DNA of 64,000 nucleotides from Chiloscyllium plagiosum (taxonomy: Eukaryota). The stretch lies in assembly GCF_004010195.1 (NCBI RefSeq), contig NC_057718.1:639893-703892 (forward strand), in the 5' to 3' direction. The first letter of the stretch is position 1. The number at the start of each line of letters is the position of its first letter. Below the pieces are notes generated by a model. It was not told the origin of the DNA and ran no database searches. It saw only the letters and a list, made by a program, of their open reading frames with translations. Below are positions 1 to 64,000 of the stretch, piece after piece. The position numbers and the translations under genes are program-made.

Positions 1-2320
1 ATAGATTTCCTGACTTTCTTTGTCAGCCATGGCTGTCTAATCCCTCTCCGGATAATCTTTCTCTTCTTGGGGATGAACCTCAGTACAGTGTCCTCAATTT
101 TATCCACAAACTCCTGCCATTTTTGCTCTACTGTCTTCCCTGCTAGGCTCTGCTTCCAGTCTATTTTCGTCAGTTCCTCTCTCATGCCCTCGTAATTACC
201 TTTATTTAACTGTAACACCATTACATCCGATTTTGCCTTCTCTCTTTCAAACTGCAGACTGAACTCTACCATATTATGATTGCTGCTTCCTAAGTGTTCC
301 CTTACTTTAAGATCTTTTATAAAGTCTGGTTCATTACATAGCACTAGGTCCAGAATAGCCTGCTCCCTTGTGGGCTCCATGATAAGCTGTTCCAAAAAGC
401 CATCCTGTAAGCATTCCATGAATTCCTTTTCTTTGGATCCACTGGCTACGTTATTTATTCAGTCCACCTGCATATTGAAGTCTCCCATGATCACCGTGAC
501 ATTGCCTTTCTGATATGCCTTTTCTATTTCCCGGTACATGTTGCGCCCCTGGTCCTGACCACTGTTAGGAGATCTGTACATAACTCCCATTATGGTTTTT
601 TTTGCCTTTGTGGTTCCTCAATTCCACCCACACAGACTCTACATTATCCGACCCTATGTCGTTCAGTGCCATAGATTTAATTTTGTTCTTAACTAACAAG
701 GCCACCCCGCCCGCCTGCCCATCTCCCTGTCTTTTCGATAAGTTGTAAATCCTTAGATGTTTAACTGCCAGTCCTGAACCCCCTGCAACTATGTCTCTGT
801 GATGCCTACCACATCATAATCATTCACGATGATCTGTGCCGTTAGTTCATCTACTTTGTTACGATTGCTACGAGCATTCAGGTAAAGTGCCTTAATTCTA
901 ACTTTCTTATCATTGGAGATATTGGAAGCCATAAGATGTCCTAAGTTATCCTTTTTGTTGCATTCCTAATCTGCCTCAAGCTTAAATCCACCTGCATACA
1001 TGTTATCCTCCTGCTTATCTTTCCATTTAACTCCATACTTCCTGTCGCTTTCACTTTCCCTTCCCCCCCAACTCTGAAGTTTAAAGTTCTACTGACCACC
1101 CTATTTATCCTCTTCGCTAGAACATTGGTACCAGATCGGTTCAGGTGGAGACCGTCCCAACGGTACAGATCCCCCCAGTTCCAAAACTGATGCCAATGCC
1201 CCATGAAGTGGAATCCCTCTTTCTCACACCAATCCCTTAGCCACGTGTTTACTTCCCTAATTTTCTTATCCCTATGCCAATTGGCACGTGGCTCGGGCAG
1301 TAATCCGGATTTTATGACCCTTGAGGACCTGTGCTTCAATTTCCTTCCTAGTGCTCGACAATCCCCAAACAGGTCCTCCACCCTAGTCTTGCCTATGTTG
1401 TTAGTCCCAACGTGGACCACAACAACTGGATCCACCCCCTCCAGGTCCAATATCCTTTCAAGCCGGTCGGAGATGTCTCGCACCCTGGCACCGGGCAGGC
1501 AACACACCATGCGAGACTCCCGATCCGGCTTGCAAAGGATACTATCTGTCCCCCTAATTATACAATCCCCTATAACCACTACTTGTCTATTAGCTCCCCC
1601 CTCTTGAATGGCCTTCTGCACCATGGTGCCGTGGTCAGCTGGCTCATCCTGTCCAGAGCCCTTTTCCTCATCCGAACAGGGAGCAAGAATCTCGTACCTG
1701 TTGGACAAGGTCAAGGGCTGAGGCTCCTGCACTCCTGAACTCAGGTTCCCCCTACCTGCCTCTGAGCCGGAGTTCTTCCAGCAACCAACACTTGCTGCAG
1801 ATGTGGTCACTGCCATTCACAGTGGGAACAGCCATCTCCCACATCATACAGCTACAGCACATCACCTGCCCAGCCATCTCTGCTTAGTTAATTACTTTAT
1901 TACTTTGTATAAATTTCAGTTAAAATACTTTCTGATACCTGTCTGCTATAGTCTTTTTCTGAAAAAAGAATTAATAGATAAACCATAAAAAGTAAATTTT
2001 TAACCAATCCCCGTCACTTCCTCCGCTGCCCGCTATCGGTAAGTAATTTTAATAAAAACTGCCTTACCTTATCTGCAGTCTTCCGAGTTCGTCCTACCTC
2101 CACTGCTGCTCGCAATTAAAATGCTTGTCAAAGACTCCTGAGTTAAAGCCTCACTCTTCACTCCACAGGAACTTCCTTGGACCCTCTTTTTGGGGCAAGT
2201 CTGTGAACTTTTAATTTAGGGTAGAGAAGGAGGGTGAGAGGGAGGCCCTACTTTGTAGGACCTGGGGTCTAGAACACACCCACTCAAATAACAATCACTT
2301 ACCTTCTCGACCAGTTTGCG
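1..2320 (-). mobile_element. CR1 LINE 5' portion: 5' UTR, ORF1 with SGNH esterase domain, start of the ORF2 AP endonuclease (runs off the window)
   Basis: ORF 941-1816 has VVIGD.IIRG, VCCLPGA, VVHVGTNN, DGLHL; downstream on the minus strand LYLNARS..NKVDEL..GITET* with an in-frame stop; 5' boundary approximate. Confidence 0.88.
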
Positions 2321-2369
2321 GTTCAATGTCGCTTCCGCCCAGCACCCGCTACTCTCTGCTGCAAAACGC

Positions 2370-3180
2370 AGAAGCCCACCCCTCCAATCACAACAAGGGA
2401 AAACCCCCCCCAGTCCTCACATTCCACCCCACCAACCTCCAGATACAATGCAGCATCCTCCTCCACTTCCGTCACCTACAATCAGACCCCACCACCAGGG
2501 AGATATTTCCCTCCCCACCCATATCTACATTCCGCAGAGACCGTTCCCTCCACAGCTCCCTCATTATGTACACGCCCCCGACCAACCCACCCTCCAGTCC
2601 CAGTACTTTCCCCTGCCACAGCAAGAGGTGTAAAACCTACGCCCACACCTCCCCCCTCACCTCCATCCAAAGCCCCAAAGGATCCTTCTACATCAGGCAG
2701 AGATTTTCCTGCACATCCAAACACCTCAACTAGTGTGTCCATTGCACTCGATGTGGTCACCTCTACATTGGAGAGACAGGACGCCAACTTGCAGAATGTT
2801 TCAAAGAACATCTCCAGGAAACATGCACGAATCAACCCCACCGCCCTGTGGCCGAACACTTCGACTTCCCCCCCACTCCACCAAGGACATGCAAGTCCTG
2901 GGCCTCCTCCACTGCCAAATTCTGGTGACCTGATGCCTGGAGGAAGAATGTCTCATCTTCCACATTGATCCTGCATGGATGGAGTGGTCTGAATGTCGAT
3001 TTCACCAGTTTTCTCATCTCCCCCCCCCCCCCCAATCTTATCTCAGATCCAACCCTCCAATGAAGAGCTTACGCTGGAAACATTGACTCTCCTGTTCCTC
3101 TGATGCCGGATTAGAATGGTGCTGGAAAAGCACAGCAGTTCAGACCGGCTGTGCTTTTCCAGCACCACACTTTTTGACCA
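2370..3180 (+). mobile_element. PLE 3' fragment (Neptune-like, Cys-rich linker + GIY-YIG endonuclease) with terminal repeat remnant
   Basis: PVLTFHPTNLQIQ..FRHLQSDPTT..FRRDRSL, FPC..RCKT, decayed YC..C...YIGETGR; followed by a decayed hammerhead-type tail and a gctggaaaagcacagc / gctgtgcttttccagc inverted repeat. Confidence 0.85.
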
Positions 3181-3419
3181 TGCCATTCACAATCTTATAA
3201 ACTTCTATCAGGTTACCCCCCTCAACCTCCTGTGTTCCAGTGGAAACTAACCCAATCCATCCAAACTTTCTTCATAGCTCAAATTCCCCCATTACAGGCA
3301 ACATCCTGGTAAACCTTTTCTGTACCCTCTCCCAAGCATCCACATCCTTCGGCTAGTATGGTGACCAGATCTGTGTGCAATATTCCAAATGTGGCCTAAC
3401 TAAAGTTCTAAAGTTCAGT

Positions 3420-4055
3420 GAGTTTCTGGTGAAGTGCTGGTGTTATTTCCCGCTTTCTATTTATGTGCTAAGGTTTCCTTGGGCTGGTGTGTCATTTCTT
3501 GTGTTGGTAATGTCATTTCTTTTTCTCAGAGGGTGGGAGATGGGGTCCAAGTCAATGTGTTTGTTGAGAAGAGTTTCAGTTGGAATGCCATGCTTCTGGG
3601 AACTCTCATGCGTGTGTCTGTTTGGCTTGTCCTAGGATGGATTTGTTGTCCCAGTCAAAGTGGTGTCCTTCCTTACCTGTATGTAAGGATACTAGTGAGG
3701 GTGGGTCATGTCTTTTTGTGGCTAGTTGATGTTCATGTATCCTGGTGACTAGTTTTCTGCCTGTTTGTCCAATGTAGTGTTTGTTACAGTTCTTGCACGG
3801 TATTTTGTAGATTACATTAATTTTGCTTATTGTTTTAAGTCCATTAGCTGCTGTTTTAGTGTGTTGGTCGGTTTGTGGGCTACCGTGATGCCAAGAGGTC
3901 TGATTAGTCTGCCAATCATTTCCGAAATGTCTTTGATGTAGTTGCTAGGGTTTCTGGGCACATTTTGTCTCCTTGTTTGGGTTTGTTACGGAGAAATCGG
4001 CAGGCTGTATTTATTGGGTACCTGTTCTTTTTGAATTTGCTATATAGGTATTTCC
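3420..4055 (-). mobile_element. PLE (Poseidon-like) 3' fragment
   Basis: Reverse strand encodes a decayed YKIPCKNCNKHYIGQTGRKL GIY-YIG region; homologous to 17030-18310 and 57935-58910. Confidence 0.85.
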
Positions 4056-4074
4056 TGTATAGTTATATTTCCCC

Positions 4075-5735
4075 AATTTCCACCTGGACTTGACCTTCCA
4101 AAATGCATCACCTCACTTTTGTCTGGGTTAAATTTCATCTGCCACTTTTCTGCCTATGTCTCCCACTAAGTTATATCCAGCTGTATCCTCTGACAATCCT
4201 TTTCACTATCCAAAACTTTACCAATACTAAGGAAGAAAGTTTTAGGTTACCAGACAGAAATAAACTGGTTGGTTAGATGGGCAGATCAGTGGCAGATGGA
4301 ATTTAACCCTGATAAATGTGAAGTAGTGCACTTTAGAAGAAGTAACAAGACAAGGGAGTACTCCATGAATAGCAAGACACTGGGAAGCTTGGAGGAATAA
4401 TGGAATCTTGGGGTGCTTGTCCATAGGTCCCTTAAGTCAGCAGAACAGATCAATTATGATGATTTTAAGAATGCGTACAGGATACTTGCCTTTATCAGTC
4501 CTAGCATAGATTGTAAGAGCAGGAAGGTCATATTGGAGCTGTACAGAACTTTGGTTAGGCCACAGTTGGACTAGTGTGTATATTTTTGGTTAGCCCACTA
4601 TGGGAATGATGTGATTGCACTGAACGGGGTAAACTGGAGATTCACCAAGCTGTTGCCTGGGTTGAGGACTTTAGCTCTGAAAGGAAGCTGGATGGAGTTG
4701 GGTTGTTTTCATTGCAGAGAGAGCTGAGGGGGGCCAATTATGGTATATAAAGTTGAGGTGCATGGATCAGACACAGCTGTTCCCCTTGTTTAAAGGGTCA
4801 GTAATGAGGGTCTTATTTTAAGGTGAAGGGCAGAAGGTTTAGAGGGGATTTGAGGCAAGAATATTTTCACTGACTTTGTTGGGGATCTAGGATGCACTGC
4901 CTGGGAGGGCAGTTGAGACAGGAAATCTCAGCCTTTAAAATGTACAAGGCTTGAAATGTCATAAAATTCAATTGTCAGCAAGTAGACAGAGTACATTGAA
5001 CTATGGTGGGGGGCGTAGAAGTGGCGATGTCAGGAGTGGAGGAGAAGAAAAAGAGAGGTGAGCAGATAGGTAGAGCCCACTGAAAGATCTGAAAAGGACG
5101 AGTAAACAAGGAAAAAATGGATAACAGGCCAGGATAGAGGAAAAGCTGAATGAATATGACATAATAAGAGGAACAATCACCAAGAGATTGAGGAATAAAT
5201 TTGTAGGCAGATTATGGAAAACAAATGGCAAGTCATAGAGGTTGACTTGAACTTTCCCAACATTGTCTGGGACCCTCTTAGAGCAAGAGGCTGAGACAGG
5301 GCAGAAATTAAGTGCATCCAAGAGGGTTTCTTGAAACAGTATGTGGACAGTCCAAGTAGAGGAAAGGCCATACTGGACTTTGTACTGGCTAATGAGTCTG
5401 GCCAGGTGACTGACCTTTTAGTGGGAGAGCATTTTGGAAAAATGATCACAACTCCTTAAGTTTTAAGATAGCTATAAATAAGAATAAGTTAGTACCTTGT
5501 GCAAGGTATTAAGTTAGTGGAGGGCAAATTACGTCAATATTAGGCAGGAGCTCGGGAATGTTAATTGGGAGGAGCTGTTCTCAGGCAAGTCCACATTTGG
5601 CATGTGGGAACTATTTCAAGACCTGCCGATCAGAGTCCAGGACCGACATGTTCCAGTAAGGGACAAGGCAAGGTAATGGACCCTTGGACAATGAGGTTAT
5701 GAATTTAGTCAAAAGAAAAAAAGCATTTGTAAAGT
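4075..5735. mobile_element. Cluster of decayed CR1 ORF2 fragments in both orientations
   Basis: WQMEFNPDKCEVVHF, LYRTLVRP, FLKQYVDSP.RGKAILD.VL motifs. Confidence 0.8.
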
Positions 5736-6079
5736 TAGCATGCTCCACACTAATCTCACTATCCTCTATGTCCTTCTCCTGAGTGAATACTAATGCAAAT
5801 ACTCATTTAGGATCTCACGTCAGTGTGTATTGGTGGCCAGCCTATTCCGAGAAATGAAAACAGATCTCAAAGAGAGGAAAAGAGGAGTGCGAGATGGACC
5901 CAGTGAAGATGAGGGCAGGGTGGAAATTGGAAGCAAAATAGATAAAAAAAATTCCAATTTCAAACAAGAGGGAAGCAGCACTAAGCATGTATCGAAGAAA
6001 GAATTGTGGAACCAAATTAGTTTGGAACAAGGAATGTTCCACGTACCTCTCAAATAGATAGGTATAACCCGGGCCGGTA

Positions 6080-6700
6080 TGGGTAGCCAGGGTCACAATT
6101 ATCTCTGCTGCCTTGCTCCAGCAAGCAATTCCATATCTAATACATTTGCCAATTCTATCAGCTTGACATTTGTTAGATCTTGTAAAACTGTCAGGAGTAC
6201 CTATTCCAACTGTACATTGATTTTGTTTGATACTAATACCAGTTTATTTTAGTTTGAAAAACCCGGTGTCTGTCCTGTTATTCTTTACCAATTAATCTTA
6301 GTCTAAGTACAGTCTCACATCTTCATTCGAAAATCCTGCTGTAAGCCCCAATATTTTGGAGTGACTCAATTGAGAACCACATGTATAATTAAGCTTTAAT
6401 ATGCCAGAAGCCCTCACAATATGAAAATACTCATTAAACCATTGTAATAATCAATTTGCCTGTCTGACTGCTATTCAGGACATCAGGTTTTGTCATTAAC
6501 AGGAGAAAAACAATTTATTTTAAGCATTTTGATAAATGGCAAACAAAATAGATCACTAATTGCTACTATGCAACTTAAACCGTAACCCTTCAAAACATCA
6601 AACAGAACTTTCATTTGTGGAAAAAAAGACAAAAACAGATGGCTTAACACATATGTGTTTTTAAAAAAAGACAAGGAAAAGCAATTTCTGTAGATCATGA
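6080..6700 (-). mobile_element. Possible decayed LTR retroelement remnant (LTR, PBS-like site, start of gag)
   Basis: Reverse-strand TGGGGCTTACAGCAGGATT (6332-6350) resembles a tRNA-Pro primer-binding site, followed by a LQDLTNVKLIELANVL gag-like peptide. Confidence 0.35.
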
Positions 6701-7280
6701 GACCAGACCTCAGCGGTGAGCTATGTCAGTTCTTTTGATTTTTAAATAATGCTGACACAGTATTGTCTACAGAGTGATGGTCAATCTTTGATTCAGTAAC
6801 TGGACCTAGGGCTTGCCTGGTATTAGAATTCTTTCTTTTCAGGGTCTTCGAGTTTTGTCTTTTACACTTTGAGAAAAATGGTGAGAGGTGATTCCTGATT
6901 GCAGTATATTGGATGTCTCTGAGTACATTATACTCAGGTTTGTACTGTGCTACAGCTGGATCAATTTGAAGTCTGACATTAGGTTTGGTGCCAGTCTGAC
7001 ACTCTGCCTCTGAAAAGCAGCATGACCTTGTGCAGCTAAAGTGTACACATCATCTCACTTGATCTTCAAGTTTCGAAAACTTTCCTAGTACTTGTAGTTA
7101 TATGACCGTGTTCAATTTTCATTTTCCAACCCAAAAGAAAGCTATGTGGTACGTTACACATTGAATTTAAATTGAAGTTCAAGATTTGATATTTAATATT
7201 TTCTTCTCAAGTCGATCACTGAATTGGCTGCTGTTTGCACATTGTGACCAACTTAAATGAGTTATACCTTTTCATTTCAG

Positions 7281-7444
7281 CTTCAGAAGGGGAAGCAGAT
7301 TCAGTTTAAGAGAATAGAGAATTTTCTCAGAGACTCCAGGCAAAAATACCGTGATGAAGTGCGTTTTACTCGAATGGCAAAGAAACCGAGTGAGGCCAAA
7401 ATGCTGCCTGAACAGAAGTTGGGTTTCGCAGTGAGGCTTAGACC
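7281..7444 (+). CDS. RPL7L1: Ribosomal protein uL30-like RPL7L1, internal coding exon (first one visible in the window)
   Basis: ttttcatttcAG acceptor, GTGAGT donor; encodes LQKGKQIQFKRIENFLRDSRQKYRDEVRF...LGFAVRLR, resembling vertebrate RPL7L1; phase 2 joins the next exon in frame. Confidence 0.92.
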
Positions 7445-8251
7445 GTGAGTAACTTACAGGGATAAGAAATTTCTACCATTTATTTGGTAACTTTCTGACA
7501 TTACTAGCTTGGTAATCATTAATATACAACGTAAATATAAATGTTATAAAAATATGTTCCAACCATCCGGATAGTTCAAGGTACCAATTAGATCAGCCAC
7601 AATCTTGCTAAGTGGCCTACTTTTCTCCTACGCCTTATGATCTTGTACGTCCTGTTTTAAAGAAAAAGACCATAACTGTGCTGGCTGTCATTAAGACTGA
7701 CTTCACAGTTATAATTGTAAGAGCAGGAGGGAGGGAACCTGTGATTGTAGTTCAAGAAGCAGCTATTCTGGATGGTCAGTTAAATGCATTCAATCTAGAT
7801 TTTTGTAAAAACCAGTCTCAAATCATTTTCCTGATAGGTTTATTCACTTACCAATCAACCCAGTGTCTCAGCAGTTCTTTTTTAAATTTTTTAAATGATC
7901 CTGACACTAATGTCACATTGTGGCACTCCTCTGTAGCAAATGGGACTGAAGTAGGGACACTACTACCATTGCACCACAAGACTTAGCAGTCTCTTTTAAA
8001 CTTTCTGTTGATACATTGAGGAATTAACAAATGAATACTTAATTAACTTTTAAAAATTAATCTTTAAGGAAGTACTGTAACAAAATTTAAATCTTGAAAG
8101 AAAACTTTGAAAATTAATATGTCTTTTCCAGGAGAAATGATGTATTCCAGTCCCATGGTGCCCAGTGCTCACAGATGGTTATCAGTGTGTGCTCTCACTG
8201 CAGAAGAGGCGCTGACTGTCAGATTGAATAATGTTTTCCATGGCACAAGGC

Positions 8252-8438
8252 CTAACCATATTAATGGCTTTTTAGTCAAGCCCAGGAGCAAATCCTTTCT
8301 TAACAACCCCTTAGTTGAAACTTTATTGCTGGAACAGCACAGCAGGTCAGGCAGCATCCAGGGAACAGGAGATTCGACTAACCATATTAATGGCTTTTTA
8401 GTCAAGCCCAGGAGCAAATCCTTTCTTAACAACCCCTT
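8252..8438. repeat. Perfect 61-bp direct duplication (8252-8312, 8378-8438) flanking a 65-bp PLE terminal-repeat fragment
   Basis: Two identical copies of ctaaccatattaatgg...aacaacccctt; the spacer contains gctggaacagcacagcaggtcaggcagcatcc. Confidence 0.95.
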
Positions 8439-9322
8439 GTACTTACCTCTTCCTTCCTTTTGCTGACCCCCTTTATTCTGCCCTCTTGCTTCACACCATC
8501 TTGCTCTGCCCACCTATTACTCTATCCCCTCGCTTATACTGTTTTGATCTGCCTCTGACTCTTCATCTTTCTCCACTCTTCTGTCTGCTGATCACTTTGG
8601 GTGACACCATGTCTTTTTCTGACTATCTCTTACTAACCCCAACCTGCCACTCCTCTATAACATGTGCGTAATTCTACATCTTACATTTTCAGACGTCTGC
8701 ATCTTACCGTTAATTTTCGGATATTTATCTTTGACTGTTTTTACCTCTGATTGCTGCCACGTGTCCATTTGACCGTTCATGTCTGTGCTGCTGTCCTCAA
8801 TTTACATAAAGGACAATTTAACTTGTGATCTCTCCCAGTCTTCTCCCCTTCTCACTTTATCCAAATCTCAATCCAATTTCCTAATCCCCTAATTGAACCT
8901 ACCTCCAGCAGACTTTTAATTGTCACATCCTCGCCCCTAATCACAACTTCATCGTGAATACACTTTTGTACAGGATGCCATGTTTCTTTATTAATTTTTA
9001 AAAAAAATCTTTCCTCACTAGTTCTTGCGTGTTCCATCAATAAGGAACAATGTTTTCCCCACATATGCTAGCCAGACATCTCATTATTTTGAGTGCTTTT
9101 ATCAAATCTCCTTTCAGTGTTCTCCAAGGAAAACAGTCTAAATCCCTCCAGTCTATTTACATAATGAAGTCCTTTGTCCCTGGGACCCTTCTTGTCAATT
9201 TTTTCTGCACCACGTCTAGAGTAACAATTCTGTGATTCTAAGCTTGTATATTGGATGCAAAGCTATTAATGAAAAATGATTGATCTTTAATTTAGTGAGC
9301 TAAATTTGTTTGTATTCACCAG

Positions 9323-9460
9323 GATTAATGGGGTCAGTCCAAAGGTAACGAAAATTATTCAAATGTTGCGACTCCGTCAACTCTACAATGGCTCTTTTGT
9401 CAAACTGAACGAGAAATCATTGAAAATGCTGAAGATGGTGGAGCCTTATGTTGCCTGGGG
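9323..9460 (+). CDS. RPL7L1: RPL7L1 internal coding exon (138 nt; not in the ORF track)
   Basis: attcaccAG acceptor, GTAAGG donor; encodes [46 protein letters not shown] (uL30 family LRL..NG.FVKL and VEPYV.WG motifs). Confidence 0.95.
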
Positions 9461-10469
9461 GTAAGGATTGTCAATCAACAGATTCAAAAAAGAAATACGT
9501 TTGTTTCTGATGAAAAGCGGGATAAAGGGCTGTGAAGAAGATGCAGGAGAGTGGAGTTGAGACCTTAGTAAGATCACCCATGATGATGTTAAATGGTGGA
9601 GCCGTCTGAATGGACTGAATTGCCTGCTCCCACTCCTAATTCCTGTGTTCCACTGTCAATCTGACCCATTATGTTACATATCAGAGACTCCATAACAAAG
9701 GATCTCTTAGTCAATGAATGGTATATTTGGCTCAGTGTAAGATTGTCTTACAAATGGGAAGGCAAATTTGAGTCGGAAAATAGTTGACTGTTAACTGTCC
9801 TCTACATGGCCTACCAAGCCATTCAGTTGTATGAAATTGCTACAAAGTCCCACGAAGGAATTAAACCATTTGGTCCACCTGGCATCAACTTTGATGCAAG
9901 GGCAAATCAGGCCTTGTTGATAGTCCTCTTCATGACTATCTGGGCACTTGTGCCAAAATTGGAAGAAATGTTCCACAGACTAGTTAAGCACCAGCTTGAT
10001 ATTGTGAGTATAATTATTAGACATCACTATACCCCCAGAGGAAGGAGCTGCCCTGAGAGTCTTCCACATTGACTCTGACTCTAGGCCCAGTGAAGTTTCA
10101 TAGCATCAGGTAAATGTGAACAAAGTAACTTCAGGCTGATTACAATGCACTCTTCCCTCAGTTAATGAATCAGTGCTCCTCAACCATCCTAAATGGGATA
10201 GATTTTGAATCTTCTGGCTGAGGCTGCCATACAGGTCTGGCCTTTTGAACCTTGCCCCTGGCCTGAACATGGTGACTCTCAGGTTAAACTCACCACTAGT
10301 ACTCTCTTTGAATGAGCAGCTATGGTTTGCTGGCATTAAAGCTACATTAGACTTCATCAGATCAAAACTGTGCACCTACAAGGTGCTATGGACTTCTTCC
10401 TAAGGATGCAAGTACTGAATTGAAGGAGGTGAACTGTGAAATTCCTGAGTTGATTGGCATAAGAAGTGA

Positions 10470-13400
10470 GGAGGGATTGGAGTTTTGGTGGGTTTAAAAG
10501 TAGACATATCCCTAGGTCCAGATGAATTGTTTCCCAAGTTGTTGTGAAAGACAAGGGAGAAAATAACAAGGTCCCTAATTACCAGAGCAGGTACCAGAGG
10601 AATCGAGGACAGCTGATGTGATATTACTTTACAAAAAGGGTGGTAGAGGTAGACCAGGGAATTATGGCACTGTGAATTTCTTACCAGTGGCAGGGAAACT
10701 ATTGGAGAAAATCACGAGGGGAAATAATTAATCCCCATTTTAGAAGGTGAGTTTGATCAAGGATAGACTGCGTGGTTTTGTCAGAATGGAGGTCATGCCT
10801 AACGTATTTGACTGTATCTTTCAAGAAGTTGACTGAGTGTGTAGATGAGGGTAGGGCAGTTGATACAGTTTATATGGATTTCAGCAAAGTCTTTGACAAA
10901 GTCCCAAATGGAAAACTGATAAAGAAGGCAAAAGCACGTGGGATCCAAAGTAACTTGGCAGGGTGGATCCAAAATTAGCTTAATGGCAAGAAACAATGTG
11001 GTAGTGAAAGGCTGTTTGTGTGACTGGAGGCTGGTGTCCAGTAACATTCCATGTGGATCAATGCTGGGCCCGTTATTGTTTGTGATGTTCATGACAATGT
11101 GGCGGGGCGATGGTAAGTTTGTCGATGAAATCTACAATAGTCTGTAGAGTGGGCTCTTTTTGGTTCTGTCTCTTGATTAAAATTTAAAAATATAAAACAT
11201 AGGTACTAAGTCAGCCTAGAGCAGGGGTTTTTAGAACAATAAGATTGTGCTATTTTCTGGATCTATAGATTGCTAAGGTGGAAAGATGGCCTTTGGTTGA
11301 GTGCTCTTTCTGTCAGATGTGGTAGATTAGGGAGAGTTTCTATGTGACTGATGATTATGTTTGTAAAGAGTATGTTTATTGCAAATCCTATCAGATTGCA
11401 TGGATCAGTTGGAGGCAATGAGGAACTTGTATGAGCTCAGAGGTGTGATGGATGGCAGTTGGTGGAAGGGAGAAAAACTGCAGATACACAGTCAGGTAAA
11501 AGGGTTATCCCTAGGATAGGTAGGAGAAGGAGGCAGGTAGTGAATGAGTCTCCTGCAGCTATTCCCAAGTCAGCTAGGTTTACTTGCTGAATTGGAAGGT
11601 TCATTTCCAGATGTTTCATCACTCTACTAGGTAACATCTTCAGTGGGCCTCAGGCGAAGCACTGCTGATAAATTCCTGTCTTCTATTTATATGTTTGGGT
11701 TTCTTTGGGTTGATGATGACATTTCCTGTGGTGATGTCACTTCCTGTTCTTTTTCTCAGGGGGTGGTCGATGGGGTCGAACTCTTATGTGTTTGTTGATA
11801 GATTTCCGGTTGGAATGCCATGCTACAAGGAATTCTCGTGTGTCTCTCTGTTTGGCTTGTCCTAGTATGGATGTTTTGTCCCAGTCGAAGTGAGGGTAGG
11901 AATGGGAAGACGAAGCAGCTGAATGTGTGGCTGAGAAGCTGGTGCAGGGGAGAAGAATTCACATTTTTGGATCTTTGGAATCTCTCCTGGGATAAAAGTG
12001 ACCTGTATAAGAAGGATAAATTGTACCTGGATATACTGGCAGGGAGGTTTGCTAGAACTGCTTGGGAGGATTTAACCTAGTACAGTTGGGAGGGGTGGGA
12101 TCCAAGGAGATAGTGAGGAAAGAAATCAGTCTCGGACTGGTACAGTTGGGAAAAGGAGCAAGTCAAACAGTCAGGGCAGGGAGCAACGCAAGGAATGAGT
12201 TAAGATTGATAAATTAAATTGCACTTATTCAATGCAAGAGGCCTAACAGGGAAGGCACATGAACTCGGGGCATGGTTAGAAACATGGGACTGGGATATCA
12301 CAGAAATTACTGAAACATGACTCAAGGATGGACAGGACTGGCAGCTGAATGTTCCAGGATACAAATGAACAATAGAATCGGGTGCAAGAGAGGAGGGGGA
12401 GTGGCATTTTTGACAAGGGATAGCATTACATCTGTACTTTGGGAGGATATTCCTGGGAATACGTCCAGGCAAGTTATTTGGGTGGAACTGACAAACAAGA
12501 AAGGGATGATCACCTTATTGGGATTGTATTATCGACCACCTCAATAGTCAGTGAGAAATTGAGAAGGAAATTTGTAAGGAGATCTCCGTTATCGGTAATA
12601 ATAATAGGGTGATTATGGTAGGCAATTTTAACTTTCCAAACATGGACTGGGACTGCCATAGTGTTAAGAGTTTAGATTGAGAGGAATTTCTGTACAAGAG
12701 AAATTTTTGATTCAGCATGTGGATGTACCAATTAGAGAAGGTGCAAAACCTGACCTATTCTTGGGAAATAAGGCAGGGCAGTTGCAGAGCCCCTTGGGCC
12801 AGTGACCATAATTCTGAGTTTTTAAATAGTAATGGAAAAGGATATACTGGATCTAACTGTTGGTTAGATCCTGAAGAAGGGCTTATGCCCGAAACGTCGA
12901 TTCTCCTGTTCCTTGGATGCTGCCTGACCTGCTGCGCTTTTCCAGCAACACATTTTCAGCTTCCTGTCAATGTCCCATTGCAACCTACAACAGCCCTCCA
13001 CACTACCCACAACTCCATCAACCTTCTCATATGTTACGTCTTTCATTGCTGGGATCTTTCTTGTGAATCTCCCCTGGACCCGCTCCAAGATTGTTCACAG
13101 TACTCTCAAAATGGTCTGGTCAGAGCCTTATAAAGCCTCAGAAGTGCATCCCTGCGTTTATATTCTAATTCTCTAAAAATGAATGACAACATTGTACTTG
13201 CCTTCCTAACTACCAACTCAACCTGCAAGTTTATCTTAAAGAGAATCCTGGACTCGGACTCCCAAATCACTTTGTGCTTCAGACTCCTGGATTTTCTGGT
13301 CATTTAGAAAATAGTCCATGCTTCTATTCTTCCTACCAAAGTTCATGACCTCACACTTTCCCATTTGTAAAACTCACACAACAAGAACATTCTGCACCCT

Positions 13401-13700
13401 CTCTGAGACATCCTTGATCCTGGCACCAGGGAAGCAACACACCATTCTGATGTTTCGCTGCTGACCACAGAAACGTCTGTACCTCGGACGAGAGAGTCCC
13501 CAACACAATCGATTGCTTGGAACCCAACGTACCCCTCATTAGGTTAGAGCCAGTCTCAATACCAGAAACTTGGCTGCTCTTGCTGCATTACCCTGAGTGT
13601 CCATCACCCCCACATTTTCCAAAACAGCATGCTTGTTTGAAATGGGGATAGCCACAGAAGACTCCTGCACTACCTGTCTGCCTCTCTTACCTTTCCTGGA
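10470..13700. mobile_element. Decayed CR1 fragments (RT, ORF1, endonuclease) interrupted by PLE pieces at about 11570-11890 and 12870-12960
   Basis: [41 protein letters not shown] motifs. Confidence 0.8.
12871..12898 (+). ncRNA. Minimal type I hammerhead ribozyme core (family A), sense strand in an RPL7L1 intron
   Basis: CUGAAGA-A-GGGC-UUAU-GCCC-GAAA-CG-UC: conserved core, 4-bp stem II, palindromic ACGU in place of stem III; activity not shown. Confidence 0.7.
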
Positions 13701-14213
13701 GTTAATACAGTCATGTAGATGGGTACATTGTTGCCATTAGGATAAGCTTTTAATTCCAGATTTTATTGAATACAAGTTTTGCTATCTGTGACAGCAGGAT
13801 TTGAATCACACTCAGCAGGACATTAGCTTGGTGTCCAGTGATGTTATTGTTATACCACTGTGTCCCCTGAAGCTTTTCTAATTATGTTATGTGGTTTGTA
13901 TCAAATTCTGTTTGGTACAATCCCTGTGAGGAGTCACTTTGTGAAGGTTTGCTACATTCAATCTGCTGTATAAATGTAAATTGTTGATTTGCAGGTTCAA
14001 ATCTTTGGAGTTGAACTCAGGGACATGTGCTACTGACTATACCGTAGATATAGAAGGGAGGCAGGGTCGTGCTCTTCATTAATGATGAGATTCAGGCAAT
14101 AGGCAGAGATGATATAGGATCTAAGGAGCAAAATGTTAGCGGGTTTTGAGAAAATTTGTAGCTCAGGTTGAGGTTCTGGATGTAATTTGCTCACTGAGCT
14201 GGAAGGTTCGTTT

Positions 14214-14253
14214 TCAGACGTTTCATCACCCTACTAGGTAACATCATCAGTGA
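14214..14253 (-). ncRNA. Minimal hammerhead core (family C, Poseidon-like terminal repeat)
   Basis: Reverse strand UCA-CUGAUGA-U-GUUACC-UAGUAG-GGUGAU-GAAA-CG-UC-UGA; stem I UCA/UGA; inside a short PLE repeat at about 14140-14260. Confidence 0.6.
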
Positions 14254-16020
14254 GCCTCCATCCAGCAAAGTGTTAATCCATTTGGGTGGAGATCAGGAAT
14301 AGTAAGGGGGAAGAGGTCACTGATGAGAGTAGTCTATAGGGCATCCAATAATAATGCTATAGTGGCACAAGTGATCAATGAGGAAATATCTGACATATGT
14401 AAGAATGGAAAGGCAGTAGTCAAGTAGGACTTTAACATGCACATTGATTGGCCGAATCAAGTTGGCGGAGGTAGTCTTGAAGATGGGTTTGTAGAACTAA
14501 TCCATTATAACTTTCTTGAACAGCATGTTACCAAATCTACAAGGGCACATGCAATCTTAGATCTGGCCCTGCGTAATGAGATAGGTAAAATTAATTATCT
14601 CGTAGTTAATGATTCTTTGGGAAAGAGTGATCACAGTATGGTTGAATTTTGGATACAAATGGAGGATGATATAGTATCATCTAAAACCAGGGTGTTATGC
14701 TTAAACAAGGGAGACTATAATGGGATGAGGAAGGAGTTGGTTAATTAGACTGGGACCACAATTTATTTGGTGGAACAGTGGAGGGCCTTCAAAGAGATTC
14801 TTCGCAGTGATTAAAGAAAGTGTATTCTGGTCAAAAACAAGGATAGCAAGAGTAGGAAGAGCCAGCCTTGGATACCCAAGGAAATAAAGGAAGGCATCCA
14901 ATTAAAAGCTCAGGCTGACAAAGTAGCCAAGAGGAGTGGGAAACAGGAAGATTGGGTAAATTTTAAAAAGCAATAAAGAATGGAAAAATAGATTATGAAT
15001 GCAAGCTAGCATAGTATATAAAACAGGTAAGAATAGTTTTTATAAGTATCTAAAATGGAAAAGAGTGGCTAAAGTGGACATAGGTCCCTTGCAGGATGAG
15101 AAAGTGGAATTAATATTGAGTAATACTGAAACAGCCAAGGCTTGAATAACTATTTGGTGTCAGTCTTCACAATGGGAGGTGTGTCTAACATGCCAAAGGA
15201 TGTTCAGGATACAATGGGAGGTGAGGACCTCAATTCAATTGTTATCACTAAAGCAGTAGTGTTGAGCAAACTTGAGAGTCTAAAGGTAGATAAATCCCTG
15301 GTCCTGATGGAGTGCATCCCAGGGTGCTGAATGAAATGGCGGAAGTTATAGTAGGTGTGTTAGTGTTAATTTACCTAAGTTTACTGGACTCCAAGCAGGT
15401 CCCAGCATACTGGAAGTCCGTGAATGTCACGCTGCTGTTTAAAAAAGTGTGCAGGCAAAAGGCAGGTAACTTAAGATCTGTAGTCAGGAAAATGCTGGAC
15501 CTATTATTAAAGAAGAAATAGTGAAACATCTGGATTGAAAGAGTTCCATCAGGCATACGCAGCATGAATTCAGGAAGGGAAGGTCATGTTTGACAAACTT
15601 ACTGGAGTTCTTTGAGGATGTAACAAGCATGGTGGCTGGAGGGGAAAAGGTGGATGTTGTACACTTGGATTTCCAGAAGGCATTCGATAAGATGCCACAT
15701 AAAAGACTCATCCGTAAGATAAGGATGCATGGAGTTTTGGTGAATGTACTAGCATGGATAGAGGACTGGTTAACCAATAGAAAGCAGAGTTTTGGGATAA
15801 ATGGGTGTTTCTCTGGTTGGAGATCAGTGGTGACCAGGGTACTGCAGGAGTTAGTGTTGGGCCTGCTACTGTTCATGAAACACATTAATGATTTGGAAGA
15901 AGAGACTGAGTGTAACATCCAAGTTTGCTGATGACACTAAATTGAGTGGAAAAGCAAAATATGCAGATGTGAAGGGTCTGCAGAGAGATTTACATAGATT
16001 AAGGTTAAAAATCACACAAC

Positions 16021-16228
16021 TGAAAATGTGTTGCTGGAAAAGCGCAGCAGGTCAGGCAGCATCCAAGGAGCAGGAGAATCGACGTTTCGGGCATCAGCCC
16101 TTCTTCAGGAACGGCTCATGCCCGAAATGTCGATTCTCCTGCACCTTGGATGCTGCCTGACCTGCTGCGCTTTTCCAGCAACACATTTTCAGCTCTGATC
16201 TCCAGCATCTGCAGTCCTCACTTTCTCC
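16021..16228. mobile_element. Fold-back family A PLE mini-element with 15-bp TSD, nested in a family B fold-back element (about 16001-16427)
   Basis: Inverted arms about 16021-16104 and 16115-16192; TSD taaaaatcacacaac at 16006-16020 and 16229-16243. Confidence 0.88.
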
Positions 16229-17029
16229 TAAAAATCACACAACACCAAGTTATAGTCCAACGGGTTTATTTCAAACTATAAGCTTTTGGAGCACTATTGG
16301 GGCTGCCCTGACGAAGGAGCAGTGCTCCAAAAGCTTGTAGTTTGAAATAAGCCTGTTGGACTATAACTTGGTGTTGTGTGATTTTTAACTTTGTCTACCC
16401 CAATCCAACACCGGCATCTCCACATCATAGGTTATGTGAGTGGGCAAGGGTCTGGCAGATGGAGTTCAATGTTGGTAAATGTGAGGTTATCCTCTATGGA
16501 AGTAAAAATAATAGGGTCAAACCAAACTATGAAAAAAATGTATTCTTTAACTCCAAAAGAGAACATTAAACAACAACTATTCACACTCTAAGCCTCCTTT
16601 CCCTTAAAGATTTGTTATCTACCTCCCACTCTATAACAATATACTGATCCAGTAAAGCCCTTACTAAATTTACAGCAAATCAGTTTTCAAAACCAGACCG
16701 CAGTTGTCGTTTTGGGTGTCGAACTTCCTCTGTTTGTAGATTTCCCTGGGTCAGCTTCAATCTTCCGCAGCAAAGATGTTTCATGTGGAAAAGGTACCTT
16801 TCAGAGAGAGGGTTTGCAGGTAGTCTATCGACACTAGAAGGTGCTCTTTCTCCGGCTAACCGTCCAAAATACCTGCTTTTTATACACCAAACTATTGGAT
16901 CGTCTCATTGGTTCAATGTCATCAAAACAGTAAAATTCAAATTCGATTGGTTTTTAGTATCTTGGGGCATAATTTAAACTGATTACGTTCAAACTGCTGT
17001 GAAAACATAGCAGCCAAACTCAGGTACTT

Positions 17030-18800
17030 GTGGATGTAAGTTTGCTAGAAGGTTCATTCATTTGCAAACGTTTCTTCACCATTCTAGGTAACACCACCAT
17101 TGAGCCTCCTACTTATGTGTTATGTGCTATTGAGTTTTCTATCTTTGTGTTTGGGTTTCCTTGGGTTGGTGATGTCATTTCCTTTGGTGATGTCAGTTCC
17201 TATTCTTTTTCTCAGCGGGTGGTAAATGGGGTCAAAGCCAATGTGTTTATTGATAGAGTTTAGATTAGATTAGATTACATTAGATTAGATTGCATTACAG
17301 TGTGGAAACAGGCCCTTTGGCCCAACAAGTCCACACCGACCCGCTGAAGCGCAACCCACCCATACCCCTACATTTACCCCTTACCTAACACTACGGGCAA
17401 TTTAGCATGGCCAATTCACCTGACCTGCACATCTTTGGACTGTGGGAGGAAACCGGAGCATCCGGAGGAAACCCACGCAGACACGGGGAGAACGTGCAAA
17501 CTCCACACAGTCAGTCACCTGACGTGGGAATTGAACCCGGGTCTCTGGCGCTGTGAGGCAACAGTGCTAACCACTGTGCCACCGTGTCGTTCTGGTTAGA
17601 ATGCCATGCATCTAGGAATTCTCGTGCATGTCTCTGTTTGGCTTGTCCTAGGATGGATGTGTTGTCCCAGTCGAAGTGGTGTCCTTCGTCATCTGTATGA
17701 AAGTTTACTAGTGAGAGTGGGTTGTGTCTTTTTGTGGCTAGTTGATGTTCATGTATCCTGTTGGCTAGTTTTCTGCCTGTTTGTCCAATGTAGTGTTTGC
17801 TACAGTTCTTGCAAGGTATTTTGTAAATGATATTAGTTTTGCTTGTTGTCTGTAAGGGTCTTTTAAGTTCACTAGCCGCTGCTTTAGTGTGTTGTGGGCT
17901 ACCATGATGCCAAGAGGTCTGAGTCGTTTGGCAGTCATTTCCGAGATGTCTGATGTAGGGGAGAGTGGCTAGGGTTTCTGGGTGCGTTTTGTTTCCTTTT
18001 TTGGGTTTGTTGCTGAGAAATCGGCGGACTGTGTTCGTTAAGTACCCATTCTTTTTGAATACACTGTATAGGTGATTTTCTTCTGCTCTTCGTAGTTCCT
18101 CTGTGCTGCATTGTGTGGTGGCTCATTGAAATAATGTTTTAATGCAGCTTTGTTTGTGGGTGTTGGGATGGTTTGTTTCTGTCGTTCAGTATTTGGTCAG
18201 TATATGTTGCTTTCCTGTAGATGCTGGTTTGAAGTTCCCCATTGGCTGTTAGCTCTACTGTGACATCTAGGAATGGCAGTTTGTTGTTATTTTCCTCCTC
18301 TTTAGTGAATTTTATGCCAATAATTTAATGCCAAGAACTGTATCAAACACTGCATTGGACAAACAGACAGAAAACTGGCCACCAAGATACATGAACACCA
18401 ACTAGCCAAAAAAGCGACATGACCCACTCTCACTAGTATCCTTACATATAGATGAGGAAGGACAACACTTCCACTGGGACAACACATTCATCCTAGGACA
18501 AGCCAAATACAACATGCACGAGAATTCCTCGAAGCATGGCATTCTAACTGGAACTCTATCAAAATAACACATCAACTTGGACCCCATTTACTACCCTCTG
18601 GAAAAAAAGAACATGAAATGACATCACCAACCCAAGGAAACCTAAACACATAAATAGAAAGTGGGTCACTAACACCAGTGCTTCACTGGAGGCTCAATGA
18701 TGGTGTTACTTAGTATGGTGACGAAATGTCTGAAAATGAACCTTCCAGCTCAGGGAGCAAGCCAACATCCAGAACCCCAACCTGAGCTACAAATCTTCTC
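17030..18800. mobile_element. Poseidon-like PLE 3' fragment (minus) with an inverted copy of its terminal region (plus, about 18325-18800)
   Basis: GIY-YIG region on both strands; terminal repeat ...cctgagctacaaatcttctc; interrupted by an HE1 SINE. Confidence 0.85.
17260..17587 (-). mobile_element. HE1-type tRNA-derived V-SINE, near full length
   Basis: Reverse strand: A box GGTGGCACAGTGG, B box GGTTCAATTCC, central GTGTGGAGTTTGCACGTTCTCCCCGTGTCTGCGTGGGTTTCCTCC, (TCTAA)n tail. Confidence 0.9.
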
Positions 18801-18979
18801 AGAACACGCTATCAGGTATTTGTTTCACAGCCAAAGGTTACATACTTTCAATTTTCCAGTACACGCTGAGACTGCGGTCAGTCACATGACAGGTGCCTGC
18901 ATTCACTCCCACTTAAAGTACAGTAATCACCTTCAACTTCATAACAAATCACTAGAAGTTGATTACCTGCTGCACCTGC

Positions 18980-19630
18980 AAATCAGAATGTTGGCTTTCA
19001 TTGCTAGAGGGATTAAATTTAAAAGCAGGGAGGTTTTGCTGCAATTGTACAAGGTATTGAGGCTGTACCTGGAGTATTGTGCTCACTTCTGGTCTCCTTA
19101 TTTGAGGAAGGATATCCTGGCTTTGGAGACGGTGCAAAGGAGGTTCACCAGGTTGATTCCAGATATGAGGGGGTTATCCTACGAGGACAGGTTAAGCCAC
19201 GTGGGACTATACTCGCTAGAATTTAGAAGAATGAGAGGGGATCTTGTAGAAACATAAAATTATGAAAGGGATAGATAAGGTAGAGGCAGGTTGTTTCTGC
19301 TGGTGGGTGAGATTAAGACTGGCCTAGGGGACATGGCCTCAAGAGTAGGGGGAGTAGATTGAGGACAGAGGTGAGGAGGAACTGCTTTTCCCGGAGTGTA
19401 GTGAATCTATAGACTTCTCTGCCCAAGGAAGTAGTAGGGGCAGCTTCATTAAATATATTCCAGACACAGTTGAGTGGATTTTTGCATGGTTGAGGAATTA
19501 AGGGTTATAGGGATAATGCAGGTTGGAAGATCTGAGATGAGTGATAGCTCAGCCATGATCTTAATGAATGGTGGAGCCGGCTCGATGGGCCAAATGGCCT
19601 GCTCCTGCTTCTATTAGTATGAAACTATAA
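18980..19630 (+). mobile_element. CR1 3' end fragment
   Basis: REVLLQLYKVLR.YLEYC..FWSPYLRKDILALETVQRRFTRLIP. Confidence 0.88.
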
Positions 19631-19882
19631 CTGTACAGATGGGCAATGCAGAAATCTACTTTAACCTGTGCCAATGCAATAATGAAGAGAAAGAGGGTCA
19701 AACTTCAGGAGGGGACATTGGGAAACAATATCTAGATGGTAGATAAATGAACTGGTGAGAAAGTTTACGATCTTGTATCATGTTGGTTTGAGTAGTATGG
19801 AATGGAAAATGCTTCGTACTTCAGTGCAGTCACATAATGCTACTGATATGTACGTCCCATGCATTTTGTTTTCTCTTCATAG

Positions 19883-19992
19883 GTTTCCCAACTTGAAATC
19901 CATTCGTGAACTGATTCTGAAACGGGGCCAAGCAAAAGTCAACAAGAAGTGTGTAGCTTTAACCGACAATGCAATCATTGAGCAGCATCTGG
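19883..19992 (+). CDS. RPL7L1: RPL7L1 internal coding exon (110 nt)
   Basis: ttttctcttcatAG acceptor, GTAGGT donor; encodes [36 protein letters not shown]; phases match both neighbours. Confidence 0.96.
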
Positions 19993-20259
19993 GTAGGTAT
20001 CAATTCTGTTGCCGCAATCTCATCACCAAGAAAGAATAGTGATAATGGACATACTGCATTGATTTACAGCACAGGAGGAGGCTGTTTGGGTCACAAGGTA
20101 AAAATAGGAAGACTAAATAGGTTGACACCATTCAAAGTTAACAAGTCACCTATTCCAGATGACATCCATCCCATGTTGCTAATGCAAACTAGGGTAGAGT
20201 TGGAAGAAATGCTTTTAACAATCTTTCAATCCTCCTTAGTGATTTCAGAGAAGTGAAGG

Positions 20260-20578
20260 ATCCCTACAGTGTGGAAACAGGCCCTTCGGTCCACACTGAC
20301 CCACCGGAGAGTATTCCACCCAGACCCATTTCCCCATTATTCTACATTTACCCCTGACTAATGCACCTAACTTATATAGCCCTGAACACTATGGAATTTA
20401 GCATGGCCAGTTCCCATAACCTGCACATCTTTGGATTGTGGGAGGAAACTGGAGCACCCGAAAGAAATCCACGCAGACACGGGGAGAATGTGCAAACTCC
20501 ACACAGGCAGTCACCCAAGTCTGGAATCGAGCCCAGGCCCCTGGCACAGTGAGGCAGCAGTGAGACACCATGCTGCCC
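20260..20578 (-). mobile_element. HE1-type V-SINE
   Basis: Homologous to 17260-17587. Confidence 0.85.
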
Positions 20579-20714
20579 CTGATTGGTTATATTCCATCCC
20601 TCTTCAAAAAACAAGAGGAATAATCTTGTCAACTTCAGGCTATTCACTCTAATGAGGGAAAACGACTTGAGACCATTGTCAAGAACAGGATTTGTTTTCA
20701 CTTACAGAGAGGTT

Positions 20715-22160
20715 GTATAGGTCAATGGTGAGGCCTCTTCTGGAATACTGTGTCCACTTCTTTTGCCCAGTTATACAAATGATATTACTAAGCTAGAGAG
20801 GGTTCAGAAGAGATGAACCAGGATGTTGCCAGGTATGGAAGGTTTGAGTTAAAAAGAAGAGCTGGATAGACTGGCACTTGTTTCACTGGAGCACAGGAGG
20901 TTGAGAGGCGACCTTATAGAAGTTTATAAAATAATGAGAGGTATGTATAAGGTTAATAGTAGTTGTATTTTCCCTAGGATGGTGGAATTTCAGGATTCGG
21001 GGGCACAGTTTTTAAGGTGAGAGGAGAGAGATTAAAGAAGTATTGAGGTGCAAGCGTTTTACAGAGGGTGCTTTGTGTGGAATGAACTTTGTGGGGAAGT
21101 GGTGGATGTGGATACAATTTGTGCTTAAAAGACATTTGTGCAGGTATATGAATGGGAAAGGTTTGGAGGGATATGTGTCAGGAGCAGGCAGGTGAGACTA
21201 GTTAGGTATGGGATTATGTTCAGCATGAACTGGTTGAACCAAAGGGTCTATTTCTGTGCTGTATGACTCTATAAGTTAAGAAGGGACGGCCGGCACAGAA
21301 GGCAAATGATGTCTGACTAATCTGATTAGTATTTTGTAGTAGTAGAAAGGGTTAGTGATCTAAGTACAGCAGATACAAAGCATTTGGAAAGAAAATACAG
21401 AATTATTCAGAAAATAAAAACACTTGTTATTATAAGGACAACGGTAATTTCAGTGTGAAAAGATAATATTGGGTGAAAGGATATTTATTGACTAACAGAA
21501 GTTCTTCTTGTGACCTATAAACCCTTGATGTCCGGTTGTATTACCATCACTGAATCTATCGCTATCATCCTAGGGGTTACTATTGACCAGAAATTGAACT
21601 TGATCAACTGTATAAGAATGTCTTGCTGCACATATACAGGTTATTGGTGAGGCCACACCTGGAATATTGTGTTCAGATTTGATCTGCTTATCTCAGGAAG
21701 AATGCTCTTCATGAGTGGGAGTGCAGTGAAGGTAAACCAAATTGATTCCTTGGATGGGAGGACTGACTTATGAGGAGCAATTGAGTTGGTTAGGATTGTA
21801 TTCACCTGAGTTCAGAAGAATGAAGGAGATCTCAGAAACCTATAAGGAAGGATATTCCTGATGGTGGAGGAGTGCAGAACCATGGGTCATTGCTTAAGGA
21901 TAAGGATTAAATCGTTTAGTACAAAAATGTGCAATTTCTTAACCCAGAGAGTGGTGAGCCTGTGGAAATTACTACCACAGAAAGTGTTTGAGGCCAAAAC
22001 ATTATTTTCAAGAAGGAGGTAGGTACAGTTTGTGTGGCTAAAGGGTTCAAGTGAAATGGGTGAGGGCAGGTTTGGTGTATCGAGCTCAATGATCAGCCAT
22101 GATCTTATTGAAAGGCAGAGCAGGCTTGAAAGGCCTCCTCCTCCTCTTATTTTATTTGTT
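20715..22160 (+). mobile_element. Two decayed CR1 3' fragments (about 20715-21275 and 21615-22160)
   Basis: LVRP.LEYCV, RRLRGDLIEVYKI motifs and CR1-type 3' tails. Confidence 0.8.
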
Positions 22161-22694
22161 GATATGTACAATTACTGTGACTGCAAAAGCAGGTCAGAGC
22201 TGGGAATATAAGAAATAGGAGCAGGAGTGGCCATTCAGCCCTCAACTCCTCTTTCATGTAGCTCCTCATAAACCTCAACATCTCAGTATTTCAAAATGTA
22301 CCATTTCCTCTTTAAATACTTCATGATTTAGCCTCCACATCTCTCTGAAAGAGAATTGCAAGCATTCACTTGCATCCGGACTCCCCTAAGCCTGTCCATC
22401 ATCTACAAGACACAAGCCAGGAATATGATGAGTGCAGCCATTTTTTGGAAGATTGCACCTCTAATAACACTCCAGAAACACCATTAGGACAAAGCAGCCT
22501 ATTTGATTGACACCCCATTCATCGCCTTCAACGCTCACTCCCTTCAACACTGACACGTAGTAGCAGCAGTGTGTACCATTTTAAGATACATTGGTGCAAA
22601 GTATCCATATTCCTTCCATAGCGCTTTCTAAGCCCTGCCTGAAGGGGTGGTGCAAACAAATTAAACAGTAACTTCCCAATGTAACTCTACGTAA

Positions 22695-23005
22695 GTGGCA
22701 ATATCACTGGTGTAGTAGTTGAGAACCGCATGGTGTTGGCCTGTGGATGTAGGTTTGAATCCCACCATGGCAGATAGTGAAATCTGAATTTATTAAAAAT
22801 CTGGGATGCATAAATAAGCTGATGGCAACCATGTATCCGCTGTTGATTATCATGAAACCTGTATGGTTCACTAATATCCTTTACTGAAGGAAATCTATTC
22901 CTCTTACCTGGTGTTGCCTGCATGTGATTCCAGACGTACAGCAATGTGATTGACTCTTAATTACTGCTGGTCTCGCCAGGGCCACCCACATCCCATGAAT
23001 TTATG
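22695..23005 (+). mobile_element. SacSINE-like Deu-domain SINE (related copies near 54710-54930 +, 7780-7980 -, 13730-13860 -, 43530-43620 -)
   Basis: tRNA-like head ggtttgaatcccaccatggcag and conserved ggttcactaatatcctttactgaaggaaatct core. Confidence 0.65.
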
Positions 23006-23105
23006 AAAAGAAAATTGGAAGGAACGAAAATTATGGGGATATGGGAACAAGAAGGAATGTGGGTCAAATTAGATATTCAGTATATAATCGGTGTAGGCAT
23101 AATGG

Positions 23106-23328
23106 GTCGAGAGTGTGGTGCTGGAAAAGCACAGCAGGTCAGGCAGCATCCAAAGAGCAGGAAAATTGATATTTTAGGCAAAAGCCCTTCATCAGAAAAC
23201 CTTCCTGATGAAGGGCTTTTGCCCAAAACATCAACTCTCCTGCTCCTCGCATGCTGCTTGACCTGCTGTGCTTTTCCAGCAACACACATTCAGCTCTAAT
23301 CTCCAGCATCTGCAGTCCTCACTTTCAC
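23106..23328. mobile_element. Fold-back family A PLE mini-element with two decayed hammerhead cores and a 13-bp TSD
   Basis: Inverted arms; gcccttcatcag / ctgatgaagggc centre; TSD gtagg(c/t)ataatgg at 23093-23105 and 23329-23341. Confidence 0.85.
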
Positions 23329-23818
23329 GTAGGTATAATGGACCCAGTGGCCTCTTTCTGAGCTCAAACAATTCTGTGCACTACCTTAGGTAAATAACTC
23401 TTCATGGAGAGTGAGAATGAAAATGAGAAAAATGACAGTGTAAATAAGTTGAAAGAATTTGAGGGTTATAACATTATGGCAACAAGGTAACGTTGCCATC
23501 GTCCCAGAGGATCATAGGCTGTTCTCCATTGGAGCCAACTGGAACTGATTTAATCCAAGGGTCATCATACCTCAGGTGAGGAGAAGGTAGGAGCTTTATG
23601 GTAACCTCAGCTGGTGCAGGAATTGAACCTATGATGTTGGCATCACGCTCTATTGCAAACTAGCCATCCAAACAATTGAGCTAAGGATGGGCAATAAATG
23701 CTGGTCCAGCCAGAGATACCCACATATTGTGAAATACAGGCACTTCCATTTGCTTTATTGTAGTATTATATAAACTAATACAGTTTATATTCACTTTATT
23801 ATTTTATTTTGTCTATAG

Positions 23819-24027
23819 GAAAATGGGGAATGATTTGTCTTGAGGACTTGATACATGAAATCTATAGTGTGGGAAAATCATTCAAGGAGGCCGTGAACTT
23901 TCTTCGGCCCTTCAGATTGTCTGTAGCTCGACATGCAGCAAGAAACAAAGTGGGATTTCTCCATGATTTTGGAAAGACGGGGAATCGTGGAGAAGAAATC
24001 AATAAACTGATTCGGCAGCTCAATTAA
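23819..24027 (+). CDS. RPL7L1: RPL7L1 last coding exon, ending at TAA
   Basis: T-rich tract + tctatAG acceptor; encodes [16 protein letters not shown]...[46 protein letters not shown] and LIRQLN are RPL7L1-type rather than RPL7-type. Confidence 0.96.
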
Positions 24028-24796
24028 AGGTAAAGGGATAGATTTGAATTGCCCTCCATGCAGATTAAAGTCAAAGGAGGTTGAAGTGCATTGATTGCCT
24101 AGATATGAAATTGGTTAAAATGACTTGTAAAGACCTTTTTTTGGGGGCTATATACTTAAAAAAAAAAATACTGGTTGAAACAGAGGACTCTGGAACGTGA
24201 TGTTACAGTTTTAGTAGAACTCATTAAGATTGTACTTAATGTTGCCTTATTTTCACAGTGAGGGATAATGCTAGACATTTCCTTACCACGTGATTGTGTT
24301 CAGAACAGTCTTGCCCAGAAAACGTTTGTTTTTTTTCCATCAGAATCAACTGTGTGCTGAAGAATGCGCAACATCATAACTTCCTGATAGAAAACAAAAA
24401 CAGAAATTGTTGGAAAAACTCCTTGGGTTTGCAGCATCAATGGAAAGTGATGTTCAGAAGAAAGTTCACTGGACCTGAAACGCTAACTCTGGTTTCTGTC
24501 CACAGGTATTGCCAAACCTGCTGAGTTTTTCAACAATTTCTGTTTAGTTTTTGGTTTCCAGCATCCACAGTTCTTTTGTTGTTTTCTTTAGTTTTTAACT
24601 TCTTGTTAGGTTCTTGGGCGAGTAGCTGAAGCCTTGTTAGTAGATGTGAAGCTGGAAAAGCACAACAGGTCATACAGTATCCGAGGAGCAGGAAAGTCAA
24701 CAATTCAGGCCAAAACCCTCCTTTAGGAGGCTAAAGCCTTGTGTTTGAACAACAGAGGGGCTTGTAGCCTACAAACAGAAAGCACCAATGCCCATA

Positions 24797-25020
24797 GAAT
24801 CCCTACAGTGCGAAAGCAGGCCATTGGGTACACACCTACTGTCCAAAGAGCATCCCACCAGACCCACGCCCTACATTTACTATGGCTAGTCTGCACATCC
24901 ACCTAAACTACATATCTTTGCATGGTGGGAAGAAACCAGAGCACTCAGAGGAAACCACGCAGACACGGGAGAATGTGCACACTCCACACAGTCACCCGAG
25001 AGTGGAATTGAACCCAGGTC
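24797..25020 (-). mobile_element. HE1-type V-SINE, partial (another partial copy near 62755-62945)
   Basis: Homologous to 17260-17587. Confidence 0.75.
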
Positions 25021-25382
25021 CTTCTTATTAACCAACACCTATGGAACCCTAAATGTAGTGATGATCAAATATTCCTTTTGATCAAAGGATTCATATAATC
25101 AATGTAAAACACATATTAAATAATACAAATGTAAGGTGTACACATTGCTGTAATACTTTACTTACAGCAGAAATCATTTAAATAATAACACAACTTAACA
25201 GCAAAGAGTCTTATCTCTTGCAATCACATCCTCCATTGTCTACTGTGACATTGCGAAGATCGTGATAATATGGTGAACTTGCGGTATTTCAAGTATGTAA
25301 TTTTTTGCTGGTTTATCAAGAGCTTTGGTTCATAAGGTGCTGGTTAAAACAAAGTTTGCTGTACCTAAATCTCGCTCGCGCG

Positions 25383-25430
25383 CTCTCTCTCTCTCTCTCT
25401 CTCTCTCTGTTTCTTGCTCTCTCTCTCTCG
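25383..25430. repeat. (CT)n microsatellite, possibly within a decayed solo LTR extending to about 25995
   Basis: Visible dinucleotide run; the LTR call rests only on a TGACA-ending segment. Confidence 0.7.
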
Positions 25431-27770
25431 CTCCCCCCTCAGTCTTTCCCCCACTGCATGGAGAAGTAACAAAATCTGGTAGCTGTTCTCACTTATTAAA
25501 CTTCTCTTTGTGTACATTCCCTTACTGGAAGGGAAAAGCAAAAACACATCTGCAGTTACACTGATAGGGTGAACCCTCAACCAGTTGGAATCAACATTCC
25601 CACGACTTCTGTCCTCATTAAAGAATTGAATGGAACTGAAAGAAAGCAACTGTTCAATGATTGTAATCCAGACTGGTGCCAAACTCTGCTCCTTTGACGT
25701 TTTTTGTTTCCCTGCCCATGGTACCTGTGTTTAGTTGTCTTATTATTTGTCTATGAATTTTAAGAAAGGGATTAGAGTTTAGATTATACAGTTTGAAGTT
25801 ACCAATTCATGCATCTTTTTGCCATTAATTAAAAACAATTTGATTATAACAAATAGTTATTCTTTTGTTAATGAAAAGTCACGAATGAGACAGGTTATTT
25901 TAGCAATTTGTTGATTTAGTCACATTTTCACATTTGTGATGGCTCAAGGAATAGATGAGCTTGTTGCCAGCACACTATGCCAGTGAGTCATGACAGACTT
26001 AAAGCAGAGAGCTGTGATCAACGTCTGTTTATCACTCTAGTGGGGGAGGTATTATGATACTTCTCAGGAAATGTACTTGGGACTGCTCTTTATGATATTT
26101 ATTAATGACCTGGAGTTGGTTATTCAGTCTTTCTTTCAAGGTTTGCAGATATATAAACGTAGTAAACAGGAGGATAGAAACAAACTTGTGTTAATTTAGT
26201 TCCTTGTTGAAGTGACAGAAAAGGTTGACAAAAGGATTCCAGAGGGTGGTGGAGTCTGGAATTTGCCATCTGAGTTGGCACAAATCTTCTACGAAGTATC
26301 TGGATCTGCAGCTTAAGCATGTAAGCTGCAGGACTTTTGGCTGTGTGCAGGAAGATGGGATTAGAAAGGGCATCCATATGTCTTTAGGTCAGCATGCACA
26401 AGATAGGCTGAATGGCCTCTTCTGTGCTGTAACATTTCAGTGGTTCTGTGGCTTATAGTGGATGTTGTTCCTATGGATTTTAAGTGTTTTATCAAAGTAC
26501 GAAAAGACTCAGTGAGGGGGTCAGTGTCAGCTTGGATAGAGAAATTGGCTTAAAGATTAAAAGGACTTCTGGTAAATTTTTATTTTTAGTCAAGATAATG
26601 GTAGACATTGTTTGACAGGGTCAACAGAAATGGTGCTGGAAAGCACAGCAAGTCAGGCAGCATCCAAGGAGAAGGAGAGTCTACGTTTCAGGCATTTGTT
26701 TGACAAGGGCCAGTACTCGGACCACATCTTTTTGAGAAATATAACTGAGTTCAAAGTTTGCTGTGATACCAAATAGCAATTGACTACAACAAAACATTAA
26801 TTGGACAATATCATGGGTTAACAAGTGGGAGGATTTAATAGGGCGAAGAGGGAGATAATGCATTTAGGCAAATGCAGTGGTTAAGACGTTATGAGCTAAC
26901 TGGCACAATTCTAAAGAATGCGCAGTGATAGAGGAGCCTGGAAACTCTCATGACTCTGATGAAGAGTCATCTAGACTCTTAGTTTGCTTTCCATCCGTGG
27001 ATGCCGTCTGACCCACTGTGATCTCCAGCATTTGTTGTTTGCAGTACAAATTCCAGCATTTGCAGTAATTTGCTCCTGACTATCCTTTATTTACCCCTGC
27101 CTTTCTACAGGACAGTTTAAGCTGTCTCAGTAATTTTCCCACTACAAAGGTTAGACTGCTGTGGCCTGGAATTGTTTGGTCAATTCTTAACTCTCCTTTA
27201 AAACGATGGTACAACATTAATAGGACAGAGCAACTAAGGGGACACAGTTTCACCCTAATGAATCTCTCCCACTTAAGACTCAGATGAGGAGGAATTTATT
27301 TTTGAGTGTTGATAACCAGTTTTCTTCACCAGAGAGCAGGGGAGGCTGGATCTTTAAATGTATTGAGCACTGAGTTAAACAGATTTGTGATCTAAAAGGG
27401 AGTTGAGGATTACAAAGACAGATAAAAAAGTGGAACTAGGTTGAAATCAGATCAGCCACGACCCGGTTGAATGGTGGAGCAGGCTCAAGGAGTCATTTGG
27501 CATATTTCCTTTGAGTTTGAAGTGGCAGCTCAAATATATGAAACTCTCAGAATGCATGAAGAACAGAGGATCCAGCCAAACAGCCACCCATTCAGGTCAA
27601 CCCTAGGTGGCCAAGGAATGGCTCTTGGCATATCTGGAGGACAATTGTTTTTATACTAAGTCCTCTTTTATTTTCCAGGCTCCATTTTAACCAGTTGATG
27701 TATATTCTGGTATGCTATGTGTATAACCAGCATTGCTTCTGATGCTTTTTTTATTGTTTTTGTTTTGCAG

Positions 27771-27850
27771 ATCCTGTGAGGATAAATGTGTTGGGATCAA
27801 ATTTGTTTTTCTATACTATGTATAGTAAACTCTACAGATTCATATTCAGC
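27771..27850 (+). other. RPL7L1: Candidate non-coding terminal (3' UTR) exon of RPL7L1
   Basis: Strong acceptor tttttttattgtttttgttttgcAG ending 27770; AGTAAA variant poly(A) signal at 27824-27829; candidate donor AG/GTAAAG two nt after the RPL7L1 stop; 3' end approximate. Confidence 0.45.
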
Positions 27851-28319
27851 TTTAAAGCATTTCCCTCTCTGTACACTGGAACCGATCATTGGACAGCATG
27901 CTACCACTCACTGACTACCTCAAGACCTTGTTCTGTGTGGATTGGGGTGGTGTCATAGAGCCATACAGCATAGAAGCTGTGGATAGTGATTGGTGTGATC
28001 TGTATCTTGGGGAGTTTTGTCTGGTAACCAATTGGAAGTGAAAGAGTTTACAATCTATGAAACTGTTGGAAGTAAATTTGGATTATCTGGAATTTTAAAG
28101 CTGTCAATAGACTTGGATGTCAGTCAAATATCAGTTTGGTGTTGCATAAAATTTCATATTCATTCTCAAATGAGTGTAGATTGGTAATTTTTCAGTTATT
28201 ACATAACTAAATTTAATTCAGGTTTGGATTGTTAACTATAGTTTTGGATTCTTGGTTGACTCTAGGACATGGCTGGTCTTGCACAGATTTGAACTATAGT
28301 ATAATATCCTGTCTCAGCA

Positions 28320-28750
28320 GAAATAAAAATTACACAACACCGGGTTATAGTCCAACAGGTTTATTTGGAAGCATTAGCTTTTGGAACACTGCTCCTTCAT
28401 TAGATGGTTGTGGAGTATAAGATCATAAGACATTGAATTTATAGCAAAGGTTTATAGTTTGATGTAACTGAAATTATATGTTGAAAAAGACCTGGATTGT
28501 TTAAGTCTCTCATCTTTTAAAATGAACATGTTGGTTTCAGTTCTTTCATGTGTAAATCCCAGAACTTTTTAAAAGTTACATTCTCAAGTGAACTTTAATA
28601 ATAGGTGCCATGTTGGCCCAGATAATGCATTGAAGGTGTGAGGTGCCCTGTGTGAGGCTGTCAGTGCCCCAATGTTCAGACTTATTCTATTTCTAAAAAA
28701 GAGATTTACGGAATCTTACATGGATTCATGCAGTTTTTGAACAAAAAAAA
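28320..28750 (-). mobile_element. PLE family B terminal-repeat fragment
   Basis: Homologous to 48965-49440 and, inverted, to 40100-40712. Confidence 0.8.
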
Positions 28751-29069
28751 ATCACGTGTGAAATGCAGGCATTGCTGGTTGGTGAAACACCTGGTAAACC
28801 ATTTCAGTCCATGTGCTGCAGATAGATGGTGATGCCATTGAATGTCAAGGGGTGATAGTTAGTTAGATTCTCTCTTGTCAGAGATGATCATTTCCTGATA
28901 TTTGTGTGGATTGAGTTTTACATGCCATTGATAACTAATTACCACTCCACAGACTGATCAGATACTTAATACAAAATATTACAAAATGTGATGCACAAAT
29001 GACAAAACACAAGACCTGCACCATTCATCCTTCCTCCAAACCCCCCCACCCACTTACCTTGTACAAAGC

Positions 29070-31170
29070 CACCATTCAATAGGATCGTGGTTGATCTGAC
29101 ATTCCTCGTGTCTGTTTTCCTGCCATGTCGCCCTCATGCTTGATTCCCCTGCTGACTAAGAATCTATCCATCATGGCCGTAAATATGCACAAGGACATGG
29201 CCACCTCAGCTCTCTGTGGCAAGGAGTTTCAAAGACGCTCAACCCTCTGAGAGAAGTTCCTCCTCTTCTCAGTCTTAAATTGTCATCCTTTATCTGAGAC
29301 TGTCCTTTGGTCCTCAACTCTCCCATGAGGGAAAACGTCTGAGCATTTACCTTGTCAAGACCCATAAGAATCATATATGTTTCAATGAAATCTCATTCTT
29401 CTTAATCCAATGAATAAAGTCCCAACCTGTTTAGCCTTTGTTCTTAAGTCAATCCCTGTATACCAGGATCGTCCTAGTGAACTTTCTCTGCTTCCAGTGA
29501 AATGGATATCTTAAATAAGGGGGCAAAAACTGCTTAAAGTACTTTATAAGTGCTGTTCACTAGCACCTTGTATGGTTGCAGTAAAACCTCCCTTCTCATA
29601 CTGCAACCCCCTTGAAATAAGGGCCAGCATTCCATTAGCGTTTCTGATTACCTGTTGCCCCTGTGTGCTAACTTTGTTTCATGGTCAAGTACCTTTGTGT
29701 TGCAGCTTTCTGAAGCTTTTGGCAATTGAAATAACACTCTTCTTTTGTTCTCCCTTCCAACTATTTTCCCACATTTGTACTCCTTTGCTCACTCTAAACC
29801 TACAGTTATCTCTTTGTAAACTGTATTCTGCTCACAACATGCCTTTCCACATATTTGTGTATCATCTGCAAATTTGATTAGAGCATATTTACTTTCTTCC
29901 TCAAAGTTCAGACAAAATTTACGAGGATGTTGCCAGCATCGGATGGGCCTGAGTTAGAGTGAGAGGCTGACCAAGATAGGACTTTATTCCTTGGAATGTA
30001 GAATGAGGGGTGACTTTGTTGAGGTGTATAAAACCATGAGGGGCATAGATAGGATGGATGCATTTAGTTTTTTTCCCAGGGATGGGGAATTGAAAACTAG
30101 AGGGCATAGGTTTAAGGTGAGAGGGGAAAAATTTAAGAAGGACCTGAGGGGCAACTTCTTCATGCAGAGAGTGGTGCATATATGGAATGGGCTGCCAGAA
30201 AAAGTTGTTGAGGCAGGTACAACAGCAACAATTAAAAAAATATTTGGATAGGTACATGGATGGGAAGGGTTTAGAAGAATATCGCCAAAATTCAGACATT
30301 TGAAACTAGCTGAGTGGGCAGCATGGCCCAGTTTGGGCTGAAGGGCCTGTTTCCATGCTGTATTATTCTATGACTGTATTCAAAGTCATTAATATATACA
30401 GAGGAACCACGATTATCTGAAGGACATGGGTGGGGAGTATTCCGTTGAGTTAATCGAATGCCGGATAACATAGTTTAGAAGAGCATCGGGACATTTCGAT
30501 CTTCCCAGATAATCCAATACTTGGATAATCAAATGCCAAATAATCAAGATTCCTCTCTCTATTGTGAACATTTGCAGTCTCAGTACTGATCCTAGTGGAA
30601 CCCTACTGGTCACAAGTCACCAATCTGAAAAAGAACCCCTTAACCCCTCTGACTGTAATAGCTAATCAGCAGGAAACACTATCCATGTCAATATCGTACC
30701 TCCAATGCCATGGGCTCTAATGACTTAATGTTTTTTTAAGAAACCTTGTCAAATGCCTTCTATAAATCCAAATACAACATATCAACTAGTTCACCTCCAC
30801 ATTTTAGTCAGACATGATTTCCTTTTCGTGCGACTATGCTGACTCTGCCTGATTAAATTATGGTTTTCCAAATGTGCTGCCATTACTTCCTTAATAATTG
30901 TTTGCTATATTTTTCCAACAGAATACGTAGGGCTAATCAGTCTATAGTTACAAGCTTTTTGCCTCCCTTTTTTAATAGGGGTACCATATTGGCAATCTTC
31001 CAGTGCTACTCCAGAATCCAAGGATGTTGAGAGTGTTACAGCCAATGCATTCACTATCTCTGTAGCTACTTCTTTTAGGATGCAAGCCCTCAGGGCCAGT
31101 GGACTTATCTGCCTTTAGTCCCATCAGTTTGATAACACTGCTATTTGTGTGATGGTGATAGTATTTAGAG
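29070..31170. mobile_element. Cluster of decayed CR1 fragments in both orientations
   Basis: RMRGDFVEVYKTMRGIDR, TRGHRFKVRG, KADKSTGPEGLHP motifs. Confidence 0.8.
30399..30557. mobile_element. Tc1/mariner-type MITE at a TA site
   Basis: TA-CAGAGGAACCACGATTAT ... ATAATCAAGATTCCTCTC-TA imperfect terminal inverted repeats, interrupting a CR1. Confidence 0.65.
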
Positions 31171-31174
31171 AAGC

Positions 31175-32140
31175 CCAAACACACTTCAAAGTGAAGCAGT
31201 GCTTTACCTGCATTTCACATAATCTAGGTCAAGAGTGTGGTGCTGGAAAAGCACAGCAGGTCAGGAAGTATCCGAGGAGCAGGAAAATCGCATTTCAATT
31301 TGTCGATTCTCCTGCTCCTCTGATGCTGCCTGACCTACTGTGTTTTTCCAGCATCACACTCTCGATTCTGATCTTCAGCATCTGCAGTCCTCACTTTCTC
31401 CTACTTTACATAATCTAGTCTACTGCATTCACTGCTCACAATGTGGTCTCCTGTACGTTGAGGAAACTAAGCGCAGACTGGTGTTGTGCAAATTGTCACC
31501 CAACATTCTGTTTGCAAAGTAGGTGCTGAGCTTCCAGGTGCCTACAACTTCACACCCCACCCTATTTCCTGGCCAGCATCTCTGTCTCAGGCTTACTGCA
31601 GTGGCAAAAGTGAGGACTGCAGATGCTGGAAACCATAGTTTAATTTAGAGAGATGCTGGAAAAGCACAGCAGGTCAGGGAGCATCCGAGGAGCAGGAAAA
31701 TCAATGTTCCTGGTAAAAGCCCTTCATCAGGACAAGGTAGGCATCCTTGCAAGAGGATTCGCAGTATGGTTAAAATCAACTAGGCAAAAGTGAGGACTGC
31801 AGATGCTGGAAACCAGAGTTTAGATCAGAGTGGTGCTGGAAAAGCACCTGCAGTGTTCTAACAAAGCATGAGCTGGAAGAACTGCACCTCATTTTCCACT
31901 AGGGAACCCTGCAGGTTTCTAGGACTCTTATCAAATTCAGCAACTTCAGGGCTTGAGCTTTCCCATGTCCTTACCCCAACTCTACACACTAGTCCTTGCT
32001 ATCACATAGTCTGCTATTTCACACAACCCATTGTTAGCCACACACAAGTCCACATTAGTACCTGTTCACTCTCCTAGCCAGATCATTATCCACTCCTTTA
32101 TCTGTCCAGCTGTTCTCTCCCTTTGGGCTCTATCCCCATT
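31175..32140 (+). mobile_element. Neptune-like PLE GIY-YIG fragment carrying two family A insertions (about 31228-31407 and 31603-31847)
   Basis: HFKVKQCFTCISHNL/VYCIHCSQCGLLYVEETKRRL; TSD acataatctag at 31217-31227 and 31408-31418. Confidence 0.82.
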
Positions 32141-33150
32141 TATCATTGGGCAGGAACTGGGGCATCTACATTGGGAACAGATATTCTGTGGGAAATACAC
32201 GACAGAAATGTGGAGGTTGTTTATGAAACACTTGCTGATAGTGCTAGGCAGGTTTGTCCCACTGAGGCAGAGAAGGGATTGTAGATTGAAAGAACCTTGG
32301 GTGACAAAGAATGTGGAACATGTAATCAGGAGGAAGAAGAAGCTTAAGGTTGAGGAGGCAAGGATCAGACAGAGCTCTAGAGGGTTACAAGATAGCCAGG
32401 AAGGAACTGAAAAATGGATTTAGGAGAGCTGGAAGGGGACATGAAAAATCTTTGTCGGATTAAGGAAAATCCAAAAGTATTCTACGTATATGTGGGGAAC
32501 AAGAGGATGACCAGAGTGAGGGTCGGGCCGATTAGGAATAGTGAAGGCTTTCATTAGCAAGGGCATTGAGTTGGAGCTGCAAGGTTATGCTGCAACTCTG
32601 TCGAGCCCTGATTAAACCACACTTGAAATATTGTGTTCAGTTCTGGTCACCTCAGTATAGGAAAGTTGTGCACGTTTTAGAGAGGGTGCAGAGGAGATTT
32701 ACCAAGATGCTGTCTGGACTGGGGGGCATGTCTTAGGAAGAAAGGTTGAGGGAGCTAGGATTTTTCTCATTGGAGCAAAGAATGATGAGAGGTGGTTTGA
32801 TTGAGGTATACAAGATGTTGAGAGGCATAGATAGAGTGGATAGCCAGAAATGTTTTCCCTTAATGGAAATGTCTACCATGAGGGGGCACAATTTTAAGGA
32901 AATTGGAGGAAGGGTTAGGGGAGATGTCAGAGGTAGGTTATTTACACAGAGTGGTGGGTGCATGGAATGGACTGCCAGCTGTTGTAGTAGAGTCAGATAC
33001 ATCAGGGACATGTAAGTGACTCTTGGATGGGCACATGAAAGATTGTACAATGAAGGGTATGTAGGTTAGTCTGATCTTAAGAGTAGGATAGAAGGCCAAC
33101 AAAACATCGAGGACCCAAGGGCCTGTACCATGCTGTTCTGTTCTATATTC
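32140..33150 (+). mobile_element. Decayed, internally deleted CR1
   Basis: LKEPWVTK, LERVQRRFTKML, GLIEVYKMLRGIDRVD. Confidence 0.82.
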
Positions 33151-33331
33151 TATTTACCTTTTACCCCTTCAACCCCCACACTCACCCTACCTTTACAAAA
33201 AAATATACATTTTCCTAGCCACCATCAGTTCTGAGCAACTGTCACTTGACCTGAAATGTTAACTGACCTCTCTCCACAGATGCTGCCAGACTTGCTGAGA
33301 TTTTCCAGCAATTTCTGTTTTGGTTGAGGGT

Positions 33332-33535
33332 GATATGGAAGTGCCAGTGTTGGACTGGGGTGGGCAAAGTTAAAAATCACACGACACCAGGTTATAGTCC
33401 AGCAGGTTTATTTGGAAGTACAAGCTTTTGGAGCAGTGCTCCTTCAGGTACCTGATGAAGAAGCAGCCCTCTGAAAGCTTGTACTTCCAAATAAACCTGC
33501 TGGACTATAACCCAAAATTGTGTGATTTTTAGCTT
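33332..33535. mobile_element. Fold-back family B PLE element
   Basis: Inverted arms ttatagtccagcaggtttatttggaagtacaagcttt / aaagcttgtacttccaaataaacctgctggactataa with a ctgatgaag..gaaagctt core. Confidence 0.85.
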
Positions 33536-33599
33536 TTATTAAGGAAACAGCCGACAGCTTCAGTTAGATACCAAACTGTCCTGGTTCCTGTTTGATTAT

Positions 33600-34300
33600 A
33601 CAACCAAATTACAGGGACAGCTGTAACAGCATTCCTATTAGGGAGAAGACTCCATACCAGGTTAAACCTGGACCGGGGGGAAGCAGGATGAAACACCATC
33701 AGAACGCCACTGCCGGATACGATACAAGACTCATAAGTGAGAGGCAGTTTACATCAGGGGATGAAGTTTGGTGTTGAAACCACAGGAACGGTCCTACATG
33801 GGTAAGAGGCATGGTTGACACGAGGTGAGGTCCTGTGATGTACAAAACTTGGGTAGGAAAGGCACTCCTGAACTGGCGTGTTAGTAATGTCAAAGCTGCA
33901 AACTCTCACATGGGGCAAGAGTAAAACATACCCAGCCTTTCAGAACATCCGGCAAGGTTGTCAGAACCTGTGGCTTCGCCCCCTCCACCTAGTGTTGAAG
34001 AAATCTGAGGACAAGATGGACATGGCACATGTCACAGCTTCGATTCCGTTAGCACCTGAAGAAGAACTTCGGCTGTGACTATGGTAGGCTATGGTCTGGT
34101 ACACCCGCCCAGTATTCAAGGCAGAGTTGAAGGAACCAGTGCAAAAATTTCCCAGAAGACGTTACAGGAAAAAGAATGGGCCTACATCCCAGGACTGAGA
34201 GAGGGTGTGATGTAGTGCTTGGGACGAGGTCAGCCAGGTGGATCTAGTGAGTTCCCTGTTTGGAGCTGTTAACTGGGTCCATTCGGGGATTCCTGACTCT
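33600..34300 (+). mobile_element. Decayed Gypsy-like LTR retrotransposon 3' fragment (end of integrase, purine tract, start of LTR)
   Basis: ERQFTSGDEVW, GPTWVRG, GPVMYK motifs; purine tract gagagagggtg followed by TG; a related minus-strand fragment probably at 55870-56640. Confidence 0.6.
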
Positions 34301-37300
34301 CAGATATCGCAGCATGGAAACAGACCCTTTAGTTCAACTCATCCGACCAGATATTCTCAAATAATCTTGTCCCGTTTGCCAGCATTTAGTCCATATCCCT
34401 CTAAATCCTTCCTACTAATGTACCCATCCAGATGCCTTTTAGACGTTGTAATTGTACTCCATTCCTCCACTTCCTCTGACAGCTCATTCCATTCACACAC
34501 CACCCTTTGTGTGAAAATGCTGCCCCTCAGGTCCCTTTTAGGCCTTTCACTTCCAACCTTAAACCTATGCCCTTTAGCTTTGCATTCCCCAACCCTGGGG
34601 AAAAGACCTTGTCTATCCGACTTATCTATGCCCCTGATGATTTTATAAACCTTCTGGAAAGTCACCCCTCAGCCTCCAACATTCCTGGGAAAATAGCCCC
34701 AGCCTCTCCCTCTAGCGCCAACCCTGGCAACATCCTTGAAAATCTTTTCAGAACTCTTTGATCTCCTGTATTCTTTAGTATTAATGGAGTGGTTGCAGTA
34801 TCATCCATCCTAAAGATTAATTCAAAATATCTTAACTTCTCCCCCATTTCTATCTTTTCAATAATAGTCTCCCGAGATTCGTTTTCTAAGGAGCTTAGGT
34901 TCACTTTGACCTATCTCTTCCTTTTGTATATTTAAAAACAGCTCATTGTCAGTTGTTACGTTCCTTGATAGTTTACCTTCGTAGCTTATCTTCCCTTTAC
35001 TTTCTTTATAGTTGACTTTGCTGGATTCTGAATTTGTCCTAATCTTTGGGGCTATCTCTAATTTTTGCCTCTTTATATATGCTTTTTCTTTCAACTGAAC
35101 CTATTTCTCGAATCAGCCTGTTCAGAGATGTTATTACATGCCTCTGCAGCAGATGGCACTTGAACTTGGGTGTCCGAGTCAAGGGGTAGGCACACTATGA
35201 CTGCACCACAAGAAGGCCCTGACTACGTTTAATGTGCTTAATTAGCCATGGTTAGTTTATGCATTTAGAATCTTTCCTGCTTGGGGGAGATTTTCTTTTT
35301 ACTGACAGTCATGAACTACCTCCTTAAATGCCTGATACTGTTTGCTTCCTGTCTTTCCTGTTAATCTATCTGCCCAATCCACTTTTGCTAACTCCATCCT
35401 AATTTCATTGTGATTCATTTTATTTAAGTTAAACACAGTTGTTTCCGACCCAAGTTACACACTCCCATACTCTAATCTTCAACTTCTGCAATAATTTTTG
35501 ATGTGGCATTTTATCAAATGCCTTCTGGAAATCTAAAACTAAGACCTCCAAGAACTCTAACAGACTGACCAAACATAATTACTGCTTTCACAAGCTGTTA
35601 ACTCTGCCTGATTACCTTGCACTGATCCAAGACCCTTATTGTAACTTATTTAATAGCACCTGTCTTTAATTAGCAAATTTAGCAACCATACCTTCATCTA
35701 AGTATTGAATAGAGGACAGTTACTGCATTACATCATACCGAAAATAAGCTAGTTATGCCTTGCTTCTGGTTTGCTAAATAATCCTTGTCAAAAAATATGA
35801 TTTCTCTTTCACAAAACCACGTCCATTCTTCCTGATTGCATGAAGATTTTCTATGTGTCCTGTTGTAACTACCCTTTTTTCACATTTTCCCTGATAACTA
35901 TAGTAATTTTCTGTCTCTTCTTGGATTCTTTATTGAAGAGAGGTCTCTCACTATTTTCCAATTTGAATCCACTATCTCAGCAGACTCTGTGATGAGTTTG
36001 GTCAGCTCCTTCGTTTTAATACTTTTCTCAAAGACTTCTGCAGGCATATGCTAAATGGCCTGATTTTACGGCCACCTGCTGTGTTTTCTCTGGGTTCTAT
36101 GGCATTTTGGCTCCTGGAATCTGTGCTCAGCCTGAGAAGCAGCCTATGACTTTTGTCACCACCACCTTGACCTGGAGCAAGCTTTCTATATTGAGGTGCT
36201 GCTGATGTTTTCAACTGGACCCTCCCTCACCCCATTACATCACCCCACCGTAAGATATATAAGCAGAAATACGCCATTCAGTCCATTGAGTCTGCTTTAC
36301 CATTCAAAGAAATTACTGATCAGATAATCCATCTTCTTTCTTTTTCCCCATAATATTTGATGTCCTTAAAAAGTGAATATACTTAACAACCCAGCCTTGA
36401 CAGCCGTGTGTAATAAAGAATTTCATAGATTCACTCCCATATCATAGAAGAAATTCCTCCTATCCCACGGGTGAGGTCCTAGAAGATTGGAGAGTAGTGC
36501 CAATCGTTGTGCCCTTATTCAAGAAGGGCTGCAAAGAAAAACCTGGATGCTATAGACCAGTAAGCCTAACATCTGTAGTAGGTTAAATACTTGAGAAGAT
36601 TCTGACTTAAGATATTCATGCATTTAGGAAGACAGGATTTGATTAGGAATAGCCGGCATGGCTTTGTGTATGGGAGATTATGCCTTACAAATTTGTTAGA
36701 GTTCTTTGATGAAGTGACCAGGAAGGTTGATGAGGACAGATTTAGTCTGTATGGGTTTCAGTAAGATCTTTACTTCAGTAAAGTTCCACATGGTAGGCTA
36801 CTCTGCAAGGTTAGATCACATGGAATCCAAAGGGAGCTGGCAAATTGGATAAACAATTGCCTTGATGGTAAGAAGCAGAGAGTAAGTGAAAGGATGGTTT
36901 TCGGACTAGAAGCCTGTGACTAGTTTGCGATTTTTAAGATTTGTAGCTCAGGTTGAGGTTCGGCTTTTAGAGTCATAGTCATAGAGATGTACAGCACGGA
37001 AACAGGCCCTACAGTCCAACTCATCCATGCCGACCAGATATCTCAGCCCAATCTAGTCCCACTTACCAGCACCCGGGCCATATCCCTCCAAACCCTTCCT
37101 ATTTGTATACCCATCCAAAGGCCTCTTAAATGTTGCAATTGTACCAGCCTCCACCACCACCTCTGGCAGCTCAGTCCATACACGTACCACCCTCTGGGTG
37201 AAAAGGTTGCCCATTAGGTCTCTTTTGTATCTTTCCCCACTCACCCTAAAACTATGCCCTGTAGTCCTGTACTCCGCCACCCCAGGGTAAAGACTTTGTC

Positions 37301-39600
37301 TATTTATCCTATCCATGCCCCTCCTGATTTTATAAACCTCTATAAGGTCACCCCTCAGCCTCTGACGCTCCAGTGAAAACAGCCTTAGCCTTAGCCTCCC
37401 TATTGCTCAAATCCTCCAATCCTGGTAAATCTTTTCTGAACCCTTTCAAGTTTCACATCTTTCCGATAGGAAGGAGATCAGCAGGTTGTAAGTTTGCTTG
37501 CTGAGCTGGAAGATTGTTTTCAGATGTTTCATCGCCATGCTAGGTAACATCATCAGTGAGCCTCCGGTGAAGTGCTGTGTTATGTCCCGCTTTCTGTTTG
37601 TGTGTCTTGGTCTGTTAAGGTGGATGATATCTTTCCCAGTTTTTTTCCTCAGAGGTTTGTAAATGGGGCCCACATCAATGTGCTTATTGATGGAGTTCCG
37701 GTTTGAATGCCAGGCCTCTAGAAATTCCCATGCACGTTTCTGTTTAACCCGTCCTAGGATGGATGTGTTGTCCCAGTCGAAGTGACGTCTTTCTTCGTCT
37801 GTATGTAAGGCTACTGGTGATAGTCATGGCTTTTGGTGGCGAGTTGGTGTTTGTGCTATTTTTCTGCCCGTCTGTCTGATGTAGTGTTTGTTACAGTCCT
37901 TGCATGGTATTTTGTAAATGCTGGTTGTTTGTATAGGGTCCTATAGATTCATCAGCCACTGTTTGTGTGCTACCATGATGCCAAGAGGTCGGAGTAGTCT
38001 GGTAGTCATTTCAGAGATGTCTGACGTATGGTAATGTGGCTAGAATTTCGGCAGACTATGTGCATTAGGTATCCATTCTTCTTGAATACGCTGTATAGGT
38101 ATTTTACCTCTGCTGCTCATAGTTCCTGGGTGCTGCAGTGTGTTGTGGCCATTTAAATAATGTCCCGATGCTACACCGTTTGTAGGTTGGGATGATAAAT
38201 ATCTGGTCTGTCTGTGTGGGTGTTGCTTTTCTGCACATGCTGGTCTTCAGAACACAGCAAGCCAGGCAGCATCAGGTGGTGGAGAAGTCACCTATCTACA
38301 CTAATCCCACTCTGTGCATAGTCAAAGTTTATTTGCCTTCCCTCTTATGCATGGAACATGGATGCTATCTTTTTGTGATTCGTGAAAGGTAATTCCAAAA
38401 TCGCTCTTCTGTAGCATTCTGCAGTATTTTTCCAATTAAGTTTGTCCAATGTGTGCAGGAGGGTTTCCTGACACAATATGTAGATAGGCAAACAAGAGGT
38501 GAGGCCATACTGGATTTGGTTCTGGGTAATGAACCAGGCCAGGTGTTAGAATTAGAGGTAGGTGAGCACTTTGGGGACAGTGACCACAATTCAGTGACTT
38601 TTACTCTAGTGATGGAGAGGGATAAGAGTGCACTACAGGGCAAGAGTTATAGATGGGGGCAGAGTCTGCTCAATCCGGCTGTACACTCACTCACTGCAAT
38701 CTCACACTTACACTGTATAGGCACACACACCTGAACAACATTAATCAACAATAATAATCTTTTCAATTAAATTGTAACTGTGTTCAATGGATTTGCAAGG
38801 AAATCGATTTCATGAGAAGGAAAGAGATTATAGATTTTGGGGCTGCATCACCACAGCTCCGTAATACAGACAGTCCACCAATTGTAATGAATTTTAAAAT
38901 AGTCTGTTATGTTTGTCAAACCAGGAAGCAGTTTGGGTATGACACGTTACTTAAGTAAACAGAAAAGAAAGTACACAACCAGGGACAATTTGAGGATCCT
39001 GTAGCTCAAATCCTCCAACCCTGGCAACATCCTTGTCAATCTTTTCTGGACCCTTTCAAGTTACACAACATCCTTCCTAAAGCAGGGAGGCCACAACTGA
39101 ATACACTATTCCAAAAGCGGGCAGAACTATGTCCTGTACAGCTGCAAAATGACCTCCTCACCACCTGTACTCTACCGACTAACCAATAAAGGAAAGCATA
39201 CCAAACGCCGCCACCACTATCCTGTTTACCTGTGACTCCACTTTTAAGGAGCTCTGAACCTGCACTCCAAGGTCTCTTTGTTCAGCAACACTGCCGAGGA
39301 CCTTACCTCAAAAGCCCTGATTTGCCCTTCCAAGATACAGTACCTCACATTTATCAAAATTGAACTCCATCTGCCACTCCTCAGCCCATCTGATCAAGAT
39401 CCTGTTGTAATCTGAGGTAACCTTCTCAGCTGTCCACTACACTACCAATTTTGGTGTCATAAGCAAACTTACCAACTATACCTCTTATGCTCACATCCAA
39501 TCATTTATATAAATGATGGAAAGTAGTGGACCCAGCACCCAGCCTTGTGGCACACCACTAGTTACAGGCTTCCAGTCAGAAAAGCAGCTCTCCACCTCAC
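34300..39600. mobile_element. Mosaic of CR1 fragments with a Poseidon-like PLE fragment (about 37480-38250, minus)
   Basis: CR1 motifs IVVPLFKKG, YRPVSLTSVVG, FLTQYVDRQTRGEAILDLVL; PLE repeat homologous to 57935-58740; some short intervening stretches unassigned. Confidence 0.75.
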
Positions 39601-39624
39601 CATCCTCTATCTCCTATCTTTGAT

Positions 39625-40712
39625 GTGCAGGAGCTAGTGTTGGACTGGGGTGGACAAAGTTTAAAAATTACACTACACCAGGTTGTAGTCCCACGGGTCC
39701 AATAGGCAACAATACAAAGTGGCCGAGCAGAGGCTGATAGACAAGTTTGGTACGCATGAGGATGGCCTCAACTGGGATCTTGGGTGTCCCCACTACACAA
39801 TCATCTCTCTCGCTCGCTTGCTGTCTCTCTCACTGACACAAGTACACAAATTCTTACATATTCACACGCTCACGCAGACTATCTCTCTCTCTCTCTCTCT
39901 ATCACACACACATAGACACGCACACACATATAGTCCCCATGCATGCACCCTCTCACAGGCTTATACCCCATCGCACCCATATGTTTTACCAAGCTTTCAC
40001 ACATGCAAGCACACATTGTGTCATGTGCACTCACGAACACACTCACTCACTCAATTTCTCTCTTGTGCTTGCACACACACACAAGTCTATGGGTTGAATT
40101 TGTATTTGCAGAATTATATTTGCAAATACATTGTATTTTGCTCAAAAAATTCACAGTCTACAGGCAGTCGATGAAGGCAGTCAATACATGTAATATTTTG
40201 TAAATTCCATTTTGGAAATCGAACCAGGTTGGAATACAGACAGACTCTGACCTCACAACTTTAATTCCTGAAGAAGGGCTTATGCCCGAAACGTCGATTC
40301 TCCTTCTCCTTTGATGTTGCCTGACCTGCGCTTTTCCAGCAACACATTTTTAAGCTCTGATCTCCAGCATCTGCAGTCCTCACTTTCTCCTCACAAGTTT
40401 AATGCATTGTCTGGGCTGAGATGTCACCTTCTGTTATAAAACCTTAAGTTACCATGAGAAGGTGACTTAAAAGAAGTTATGGGATTTACATATTAATGAA
40501 CTGAAACTTGCAACTCATTCTAAAAGAGGAAGGACTTAACAATCCAGATTTGTTCAATAGACCACTGTGTGACACTGTAATCTTCTGCTGTAAATTCTGT
40601 GTCTTACGACCTTATACTTCACAACCACCAGATGAAGGAGCAGGGCTATGAATGCTAGTGCTTCCAAATAAACCTGTTGGACTACAACCTGATGTGTGAT
40701 TTTTAACTTTGT
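39625..40712 (+). mobile_element. PLE family B 3' end (end of GIY-YIG, CA/CT-rich tract, terminal repeat) with a nested family A mini-element at 40266-40388
   Basis: AEQRLIDKFGTHEDGLN peptide; inverted terminal copy at 39625-39695; nested TSD cctcacaa(c/g)tttaat at 40251-40265 and 40389-40403. Confidence 0.82.
40268..40295 (+). ncRNA. Minimal hammerhead core (family A), identical to 12871-12898
   Basis: ctgaagaagggcttatgcccgaaacgtc. Confidence 0.7.
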
Positions 40713-40949
40713 CCTATCTTCGAGCCAAATCTGTAATCAAATGCCTAAAAAACTCTGTTATGTTAGTGAGTCACACTTTCCCACGCACAAAGCCATGTTG
40801 ACTATCCTTAATCAGTCCTTGTCCTTCCAAATGTGTGTAAACCATGTTCTTCAGGATCCCCTCCAACATCCTACCAATCACTGACATCAGGCTCACTGGT
40901 GTATAGTATCCTGGCTTTTGCTTACCATCTTTCTTAAAAAGTTGTATGT

Positions 40950-41470
40950 TAGTGAATTTTGAGAAGATTTGTAGCTCAGGTTGAGGTTCTGGATGTAGAT
41001 TTGCTCACTGAGCTGGAAGGTCCATTTTCAGATGTTTCGTCACCACAATAGGTAACATCTTCAGTGAGGACAAACAAGCAGAAAACTAGCCAGCAGGACA
41101 CATGAACGTCAACTAGCCACAAAATGCATGACCCTCTCTTACTAGTAACCTTACATACAGATAAGGAAGGACACCACTTCGACTGGGACAACACATCCAT
41201 CCTAGGACAAACCAAAAAGAGACATGCACGAGAACTCTATCAACAAACACATTGACTTGGATCTCATTTATCACCCCCTGAGAAAAAGAACAGGAAATTG
41301 CGTCATCACAGGAAATGACACCACCAACCCAAGGAAACCCGAACATATAAATTGAAAGCAGGAAAAACTAGCAGTGCTTTGTCCGGAGGCTCACTGAAGA
41401 CGTTACCTAATATGGTGACAAAACGTCTGAAAATGAACCTTCCAGTTCAGCGAGTAAACCTGTATCCAGT
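40950..41470. mobile_element. Poseidon-like PLE terminal fragment with an inverted terminal repeat
   Basis: Minus-strand repeat 40950-41068 and plus-strand repeat 41385-41470, each with a family C hammerhead remnant. Confidence 0.82.
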
Positions 41471-41719
41471 TGTACACTATCCAACCTTCAGTCTTCTGGC
41501 ACCTGTGGCTATCAATGATACAAATGGTGTTTGAAGCAAGGTACTAGCATGGATAGAAAATTGGTTGTCTGGCAGAAGGCAGAGTGGGAATAAAACGGTC
41601 CTTCTCGGGATGGAAGCCACTGACTAGTGGTGTTCCACAAGTGTCAGTGCTGGGACCACAACTTTTCACTTTAATGATCTGGAGGAAGGAACTATGGCAA
41701 ATAACACTTTCTGACTCCC

Positions 41720-42180
41720 CAAATCCTGTCCACCATCTACAAGGCACAATTCAGAGGTGTGATGGAATACTCCCCACTTGCCTGGATGGGTGCAGCCCCA
41801 ACAACACTCAAGAAGCTTGACACCATCCAAGACAAAGCAACCCACTTAATTGGTACCACATCCACAAGAAATTCACCAAAAATGCTCAAACGGCACTTTC
41901 CAAACCCACTTGCTCCAAGAAGGACAAGGGCAGTAGATATATGGGAACGGCACCATGTTCAAGTTCCCCTCCAAGTCACTCACCATCCTGACTTGGAAAT
42001 ATATCTCTGTTCCTTCACTGTCATTGGGTCAAAATCCTGGAATTCTCTCCCAAAGGGCATTTGGGTCAACCCACAACAGGTGGACTGCAGTGGTTCAAGA
42101 AGGCAGCTCACTATCACTTTCTCAAGGGCAGCTAGGGACAGACACTGAATGTTAGCCAGCCAGCAACACCCACATTCCCA
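41720..42180 (+). mobile_element. Old CR1-clade LINE 3' end (related copies near 47140-47995 and 22380-22640)
   Basis: MEYSPLAWMGAAPTTLKKLDTIQDKA, SKSWNSLP; 3' tail resembles that of the SacSINE-like SINEs. Confidence 0.75.
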
Positions 42181-42406
42181 AAAAAAGGGGGAAAAAATCT
42201 CCAGGATGCAGTATTGTCTCCTTCCTTGCAGGATCCGGAAACACTTTTTTACACATGGTTCTGGAACTCTTTCCACCTATTTCTTTACATTGTTATTGTT
42301 CCAGTCTTTGAGTGTTACATAACACACATCTACCTCGCAAATGATAATTTGCAGTTTGTTAGTGTTTTTACTGCCTGTCTGATTTTGTTCTTTCCTTTGC
42401 TATCAG

Positions 42407-42593
42407 CATTTCCTGCGTTTGGAATGTGTAACAGGAAACCTTTCAGCAACACTTGTTCATTCCCATGACACGGAAACCCGAGCCACAATGAATATGGCAG
42501 TAGCAGGAGATATTCTAGCAGTTGGACAAGATGCGACTTGTCACATCCTGCGATTCCAGGAAGGGAAAGAGAAATCAACAGGGAATAAACCTG
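42407..42593 (+). CDS. PREB: PREB / SEC12 (Sar1 GEF) coding exon, equivalent to human exon 2
   Basis: tttcctttgctatcAG acceptor; encodes [50 protein letters not shown], closely matching [16 protein letters not shown]; donor GTAAAA at 42594 (alternative same-phase donor at 42651). Confidence 0.92.
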
Positions 42594-44469
42594 GTAAAAA
42601 AGAGGACAAGAGTGAGGCTGAAATTGCTCTGCATTCTGGAAATTCCTCAGGTATAGCAGAATTGATTTGGGCATATCTTTAGGAGTCTGAAAGCCAAAGT
42701 TCTTAAAAATCCATCAATGTTTTTGCAACAAAGATTGTATATATAGTTCGCTTTTTTTTATAATGGCTAATAGCAAATCCCAATCTACCTGTTTCCCAGG
42801 AATAGGAGGAGGTCGTTCAGTCCTTCAGTACTTCTGTTCTATTCTTTAATATGATTATAACTTGCCTACAGCCTAATTCTCTACATACCTGTCTTTGCCC
42901 CATATCCCTGAATAGTTTGTTTGGTAACAGATATCAAATAATCTCAAATATAAAATTAACATATGATCATTCAAATTAGGAGTGGATGTAGGCCATTTGG
43001 CCTCTTGTAATAAAGAATAACATTCCATTTGTTTTCCTAATGACTTTCTGTATCCGGATACTAACATTTTTGGTTGTGCACTGGTACCTAGACTTCTCTG
43101 CATCTCGCGTGCAAGAGCCATCTATGTTTAAGTAAAACTCTGCTTTTTCTGTTTGCTGCCACGGTGAACAACTTGTGTTTTACCATGCTATATTGCATTT
43201 ATCAGATTTTGCTTACTCGCTCAACCTGTCCAAATCTGTTTTGCAAATTCCTTATGTCCCCTTTGTAATCTGTTTTCCTACCTATCAATAAGTCAGCTGT
43301 AGATTTTGCTACCATGCCTTAATTTCCCCCCCCCTTTCCAGGTCATTAATATAAATTATAAAATGCAGAAGCCCCAGCACACACCCCTGTGGAACTCCCA
43401 TTTGTCACATCCTGCCAATCCAAAAAAGATCCATTTGTTCCATTTTCTGCCACCAAAACAATTTTCTGTCAATGTTAGCCCCTACACCATGAGTTGCTAC
43501 TTTGCATTTGCCAAGGTGCCACATGATTGTGCAATTTGAAAATGCAAGATTTTGGGGTTTTTTTAAATCTTATTCAAATTCCACCATCTGCCATGGCAGG
43601 ATTCTGGATAGTACCACAAGACTATTGCCTCCCCTCATATACTACCCCAATGCCAATGTCTTTATTTTATCAAGTAGCCACAGGGGTGTGGTGCATCAGA
43701 CTCCTAGAAATCCAAGTATATTACATTCACTGCTTCTCGTATAACTATCCTGTTCATTTATCGAGCATGATTTGCCTTTGTGAAGCCATGCTGAGTCTGC
43801 TTGATTTTATAATGTATTTCTAAATGCTTTGCTATTGTATCCTTAATAATAGACTAGCATTTTCTCAACAACAGATGTTAAGCTAACTAACACATGCTAC
43901 CTCTATTTGTCTTATTGTAAATAAAGGTGTTACATTGGCTGTTTTCCAACATCAAAGTATTCTTGGAACATTACTACCAGTGCATCCATTATCTCTGGAA
44001 CGACTTCTTTTCATACCCTAGGATGTGTTCCATCATTTCCAGGGAACCTATTAACTTTTACCCTCGTTAGTTTCCCTAATACTTGTTTTCACGTGATAGT
44101 GATTGTTGTATTTTTGCCTGTGGTTTATTTGGTGTTTTTGTTTCAGGTCTCCCTGTCTGATCATTTGAAACTTCCAAGAGTCTAGTCATTCTACCTTTTA
44201 ATGAGAGATTCTAACAATTTCCCAACTTTGAAGTAGATCTGTAATTCCCTGACTTTTCTTTTGCCTTTCTTATGAAAAGCGTGCATAATTTCCCAATGTA
44301 AAGGAACAGTTCCTGAATCCTAAACCTTTGTAGGATTCTGGTTAGGGTATCTGTAACCGTAACTCTGCATCTGTACAGGGTGAGATCACATCTGGTGTAG
44401 TGAACAGTTTTGGTCCCCTTATTTAAGGAAAGATATTATTTTGTTGGAGGAAGATCAGAGAAGGTGCAT

Positions 44470-46180
44470 AGAGTCCTACAGCACAAAGTCAGGACCTTCG
44501 GCCCAAACTGGTCCATGCTGACGAAAATATACATCCACTCTAAACCTATTTCCCTGCACTTGGCCTTTATCCTTCTAAACCTTTCCTATCCATGTACTTG
44601 TCAAAATGCCTGAGAAATGTTGTTAATATACCCACCTCAACCACTTCACTACAGCACATTCCATATGTGGATACCCTCATGTAAAAAACATTGCCCCTCA
44701 GGTTCCCTTTTATTCTTTCCCGCCTAACCTTAATCTGATGCCCTCTAGTCCGCAATTCCCCAACCCTGGGAAAAAAACTGAGTGCATTCACTGTATTCAT
44801 GCCTCTCATGATCTTATACACTTCTACAAGATCTCCCCTCAGTCTCCTACATTCTAAAGAAAACAGTCCTAGCTTGTCCAACCTCTCCCTATAACTCAGT
44901 CCTTTGAGTCCTGGCAACATTCTTTTAAAATTTTTCTGCACTCTTTCCAGTTTAATAAAATCCTTCATATAGCAAGGTGACCAAAATTGAAATAATACTC
45001 CAACTGCATCCTCACCAATGTCTTGACAACTGGAACGTAACTTCACAACTTCTATACTCAGTGCCCTGACTGATGATGGCCAGCATGCCAAAAACCTCCT
45101 TCACTGCCCTGTCTATCTGTGACTGCACTTTCAGAGAACCGTGCACCTGAACTCCAAGGTCGCTCTGTTCCACTACACATTAATCATGCCTTGGACATTC
45201 TCATCCAAATCATTGATATAGATAATAACCAACTCTGGGCCCAGCACCAACCCCTGAGGCACTCCACTAGTTACAGGCCTCCAGTCCGACAGTCTTTCTA
45301 CTATTACTCTCAACTTCTTACCACCAAGCCAATTGTGTTTCCCATTTGCCAGCGTCCCCCCCGACTGGATTCCATGCGATCTAGCCTTCCAGAGCAGCCT
45401 ACAATGTGGAACTTTATCGAAGGCTTTACTGAAATCCATGTAGACTGTGTCCACCAACCTGACCTCATCAACCTTCCTGGTCACTTCATCAAAGGACTCT
45501 AACAACTTTGTGAGGCATGATCTCCCACACACAAAGCCATGCTGACTAATCCTAATCAAACCCTATCTTTCCAAATGCATTTATATCTTATTCCTCAGAA
45601 TCTTCTCAAGTAATTTACTTACACAGAAGTTTGGCTTGGTGGGCTATTGTTCCCAGGTTTTTCTTTGCAGCTCTTCTTAAATAAGGGCACAACATTCACT
45701 ACCCTCCAGTTTTCCAGCACTTCACCCATGGCTAATGATGATGCAAAAATACTTGGGATTATCCCCAATATAGAGGGATTGTCTTATGAGTAAAGCTAAA
45801 ACAGGTTGAGACTCATGGAATTTAGAAGAATTTGAAGTGATCTCATTGAAACATATGGATTCTTAACAGGGTAAATGCTGAGAGGATGTTTAGGCTGTTT
45901 GGGAGAGTCTAGGAGCCGAGGGCACAGTCTCAGAATGAAGGCACACCAGTTTAAAACTGAGGTGAGGAGGAATTTATTTTCCAAGGGTGAGTGTCTTTGG
46001 AACTCCTTGCTCAAGAGAGCTGTGGGGGTAGAGTCCTTGTGTAAACTTAAGACTGAGGTAGATTCTTGATCAGTGGGAGAATCAAACGGAAGAGTTACAG
46101 GGAAAGGGCAGAAAAGGAACTTGAGATCATTCATGATCCTATTAACTGGCAGAGCAGTCTACTACTATTCCTATTTCTTA
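44470..46180. mobile_element. CR1 RT-to-3' fragment (minus, about 44470-45750) and an adjacent plus-strand CR1 3' end
   Basis: [51 protein letters not shown]. Confidence 0.88.
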
Positions 46181-46764
46181 AGGTTTAGTTGTATTATTCA
46201 CTTGTTTAAATTGGAGTGGAAATCATCGAGTTGTAAGGTGTTCGTGCTCATTGCTTTTATGCTGCTTATGTTAACCTAGGTGCATCTGTTCCTGATTGAA
46301 TATTATTTTCTTTGGAATGTCTGGCATGTTGACTTCTCTCTACTCCAATACTGACCAGGCAATTGCATCGCATGTGTGCCATTTCCTTATTTTCAACGAC
46401 AGGAGCACCACGCTACTCCTGGCCACGCTCTTTTTCTTCCCTAAAATAACCAAAACAATTTCTGATGATTTTGTTATCCCTCATAAATTGATCTTAATCC
46501 TTGCATTTTTAGTTTATTCTATTTTGTCATCCTTCCTGCTTTTTGTATCTTTCCCAGTTAACGGATCAGTGCTACGATAAGCATTTATGTTTACTTTGTC
46601 ATGTCGTTCCATGTTTTCTGTTGAGTTACCTATTACTGGCAAGTAGAATTCTTTCTCCTTTAGGGATGAACTGATTCTCTGACACGTCAAATTCCCATTT
46701 GAAATGTCACTTTTTGTTTACTCGGTCTCTGTGCTCCTACTTGTTTCTCTCTCTCTCTCTGCAG

Positions 46765-46982
46765 TCAAGAAGACAGAAGCCAGGAAACGAAAGACTGGGA
46801 ATAAGATGGCCGGTGATGCGAGTGGGTGCATGCAAAACGAGACACCAGAAATGGTGGTAGAGTCACTTCATGTCATACGCACTGACTTCAGCACAGATGC
46901 ACTTCAGAAAGCTGTCCGCTTCAACATGAACAACTCCTTTCTTGTCACCGGGGGCGTGGATGGCTTCATTAGGATTTGGGAG
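46765..46982 (+). CDS. PREB: PREB coding exon, equivalent to human exon 3
   Basis: (CT)n tract + gcAG acceptor, GTACAA donor; encodes ...VVESLHVIRTDFSTDALQKAVRFNMNNSFLVTGGVDGFIRIWE (WD40 blade resembling PREB TDFSSDPLQKVVCFN...ATGGTDGYVRVW). Confidence 0.93.
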
Positions 46983-48007
46983 GTACAAAAAAAAACAAAA
47001 TCCCAGTAAAGCCTCAAATTAGATATTTCTAATCAACCTGTTCAGAGAGATTACCACAGTTGGAGCAGTTGGGACTTGAACCTGGGCCTCTGGTCCAGAG
47101 GTAGGGACACAGCCACTGCGCCACAAAATCTCTAAAGCTTCAGGGTCGTATCCTAGGCCCAACCATCTTCAGCTGCTTCAATAATGACCTTTCCTCCATC
47201 AAAATGTCAGAGTAATAGGAGTATTTGCTGCTGATTGTGCAATGTTCAGCACCATTTCCAACTCCTCAGATACTGAAGCAATGTATGTCCATACCTAGCA
47301 ATACCTGGACTGTGTCCAGTCTTGGGCTAATAAGTGACAAGTAATATTTGAGCCATACACCTAACAGATAATGACCATCTCCAATAAGAGCTAACTTAAC
47401 CAGCATCCTTTGACATTCAATGCTTATTATTGGTGGATCCCCTACAGTCAATGGGGGGGTGGGGGTTTATCATTGACCGGGAACTCTGGCTGCAAGAGCA
47501 GTTCAGAGATAATAAGTCCTGCAATGATTAACTCAACCTCCTATCTCCCCACTACCTGCCCACTGTCTACAAGGCACATATCATCAGTGTGATTGAAATA
47601 TTCCTGACTTGCTTGGATGGGTGCAGCTCGAACAACAGTCAAGAGGCTTGAAACCATCCAGGTCAAAGCAGCCTGCTTGATTGGCACCACATCCATAAAC
47701 ATCCACTCTTCTCATCATCGATGCGCAGTAGTGACAAGATATACTGCAGCAATCCACCAAGAATCGTGTAGGACACAGTCCAAACCAAGGACCGCTTCCT
47801 TCAATAAGGGCAAGGGCAGCAGATACATAGGAAGGCCACCACCTGCAAGTTCCTCTCCAAGCCACTCATCATCCTGATTAGAAAATATTTAGCTGTTCTT
47901 TCACTATCACTGGGTCAAAAGCATGTAACTTCCTTTGTGATAGTGGATCCCCTGGATTGCAACGTTTCAAAAGATAGCCCACCACCAGCTTCTCACAGAA
48001 AGTAGAG

Positions 48008-50300
48008 ATGATGAAAGCAGATCAGTCCCCCGGCCCCAATGGCTTTCATCCTCAGACCCTTAAAGAGGGACCTACAGAGATAGTGGATGCACTGGTTGTA
48101 TTTTTCCAAAAATCTGTGGATTCTGGAGTAGTACAGGAGGGTTGCAGACCTGCCAATTCAAAAAGGGAGGGAGACAAAAAAGACTGGTAACTAGAGATCA
48201 ATTAGACTAGCACCTATTGTTGGTAAAAGGTTGGAATCAACTATTAAGGATGTAGTAGCAGCAGATTTGGAAAATCATAATCTAATGAACCAGAGTCAAC
48301 ATGGCTTCACGAAAGTGAAACTGTGTCTGACTAATTTATTAGAGTTTTTGAGGAAATTTCAACCACAGTGGATTGAGGAGAAACAGTAGATGTGTTGTAT
48401 TTGGACTTCCAGAAGATGTTCGACAAGATACTTCACAAAATGTTAAGTCATACGAAGCTGCATTTGTGGCATTAGTATGGCATGGGTACAGAATTGACTA
48501 ATGGGTTGGACACAACAAGAGGGGAATACGGGTTATTTTCCATGTTGAGAACCTGTAGCTAGTGGGATTGAACAGGGATCAGTGTTAGGACTGCAGTTAT
48601 TTACAATATATATTAATGATTTGGAGGAAGGATGCAAATGTTCAGTAGGAAGATTTGCAGATGTCACAAAATTAGGTGGAGAGGCAAGTTATAAAAGGAA
48701 TTCTAGATAATTTGCAGAGAGCTGTTGATGGATTAAGGGAATGACGAATAGAGTATAATGTGGGAAATTGTTCACTTTGGAAGGAAGAACAGAATATTAT
48801 TTAAATGGAGAAAAAGTGCAGTGCAAGGAACTTCGGAGTACTTGTGCACAAAACACAAAGTTAGCACACGGGAAGATTAATGGAATGTTGTGCTAACTTT
48901 CAAGAAGGTTATTTCAAGAAGGGTGGAGTATAAAAGTAAACAAGTCTCACTACAGCTATACAATGATGTGGAGGTGCCGGTGTTGGACTGGGGTGTACAA
49001 AGTTAAAAATCACACAACATCAGTTTATAGTTCAACAGGTTTATTTGGAAGCACTAGCTTTCGGAGCGCTGCTCCTTCATCAGGTGATTGTGGAGTATAA
49101 GATCATAAGACTTAGAATTTATAGCAAAAGATTACAGTGTCATGCAACTGAAATGATATATTGAACAAACCTGGATTGTTATTAAGTCCATCATCTTTTA
49201 GAATGGGATGCATCTTTCAGTTCATTAATATGTAAATCCCAGAACTACTTTTAAGTCACCTTCTCGAGATAATTTAAGGTTTTATAACAAAAGGTGCCAT
49301 CTCAGCTCAGGCAGTGCATTAAAGGTGTGAGGTTAGTCTGTCTGTATCCCAAACTAGAGTCAGACCAGTTCTATTTACAAAGTGGAATTTACAAAGTATT
49401 ATATGTATTGACTGCCTGCAGATTGTGCATTTTTGAGCAAAATAGAATGTATTTGCAAATATAATTCTGTAAATACAAATTCACCCCATAGACTTGTGTG
49501 TGCATGTGTATGAGAAGAGAGTGTGCGTATGAGTGTGAGCGCATGTAAGTGTGTGTGTATGTTTGTGTCTGTGAAAGCTTGGTAAAGTGTGTATGTGGGT
49601 GTGATAGAGTATAAGCCTGTGAGAGGGTGAGAGAACGGGGGCTGTATGTGAGAGAGTGTGTGTATGAGAGAGGGTCTACATGAGTGTGTGAGAGAGAGTG
49701 AATAGTGTCATGGGGTCACCAGTGTGAACGTTGCTTTGCCAGTCTTAAAGGTACTTGGGGTTGAAGGACTCTAAACTACGTTTCTATTCAGGGTATTCTT
49801 TCACACTGGGGCAGCAGAACACATGCCCTTGTGATTCCCCTTCACTGAGGGGAGAGAAACATTTGATCCCTTATGCATTGAGTGTGCAGGTTTGATCTGA
49901 GCAAAGGCTAAACAGGTTGGGACTCTGCTAAGTTGAGTAAAGAAGAATGACAGATGATCTAATTGAAACATTTGGGTTCTTAAAGATAATTGCTGAGAGT
50001 ATTTCTATTCTTAGGAGAATATAGGATGATAGTCTCAGAATAAAGAGGCATCAATTTAAGACTGAAATGAGGAGGAATTTCTTCTGAGGATTGTGGATCT
50101 TTGGAACTCCTTATCACAGAGAGCTGAGCGGGCAATCCTTGTGTATATTTAAGGCTGAGCGATTCTTGATCATTAGGGGACAAGTGTTATGGGAAAACAC
50201 AGGAAAGTGGATGTGAGGAATGTTGAATCAGCCATGATCGTATTAAAGAACAGAGCAGTCTTGAGCCATACAGCTGACTCTTGTTCCTATATTTTATGGT
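48008..50300. mobile_element. Plus-strand CR1 split by a minus-strand family B PLE fragment (about 48965-49720) and a 176-bp local copy
   Basis: SPGPNGFHP, YLDFQK.FDK, FADVTKLGG before the insertion; RLNRLGL resumes at about 49900. Confidence 0.82.
49052..49086 (-). ncRNA. Intact-looking minimal hammerhead (family B)
   Basis: Reverse strand CAC-CUGAUGA-A-GGAGC-AGC-GCUCC-GAAA-GC-UA-GUG: stem I CAC/GUG, 5-bp stem II, palindromic AGCU. Confidence 0.72.
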
Positions 50301-51050
50301 CTGTGGTCTTTTAACCAATAAACTCTGGCCTAACCAGTAATAACTTCATCCCACAAAAGTGTAAAAAGCAGTGGTTGTCACTTTTATTTTTCTTTTATAA
50401 AATGAAAGAGATCGAACTGAGACTGTTGATGCAATGCGTCATTTGGAACTTTGCCCCAATTTTGGGGCTGCCTCTGCCATCTTTCTTTCCAGCCCCTCCT
50501 ATCTTTGATGAAACCCTTCACTCACCCAGTCAGTATTCTACACATAGGTTAATGGGCAACCCTGGAGACCACTGTTACCATGGAACAAAGATCAACATAT
50601 TGGTGTTGATTGTACCTGGAGATGAGAGTCAAAGAGATTATATTGAAATATGAATGTAATTAATAGGGATAACATCAAATATGAATTTAAGCAATGGATA
50701 TTTTTCCAACTGCAGTTCCCAAATATGAAGAAACGTTTTGATTTCCGAGCTCATGATGGAGAAGTTGAAGATGTGGACATCAGTCCTGACAACAAGGTTT
50801 GATTTACAATAACTTCTCAGCATATATCTATGTATTGTTGGGAGTATTGATGCTAGTGGAATGTTATTCAATTAGTGAACATTGATTCGACAGTCTTAAA
50901 GGTACTTGGAGTTGAAGGATTCTAAACTATGTTTCTGTTCAAAGTATTCTTTCACACTGAGGCAGCAGATCACTTGCCCTTGTGATGCCCCTGCACTGAG
51001 GGAAGAGAAGCATTTGCTCCCTCATGCACTGGGTGTGCAGGCTTGATCTG
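49724..51050 (+). repeat. 176-bp ungapped direct duplication (49724-49899 and 50875-51050) on either side of the PREB exon at 50716
   Basis: Hand alignment gives 22 mismatches in 176 nt and no indels. Confidence 0.93.
50716..50796 (+). CDS. PREB: PREB coding exon, equivalent to human exon 4 (81 nt; not in the ORF track)
   Basis: tttttccaactgcAG acceptor, GTTTGA donor; encodes FPNMKKRFDFRAHDGEVEDVDISPDNK, resembling PREB [27 protein letters not shown]; phase 0 at both ends. Confidence 0.92.
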
Positions 51051-51439
51051 TTATTATATTCATCTTCATGAATTGACGACAGACAGTTTAATTAGTAGAT
51101 GTAATCAGCAAAGTGGGAATATAAAATAAAGCCACCGAATGTTAATAAAAACAGCATTAATGGTTTTTAACCATTTATTACAAGAAAAACATTGACTAAA
51201 AGTGTTGTGGACTCTTTAAAGACAGACATACACATACCGTCAATGCTACTATATCAGGAAAAAAAACAGCTTGACAGCTACTTTTCATCAAAGTACAGTT
51301 TAAGAAAAAATTGTGAAAGATATGTGGACAGCACGAAAAATTAAACTCAGAATTAGTTAATGTACGGTGATGGAGAAACTGGGAGATTTATGACAGTGAA
51401 ATCCCTATAATCCACTGGTTTCCTGCACTAGGGACTGGG

Positions 51440-53445
51440 GAATGAAGAGATGCTGCAGTGTGATTTGGGAAAGTTGAGTGAATGGGCAAATGCATCATAG
51501 ATGGAGTGTAATATGGATAAATAAGAGGTTTCCCCTTTGGTAGCAAAAACAGGAAGACAGATGATCGTCTGTGGAAGTGCAAGAAGGCCTGGGTGTCTTT
51601 GTATGCCAATCACTGAAAGTAAGAACGCAGGTAGTGAAGAAAGCAAATATTAAGTTGGCCTTTGCTGCTAGAGGATTGAATTAAAGTACAAGAGCGGGAT
51701 GTCTTGCTGCAATCATACAGTGCCTTGGTGAGGTCACATATGGAGTAGTGTAAGGAGTTTTGGTCTCCTTATCTGAGGAAAGATTTAGATTTAGTTTTTA
51801 GATTTAGATTACATTGAAGTACAAAAGCGCAGGAGTACAGTGAAATGTTTTCAATGTCACCACACATGGTGCTATCTTAGGTAAAAGTACTTAGGTAAGA
51901 CAAGGTAGAAGAAATAAGGAACAAAGTTACAAGTTAAACATTATAGTCCTTCTTAGTATTAAGTGAATAAATAAATAAAACTAAAAGTTCTTCATTTCAG
52001 GCTTTCTTACGTGCTTAGCCATGTTAAGACCATTCTTCCTACAAGGGCTTGATCTGCGCTACTTTGGCACGGTTTCCACAGGCTGACTCAATCTCCCTCG
52101 CTCTTGTCATGGCTGTAGATGTTGGAAGAACCTCCATCAATATCTTGGGCTTGCTCCTGGGATCTCAGACCAGATGTTCTGGCTATCGAGGGAGTGCAGC
52201 AAGGGTTAACAGATTAATTCTTGGGATGGCTATATTGACATATGAAGAGAGACTGGATTGGTTAGGATTATATTTGTTGCTTAGAATACTGGGGAGGGAA
52301 TATCATAGAAAGCATTAAAATTCTAACGGCTAGATACATTAACCGAAGGACCAATGTTTCCATTGACTAGGAAGTCCAGAACCAGGGTTCACAATCTTAA
52401 GGATACAGGGTAGGCCATTTAAGACTGAGATGAGTAAAAATTGCTTCACCCAGAAAATGGTGTGCTGTGGAATTCATTGTCACAATGTAGCTGAGGCCAA
52501 AATATTGAATGTTTCCAAGAAGGAGTTAGATATAGCTCTTGGGGTTAAATTGATCAAAGTATAAGGGAGAAAGTAGAAACAGGGTATTGAGTTGGATGAT
52601 CAGGCATGATCATATTGAATGGAAAAGCAGACTGAAGAGCCTATTCCTCCACCTTCTTTCTATGTTTCGACCCAAAGTAATTAAAACACGTCTAAGGTGA
52701 TTCACTTTGGAAGGAGTAATAAGAATACAGAGTACTGGGCTAATGGTAAGATTCTTGGTAGTATGGATGAGCAGAGAAATCTCAGTGTCCATGTACACAG
52801 ATCCCCGAAAGTTACCACTTGATAGGGTTGTTAAAAAGGTGTACGGTGTGTTAGCTTTCATTGGTAGAGGGATTGAGTTTCGGAGCCATGAGGTCATGTT
52901 GCAGTGTACAAAACTCTGGTGCGGCCGCACTCGCAGTATTGCATACAGTTCTGGTTGCTGCATTATAGGAAAGATGTGGAAACATTGGAAAGGGTGCAGA
53001 GGAGATTTACCAGGATGTTGCCTGGTATGAAGGGAAGGTCTTATGAGGAAAGGCTGAGGGACTTGAGGCTGTTTTCATTAGAAGAAGGTTAAGAGGTGAC
53101 TTAATATAGACATACAAGACGATCAGAAGATTAGATAGGGTGGACTATGAGAGCCTTTTTCCTCGGATGGTGATGGCTAGCACGAGGGGCATAGCTTTAA
53201 ATTGAGGGGTGATAGATATAGGACAGATGTCAGGGATAGGTTCTTTGCTTAGAGAGTAGTAAGGAGATGGAATGTCCTGCCTGCAACAGTAGTAGACTCA
53301 CCAACTTTAAGAGCATTTAAATGGTCATTGGATAAATTTATGGATGACAATGGAATAGTGTAGGTTAGATGGGCTTCAGATTGGTTTCACAGTTTGATGC
53401 AACATCGAGGGCCGAAGGGCCTGTACTGCGCTGTAATGTTTTCTG
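51440..53445 (+). mobile_element. Two CR1 3' fragments with intervening inserts
   Basis: YKTLVRPH..YCIQFW..HYRKDVETLERVQRRFTRMLPG. Confidence 0.82.
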
Positions 53446-54949
53446 TAATCACATAACTGTAACAGTGCAGATAGAAGCCATTCAGCTCATCGTTTCTACA
53501 CCAGCTCTGTTACCTAATGTCAGTCTCCTACCTTTTTCCCTATTATTCCTACACACTAATTCTCTCAGAATAATCATCCAGTACCCTCTTAAATGCCTCA
53601 TTGAACCTGTCTCCACCTCATTCCCAGGCAGTGATTTCCACACCCTGACTACTTGCTGTGTGGAGAATTTTTTTTTCTTCTATTACCCTTGCTTTAAATC
53701 TATGCCTTTTCATTGCTTTTTCTTTTGAGTAGGAGCAGCTTCTCCCTTCTCCAGAGAACTCATTTTGAAAGTGTATGTCAAAACTCACCTCTGCCACCTT
53801 CTTGAGGTCCAGACTTATCACAACTGAAATTTCTCATTCCAGGCACCAATTTTGTAAATCACTTTACAAATTTCAATGTACTTACATCTTTATCATGTGG
53901 TGTCCACAAACGTACACTGTACTCCAACTGAGGTCTTTTCTCCAAGTTCAACAAGACCTTCCTGCTTGTGCTCTATGCCCTAATTAGTAAAGCTGAGAAC
54001 ACTATGCTTTATTAACTGTTCTGCCCTCCTGTCCTGCCACCTTCAATGATCTGCACAAATAGGGAAGGAAAGTTTTGATATTTTAGCCATGCTCTTCCAA
54101 AACACACACTTCAGGAATATTTGTCAGTGTCACTTCTTATTCATGAAATAGTGAGAAAGTGTAGCACAAACTGTATATACATTAGTCTAATATCAGTTGT
54201 GTGAAAGTTACTAGAATCTGTGAGGGACAACATTGCTAAACATGTGGACAATGAGATGTTTAGAGAGTACTGTTTTCTGAAGATTGAGACATATTTACCA
54301 AAACTAATTCCCCACTGAAACACTCAAGTGTTCAAGATAAGATGCCTATACAGTTATTATAAATGAATTGTATAGAAGGCATTCAACAACAAACTCTCTC
54401 CAAAAATAAGAATGCATGGGATTAGAGACAAACCAGTTGTCTTGAAAAGGGAAAAAATTCACTGTTCTGAAGAAGGATCACTGGACTGGAAATATTAATT
54501 TGCTTTCTGTCCACAGATGCTGCCAGACCTGCTGAGTCTTCCAAGCAATTTCTGTTTTTGTGTCTTGAAAAAGGAATTTGTTATGGAATAAGAGATAGAA
54601 AAGGAGATAATAGATGTATACTAAAGTTTGCAAATGGTGTTCACCAGAAATTTGTTCTTGAGTGTTTACTAAAGTTCTGTTTGATGAAAGATGTTCAGGG
54701 GAGGATGGAACGAGTTCAGAGAGGTGATAGCCTAGAGATATTATCACTAGACTGTTAATCCACAGACTCAGGCTTGAATTCCACTGCAGCAGATTGTTAA
54801 ATTTGAATCCAATTTTAAAAATTCTGTAATAAAGAGGCCAATGATGGCTGTTGTGGATTGTTGGAAAAGCCTACCTGGGGTTCACTAAGGTCCTTTAGGG
54901 AAGGAATTCTGCCAAACTTAATTGGTCTGGTTAATATGACTACAGACCC

Positions 54950-55700
54950 TTTTAACTCCCTTTTTTCTTTAACTCCTCCCATTTCCTCCATTTCAAAGAG
55001 GTGGCCATGGGTACCCAGATGGGCCCCAGCTATGCCTGCCTCTTTGTTGGCTATATCGAACAGTTCCTCTTCAGTACCCCAACTCTTCCACCATTACATT
55101 GATGACTGCATTGATGCAGCGTCCTGCATCCAGGCTGAACTGGAGCAGTTCATGGACTTAGCCCACAGCTTACACGCCGCCCTCAAATTAACTTGGTCTT
55201 TCTCAGACACCTCCCTCCCCTCTCTTGACCTCACCATTTCCATCTTCGGTGACAGTCTCCAGATGGACGTTTACTCTAAACCCACAGACTCCCATTACTA
55301 CCTTGACTACACCTCCATCCACCCCATGTCCTGCAAGAACTCTATCCCATTCTCCCAATTCCTCTGCCTCCACTGCATCTGCTCGGACGAGGAGATATTC
55401 CATTCGTGAGTATCCAAATGTCCATATATTTCAAACAGTGTGCTTTTCCTCCCTCTGTCATCCAGATAGCTCTCCGCCGCACCACTTCCATTCTCTGTTC
55501 CAGTGCTCTAAACCCCCCCCCAGGAACGCAGTAAAGACAGAGTCCACTCGTCCTCACCTACCATCCCACCAATCTCCACATCCAACGCATCATCCTTAAA
55601 CATTTTTGCCAACTCCAACTAGACCTCACCACCAAGAACATCTTCCCCTCCACACACCTCTCTGCCTCCACAAGGACCATTCCCTTTGACAGTCCTTGGT
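54950..55700 (+). mobile_element. Neptune-like PLE reverse transcriptase fragment
   Basis: GVAMGT.MGPSYACLFVG, YIDDC, LPSLD, YSKPTDSHYYLDYTSIHP, SIPFSQFL. Confidence 0.88.
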
Positions 55701-56149
55701 TTGTGCACTCTATATTATGCACAGATATTTCAGAATCCATGTACAGAAATGTCAAAAACTCAGTCATCAATTAAAAGTAATATCAGAAAGAACAAAGGAA
55801 TGGTGAACTTTATCTTAATTAAATGGCAGAATACCAAAGAGCGAAATTGTTTAACCCAATCTAAGCTCTGACAGGGGAAACGACCCTTTACCTCAACAAA
55901 TGGCCACCCTCAGCCTTTGCAGCCCAGTTGAGAGTCTCAGCAACAATCATTTCTGGAAGGGCCGTACGGAGGCCAACGCAGCTGAGGGACATGAAGAATG
56001 GGTCGAGCACAATGGCTACCTGATCCAATTACTGCTTACATTTGGCAATCGGGCACCTTTCAGCAGTTCAGTGAAGACGCCAATCCCTGGGTATCAGACA
56101 GCGAAGCCAAAATTAAAATGGAACTTAATGGCCAAGGCTTGGAAAGAAC

Positions 56150-56355
56150 TGAAAATGTGTTGCTGGAAAAGCGCAACAGGTCAGGCAGCTTCCAAGGAGC
56201 AGGAGAATCGACGTTTCGGGCATAAGCCCTTCTTCAGGCTTATGCCCGAAACGTCGATTCTCCTGTTCCTTGGATGCTGCCTGACCTGCTGTGCTTTTCC
56301 AGCAACACATTTTCAGCTCTGATCTCCAGCATCTGCAGTCCTCACTTTCTCCTCG
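56150..56355. mobile_element. Fold-back family A mini-element with an intact hammerhead core (minus, 56210-56237) and a 16-bp TSD
   Basis: Near-perfect inverted arms; TSD aaggcttgg(a/t)aagaac at 56134-56149 and 56356-56371. Confidence 0.9.
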
Positions 56356-58914
56356 AAGGCTTGGTAAGAACCAAGTATGAATCCAACATGTACTGGGCAC
56401 AATCCCAAGATAATTTAAGGAGACTCCATCTACAAGAGCCATCCAGGACCTGTCAGCAGTTGCAAGATTCAAGAGCTTGACATTGATCATGGTGAAGCGG
56501 CCTAGAGTCATGACCAAAACCAGTGGTATGAGGATTCACTGGAATGTCTCACGAATGAGTTAAAGCCAGCTGAACAAAGTGTTTGAGATTCTGTGGACAC
56601 TCTAGCTATGTCCGATATCACAGGCACCAAACTCTTGAGCATCAAAATTAATGAATATTTATCATTTTAGAAAACAAATTTATGTATTAATTGTAAGAAT
56701 TATGGTCACTTAATTACAAATATATCAGAGGAAACGTTTCTAAACTTTAGTAATTATGTAATTGAACTGAATTCAGATTGGTTCCACATGTTAGCGTAAT
56801 ATCGAGAGCTGAATGGCCTGTACTGCGCTGTAATGTTCTATGTTCTAATTGTGTTCAGGTCCCTGCATTTCAGGAAAAATGTAAAAACAGAAAATGCTGG
56901 AAGCATCTGTGGAGTGAGAAACAGATTTCTGTCAGGAAGGTTAAATTGGCTATTTCATGGAAACAGTACTGATTCTTTCTCCAGAGGATCTCTTTTTTTA
57001 TTAAAATATTAATTAACACTGCTTCACTGCAAAGTATTAGATCCAGAATAACGTTGTGCCTGATCGAGTCCATGCACACATTCCAAGGGAACTATCATGA
57101 AAACATTCTACAAACCAAGTTTAGCTTTTTTACATGGAAAAACATGGGTTGATAAGGAAGAGTCAGCATAGATTTTTAAAGGGTCAATCGTATTTCACAA
57201 ACTTGGAGGTTTATGCAATGGGTTTTACATGGATTTGATACAGTGCCTCACATCAGACTTGTGTAGAAAATTGGAGGTCATGGTATAAGAGGACCAGTGG
57301 CCACATGGAATCAAAATTTGCTGAGTGATAGAAAACACAGCAGTCTTGGTCAATGGATACTTTTCAGGCCGGAGGAAGACTTTTTTAGCAGTTTGTGATC
57401 ACAGTTACCTAAAACTGGTGGCTGACGATTTGTAAGTAATTTTCTGATAATTTGAGTTTAATAATCAGTTTAGCTATGATGCAGTGTTTAATCAGATAAA
57501 ATATACAACGTGACAATTGGAAATAGTTCACTAACATCAGAGAACAAAGAGGTTGTCATAGCAGACGATTTTGGTCTCATTAAAATGATGGGGGCAGCAT
57601 CCTACTCTCTAGCCAAGGTGTTTGGGAACTCTTCTTTCGGTCTTCTTTCTCTCCTTCTGATCTGTTTGCTATCTGTCTGATAATGACTGCTTGATGAAGT
57701 CTGGGCACTCTCCAAACAGCTGCCTCTCAGGTCTGTTTGATGCGAACTGCTCTGTGAGAAAATGCCCCTCTGCCCCAGGCGGTTATTGCTATTGTATTTC
57801 TCTGGGTAGGTAACTTAATCCGTGTCAATTAGTTGTCTGAACTCTTTTGGCTAATGGCCATAGAACAGCTACTCATGATGTCAGATAATCGTCATCCCAT
57901 TGCCTGCCCTAATCTGACCGTGGGCTTACCGTTCTCTGGATGTAAGTTAGCTTGCTGAGCTAGAAGGTTCGTTTTCAGACATTTCATCACCATGCTAGGT
58001 AATATCATCAATGAGCCTCTGGTGAAACACTGGTGGTATGGCCTGCTTTTTATTTATATGTTTAGGTTTCCTTGGGTTGGTGATATCATTTCCTGTGGTG
58101 ATGTAATTTCCTGTTCTGTTTCTCAGGGGTGGTAAATGGGATCCAAGTCAATGTGTTTGTTGATACAGTTCCAGTTGGAATGCCATGCTTCTAAGAATTC
58201 TCGTGCGTGTCTCTAGCTTGTTCGAGGATGGATGTGTTGTCCCAGTCAAAGTGGTGTCCTTCCTCATCTGTATGTAGAGATACTAATGAGAATGGGTCAT
58301 GTTGTTTTGTGGCTAATTGATGTTCATCTTATCAAGGTGGCTAGTTTTCTGCCTAATTGTCCAAAGTAGTGTTTGTTACAATTCTTGCAAGGTATTTTGT
58401 AAATGACATTAGTTTTGCTTGTTGTCTGTATAGGGTCTTTCAAGCTGCTGTTTTAGTGTGTTGGTGAGTTTGTGGGTTACCATGATACCAAGAGGTCTAA
58501 GTAGTCTGGCAGTCATTTCAGAGATGTCTTTGATGTAGGGGAGAGTGACTAGGGTTTCTGGATGTGTTTTGTCTGCTTGTTTGGTTTGTTGCTGAGAAAT
58601 CGATGGACTGTGTTCATTGGGTACACCTTTGTTTTGAATACACGGTGTAGGTGATTTTCTTCTGCTCTTCATAGTCCCTCTGTGCTGCAGTGTGTGGTGG
58701 CTCGTTGAAATAATGTTCTGATGCAGCTTTGTTTGTGGGTGCTAGTTTGAATTTCCCCATTGGCTATTCGCTCTACTGCGACATCTAGGAATGACAGTTT
58801 GTTGTTGTTTTCCTCCTCTTTAGTGAATTTTATGCCAGTAAGGGTATTATTGATGGTCTTGAAGGTTTCCTCTCATTTGTTTCGTTTAGTGATGACAAAG
58901 GCATCATCCACGTA

Positions 58915-59370
58915 TGTTTTAAAAAATTCTCAAGGTCAGGTTCGTAGGAGAGTAGTCTGACACAGAACAAACGACCAAGAGGCGAGTCTGCTAGAATATG
59001 GGCATTTTATTCCCCGCAGCGTCACCACAACCAACGGGTCTGGCTTATACTCACTCTACATGTTACCGGAACTGGGAGCCGTCAGTTCTCGTAGAGCGGT
59101 TGCCAACAACACACGCTCGGCGGTTAAACGTAACCCCGGAGCAGACTCACCGAACTGGAGACTTTTCCAGCTGATATACTCTTTTCCAGATATAAACATT
59201 CATGTGAACAGCAGAGCAAGGCTAAAAAACACATTCCATTCTGGTTACATACAGATAAGAAGATTCACACGGGGAGGTGTGTAATAAGATTCACACGGGA
59301 CTAAGCAACACCTCCATTCCGGTTAGATTCACACATGTATTGGGACATAATTTTTAACCGTTTCACCACA
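58915..59370 (-). mobile_element. Solo LTR (456 bp, TG...CA) with 5-bp TSD
   Basis: ACGTA at 58910-58914 and 59371-59375; TG/CA termini; AATAAA on the minus strand at 59006-59011. Confidence 0.85.
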
Positions 59371-60344
59371 ACGTAGCGGACCCAAAGTTTGGGTTGGATG
59401 GTTGGCAGAGCTGTTTGTTCGAGTCTCTGCATTACTGATTCTGCTAAGAACCCTGATATCGGAGATCCCATAGGTGTTCCGTTGGTTTGTCTGTAGGTTT
59501 TGTTGTTGAAGGTGAAGTGGGTGGTGAGCATAGGTCTACTAAATTGACGATACTGTCCTTGTTGATGAGGTTGACGGTTTTGGGGTATGTGTCTTTGGTT
59601 CTTCTAATAGTGTAGTCAGTGTTTCCTTGGCCAGATTGATGTTGATGGATGTGAACAGGGCTGTTACGTCAAAGCAGACCATTATTTCAACCTCTTCTAT
59701 CTTGGTGTCTTAATTCTTCAGGAATTCTTGGGTGGAGTGGTGTGAGTCTACTAAGTGTTTTAGTCTTTGGTGTAACTCCTTGGCCAGTCTGTTAGTTAGT
59801 GTTCCAGGTAGTGAGACTATGGGTCTGAGGGGGATTCCTGGTTTGAGAGTTTTGGGTAATCCGTAAAAGCGTGGTGTGTTGGATCCATCTGGTTTCATTT
59901 TTTGGAAGTTGATCTTATTTATTTCTCCAGATTTCTGAAGCTTTTTGAGTATGGCTGTGGTTCAGTTCTCTAGTTGTGGGGTCGGGTCTGTCACCACCTG
60001 TTTGTAAGTGTTGGTATCTGCAAGCAGTGTGTTCACTTTCTCAATGTAGTCTCTTTGATTTAAAATGATTGTCAAGTGTCCTTTGTCTGCAGATAGGATC
60101 ACAATATTTTTTATCTTTCTTGAGTCCTTCCAGCGTTTTCCTTTCTTGTGTATTGAGTGCTTTTCCTTACTTTTTCCTGCTTAATGTTGGTAGAATTGTC
60201 TGTCTGATGGTTTGCTGTTTCTTCTGTGAGCTTGTTGCCTTTCAGTGTTGTTTCTAATGCTGCTAATAAATCTTTCTCGTCTGCATCCTGTAAGTAATTT
60301 AATCCTCTTACTAATACGGCTTTTCAGTGTTTGTTAAGGGTTGG

Positions 60345-61357
60345 TCAAATTCTTTGAAGAGGTGACAAGTAGGTTAGACCAGGGAAACCCAGTGGATGTG
60401 GTCTATCTAGACTTCCAAAAGGCCTTTGATAAGGTGCCACATGGGAGGCTGCTGAGCAAGGTGAGGGCCCATGGTGTTTGAGGTGAGCTACTGGTATTGA
60501 TTGAGGATTGACTGTCTGACAGAAGGCAGAGAGTTGGGATAAAAGGTTCTTTTTCGGAATGGCAGCCGGTGACAAGCGGTGTCCCGCGGGGTTCAGTGTT
60601 GGGGCCGCAGCTGTTCACGTTATATATTAATGATCTGGATTAAGAGACTGGGGGCATTCTANNNNNNNNNNNNNNNNNNNNNNNNNNNNNNNNNNNNNNN
60701 NNNNNNNNNNNNNNNNNNNNNNNNNNNNNNNNNNNNNNNNNNNNNNNNNNNNNNNNNNNNNNNNNNNNNNNNNNNNNNNNNNNNNNNNNNNNNNNNNNNN
60801 NNNNNNNNNNNNNNNNNNNNNNNNNNNNNNNNNNNNNNNNNNNNNNNNNNNNNNNNNNNNNNNNNNNNNNNNNNNNNNNNNNNNNNNNNNNNNNNNNNNN
60901 NNNNNNNNNNNNNNNNNNNNNNNNNNNNNNNNNNNNNNNNNNNNNNNNNNNNNNNNNNNNNNNNNNNNNNNNNNNNNNNNNNNNNNNNNNNNNNNNNNNN
61001 NNNNNNNNNNNNNNNNNAGTGGACGCTAGGAAATTGTTTCCGTTAGGTGAGGAGACTAGGACCCATGGACACAGCCTTAGAATTAGAGGGGGTAAATTCA
61101 GAACAGAAATGCGGAGACATTTCTTCAGCCAGAGAGTGGTGGGCGTGTGGAATTCATTGCCGCGGAGTGCAGTGGACGCCGGGACGCTAAATGTCTTCAA
61201 GGCAGAGATTGATAAATTCTTGATGTCACAAGGAATTAAGGGCTACAGGGAGAATGCGGGTAAGTGGAGTTGAAATGCCCATCAGCCATGATTGAATGGC
61301 GGCGTGGACTTGATGGGCCGAATGGCCTTACTTCCACTCCTATGTCTTATGGTCTTA
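60345..61357 (+). mobile_element. Young-looking 5'-truncated CR1 inserted in the PLE, spanning the assembly gap
   Basis: [45 protein letters not shown]; CpGs retained. Confidence 0.88.
60662..61017. other. Assembly gap (N run)
   Basis: 356 consecutive N. Confidence 1.
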
Positions 61358-61859
61358 AATAAGTCTTTTTTAATCCATGCTTCTGTGTTGTTATTTTGTA
61401 TAAGTTTGTGTAGTTTTTTCTCTGCAGGTTTAGTTTTTTTTCCATTTTCTGTGTTTGTCTCAGTCTAACGTCTGTGGCATGTTGTACTTTGTCTGTCCAT
61501 TCATGGTCTGTTGCATTAGTGAGTAAAAAGTTTTGGTTGCGAAAGCTAAACACAGAAATAAAAAGCGGGCTATATCACCAGTGTTTCACCAAAGGCTCAC
61601 TGAAGATGTTACCTAGTGTGGTGACGAAACATCTGAAAATGAACCTTCCAGCTCAGTGAGCAAACTTCGATTCAGAACCTCAACCTGAGCTACAAATCTT
61701 CTCAAAACTCACTAGTTTACCATTCTTTTTAAGAAAAAATACTTCTTATTTTTAAAAACAACACACTGACAATAGGGTGCTTTTGGCACCAGATAAATTG
61801 ATGACGCAAGTTCAATGGACGTATTCTTCCTTTGTTTTCATATGCTAGACTTTTGGAAA

Positions 61860-61981
61860 CGAGCTGGAAATGTGTTGCTGGAAAAGCGCAGCAGGTCAGG
61901 CAGCATCCAGGGAATAGGAGAATCGACGTTTCGGCATAAGCCCTTCTTCAGGAAACTTCAGACTTCTTCAGACCCTTCTTC
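61860..61981 (-). mobile_element. Family A mini-element with 13-bp TSD and a stuttered junction
   Basis: TSD agacttttggaaa at 61847-61859 and 61982-61994; hammerhead core with a one-base deletion in stem II. Confidence 0.82.
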
Positions 61982-62059
61982 AGACTTTTGGAAAGTTAAT
62001 TACTGCTCTAATATCTGTTAAATGAAATCTAATGCTTCACAGTAGATAATAGGAAAATT

Positions 62060-64000
62060 TAGTTTTTAAGGGATCCCAGTATTTAACAGTTTGTAGTGGA
62101 GTTCTCCAGGGTTCAGTATTGTGACCCTTGCTTTTACTGATGTGTTAATGATCTGGATATTGGTCTGCACAGGATGTTTTCCAAGTTTGCTGGTGATACT
62201 AAACTTGGAAGAATTGTAAACTGAGAGCAGGACAGTGCGGTACTTCAAAAGGATATGGACAAGTTAGTTGTGTGAGCAAATAGGTAGCAGATGAGGTTCG
62301 GTGCAAAGAAGTGTGAGGTGATGCACTCTGAGTGGAAGAATGCTGAAAAATGGTAAAGGGGTAGTTCAAAAGGGGTACAAGAACTGAGGGTCCTGGGTGC
62401 ATATGTATATCTATGCACAGATCTGACAAATATTTAAGGGAATATTCCAGAAAACACAGAAAATTCTAAGGACTGACCGGCCGATAGACCAAAAGAAAAT
62501 ACATATAACTAATTTTGCAAAGATAGGTCAGAAGATTGGGCAGAATTTTAAGAAACAGAGAAGAATTACTGAGATTAAGGAGGGGAGAAATAGAGTACAA
62601 GAGAAAGTTAGCCAACAATATAAAATAGAAATGAAAAGTTTCATCGGACATTTAAAAAAGAGTTTGAGAAAAGTCGGTGTTTATCCTACTAAAAAATGAG
62701 TGGGGAATTAGGCATGGAAAATAAAGGGATAACAGATGAATTTCACTGCTATCGTAGAATCCCCACAGTGTGGAAGGAGGCTATTCAGCCTATCAAATCC
62801 ACACCAACCTTCAGACGAGTATCTCACCCAGACCCCCACCGTATCCTGTAATCCTACATTTACCATGGCTAATCCACCAAGCCTACACATCCTTGAGCAC
62901 TATGGACAATTTCAGCATGGCCATTTTGCCTATCCTGTACATCTTTACACTAGGGAGGATACAATTGGTATTCTGGGAATAGCTGTGAATCAAGAATTGA
63001 AAGGGAGGGAGGAATTTGAGAAAATTTCAGTTACCAAAGAAATACTACTGAGTTAATAGTTGAAACTACAAATTGACAAGTCCTCACATCCTGATGGATT
63101 TCATCCTAGATTCTTCAAACAAATAACCACTAAAATAGTTGATGCATTGTTCCAAAACTCATTAGATTTAAGGAAGGTTTCTTTATATTGGAAAAAAGCT
63201 AATGTAGCTCCTTTATTCAGAAAGGGATCGAGACAGATAGTGGGAAATTACAAGCCAGTTATATTGCAATCTATCATGGGGAAGATTTTAGAAGCTATAA
63301 AGATGTAAATGCACTGGAGAGATTACAGAAGCAATTTGCGAAAATGGTTCCAGATATAAGAAACTTGTGCAGTGAGAATAGATTGAAGAAATTGGGGCTA
63401 TTCCCCTGGAGAGAACAAAGATAAAAAGGAGGTCTGATTGAGGTTGACCTGGTATACATGGACTTCAGTAAAGCCTTTGAGAAGGTTCCACGTGTTAGGC
63501 TTTTGGAGAAAATGAGAGGCATGGAATTGAGGGTGAGTTAGCACTTTGGATTAGAAACTGGCTTTCTTTAAGAAAGCAGCGAGTGGTGGTTGATGGAAAA
63601 TATTCAGCCTGGGGTCCAGTTACTAGTGGTGTGCCACACGGATCTGTTTTGGGACCACTGCTGTTTGTCATTTTTATAAGTGACTTGGACGCAGGCATAG
63701 GTGGATGGATTAGTAAGTTTGCAGACGACACTAAAGAGTGATGGACAGTGTGGAACAATGTTACAGGTTGCAGGGGGACTTGGATAAACTGCAGAATTGG
63801 GCTGAGAGGTGGCAAATGGAGTTCAATGCAGCTAAATGTGAGGTGATTCACTTTGGGAAGAATAACAAGCAGGCAGAATACTAGGTCAATGGAAAGATTC
63901 TTGGTCATGTGGATTTGCAGAGGGATCTTGGAGTCCATACACATAGATCCCTAAAAGTTGCCATCCAGGCTGATAGTGTTGTTAAGAAGGCTTATTGGTA
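62060..64000 (+). mobile_element. Several CR1 ORF2 fragments; the last runs off the window
   Basis: [49 protein letters not shown]. Confidence 0.85.

Follow-up and report, generated by a model that had tools for sequence, protein, structure and literature searches.

Short repeats with a hammerhead motif in Chiloscyllium plagiosum as probable leader-only insertions of a coding Penelope-like element

The 64,000-nt stretch of Chiloscyllium plagiosum DNA analyzed here (the window) carries 11 insertions of a short unit of 95 or 125 nt, four of which are fold-backs. The unit is not a separate non-coding family; it is the pseudo-LTR, or leader, of an autonomous endonuclease-bearing Penelope-like element (PLE). 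We consider it probable (at about 0.7) that the short (mini) copies are leader-only, i.e. pseudo-LTR-only, insertions of this element, generated by internally primed TPRT near the 5′ end of its RNA.

The first-pass annotation had attributed the copies to a PLE and to retrotransposition, and rightly so: the units belong to a PLE and were inserted with their own target-site duplications. It had also proposed a separate non-coding family mobilized in trans, a view that was abandoned because the unit is the coding element's own leader and terminal repeat. The label of a retrozyme-like, ribozyme-processed element, attractive but wrong, has thus been removed, and a very abundant short repeat, which repeat annotators could easily mistake for a SINE, a MITE or a satellite, is now tied to a coding parent. 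A 35-mer spanning the hammerhead motif was found 37,177 times exactly in the genome (at least 37,177 heads), and the density in a 239-kb sample was about one insertion per 8 kb.

The coding parent of the unit

At 30 loci outside the window, the unit continues directly into a 5′UTR and an ORF that encodes a Penelope N-terminal part, an RT and a GIY-YIG part. The 157 nt downstream of the tail recur at 95–98% identity: all of the 40 candidates scored (out of 2700 from a first pass) matched, and 30 made loci. The tail lies directly upstream of this segment in 28 of the 30, while the remaining two are cut off at or next to that point. The frames downstream of the 5′UTR encode PLE-like N-terminal sequence.

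No full-length uninterrupted ORF was readable, N runs being present at the expected place in L066, L067, L059, L049 and L031, and the coding evidence is thus a composite of copies with deletions or decay. RT motifs were identified in L045 (RVT_1, E 0.0083, below the Pfam cut-off, as in every copy examined) and a GIY-YIG domain in L046 (23.3 bits; cut-off 22.6). In L062, an RT (with an RYIDD motif), the endonuclease, the 3′UTR and the unit follow one another in sequence without any N, and P0002, which is 60% identical to the endonuclease, carries RVT_1 and GIY-YIG on a single chain. The order of the full element is (i) the unit (hammerhead motif plus tail), (ii) about 45 nt, (iii) the ORF (N-terminal part, RT, GIY-YIG), (iv) a 3′UTR of about 175 nt, and (v) the unit again. 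The RT is thus followed by a C-terminal GIY-YIG in one ORF, as in endonuclease-bearing PLEs, with no intact ORF readable. The unit precedes the 5′UTR and recurs after the 3′UTR in L036, L045, L046, L058 and others, which makes it a pseudo-LTR. With regard to the Neptune-like affiliation put forward in the first-pass annotation, a CX2CX2CXH motif upstream of the GIY-YIG domain in L046 and L062 could not be distinguished from the CCHH motif general to PLE endonucleases.

It is unlikely that the minis form a true non-autonomous, SINE- or retrozyme-like family, whose pseudo-LTR-only copies would be transcribed and recopied in trans by the PLE enzyme, perhaps after hammerhead processing. Such a family would fit the very high copy number and the discreteness of both ends. 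According to the available parts of the literature, published pseudo-LTRs carry promoters and rotifer pseudo-LTRs alone moved a host gene (PMC3846280), and a preprint (10.64898/2026.07.22.740005) argues for a derivation of animal retrozymes from PLE pseudo-LTRs and reports retrozymes in one cartilaginous fish. However, minis and the leaders of coding copies have the same loop and stem variants, and further observations against this family are given below.

Copies of the unit within the window

A profile of the unit, built from 30 genomic copies, recovered all of the unit sites listed in the first-pass annotation (8313, 12873, 16015/16108, 23109/23208, 31233/31300, 31604, 40270, 56145/56236 and 61839). 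It added copies at 24642–24723, 26631–26697 and 31783–31847, as well as a diverged one at 3062–3173. The core motif gave five matches with at most three mismatches (12871+, 16081−, 23205+, 40268+ and 56210−) against 0.00 expected from shuffled controls, and the tail motif seven against 0.01 expected. Repeat detection recovered the core and tail families as repeat families D1, D2, D7 and D17.

The solo long-form unit at 40264–40390 (plus strand) runs from ATTCCTGAAG to CACTTTCTCC. Its hammerhead-like core occupies 40268–40295, with a cut predicted after 40295; the 34-nt tail is present, and the flanks, TCACAA(C/G)TTTAAT, form by eye a 13-bp repeat with one mismatch. Two solo units are of the short form: that at 12869–12961 (plus) ends with TTTTCAGCT and lacks the tail, and a longest-exact-match search revealed no clear target-site duplication at its flanks, while that at 61860–61982 (minus) has a 12-bp duplication, TTTCCAAAAGTC, identified by eye. 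At the 5′ junction of the latter, the first 5–10 nt are present in three successive copies (TGAAGAAGGG, TGAAGAAG and TGAAG, separated by TC or TT) ahead of TCCTGAAGAAGGGC. A short-form copy at 8313–8378 (minus) starts with GTCGAATC, its 5′ end lying 3 nt before the predicted cut. Older material is represented by a diverged solo short-form unit at 24642–24723 (minus; 9-bp flanking repeat) and a unit fragment at 26631–26697 (minus; 10-bp flanking repeat).

Fold-backs are common, as the first-pass annotation held, and its claim of at least four was confirmed for four. The head-to-head fold-back at 16015–16228 is composed of a short-form left arm (16015–16106, minus) and a long-form right arm (16108–16228, plus), and a longest-exact-match search found a 15-bp duplication, TAAAAATCACACAAC. 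In the fold-back at 56145–56352, the short arm (56145–56235, minus) and the long arm (56236–56352, plus) meet at the center CTTCTTCAGGCTTATG, with AAGGCTTGG as a 9-bp flanking repeat. An older fold-back at 23109–23327 (short arm 23109–23192, minus; long arm 23208–23327, plus) has a core with three mismatches and a flanking direct repeat of only 7 bp. In the fourth (31233–31401), also with one short and one long arm, both heads are cut back by about 20 nt, and hence the hammerhead core is missing; it is flanked by the 11-bp duplication ACATAATCTAG and lies within an older endonuclease relic.

The copy at 31604–31847 (minus) is a composite, in which the tail plus the first approx. 50 nt of the element's 5′UTR (31847–31733) abut a second full unit (31727–31604).

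Flanking repeats had been described as 11–16 bp long and once 61 bp. The 61-bp direct repeat was found again, at the flanks of 8313–8378, and several others fall within the range; repeats of 9, 9 and 10 bp were also found, so the range was slightly too narrow.

The hammerhead motif and the 5′ ends of the copies

Read directly, the motif is CUGAAGA-A-GGGC-UUAU-GCCC-GAA-ACGU-C. As had been proposed, it is a minimal hammerhead motif without stem III, and it resembles the PLE pseudo-LTR hammerheads described in the available text of Cervera and de la Pena (2014, PMC4209133) in (i) the conserved core CUGANGA...GAAA without stem III or loop 3, (ii) the extra base between A9 and G10.1, (iii) the G10.1–C11.1 pair, (iv) the palindromic 15.2–16.2 stretch (ACGU), and (v) the location in terminal repeats. 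Stem II has 4 bp here versus 7–8 bp in the schistosome families. In the predicted stem I, the upstream AUUC and the downstream GAUU pair at only 2–3 positions, versus a stem I of 4–5 bp in the minimal PLE type, and both sides are invariant across subfamilies, so that no covariation is available. No Rfam family reached the gathering score anywhere in the window, and no Rfam hammerhead family was found on 12780–13060 at E up to 10; both outcomes are expected, since the motif lacks stem III.

The 5′ ends of the mini copies pile up at ATTCCTGAAG, the preferred start being the A of CTCATTCCTGAAG. Among 31 insertions in 238,920 sampled bases (approx. 239 kb), 18 have their first base no more than about 10 nt from the unit start, five begin inside the unit, and eight have 3′UTR or N upstream. 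In a second census, of the first 40 intact-head events on another contig (C1), 22 copies start at the unit start, three carry 10–24 nt of the 3′UTR, and 15 carry at least 60 nt of 3′UTR or N. The start is enriched about 70-fold per nt over the next 57 nt upstream (22 ends in about 6 nt versus three in about 57 nt), and four of the seven solo copies of the contig-C1 set start at AT|TCCTG. CTCAT lies upstream of 15,416 of the approx. 37,000 exact heads, which indicates that a large minority of copies extend past the preferred start.

The base that follows GUC is not the start of any of the 31 insertions; the closest starts lie 3 nt to either side of it. The complete hammerhead motif is retained in most copies, and the predicted GUC cut then lies 32 nt inside the copy (22 of 40 on contig C1). 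Plotting the copy ends against the predicted cut thus spoke against a ribozyme-processed RNA, as it does against a non-autonomous family of the retrozyme kind. The hammerhead motif is probably a passenger that does not set the ends of the DNA copies.

The other explanation in the first-pass annotation, random extreme 5′ truncation of full-length PLEs, does not agree with the concentration of 5′ ends at one position. A refined version, which attributes the pile-up of ordinary truncations to stalling of the RT on the hammerhead structure in the 3′ terminal repeat, appears very unlikely to us. Heavy 5′ truncation is known for PLE insertions (PMC8557442, in the part available), and truncations do occur inside the unit (5/31) and in the 3′UTR (8/31). 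A stall would nevertheless be expected before the hairpin is copied, whereas the copies hold the whole motif and end just past its 5′ edge; the approx. 70-fold enrichment also argues against it, and the unit alone has no unusual fold (z +0.47). The stuttered and composite copies described below indicate instead that the template ended at this point.

The only RNA run with raw reads was a polyA single-cell library under another species label, and thus a poor test; it showed no pile-up of read starts or ends. In this library, 93% of the reads that match the unit continue into sequence unlike it, as expected for copies that lie within other transcripts, a point against a non-autonomous family.

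3′ ends, fold-backs and tandem copies

The 3′ ends fall into two classes about 34 nt apart, a spacing that matches the published PLE tail. In an unbiased sample, each of the eight complete fold-backs has the tail on only one of its arms, the arms differing by about 34 nt. One of the eight is a long fold-back in L066 (3441–6368), which has a 13-bp duplication.

Flanking repeats of at least 8 bp (median 13) were found in 25 of 29 fold-backs versus 13 of 812 mismatched control pairs, and target-site duplications of 8–18 bp directly abut the mini copies in 25 of 29 cases. The 29 loci have about 20 distinct center sequences (judged by eye), and rare alleles are common to both arms in six of them versus 10 of 812 cross-locus pairs. 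Each fold-back has its own center junction and its own target-site duplication, which indicates separate events. The variation of the centers between loci, with recurrent center forms falling in different subfamilies, is a further argument against a family that multiplies on its own. The inverted junctions show microhomology.

These data bear on yet another explanation, namely that the minis are solo pseudo-LTRs left by recombination or deletion of the bodies of longer copies, or that the fold-backs are a DNA-level fold-back or MITE-type transposon. Rotifer solo pseudo-LTRs without duplications were ascribed to such recombination or deletion (PMC3846280, available part), but here the duplications abut the copies, the arms are unequal by exactly the tail length, and the sequence is identical to a retroelement leader. 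We regard this origin as highly improbable.

Two further classes of junctions bear signs of a template end: the stutter of the first 5–10 nt at 61950–61982, and composites of the type [1..X][unit from base 1], in which X is different in every locus. Exact head-to-tail junctions number only 18 genome-wide (versus the 37,177 exact heads), and 14 of these have AT before TCCTG. A TRF search of approx. 333 kb, run with the settings of the preprint (10.64898/2026.07.22.740005) as given in its available text, revealed 44 arrays, four of them with a period of at least 80, and no tandem array with a hammerhead core. This scarcity of tandems tells against both the retrozyme-like character claimed earlier and a non-autonomous family.

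A model of leader-only insertion

The preferred start would correspond to the 5′ end of the element RNA, probably to a transcription start inside the pseudo-LTR; its sequence, CTCATTCC, would fit an initiator consensus. By analogy with the Anolis PLE in vitro, the RT would begin copying at internal sites, and each transcript would carry such sites about 95 and 125 nt from its own 5′ end. Priming there would generate a cDNA of 95 or 125 nt that stops where the RNA ends, or a fold-back if both strands of the target act as primers. Stuttered, composite and partial-tandem forms would result when the RT, having reached the RNA end, switches to another template. Most mini copies are probably dead on arrival, because they do not contain the sequence downstream of the start site. 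A requirement for this sequence is known for the Anolis element only, and if it is absent here, long-form minis could be recopied.

More tentatively, each fold-back may have arisen from a single RNA leader that was copied two times by the same dimeric RT-endonuclease particle, from the inner site on one strand and the outer site on the other, with leader-only cDNAs as the commonest product (22/40) and a jump from the RNA end onto the leader creating the pseudo-LTR. This possible but doubtful scheme would explain the single tailed arm (8/8) and the private variants common to both arms; leader-only cDNAs would be the commonest product because every PLE transcript has start sites beside its own 5′ end. 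If it were true, the integration cycle of PLEs, as yet unsolved, could be read from tens of thousands of natural insertions in this genome.

Relation to known elements

The closest experimental parallel is the Poseidon PLE of Anolis carolinensis (Frangieh et al. 2024, PMC11167929), whose RT initiates at a pair of neighboring internal sites corresponding to the 30–40-bp genomic tail, as do the two 3′ ends here. The start region is AC-rich in both elements (CCAGCAACACA here), although the start sites lie 111–118 nt inside the ORF in Anolis and about 45–80 nt upstream of the presumed ATG in our element. In Anolis, cleavage and extension take place on both strands of the target, and insertion persists when the hammerhead, which lies just upstream of the start sites, is mutated; our element would be alike in these two respects. 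Neither system yielded RNA reads ending at the hammerhead cut, which in our case refers to one unsuited polyA single-cell library. The copies constitute a large natural data set on PLE integration (one preferred 5′ end, two 3′ ends, a one-arm tail and junction microhomology) whose features agree with the one in vitro study, and genome-wide mining could test models of internal initiation and pseudo-LTR formation.

Parallels in genomic copies come from sources available to us in part. PLE copies have been described with an inverted copy at the 5′ end and a tail that is often at one end only (PMC8557442). A typical Penelope insertion of the rotifer Adineta vaga (Arkhipova et al. 2013, PMC3846280) has direct pseudo-LTRs, an adjacent inverted one and an 8–10-bp target-site duplication. 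One of the inverted pseudo-LTRs carries a 31-bp tail, the other is shorter by 37 bp, and their junction is palindromic; solo pseudo-LTRs also occur, and the data suggest that pseudo-LTRs alone can suffice in trans. In that species the copies are few and the repeats enclose the ORF, whereas here there is usually nothing between the inverted repeats, and copies number at least tens of thousands. Hammerhead motifs have also been reported as widespread single elements, probably related to truncated PLEs, and as opposite-strand pairs 100–700 bp apart (PMC4209133); in our material, the single copies have a preferred 5′ end in common, and each opposite-strand pair arose in one insertion event.

The minis share with non-LTR animal retrozymes (Cervera and de la Pena 2020, PMC7229834; Li et al. 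2026 preprint; both as far as available) their small size, the lack of coding sequence, a hammerhead motif and a relationship to the terminal repeats of PLEs. Three features set retrozymes apart, namely head-to-tail tandems of approx. 170–400 bp, canonical type I ribozymes, and expression as monomeric RNAs, both linear and circular, that are cleaved at the ribozyme site. The minis showed none of the three, the RNA side being covered by one polyA single-cell run.

Coding relatives within the window

The three coding relatives noted in the first-pass annotation are real. An old, 5′-truncated long copy of a related PLE (2380–3173, plus) consists of a decayed linker-plus-GIY-YIG region (2380–3062; linker and endonuclease, E 3e-52) followed by the diverged unit (3062–3173). 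Endonuclease pieces are present at 31379–31483 and 31855–31947, and a decayed RT-coding relic of the same PLE group occupies 54962–55675 (plus; RT, E 1.5e-68).

Structure of the repeat in the window

The hammerhead-like repeat described in the first-pass annotation is real: its core gave 5 matches in the window (0.00 expected from shuffles) and its tail motif 7 (0.01 expected). With a profile derived from 30 genomic copies, the unit was recovered at all nine places that had been named, and also at 24642, 26631 and 31783, with a diverged copy at 3062. The complete unit copy reads ATTCCTGAAGAAGGGCTTATGCCCGAAACGTC|GATTCTCC...CACATTTTCAGCT[CTGATCTCCAGCATCTGCAGTCCTCACTTTCTCC], in which the last, bracketed part is a 34-nt tail. 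Two alternative 3′ ends were found: the short form stops at ...TTTTCAGCT (e.g. 12961) and the long form includes the bracketed 34 nt (e.g. 40390). Two further statements of the annotation were also confirmed, namely the presence of four fold-backs, i.e. two units head to head within one insertion (16015-16228, 23109-23327, 31233-31401 and 56145-56352), and of flanking direct repeats around most copies, including a 61-bp repeat at 8313. The latter (8252-8440) is longer than the usual 8-18 bp, and may reflect duplication of the local sequence or a staggered cut of unusual width. Another repeat family (33250-33311, 54488-54548, 24473-24574) has only the middle ~60 nt in common with the unit (GATGCTGCC.GAC.TGCTG...TTTCCAGCA), and carries neither the hammerhead core nor the tail.

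The unit is the leader and terminal repeat of a Penelope-like element

In L020, a locus fetched from the same genome, the unit tail continues into further sequence. The first 157 nt of this sequence recur genome-wide at 95-98% identity, with a match in all 40 scored candidates (out of 2700 first-look candidates). Thirty loci were fetched, in 28 of which the unit tail lies directly upstream of the 157-nt segment, while the remaining two copies break off at the segment start or beside it. The linker at 31728-31783, which at first look resembled a 176-nt tandem monomer, was rejected as such, since it is the start of the 5′UTR of the element.

Frames downstream of the leader encode MPSLKKLSS...FLSTCLRNRLTPHGLR. 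Two internally deleted copies carry reverse transcriptase (RT) motifs (L045; RVT_1 E 0.0083, below the Pfam cut-off) and a zinc-finger-like motif followed by GIY-YIG (L046; 23.3 bits against a cut-off of 22.6), respectively, and in a third locus, L062, the order is RT (RYIDD), endonuclease, ~175 nt of 3′UTR and the unit. One database protein, with 60% identity to the endonuclease, combines RVT_1 and GIY-YIG in one chain, and the closest database relatives are two named shark proteins. All clusters returned by a protein cluster search bear PF26215, a lead rather than a test. The tail thus leads through the leader into Penelope-like element (PLE) coding frames, and the unit appears again after the 3′UTR, which identifies it as both leader and terminal repeat (pseudo-LTR) of an autonomous PLE whose coding sequence was pieced together from deleted and decayed copies. 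The unit had been interpreted as a stand-alone non-coding family, which does not agree with its continuation into leader and PLE coding sequence in the fetched loci.

The coding relics in the window (2380-3062, 31379-31947 and 54962-55675) belong, as proposed, to the same PLE group. For ORF 2273-2965, coding signal was obtained only by tblastn across frames; the listed frame had no Pfam match, and BLASTP revealed no similarity to the other PLE endonuclease. No intact full-length PLE ORF could be read among the fetched loci, because several of them read N at its expected place. Such N runs, at the expected coding sequence or abutting the 3′UTR plus unit, occur at 60662-61017 of the window, in L066 (4395-6179) and L067 (6114-6775), and in L059, L049, L031 and L064.

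Copies begin preferentially at the unit start

The 5′ ends of copies were first sampled in 238,920 non-N bases, made up of the window, ten stretches of 10 kb at round coordinates and flanking sequence of 29 fetched loci. Seven of the 47 alignment rows were dropped (two of a search-selected copy, one belonging to a selected element, one truncated by the end of its locus and three short fragments without either end), and the remaining 40 represent 31 insertions. The 5′ end fell within ~10 nt of the unit start in 18 of these, and inside the unit (reference positions 209-226) in five; 3′UTR, coding sequence or N lay upstream in the other eight. The unit copy begins 32 nt upstream of the predicted cut after GUC, and not one of the 31 insertions starts at the base that follows this cut (reference position 223), so that the predicted ribozyme-cut ends were not found.

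The second, positional sample comprised the first 44 arms on one other contig, C1, classified by eye as 40 events. The unit start was used in 22 of them (15 fold-backs and 7 solos, i.e. single units), 10-24 nt of 3′UTR were present in 3, and at least 60 nt of 3′UTR, or a run into N, in 15. The head plus core has 37,177 exact matches of a 35-mer in the genome, and CTCAT stands upstream of 15,416 heads, in line with the C1 share carrying more upstream sequence. Since four of the seven C1 solos start AT|TCCTG and AT is present at 14 of 18 exact tail-to-head junctions, the modal start is the A of CTCATTCCTG. Random 5′ truncation of full-length PLEs, offered in the first-pass annotation as the alternative origin of the copies, is not consistent with this pile-up of starts.

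Fold-backs and composites

The fold-back set consisted of 30 genomic copies of 56147-56353, found among 40 scored of 1030 first-look candidates; one duplicates a neighbouring locus, and the counts use 29. In all of the aligned fold-backs both outer ends are fixed and the inverted left arm lacks the last ~34 nt, and there are, by eye, ~20 different centre junctions. The duplications are specific to each locus: a flanking repeat of at least 8 bp (median 13) borders 25 of the 29, compared with 13 of 812 mismatched control pairs. The first end sample contained eight complete fold-backs, all with the tail on exactly one arm; given ~55% long ends in non-fold-back copies, the chance of this is ~4 in 1000, in a small sample. 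One of the eight (L066) is a long fold-back, whose arms include the endonuclease and 3′UTR, with a 13-bp duplication.

Arms are more alike within a locus (93.7% identity) than between loci (90.6%), and rare alleles are common to both arms in 6 of 29 loci versus 10 of 812 cross pairs; both arms thus stem from one template or one event. In two fold-backs on C1 (L099, 2142967-2143185; L104, 2433879-2434081) both arms include ~60-75 nt of 3′UTR upstream of the unit, so the place of inversion does not depend on where the unit starts.

Stutters and composites are signs that the modal start base is the end of a template. At 61950-61982 a full copy is preceded by three repetitions of the unit's first 5-10 nt. 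Composites, in which a unit with leader up to a position X is followed by a unit from base 1, were observed in the window (31604-31847) and in the series L032-L060 (e.g. L036, 1369-1870). In this series, leader 1..X is fused directly to the second unit, with X ranging from 287 to ~625; other loci carry internal deletions. X differs in every composite, so each represents a separate event and they are not copies of one deleted master. The composites look as if pseudo-LTR formation had been captured midway, through a jump from the 5′ end of the RNA back to the leader.

The hammerhead motif and RNA reads

The motif CUGAAGA-A-GGGC-UUAU-GCCC-GAA-ACGU-C has the features of minimal PLE hammerheads given in PMC4209133: the conserved core, an extra base after A9, the G10.1-C11.1 pair, palindromic 15.2-16.2 and no stem III. 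In this predicted ribozyme, stem I could form just 2-3 pairs with the bases upstream, and there is no covariation for it. A structure-based reading was rejected, since neither the unit (z +0.47) nor the unit plus leader (z −0.79) folds better than shuffles. Rfam gave no family at gathering score in the window, and hammerhead families were absent from 12780-13060 even at E up to 10.

Both a dimeric ribozyme and a retrozyme cycle would depend on head-to-tail units. Only 18 exact junctions of this type exist genome-wide, and TRF, run with the settings of a 2026 preprint, detected no array containing the core in ~333 kb. Together with the lack of starts after GUC, this argues against the retrozyme-like, ribozyme-processed elements originally envisaged.

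RNA reads were mapped to L045:600-1900. One raw run, a polyA single-cell library labelled as another species, gave 2299 reads, a second raw run gave none, and two contig-level runs were unable to show molecule ends. Depth on the unit was ~660-735 in one direction and ~265-420 in the other, against ~1-2 on the 5′ part of the ORF, and 93% of the mapped reads continue into unlike sequence, a pattern that fits unit copies embedded in other transcripts. Read starts and ends did not pile up within this region, which is a weak test of small or non-polyadenylated RNA.

A possible mechanism

From the observed architecture, end distributions, duplications and independence of events, the following mechanism may be suggested. 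The preferred 5′ end of copies would be the 5′ end of the element's RNA; CTCATTCC at this position resembles an initiator. A PLE protein of Anolis initiates cDNA synthesis at two neighbouring sites within the RNA, which match the genomic tail; it cuts and extends both DNA strands, and inserts hammerhead-dead RNA (PMC11167929). With start sites here at 95 and 125 nt from the 5′ end of the RNA, priming at them would yield leader-only cDNAs. Priming on both target strands could generate fold-backs, and jumps from the RNA end could generate stutters, composites and pseudo-LTRs. Since the Anolis enzyme requires leader sequence downstream of the start site and unit-only copies have none, most of these copies are probably dead on arrival.

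According to PMC8557442 and PMC3846280, PLE insertions frequently show both an inverted copy at the 5′ end and a tail confined to one end. A search of papers outside subscription journals returned no account of the shark family, nor of leader-only insertions that share a preferred 5′ end. The new part may be quantitative, i.e. one preferred 5′ end with leader-only copies as the commonest product, a claim drawn from 31 and 40 sampled events plus exact-pattern counts.

Other elements in the window

A second PLE family, mostly on the minus strand (11579-11651, 14186-14258, 17036-17108, 37492-37564, 41000-41072 and 57947-58019, from the window repeat search), has its own minimal hammerhead-like motif, CTGATGA-TGTTACC-TAGTA-GGGTGAT-GAAACGTC. 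Its GIY-YIG-like ORFs (3609-3944 and 17514-18122, minus strand; Pfam E 5e-4, below cut-off) are located ~400 nt upstream of this motif. Pfam also identified RVT_1 fragments of other retroelements, unrelated to the units, at 15539-15928 (plus strand, 41.9 bits) and 45176-45562 (minus strand, 41.7 bits), both above the cut-off, and at 59304-59603 (minus strand). Finally, a 291-aa open frame on the minus strand (944-1816) encodes a GDSL/SGNH lipase-like domain (PF13472, E 9.3e-12, above cut-off), and may represent a host exon or a LINE esterase domain.
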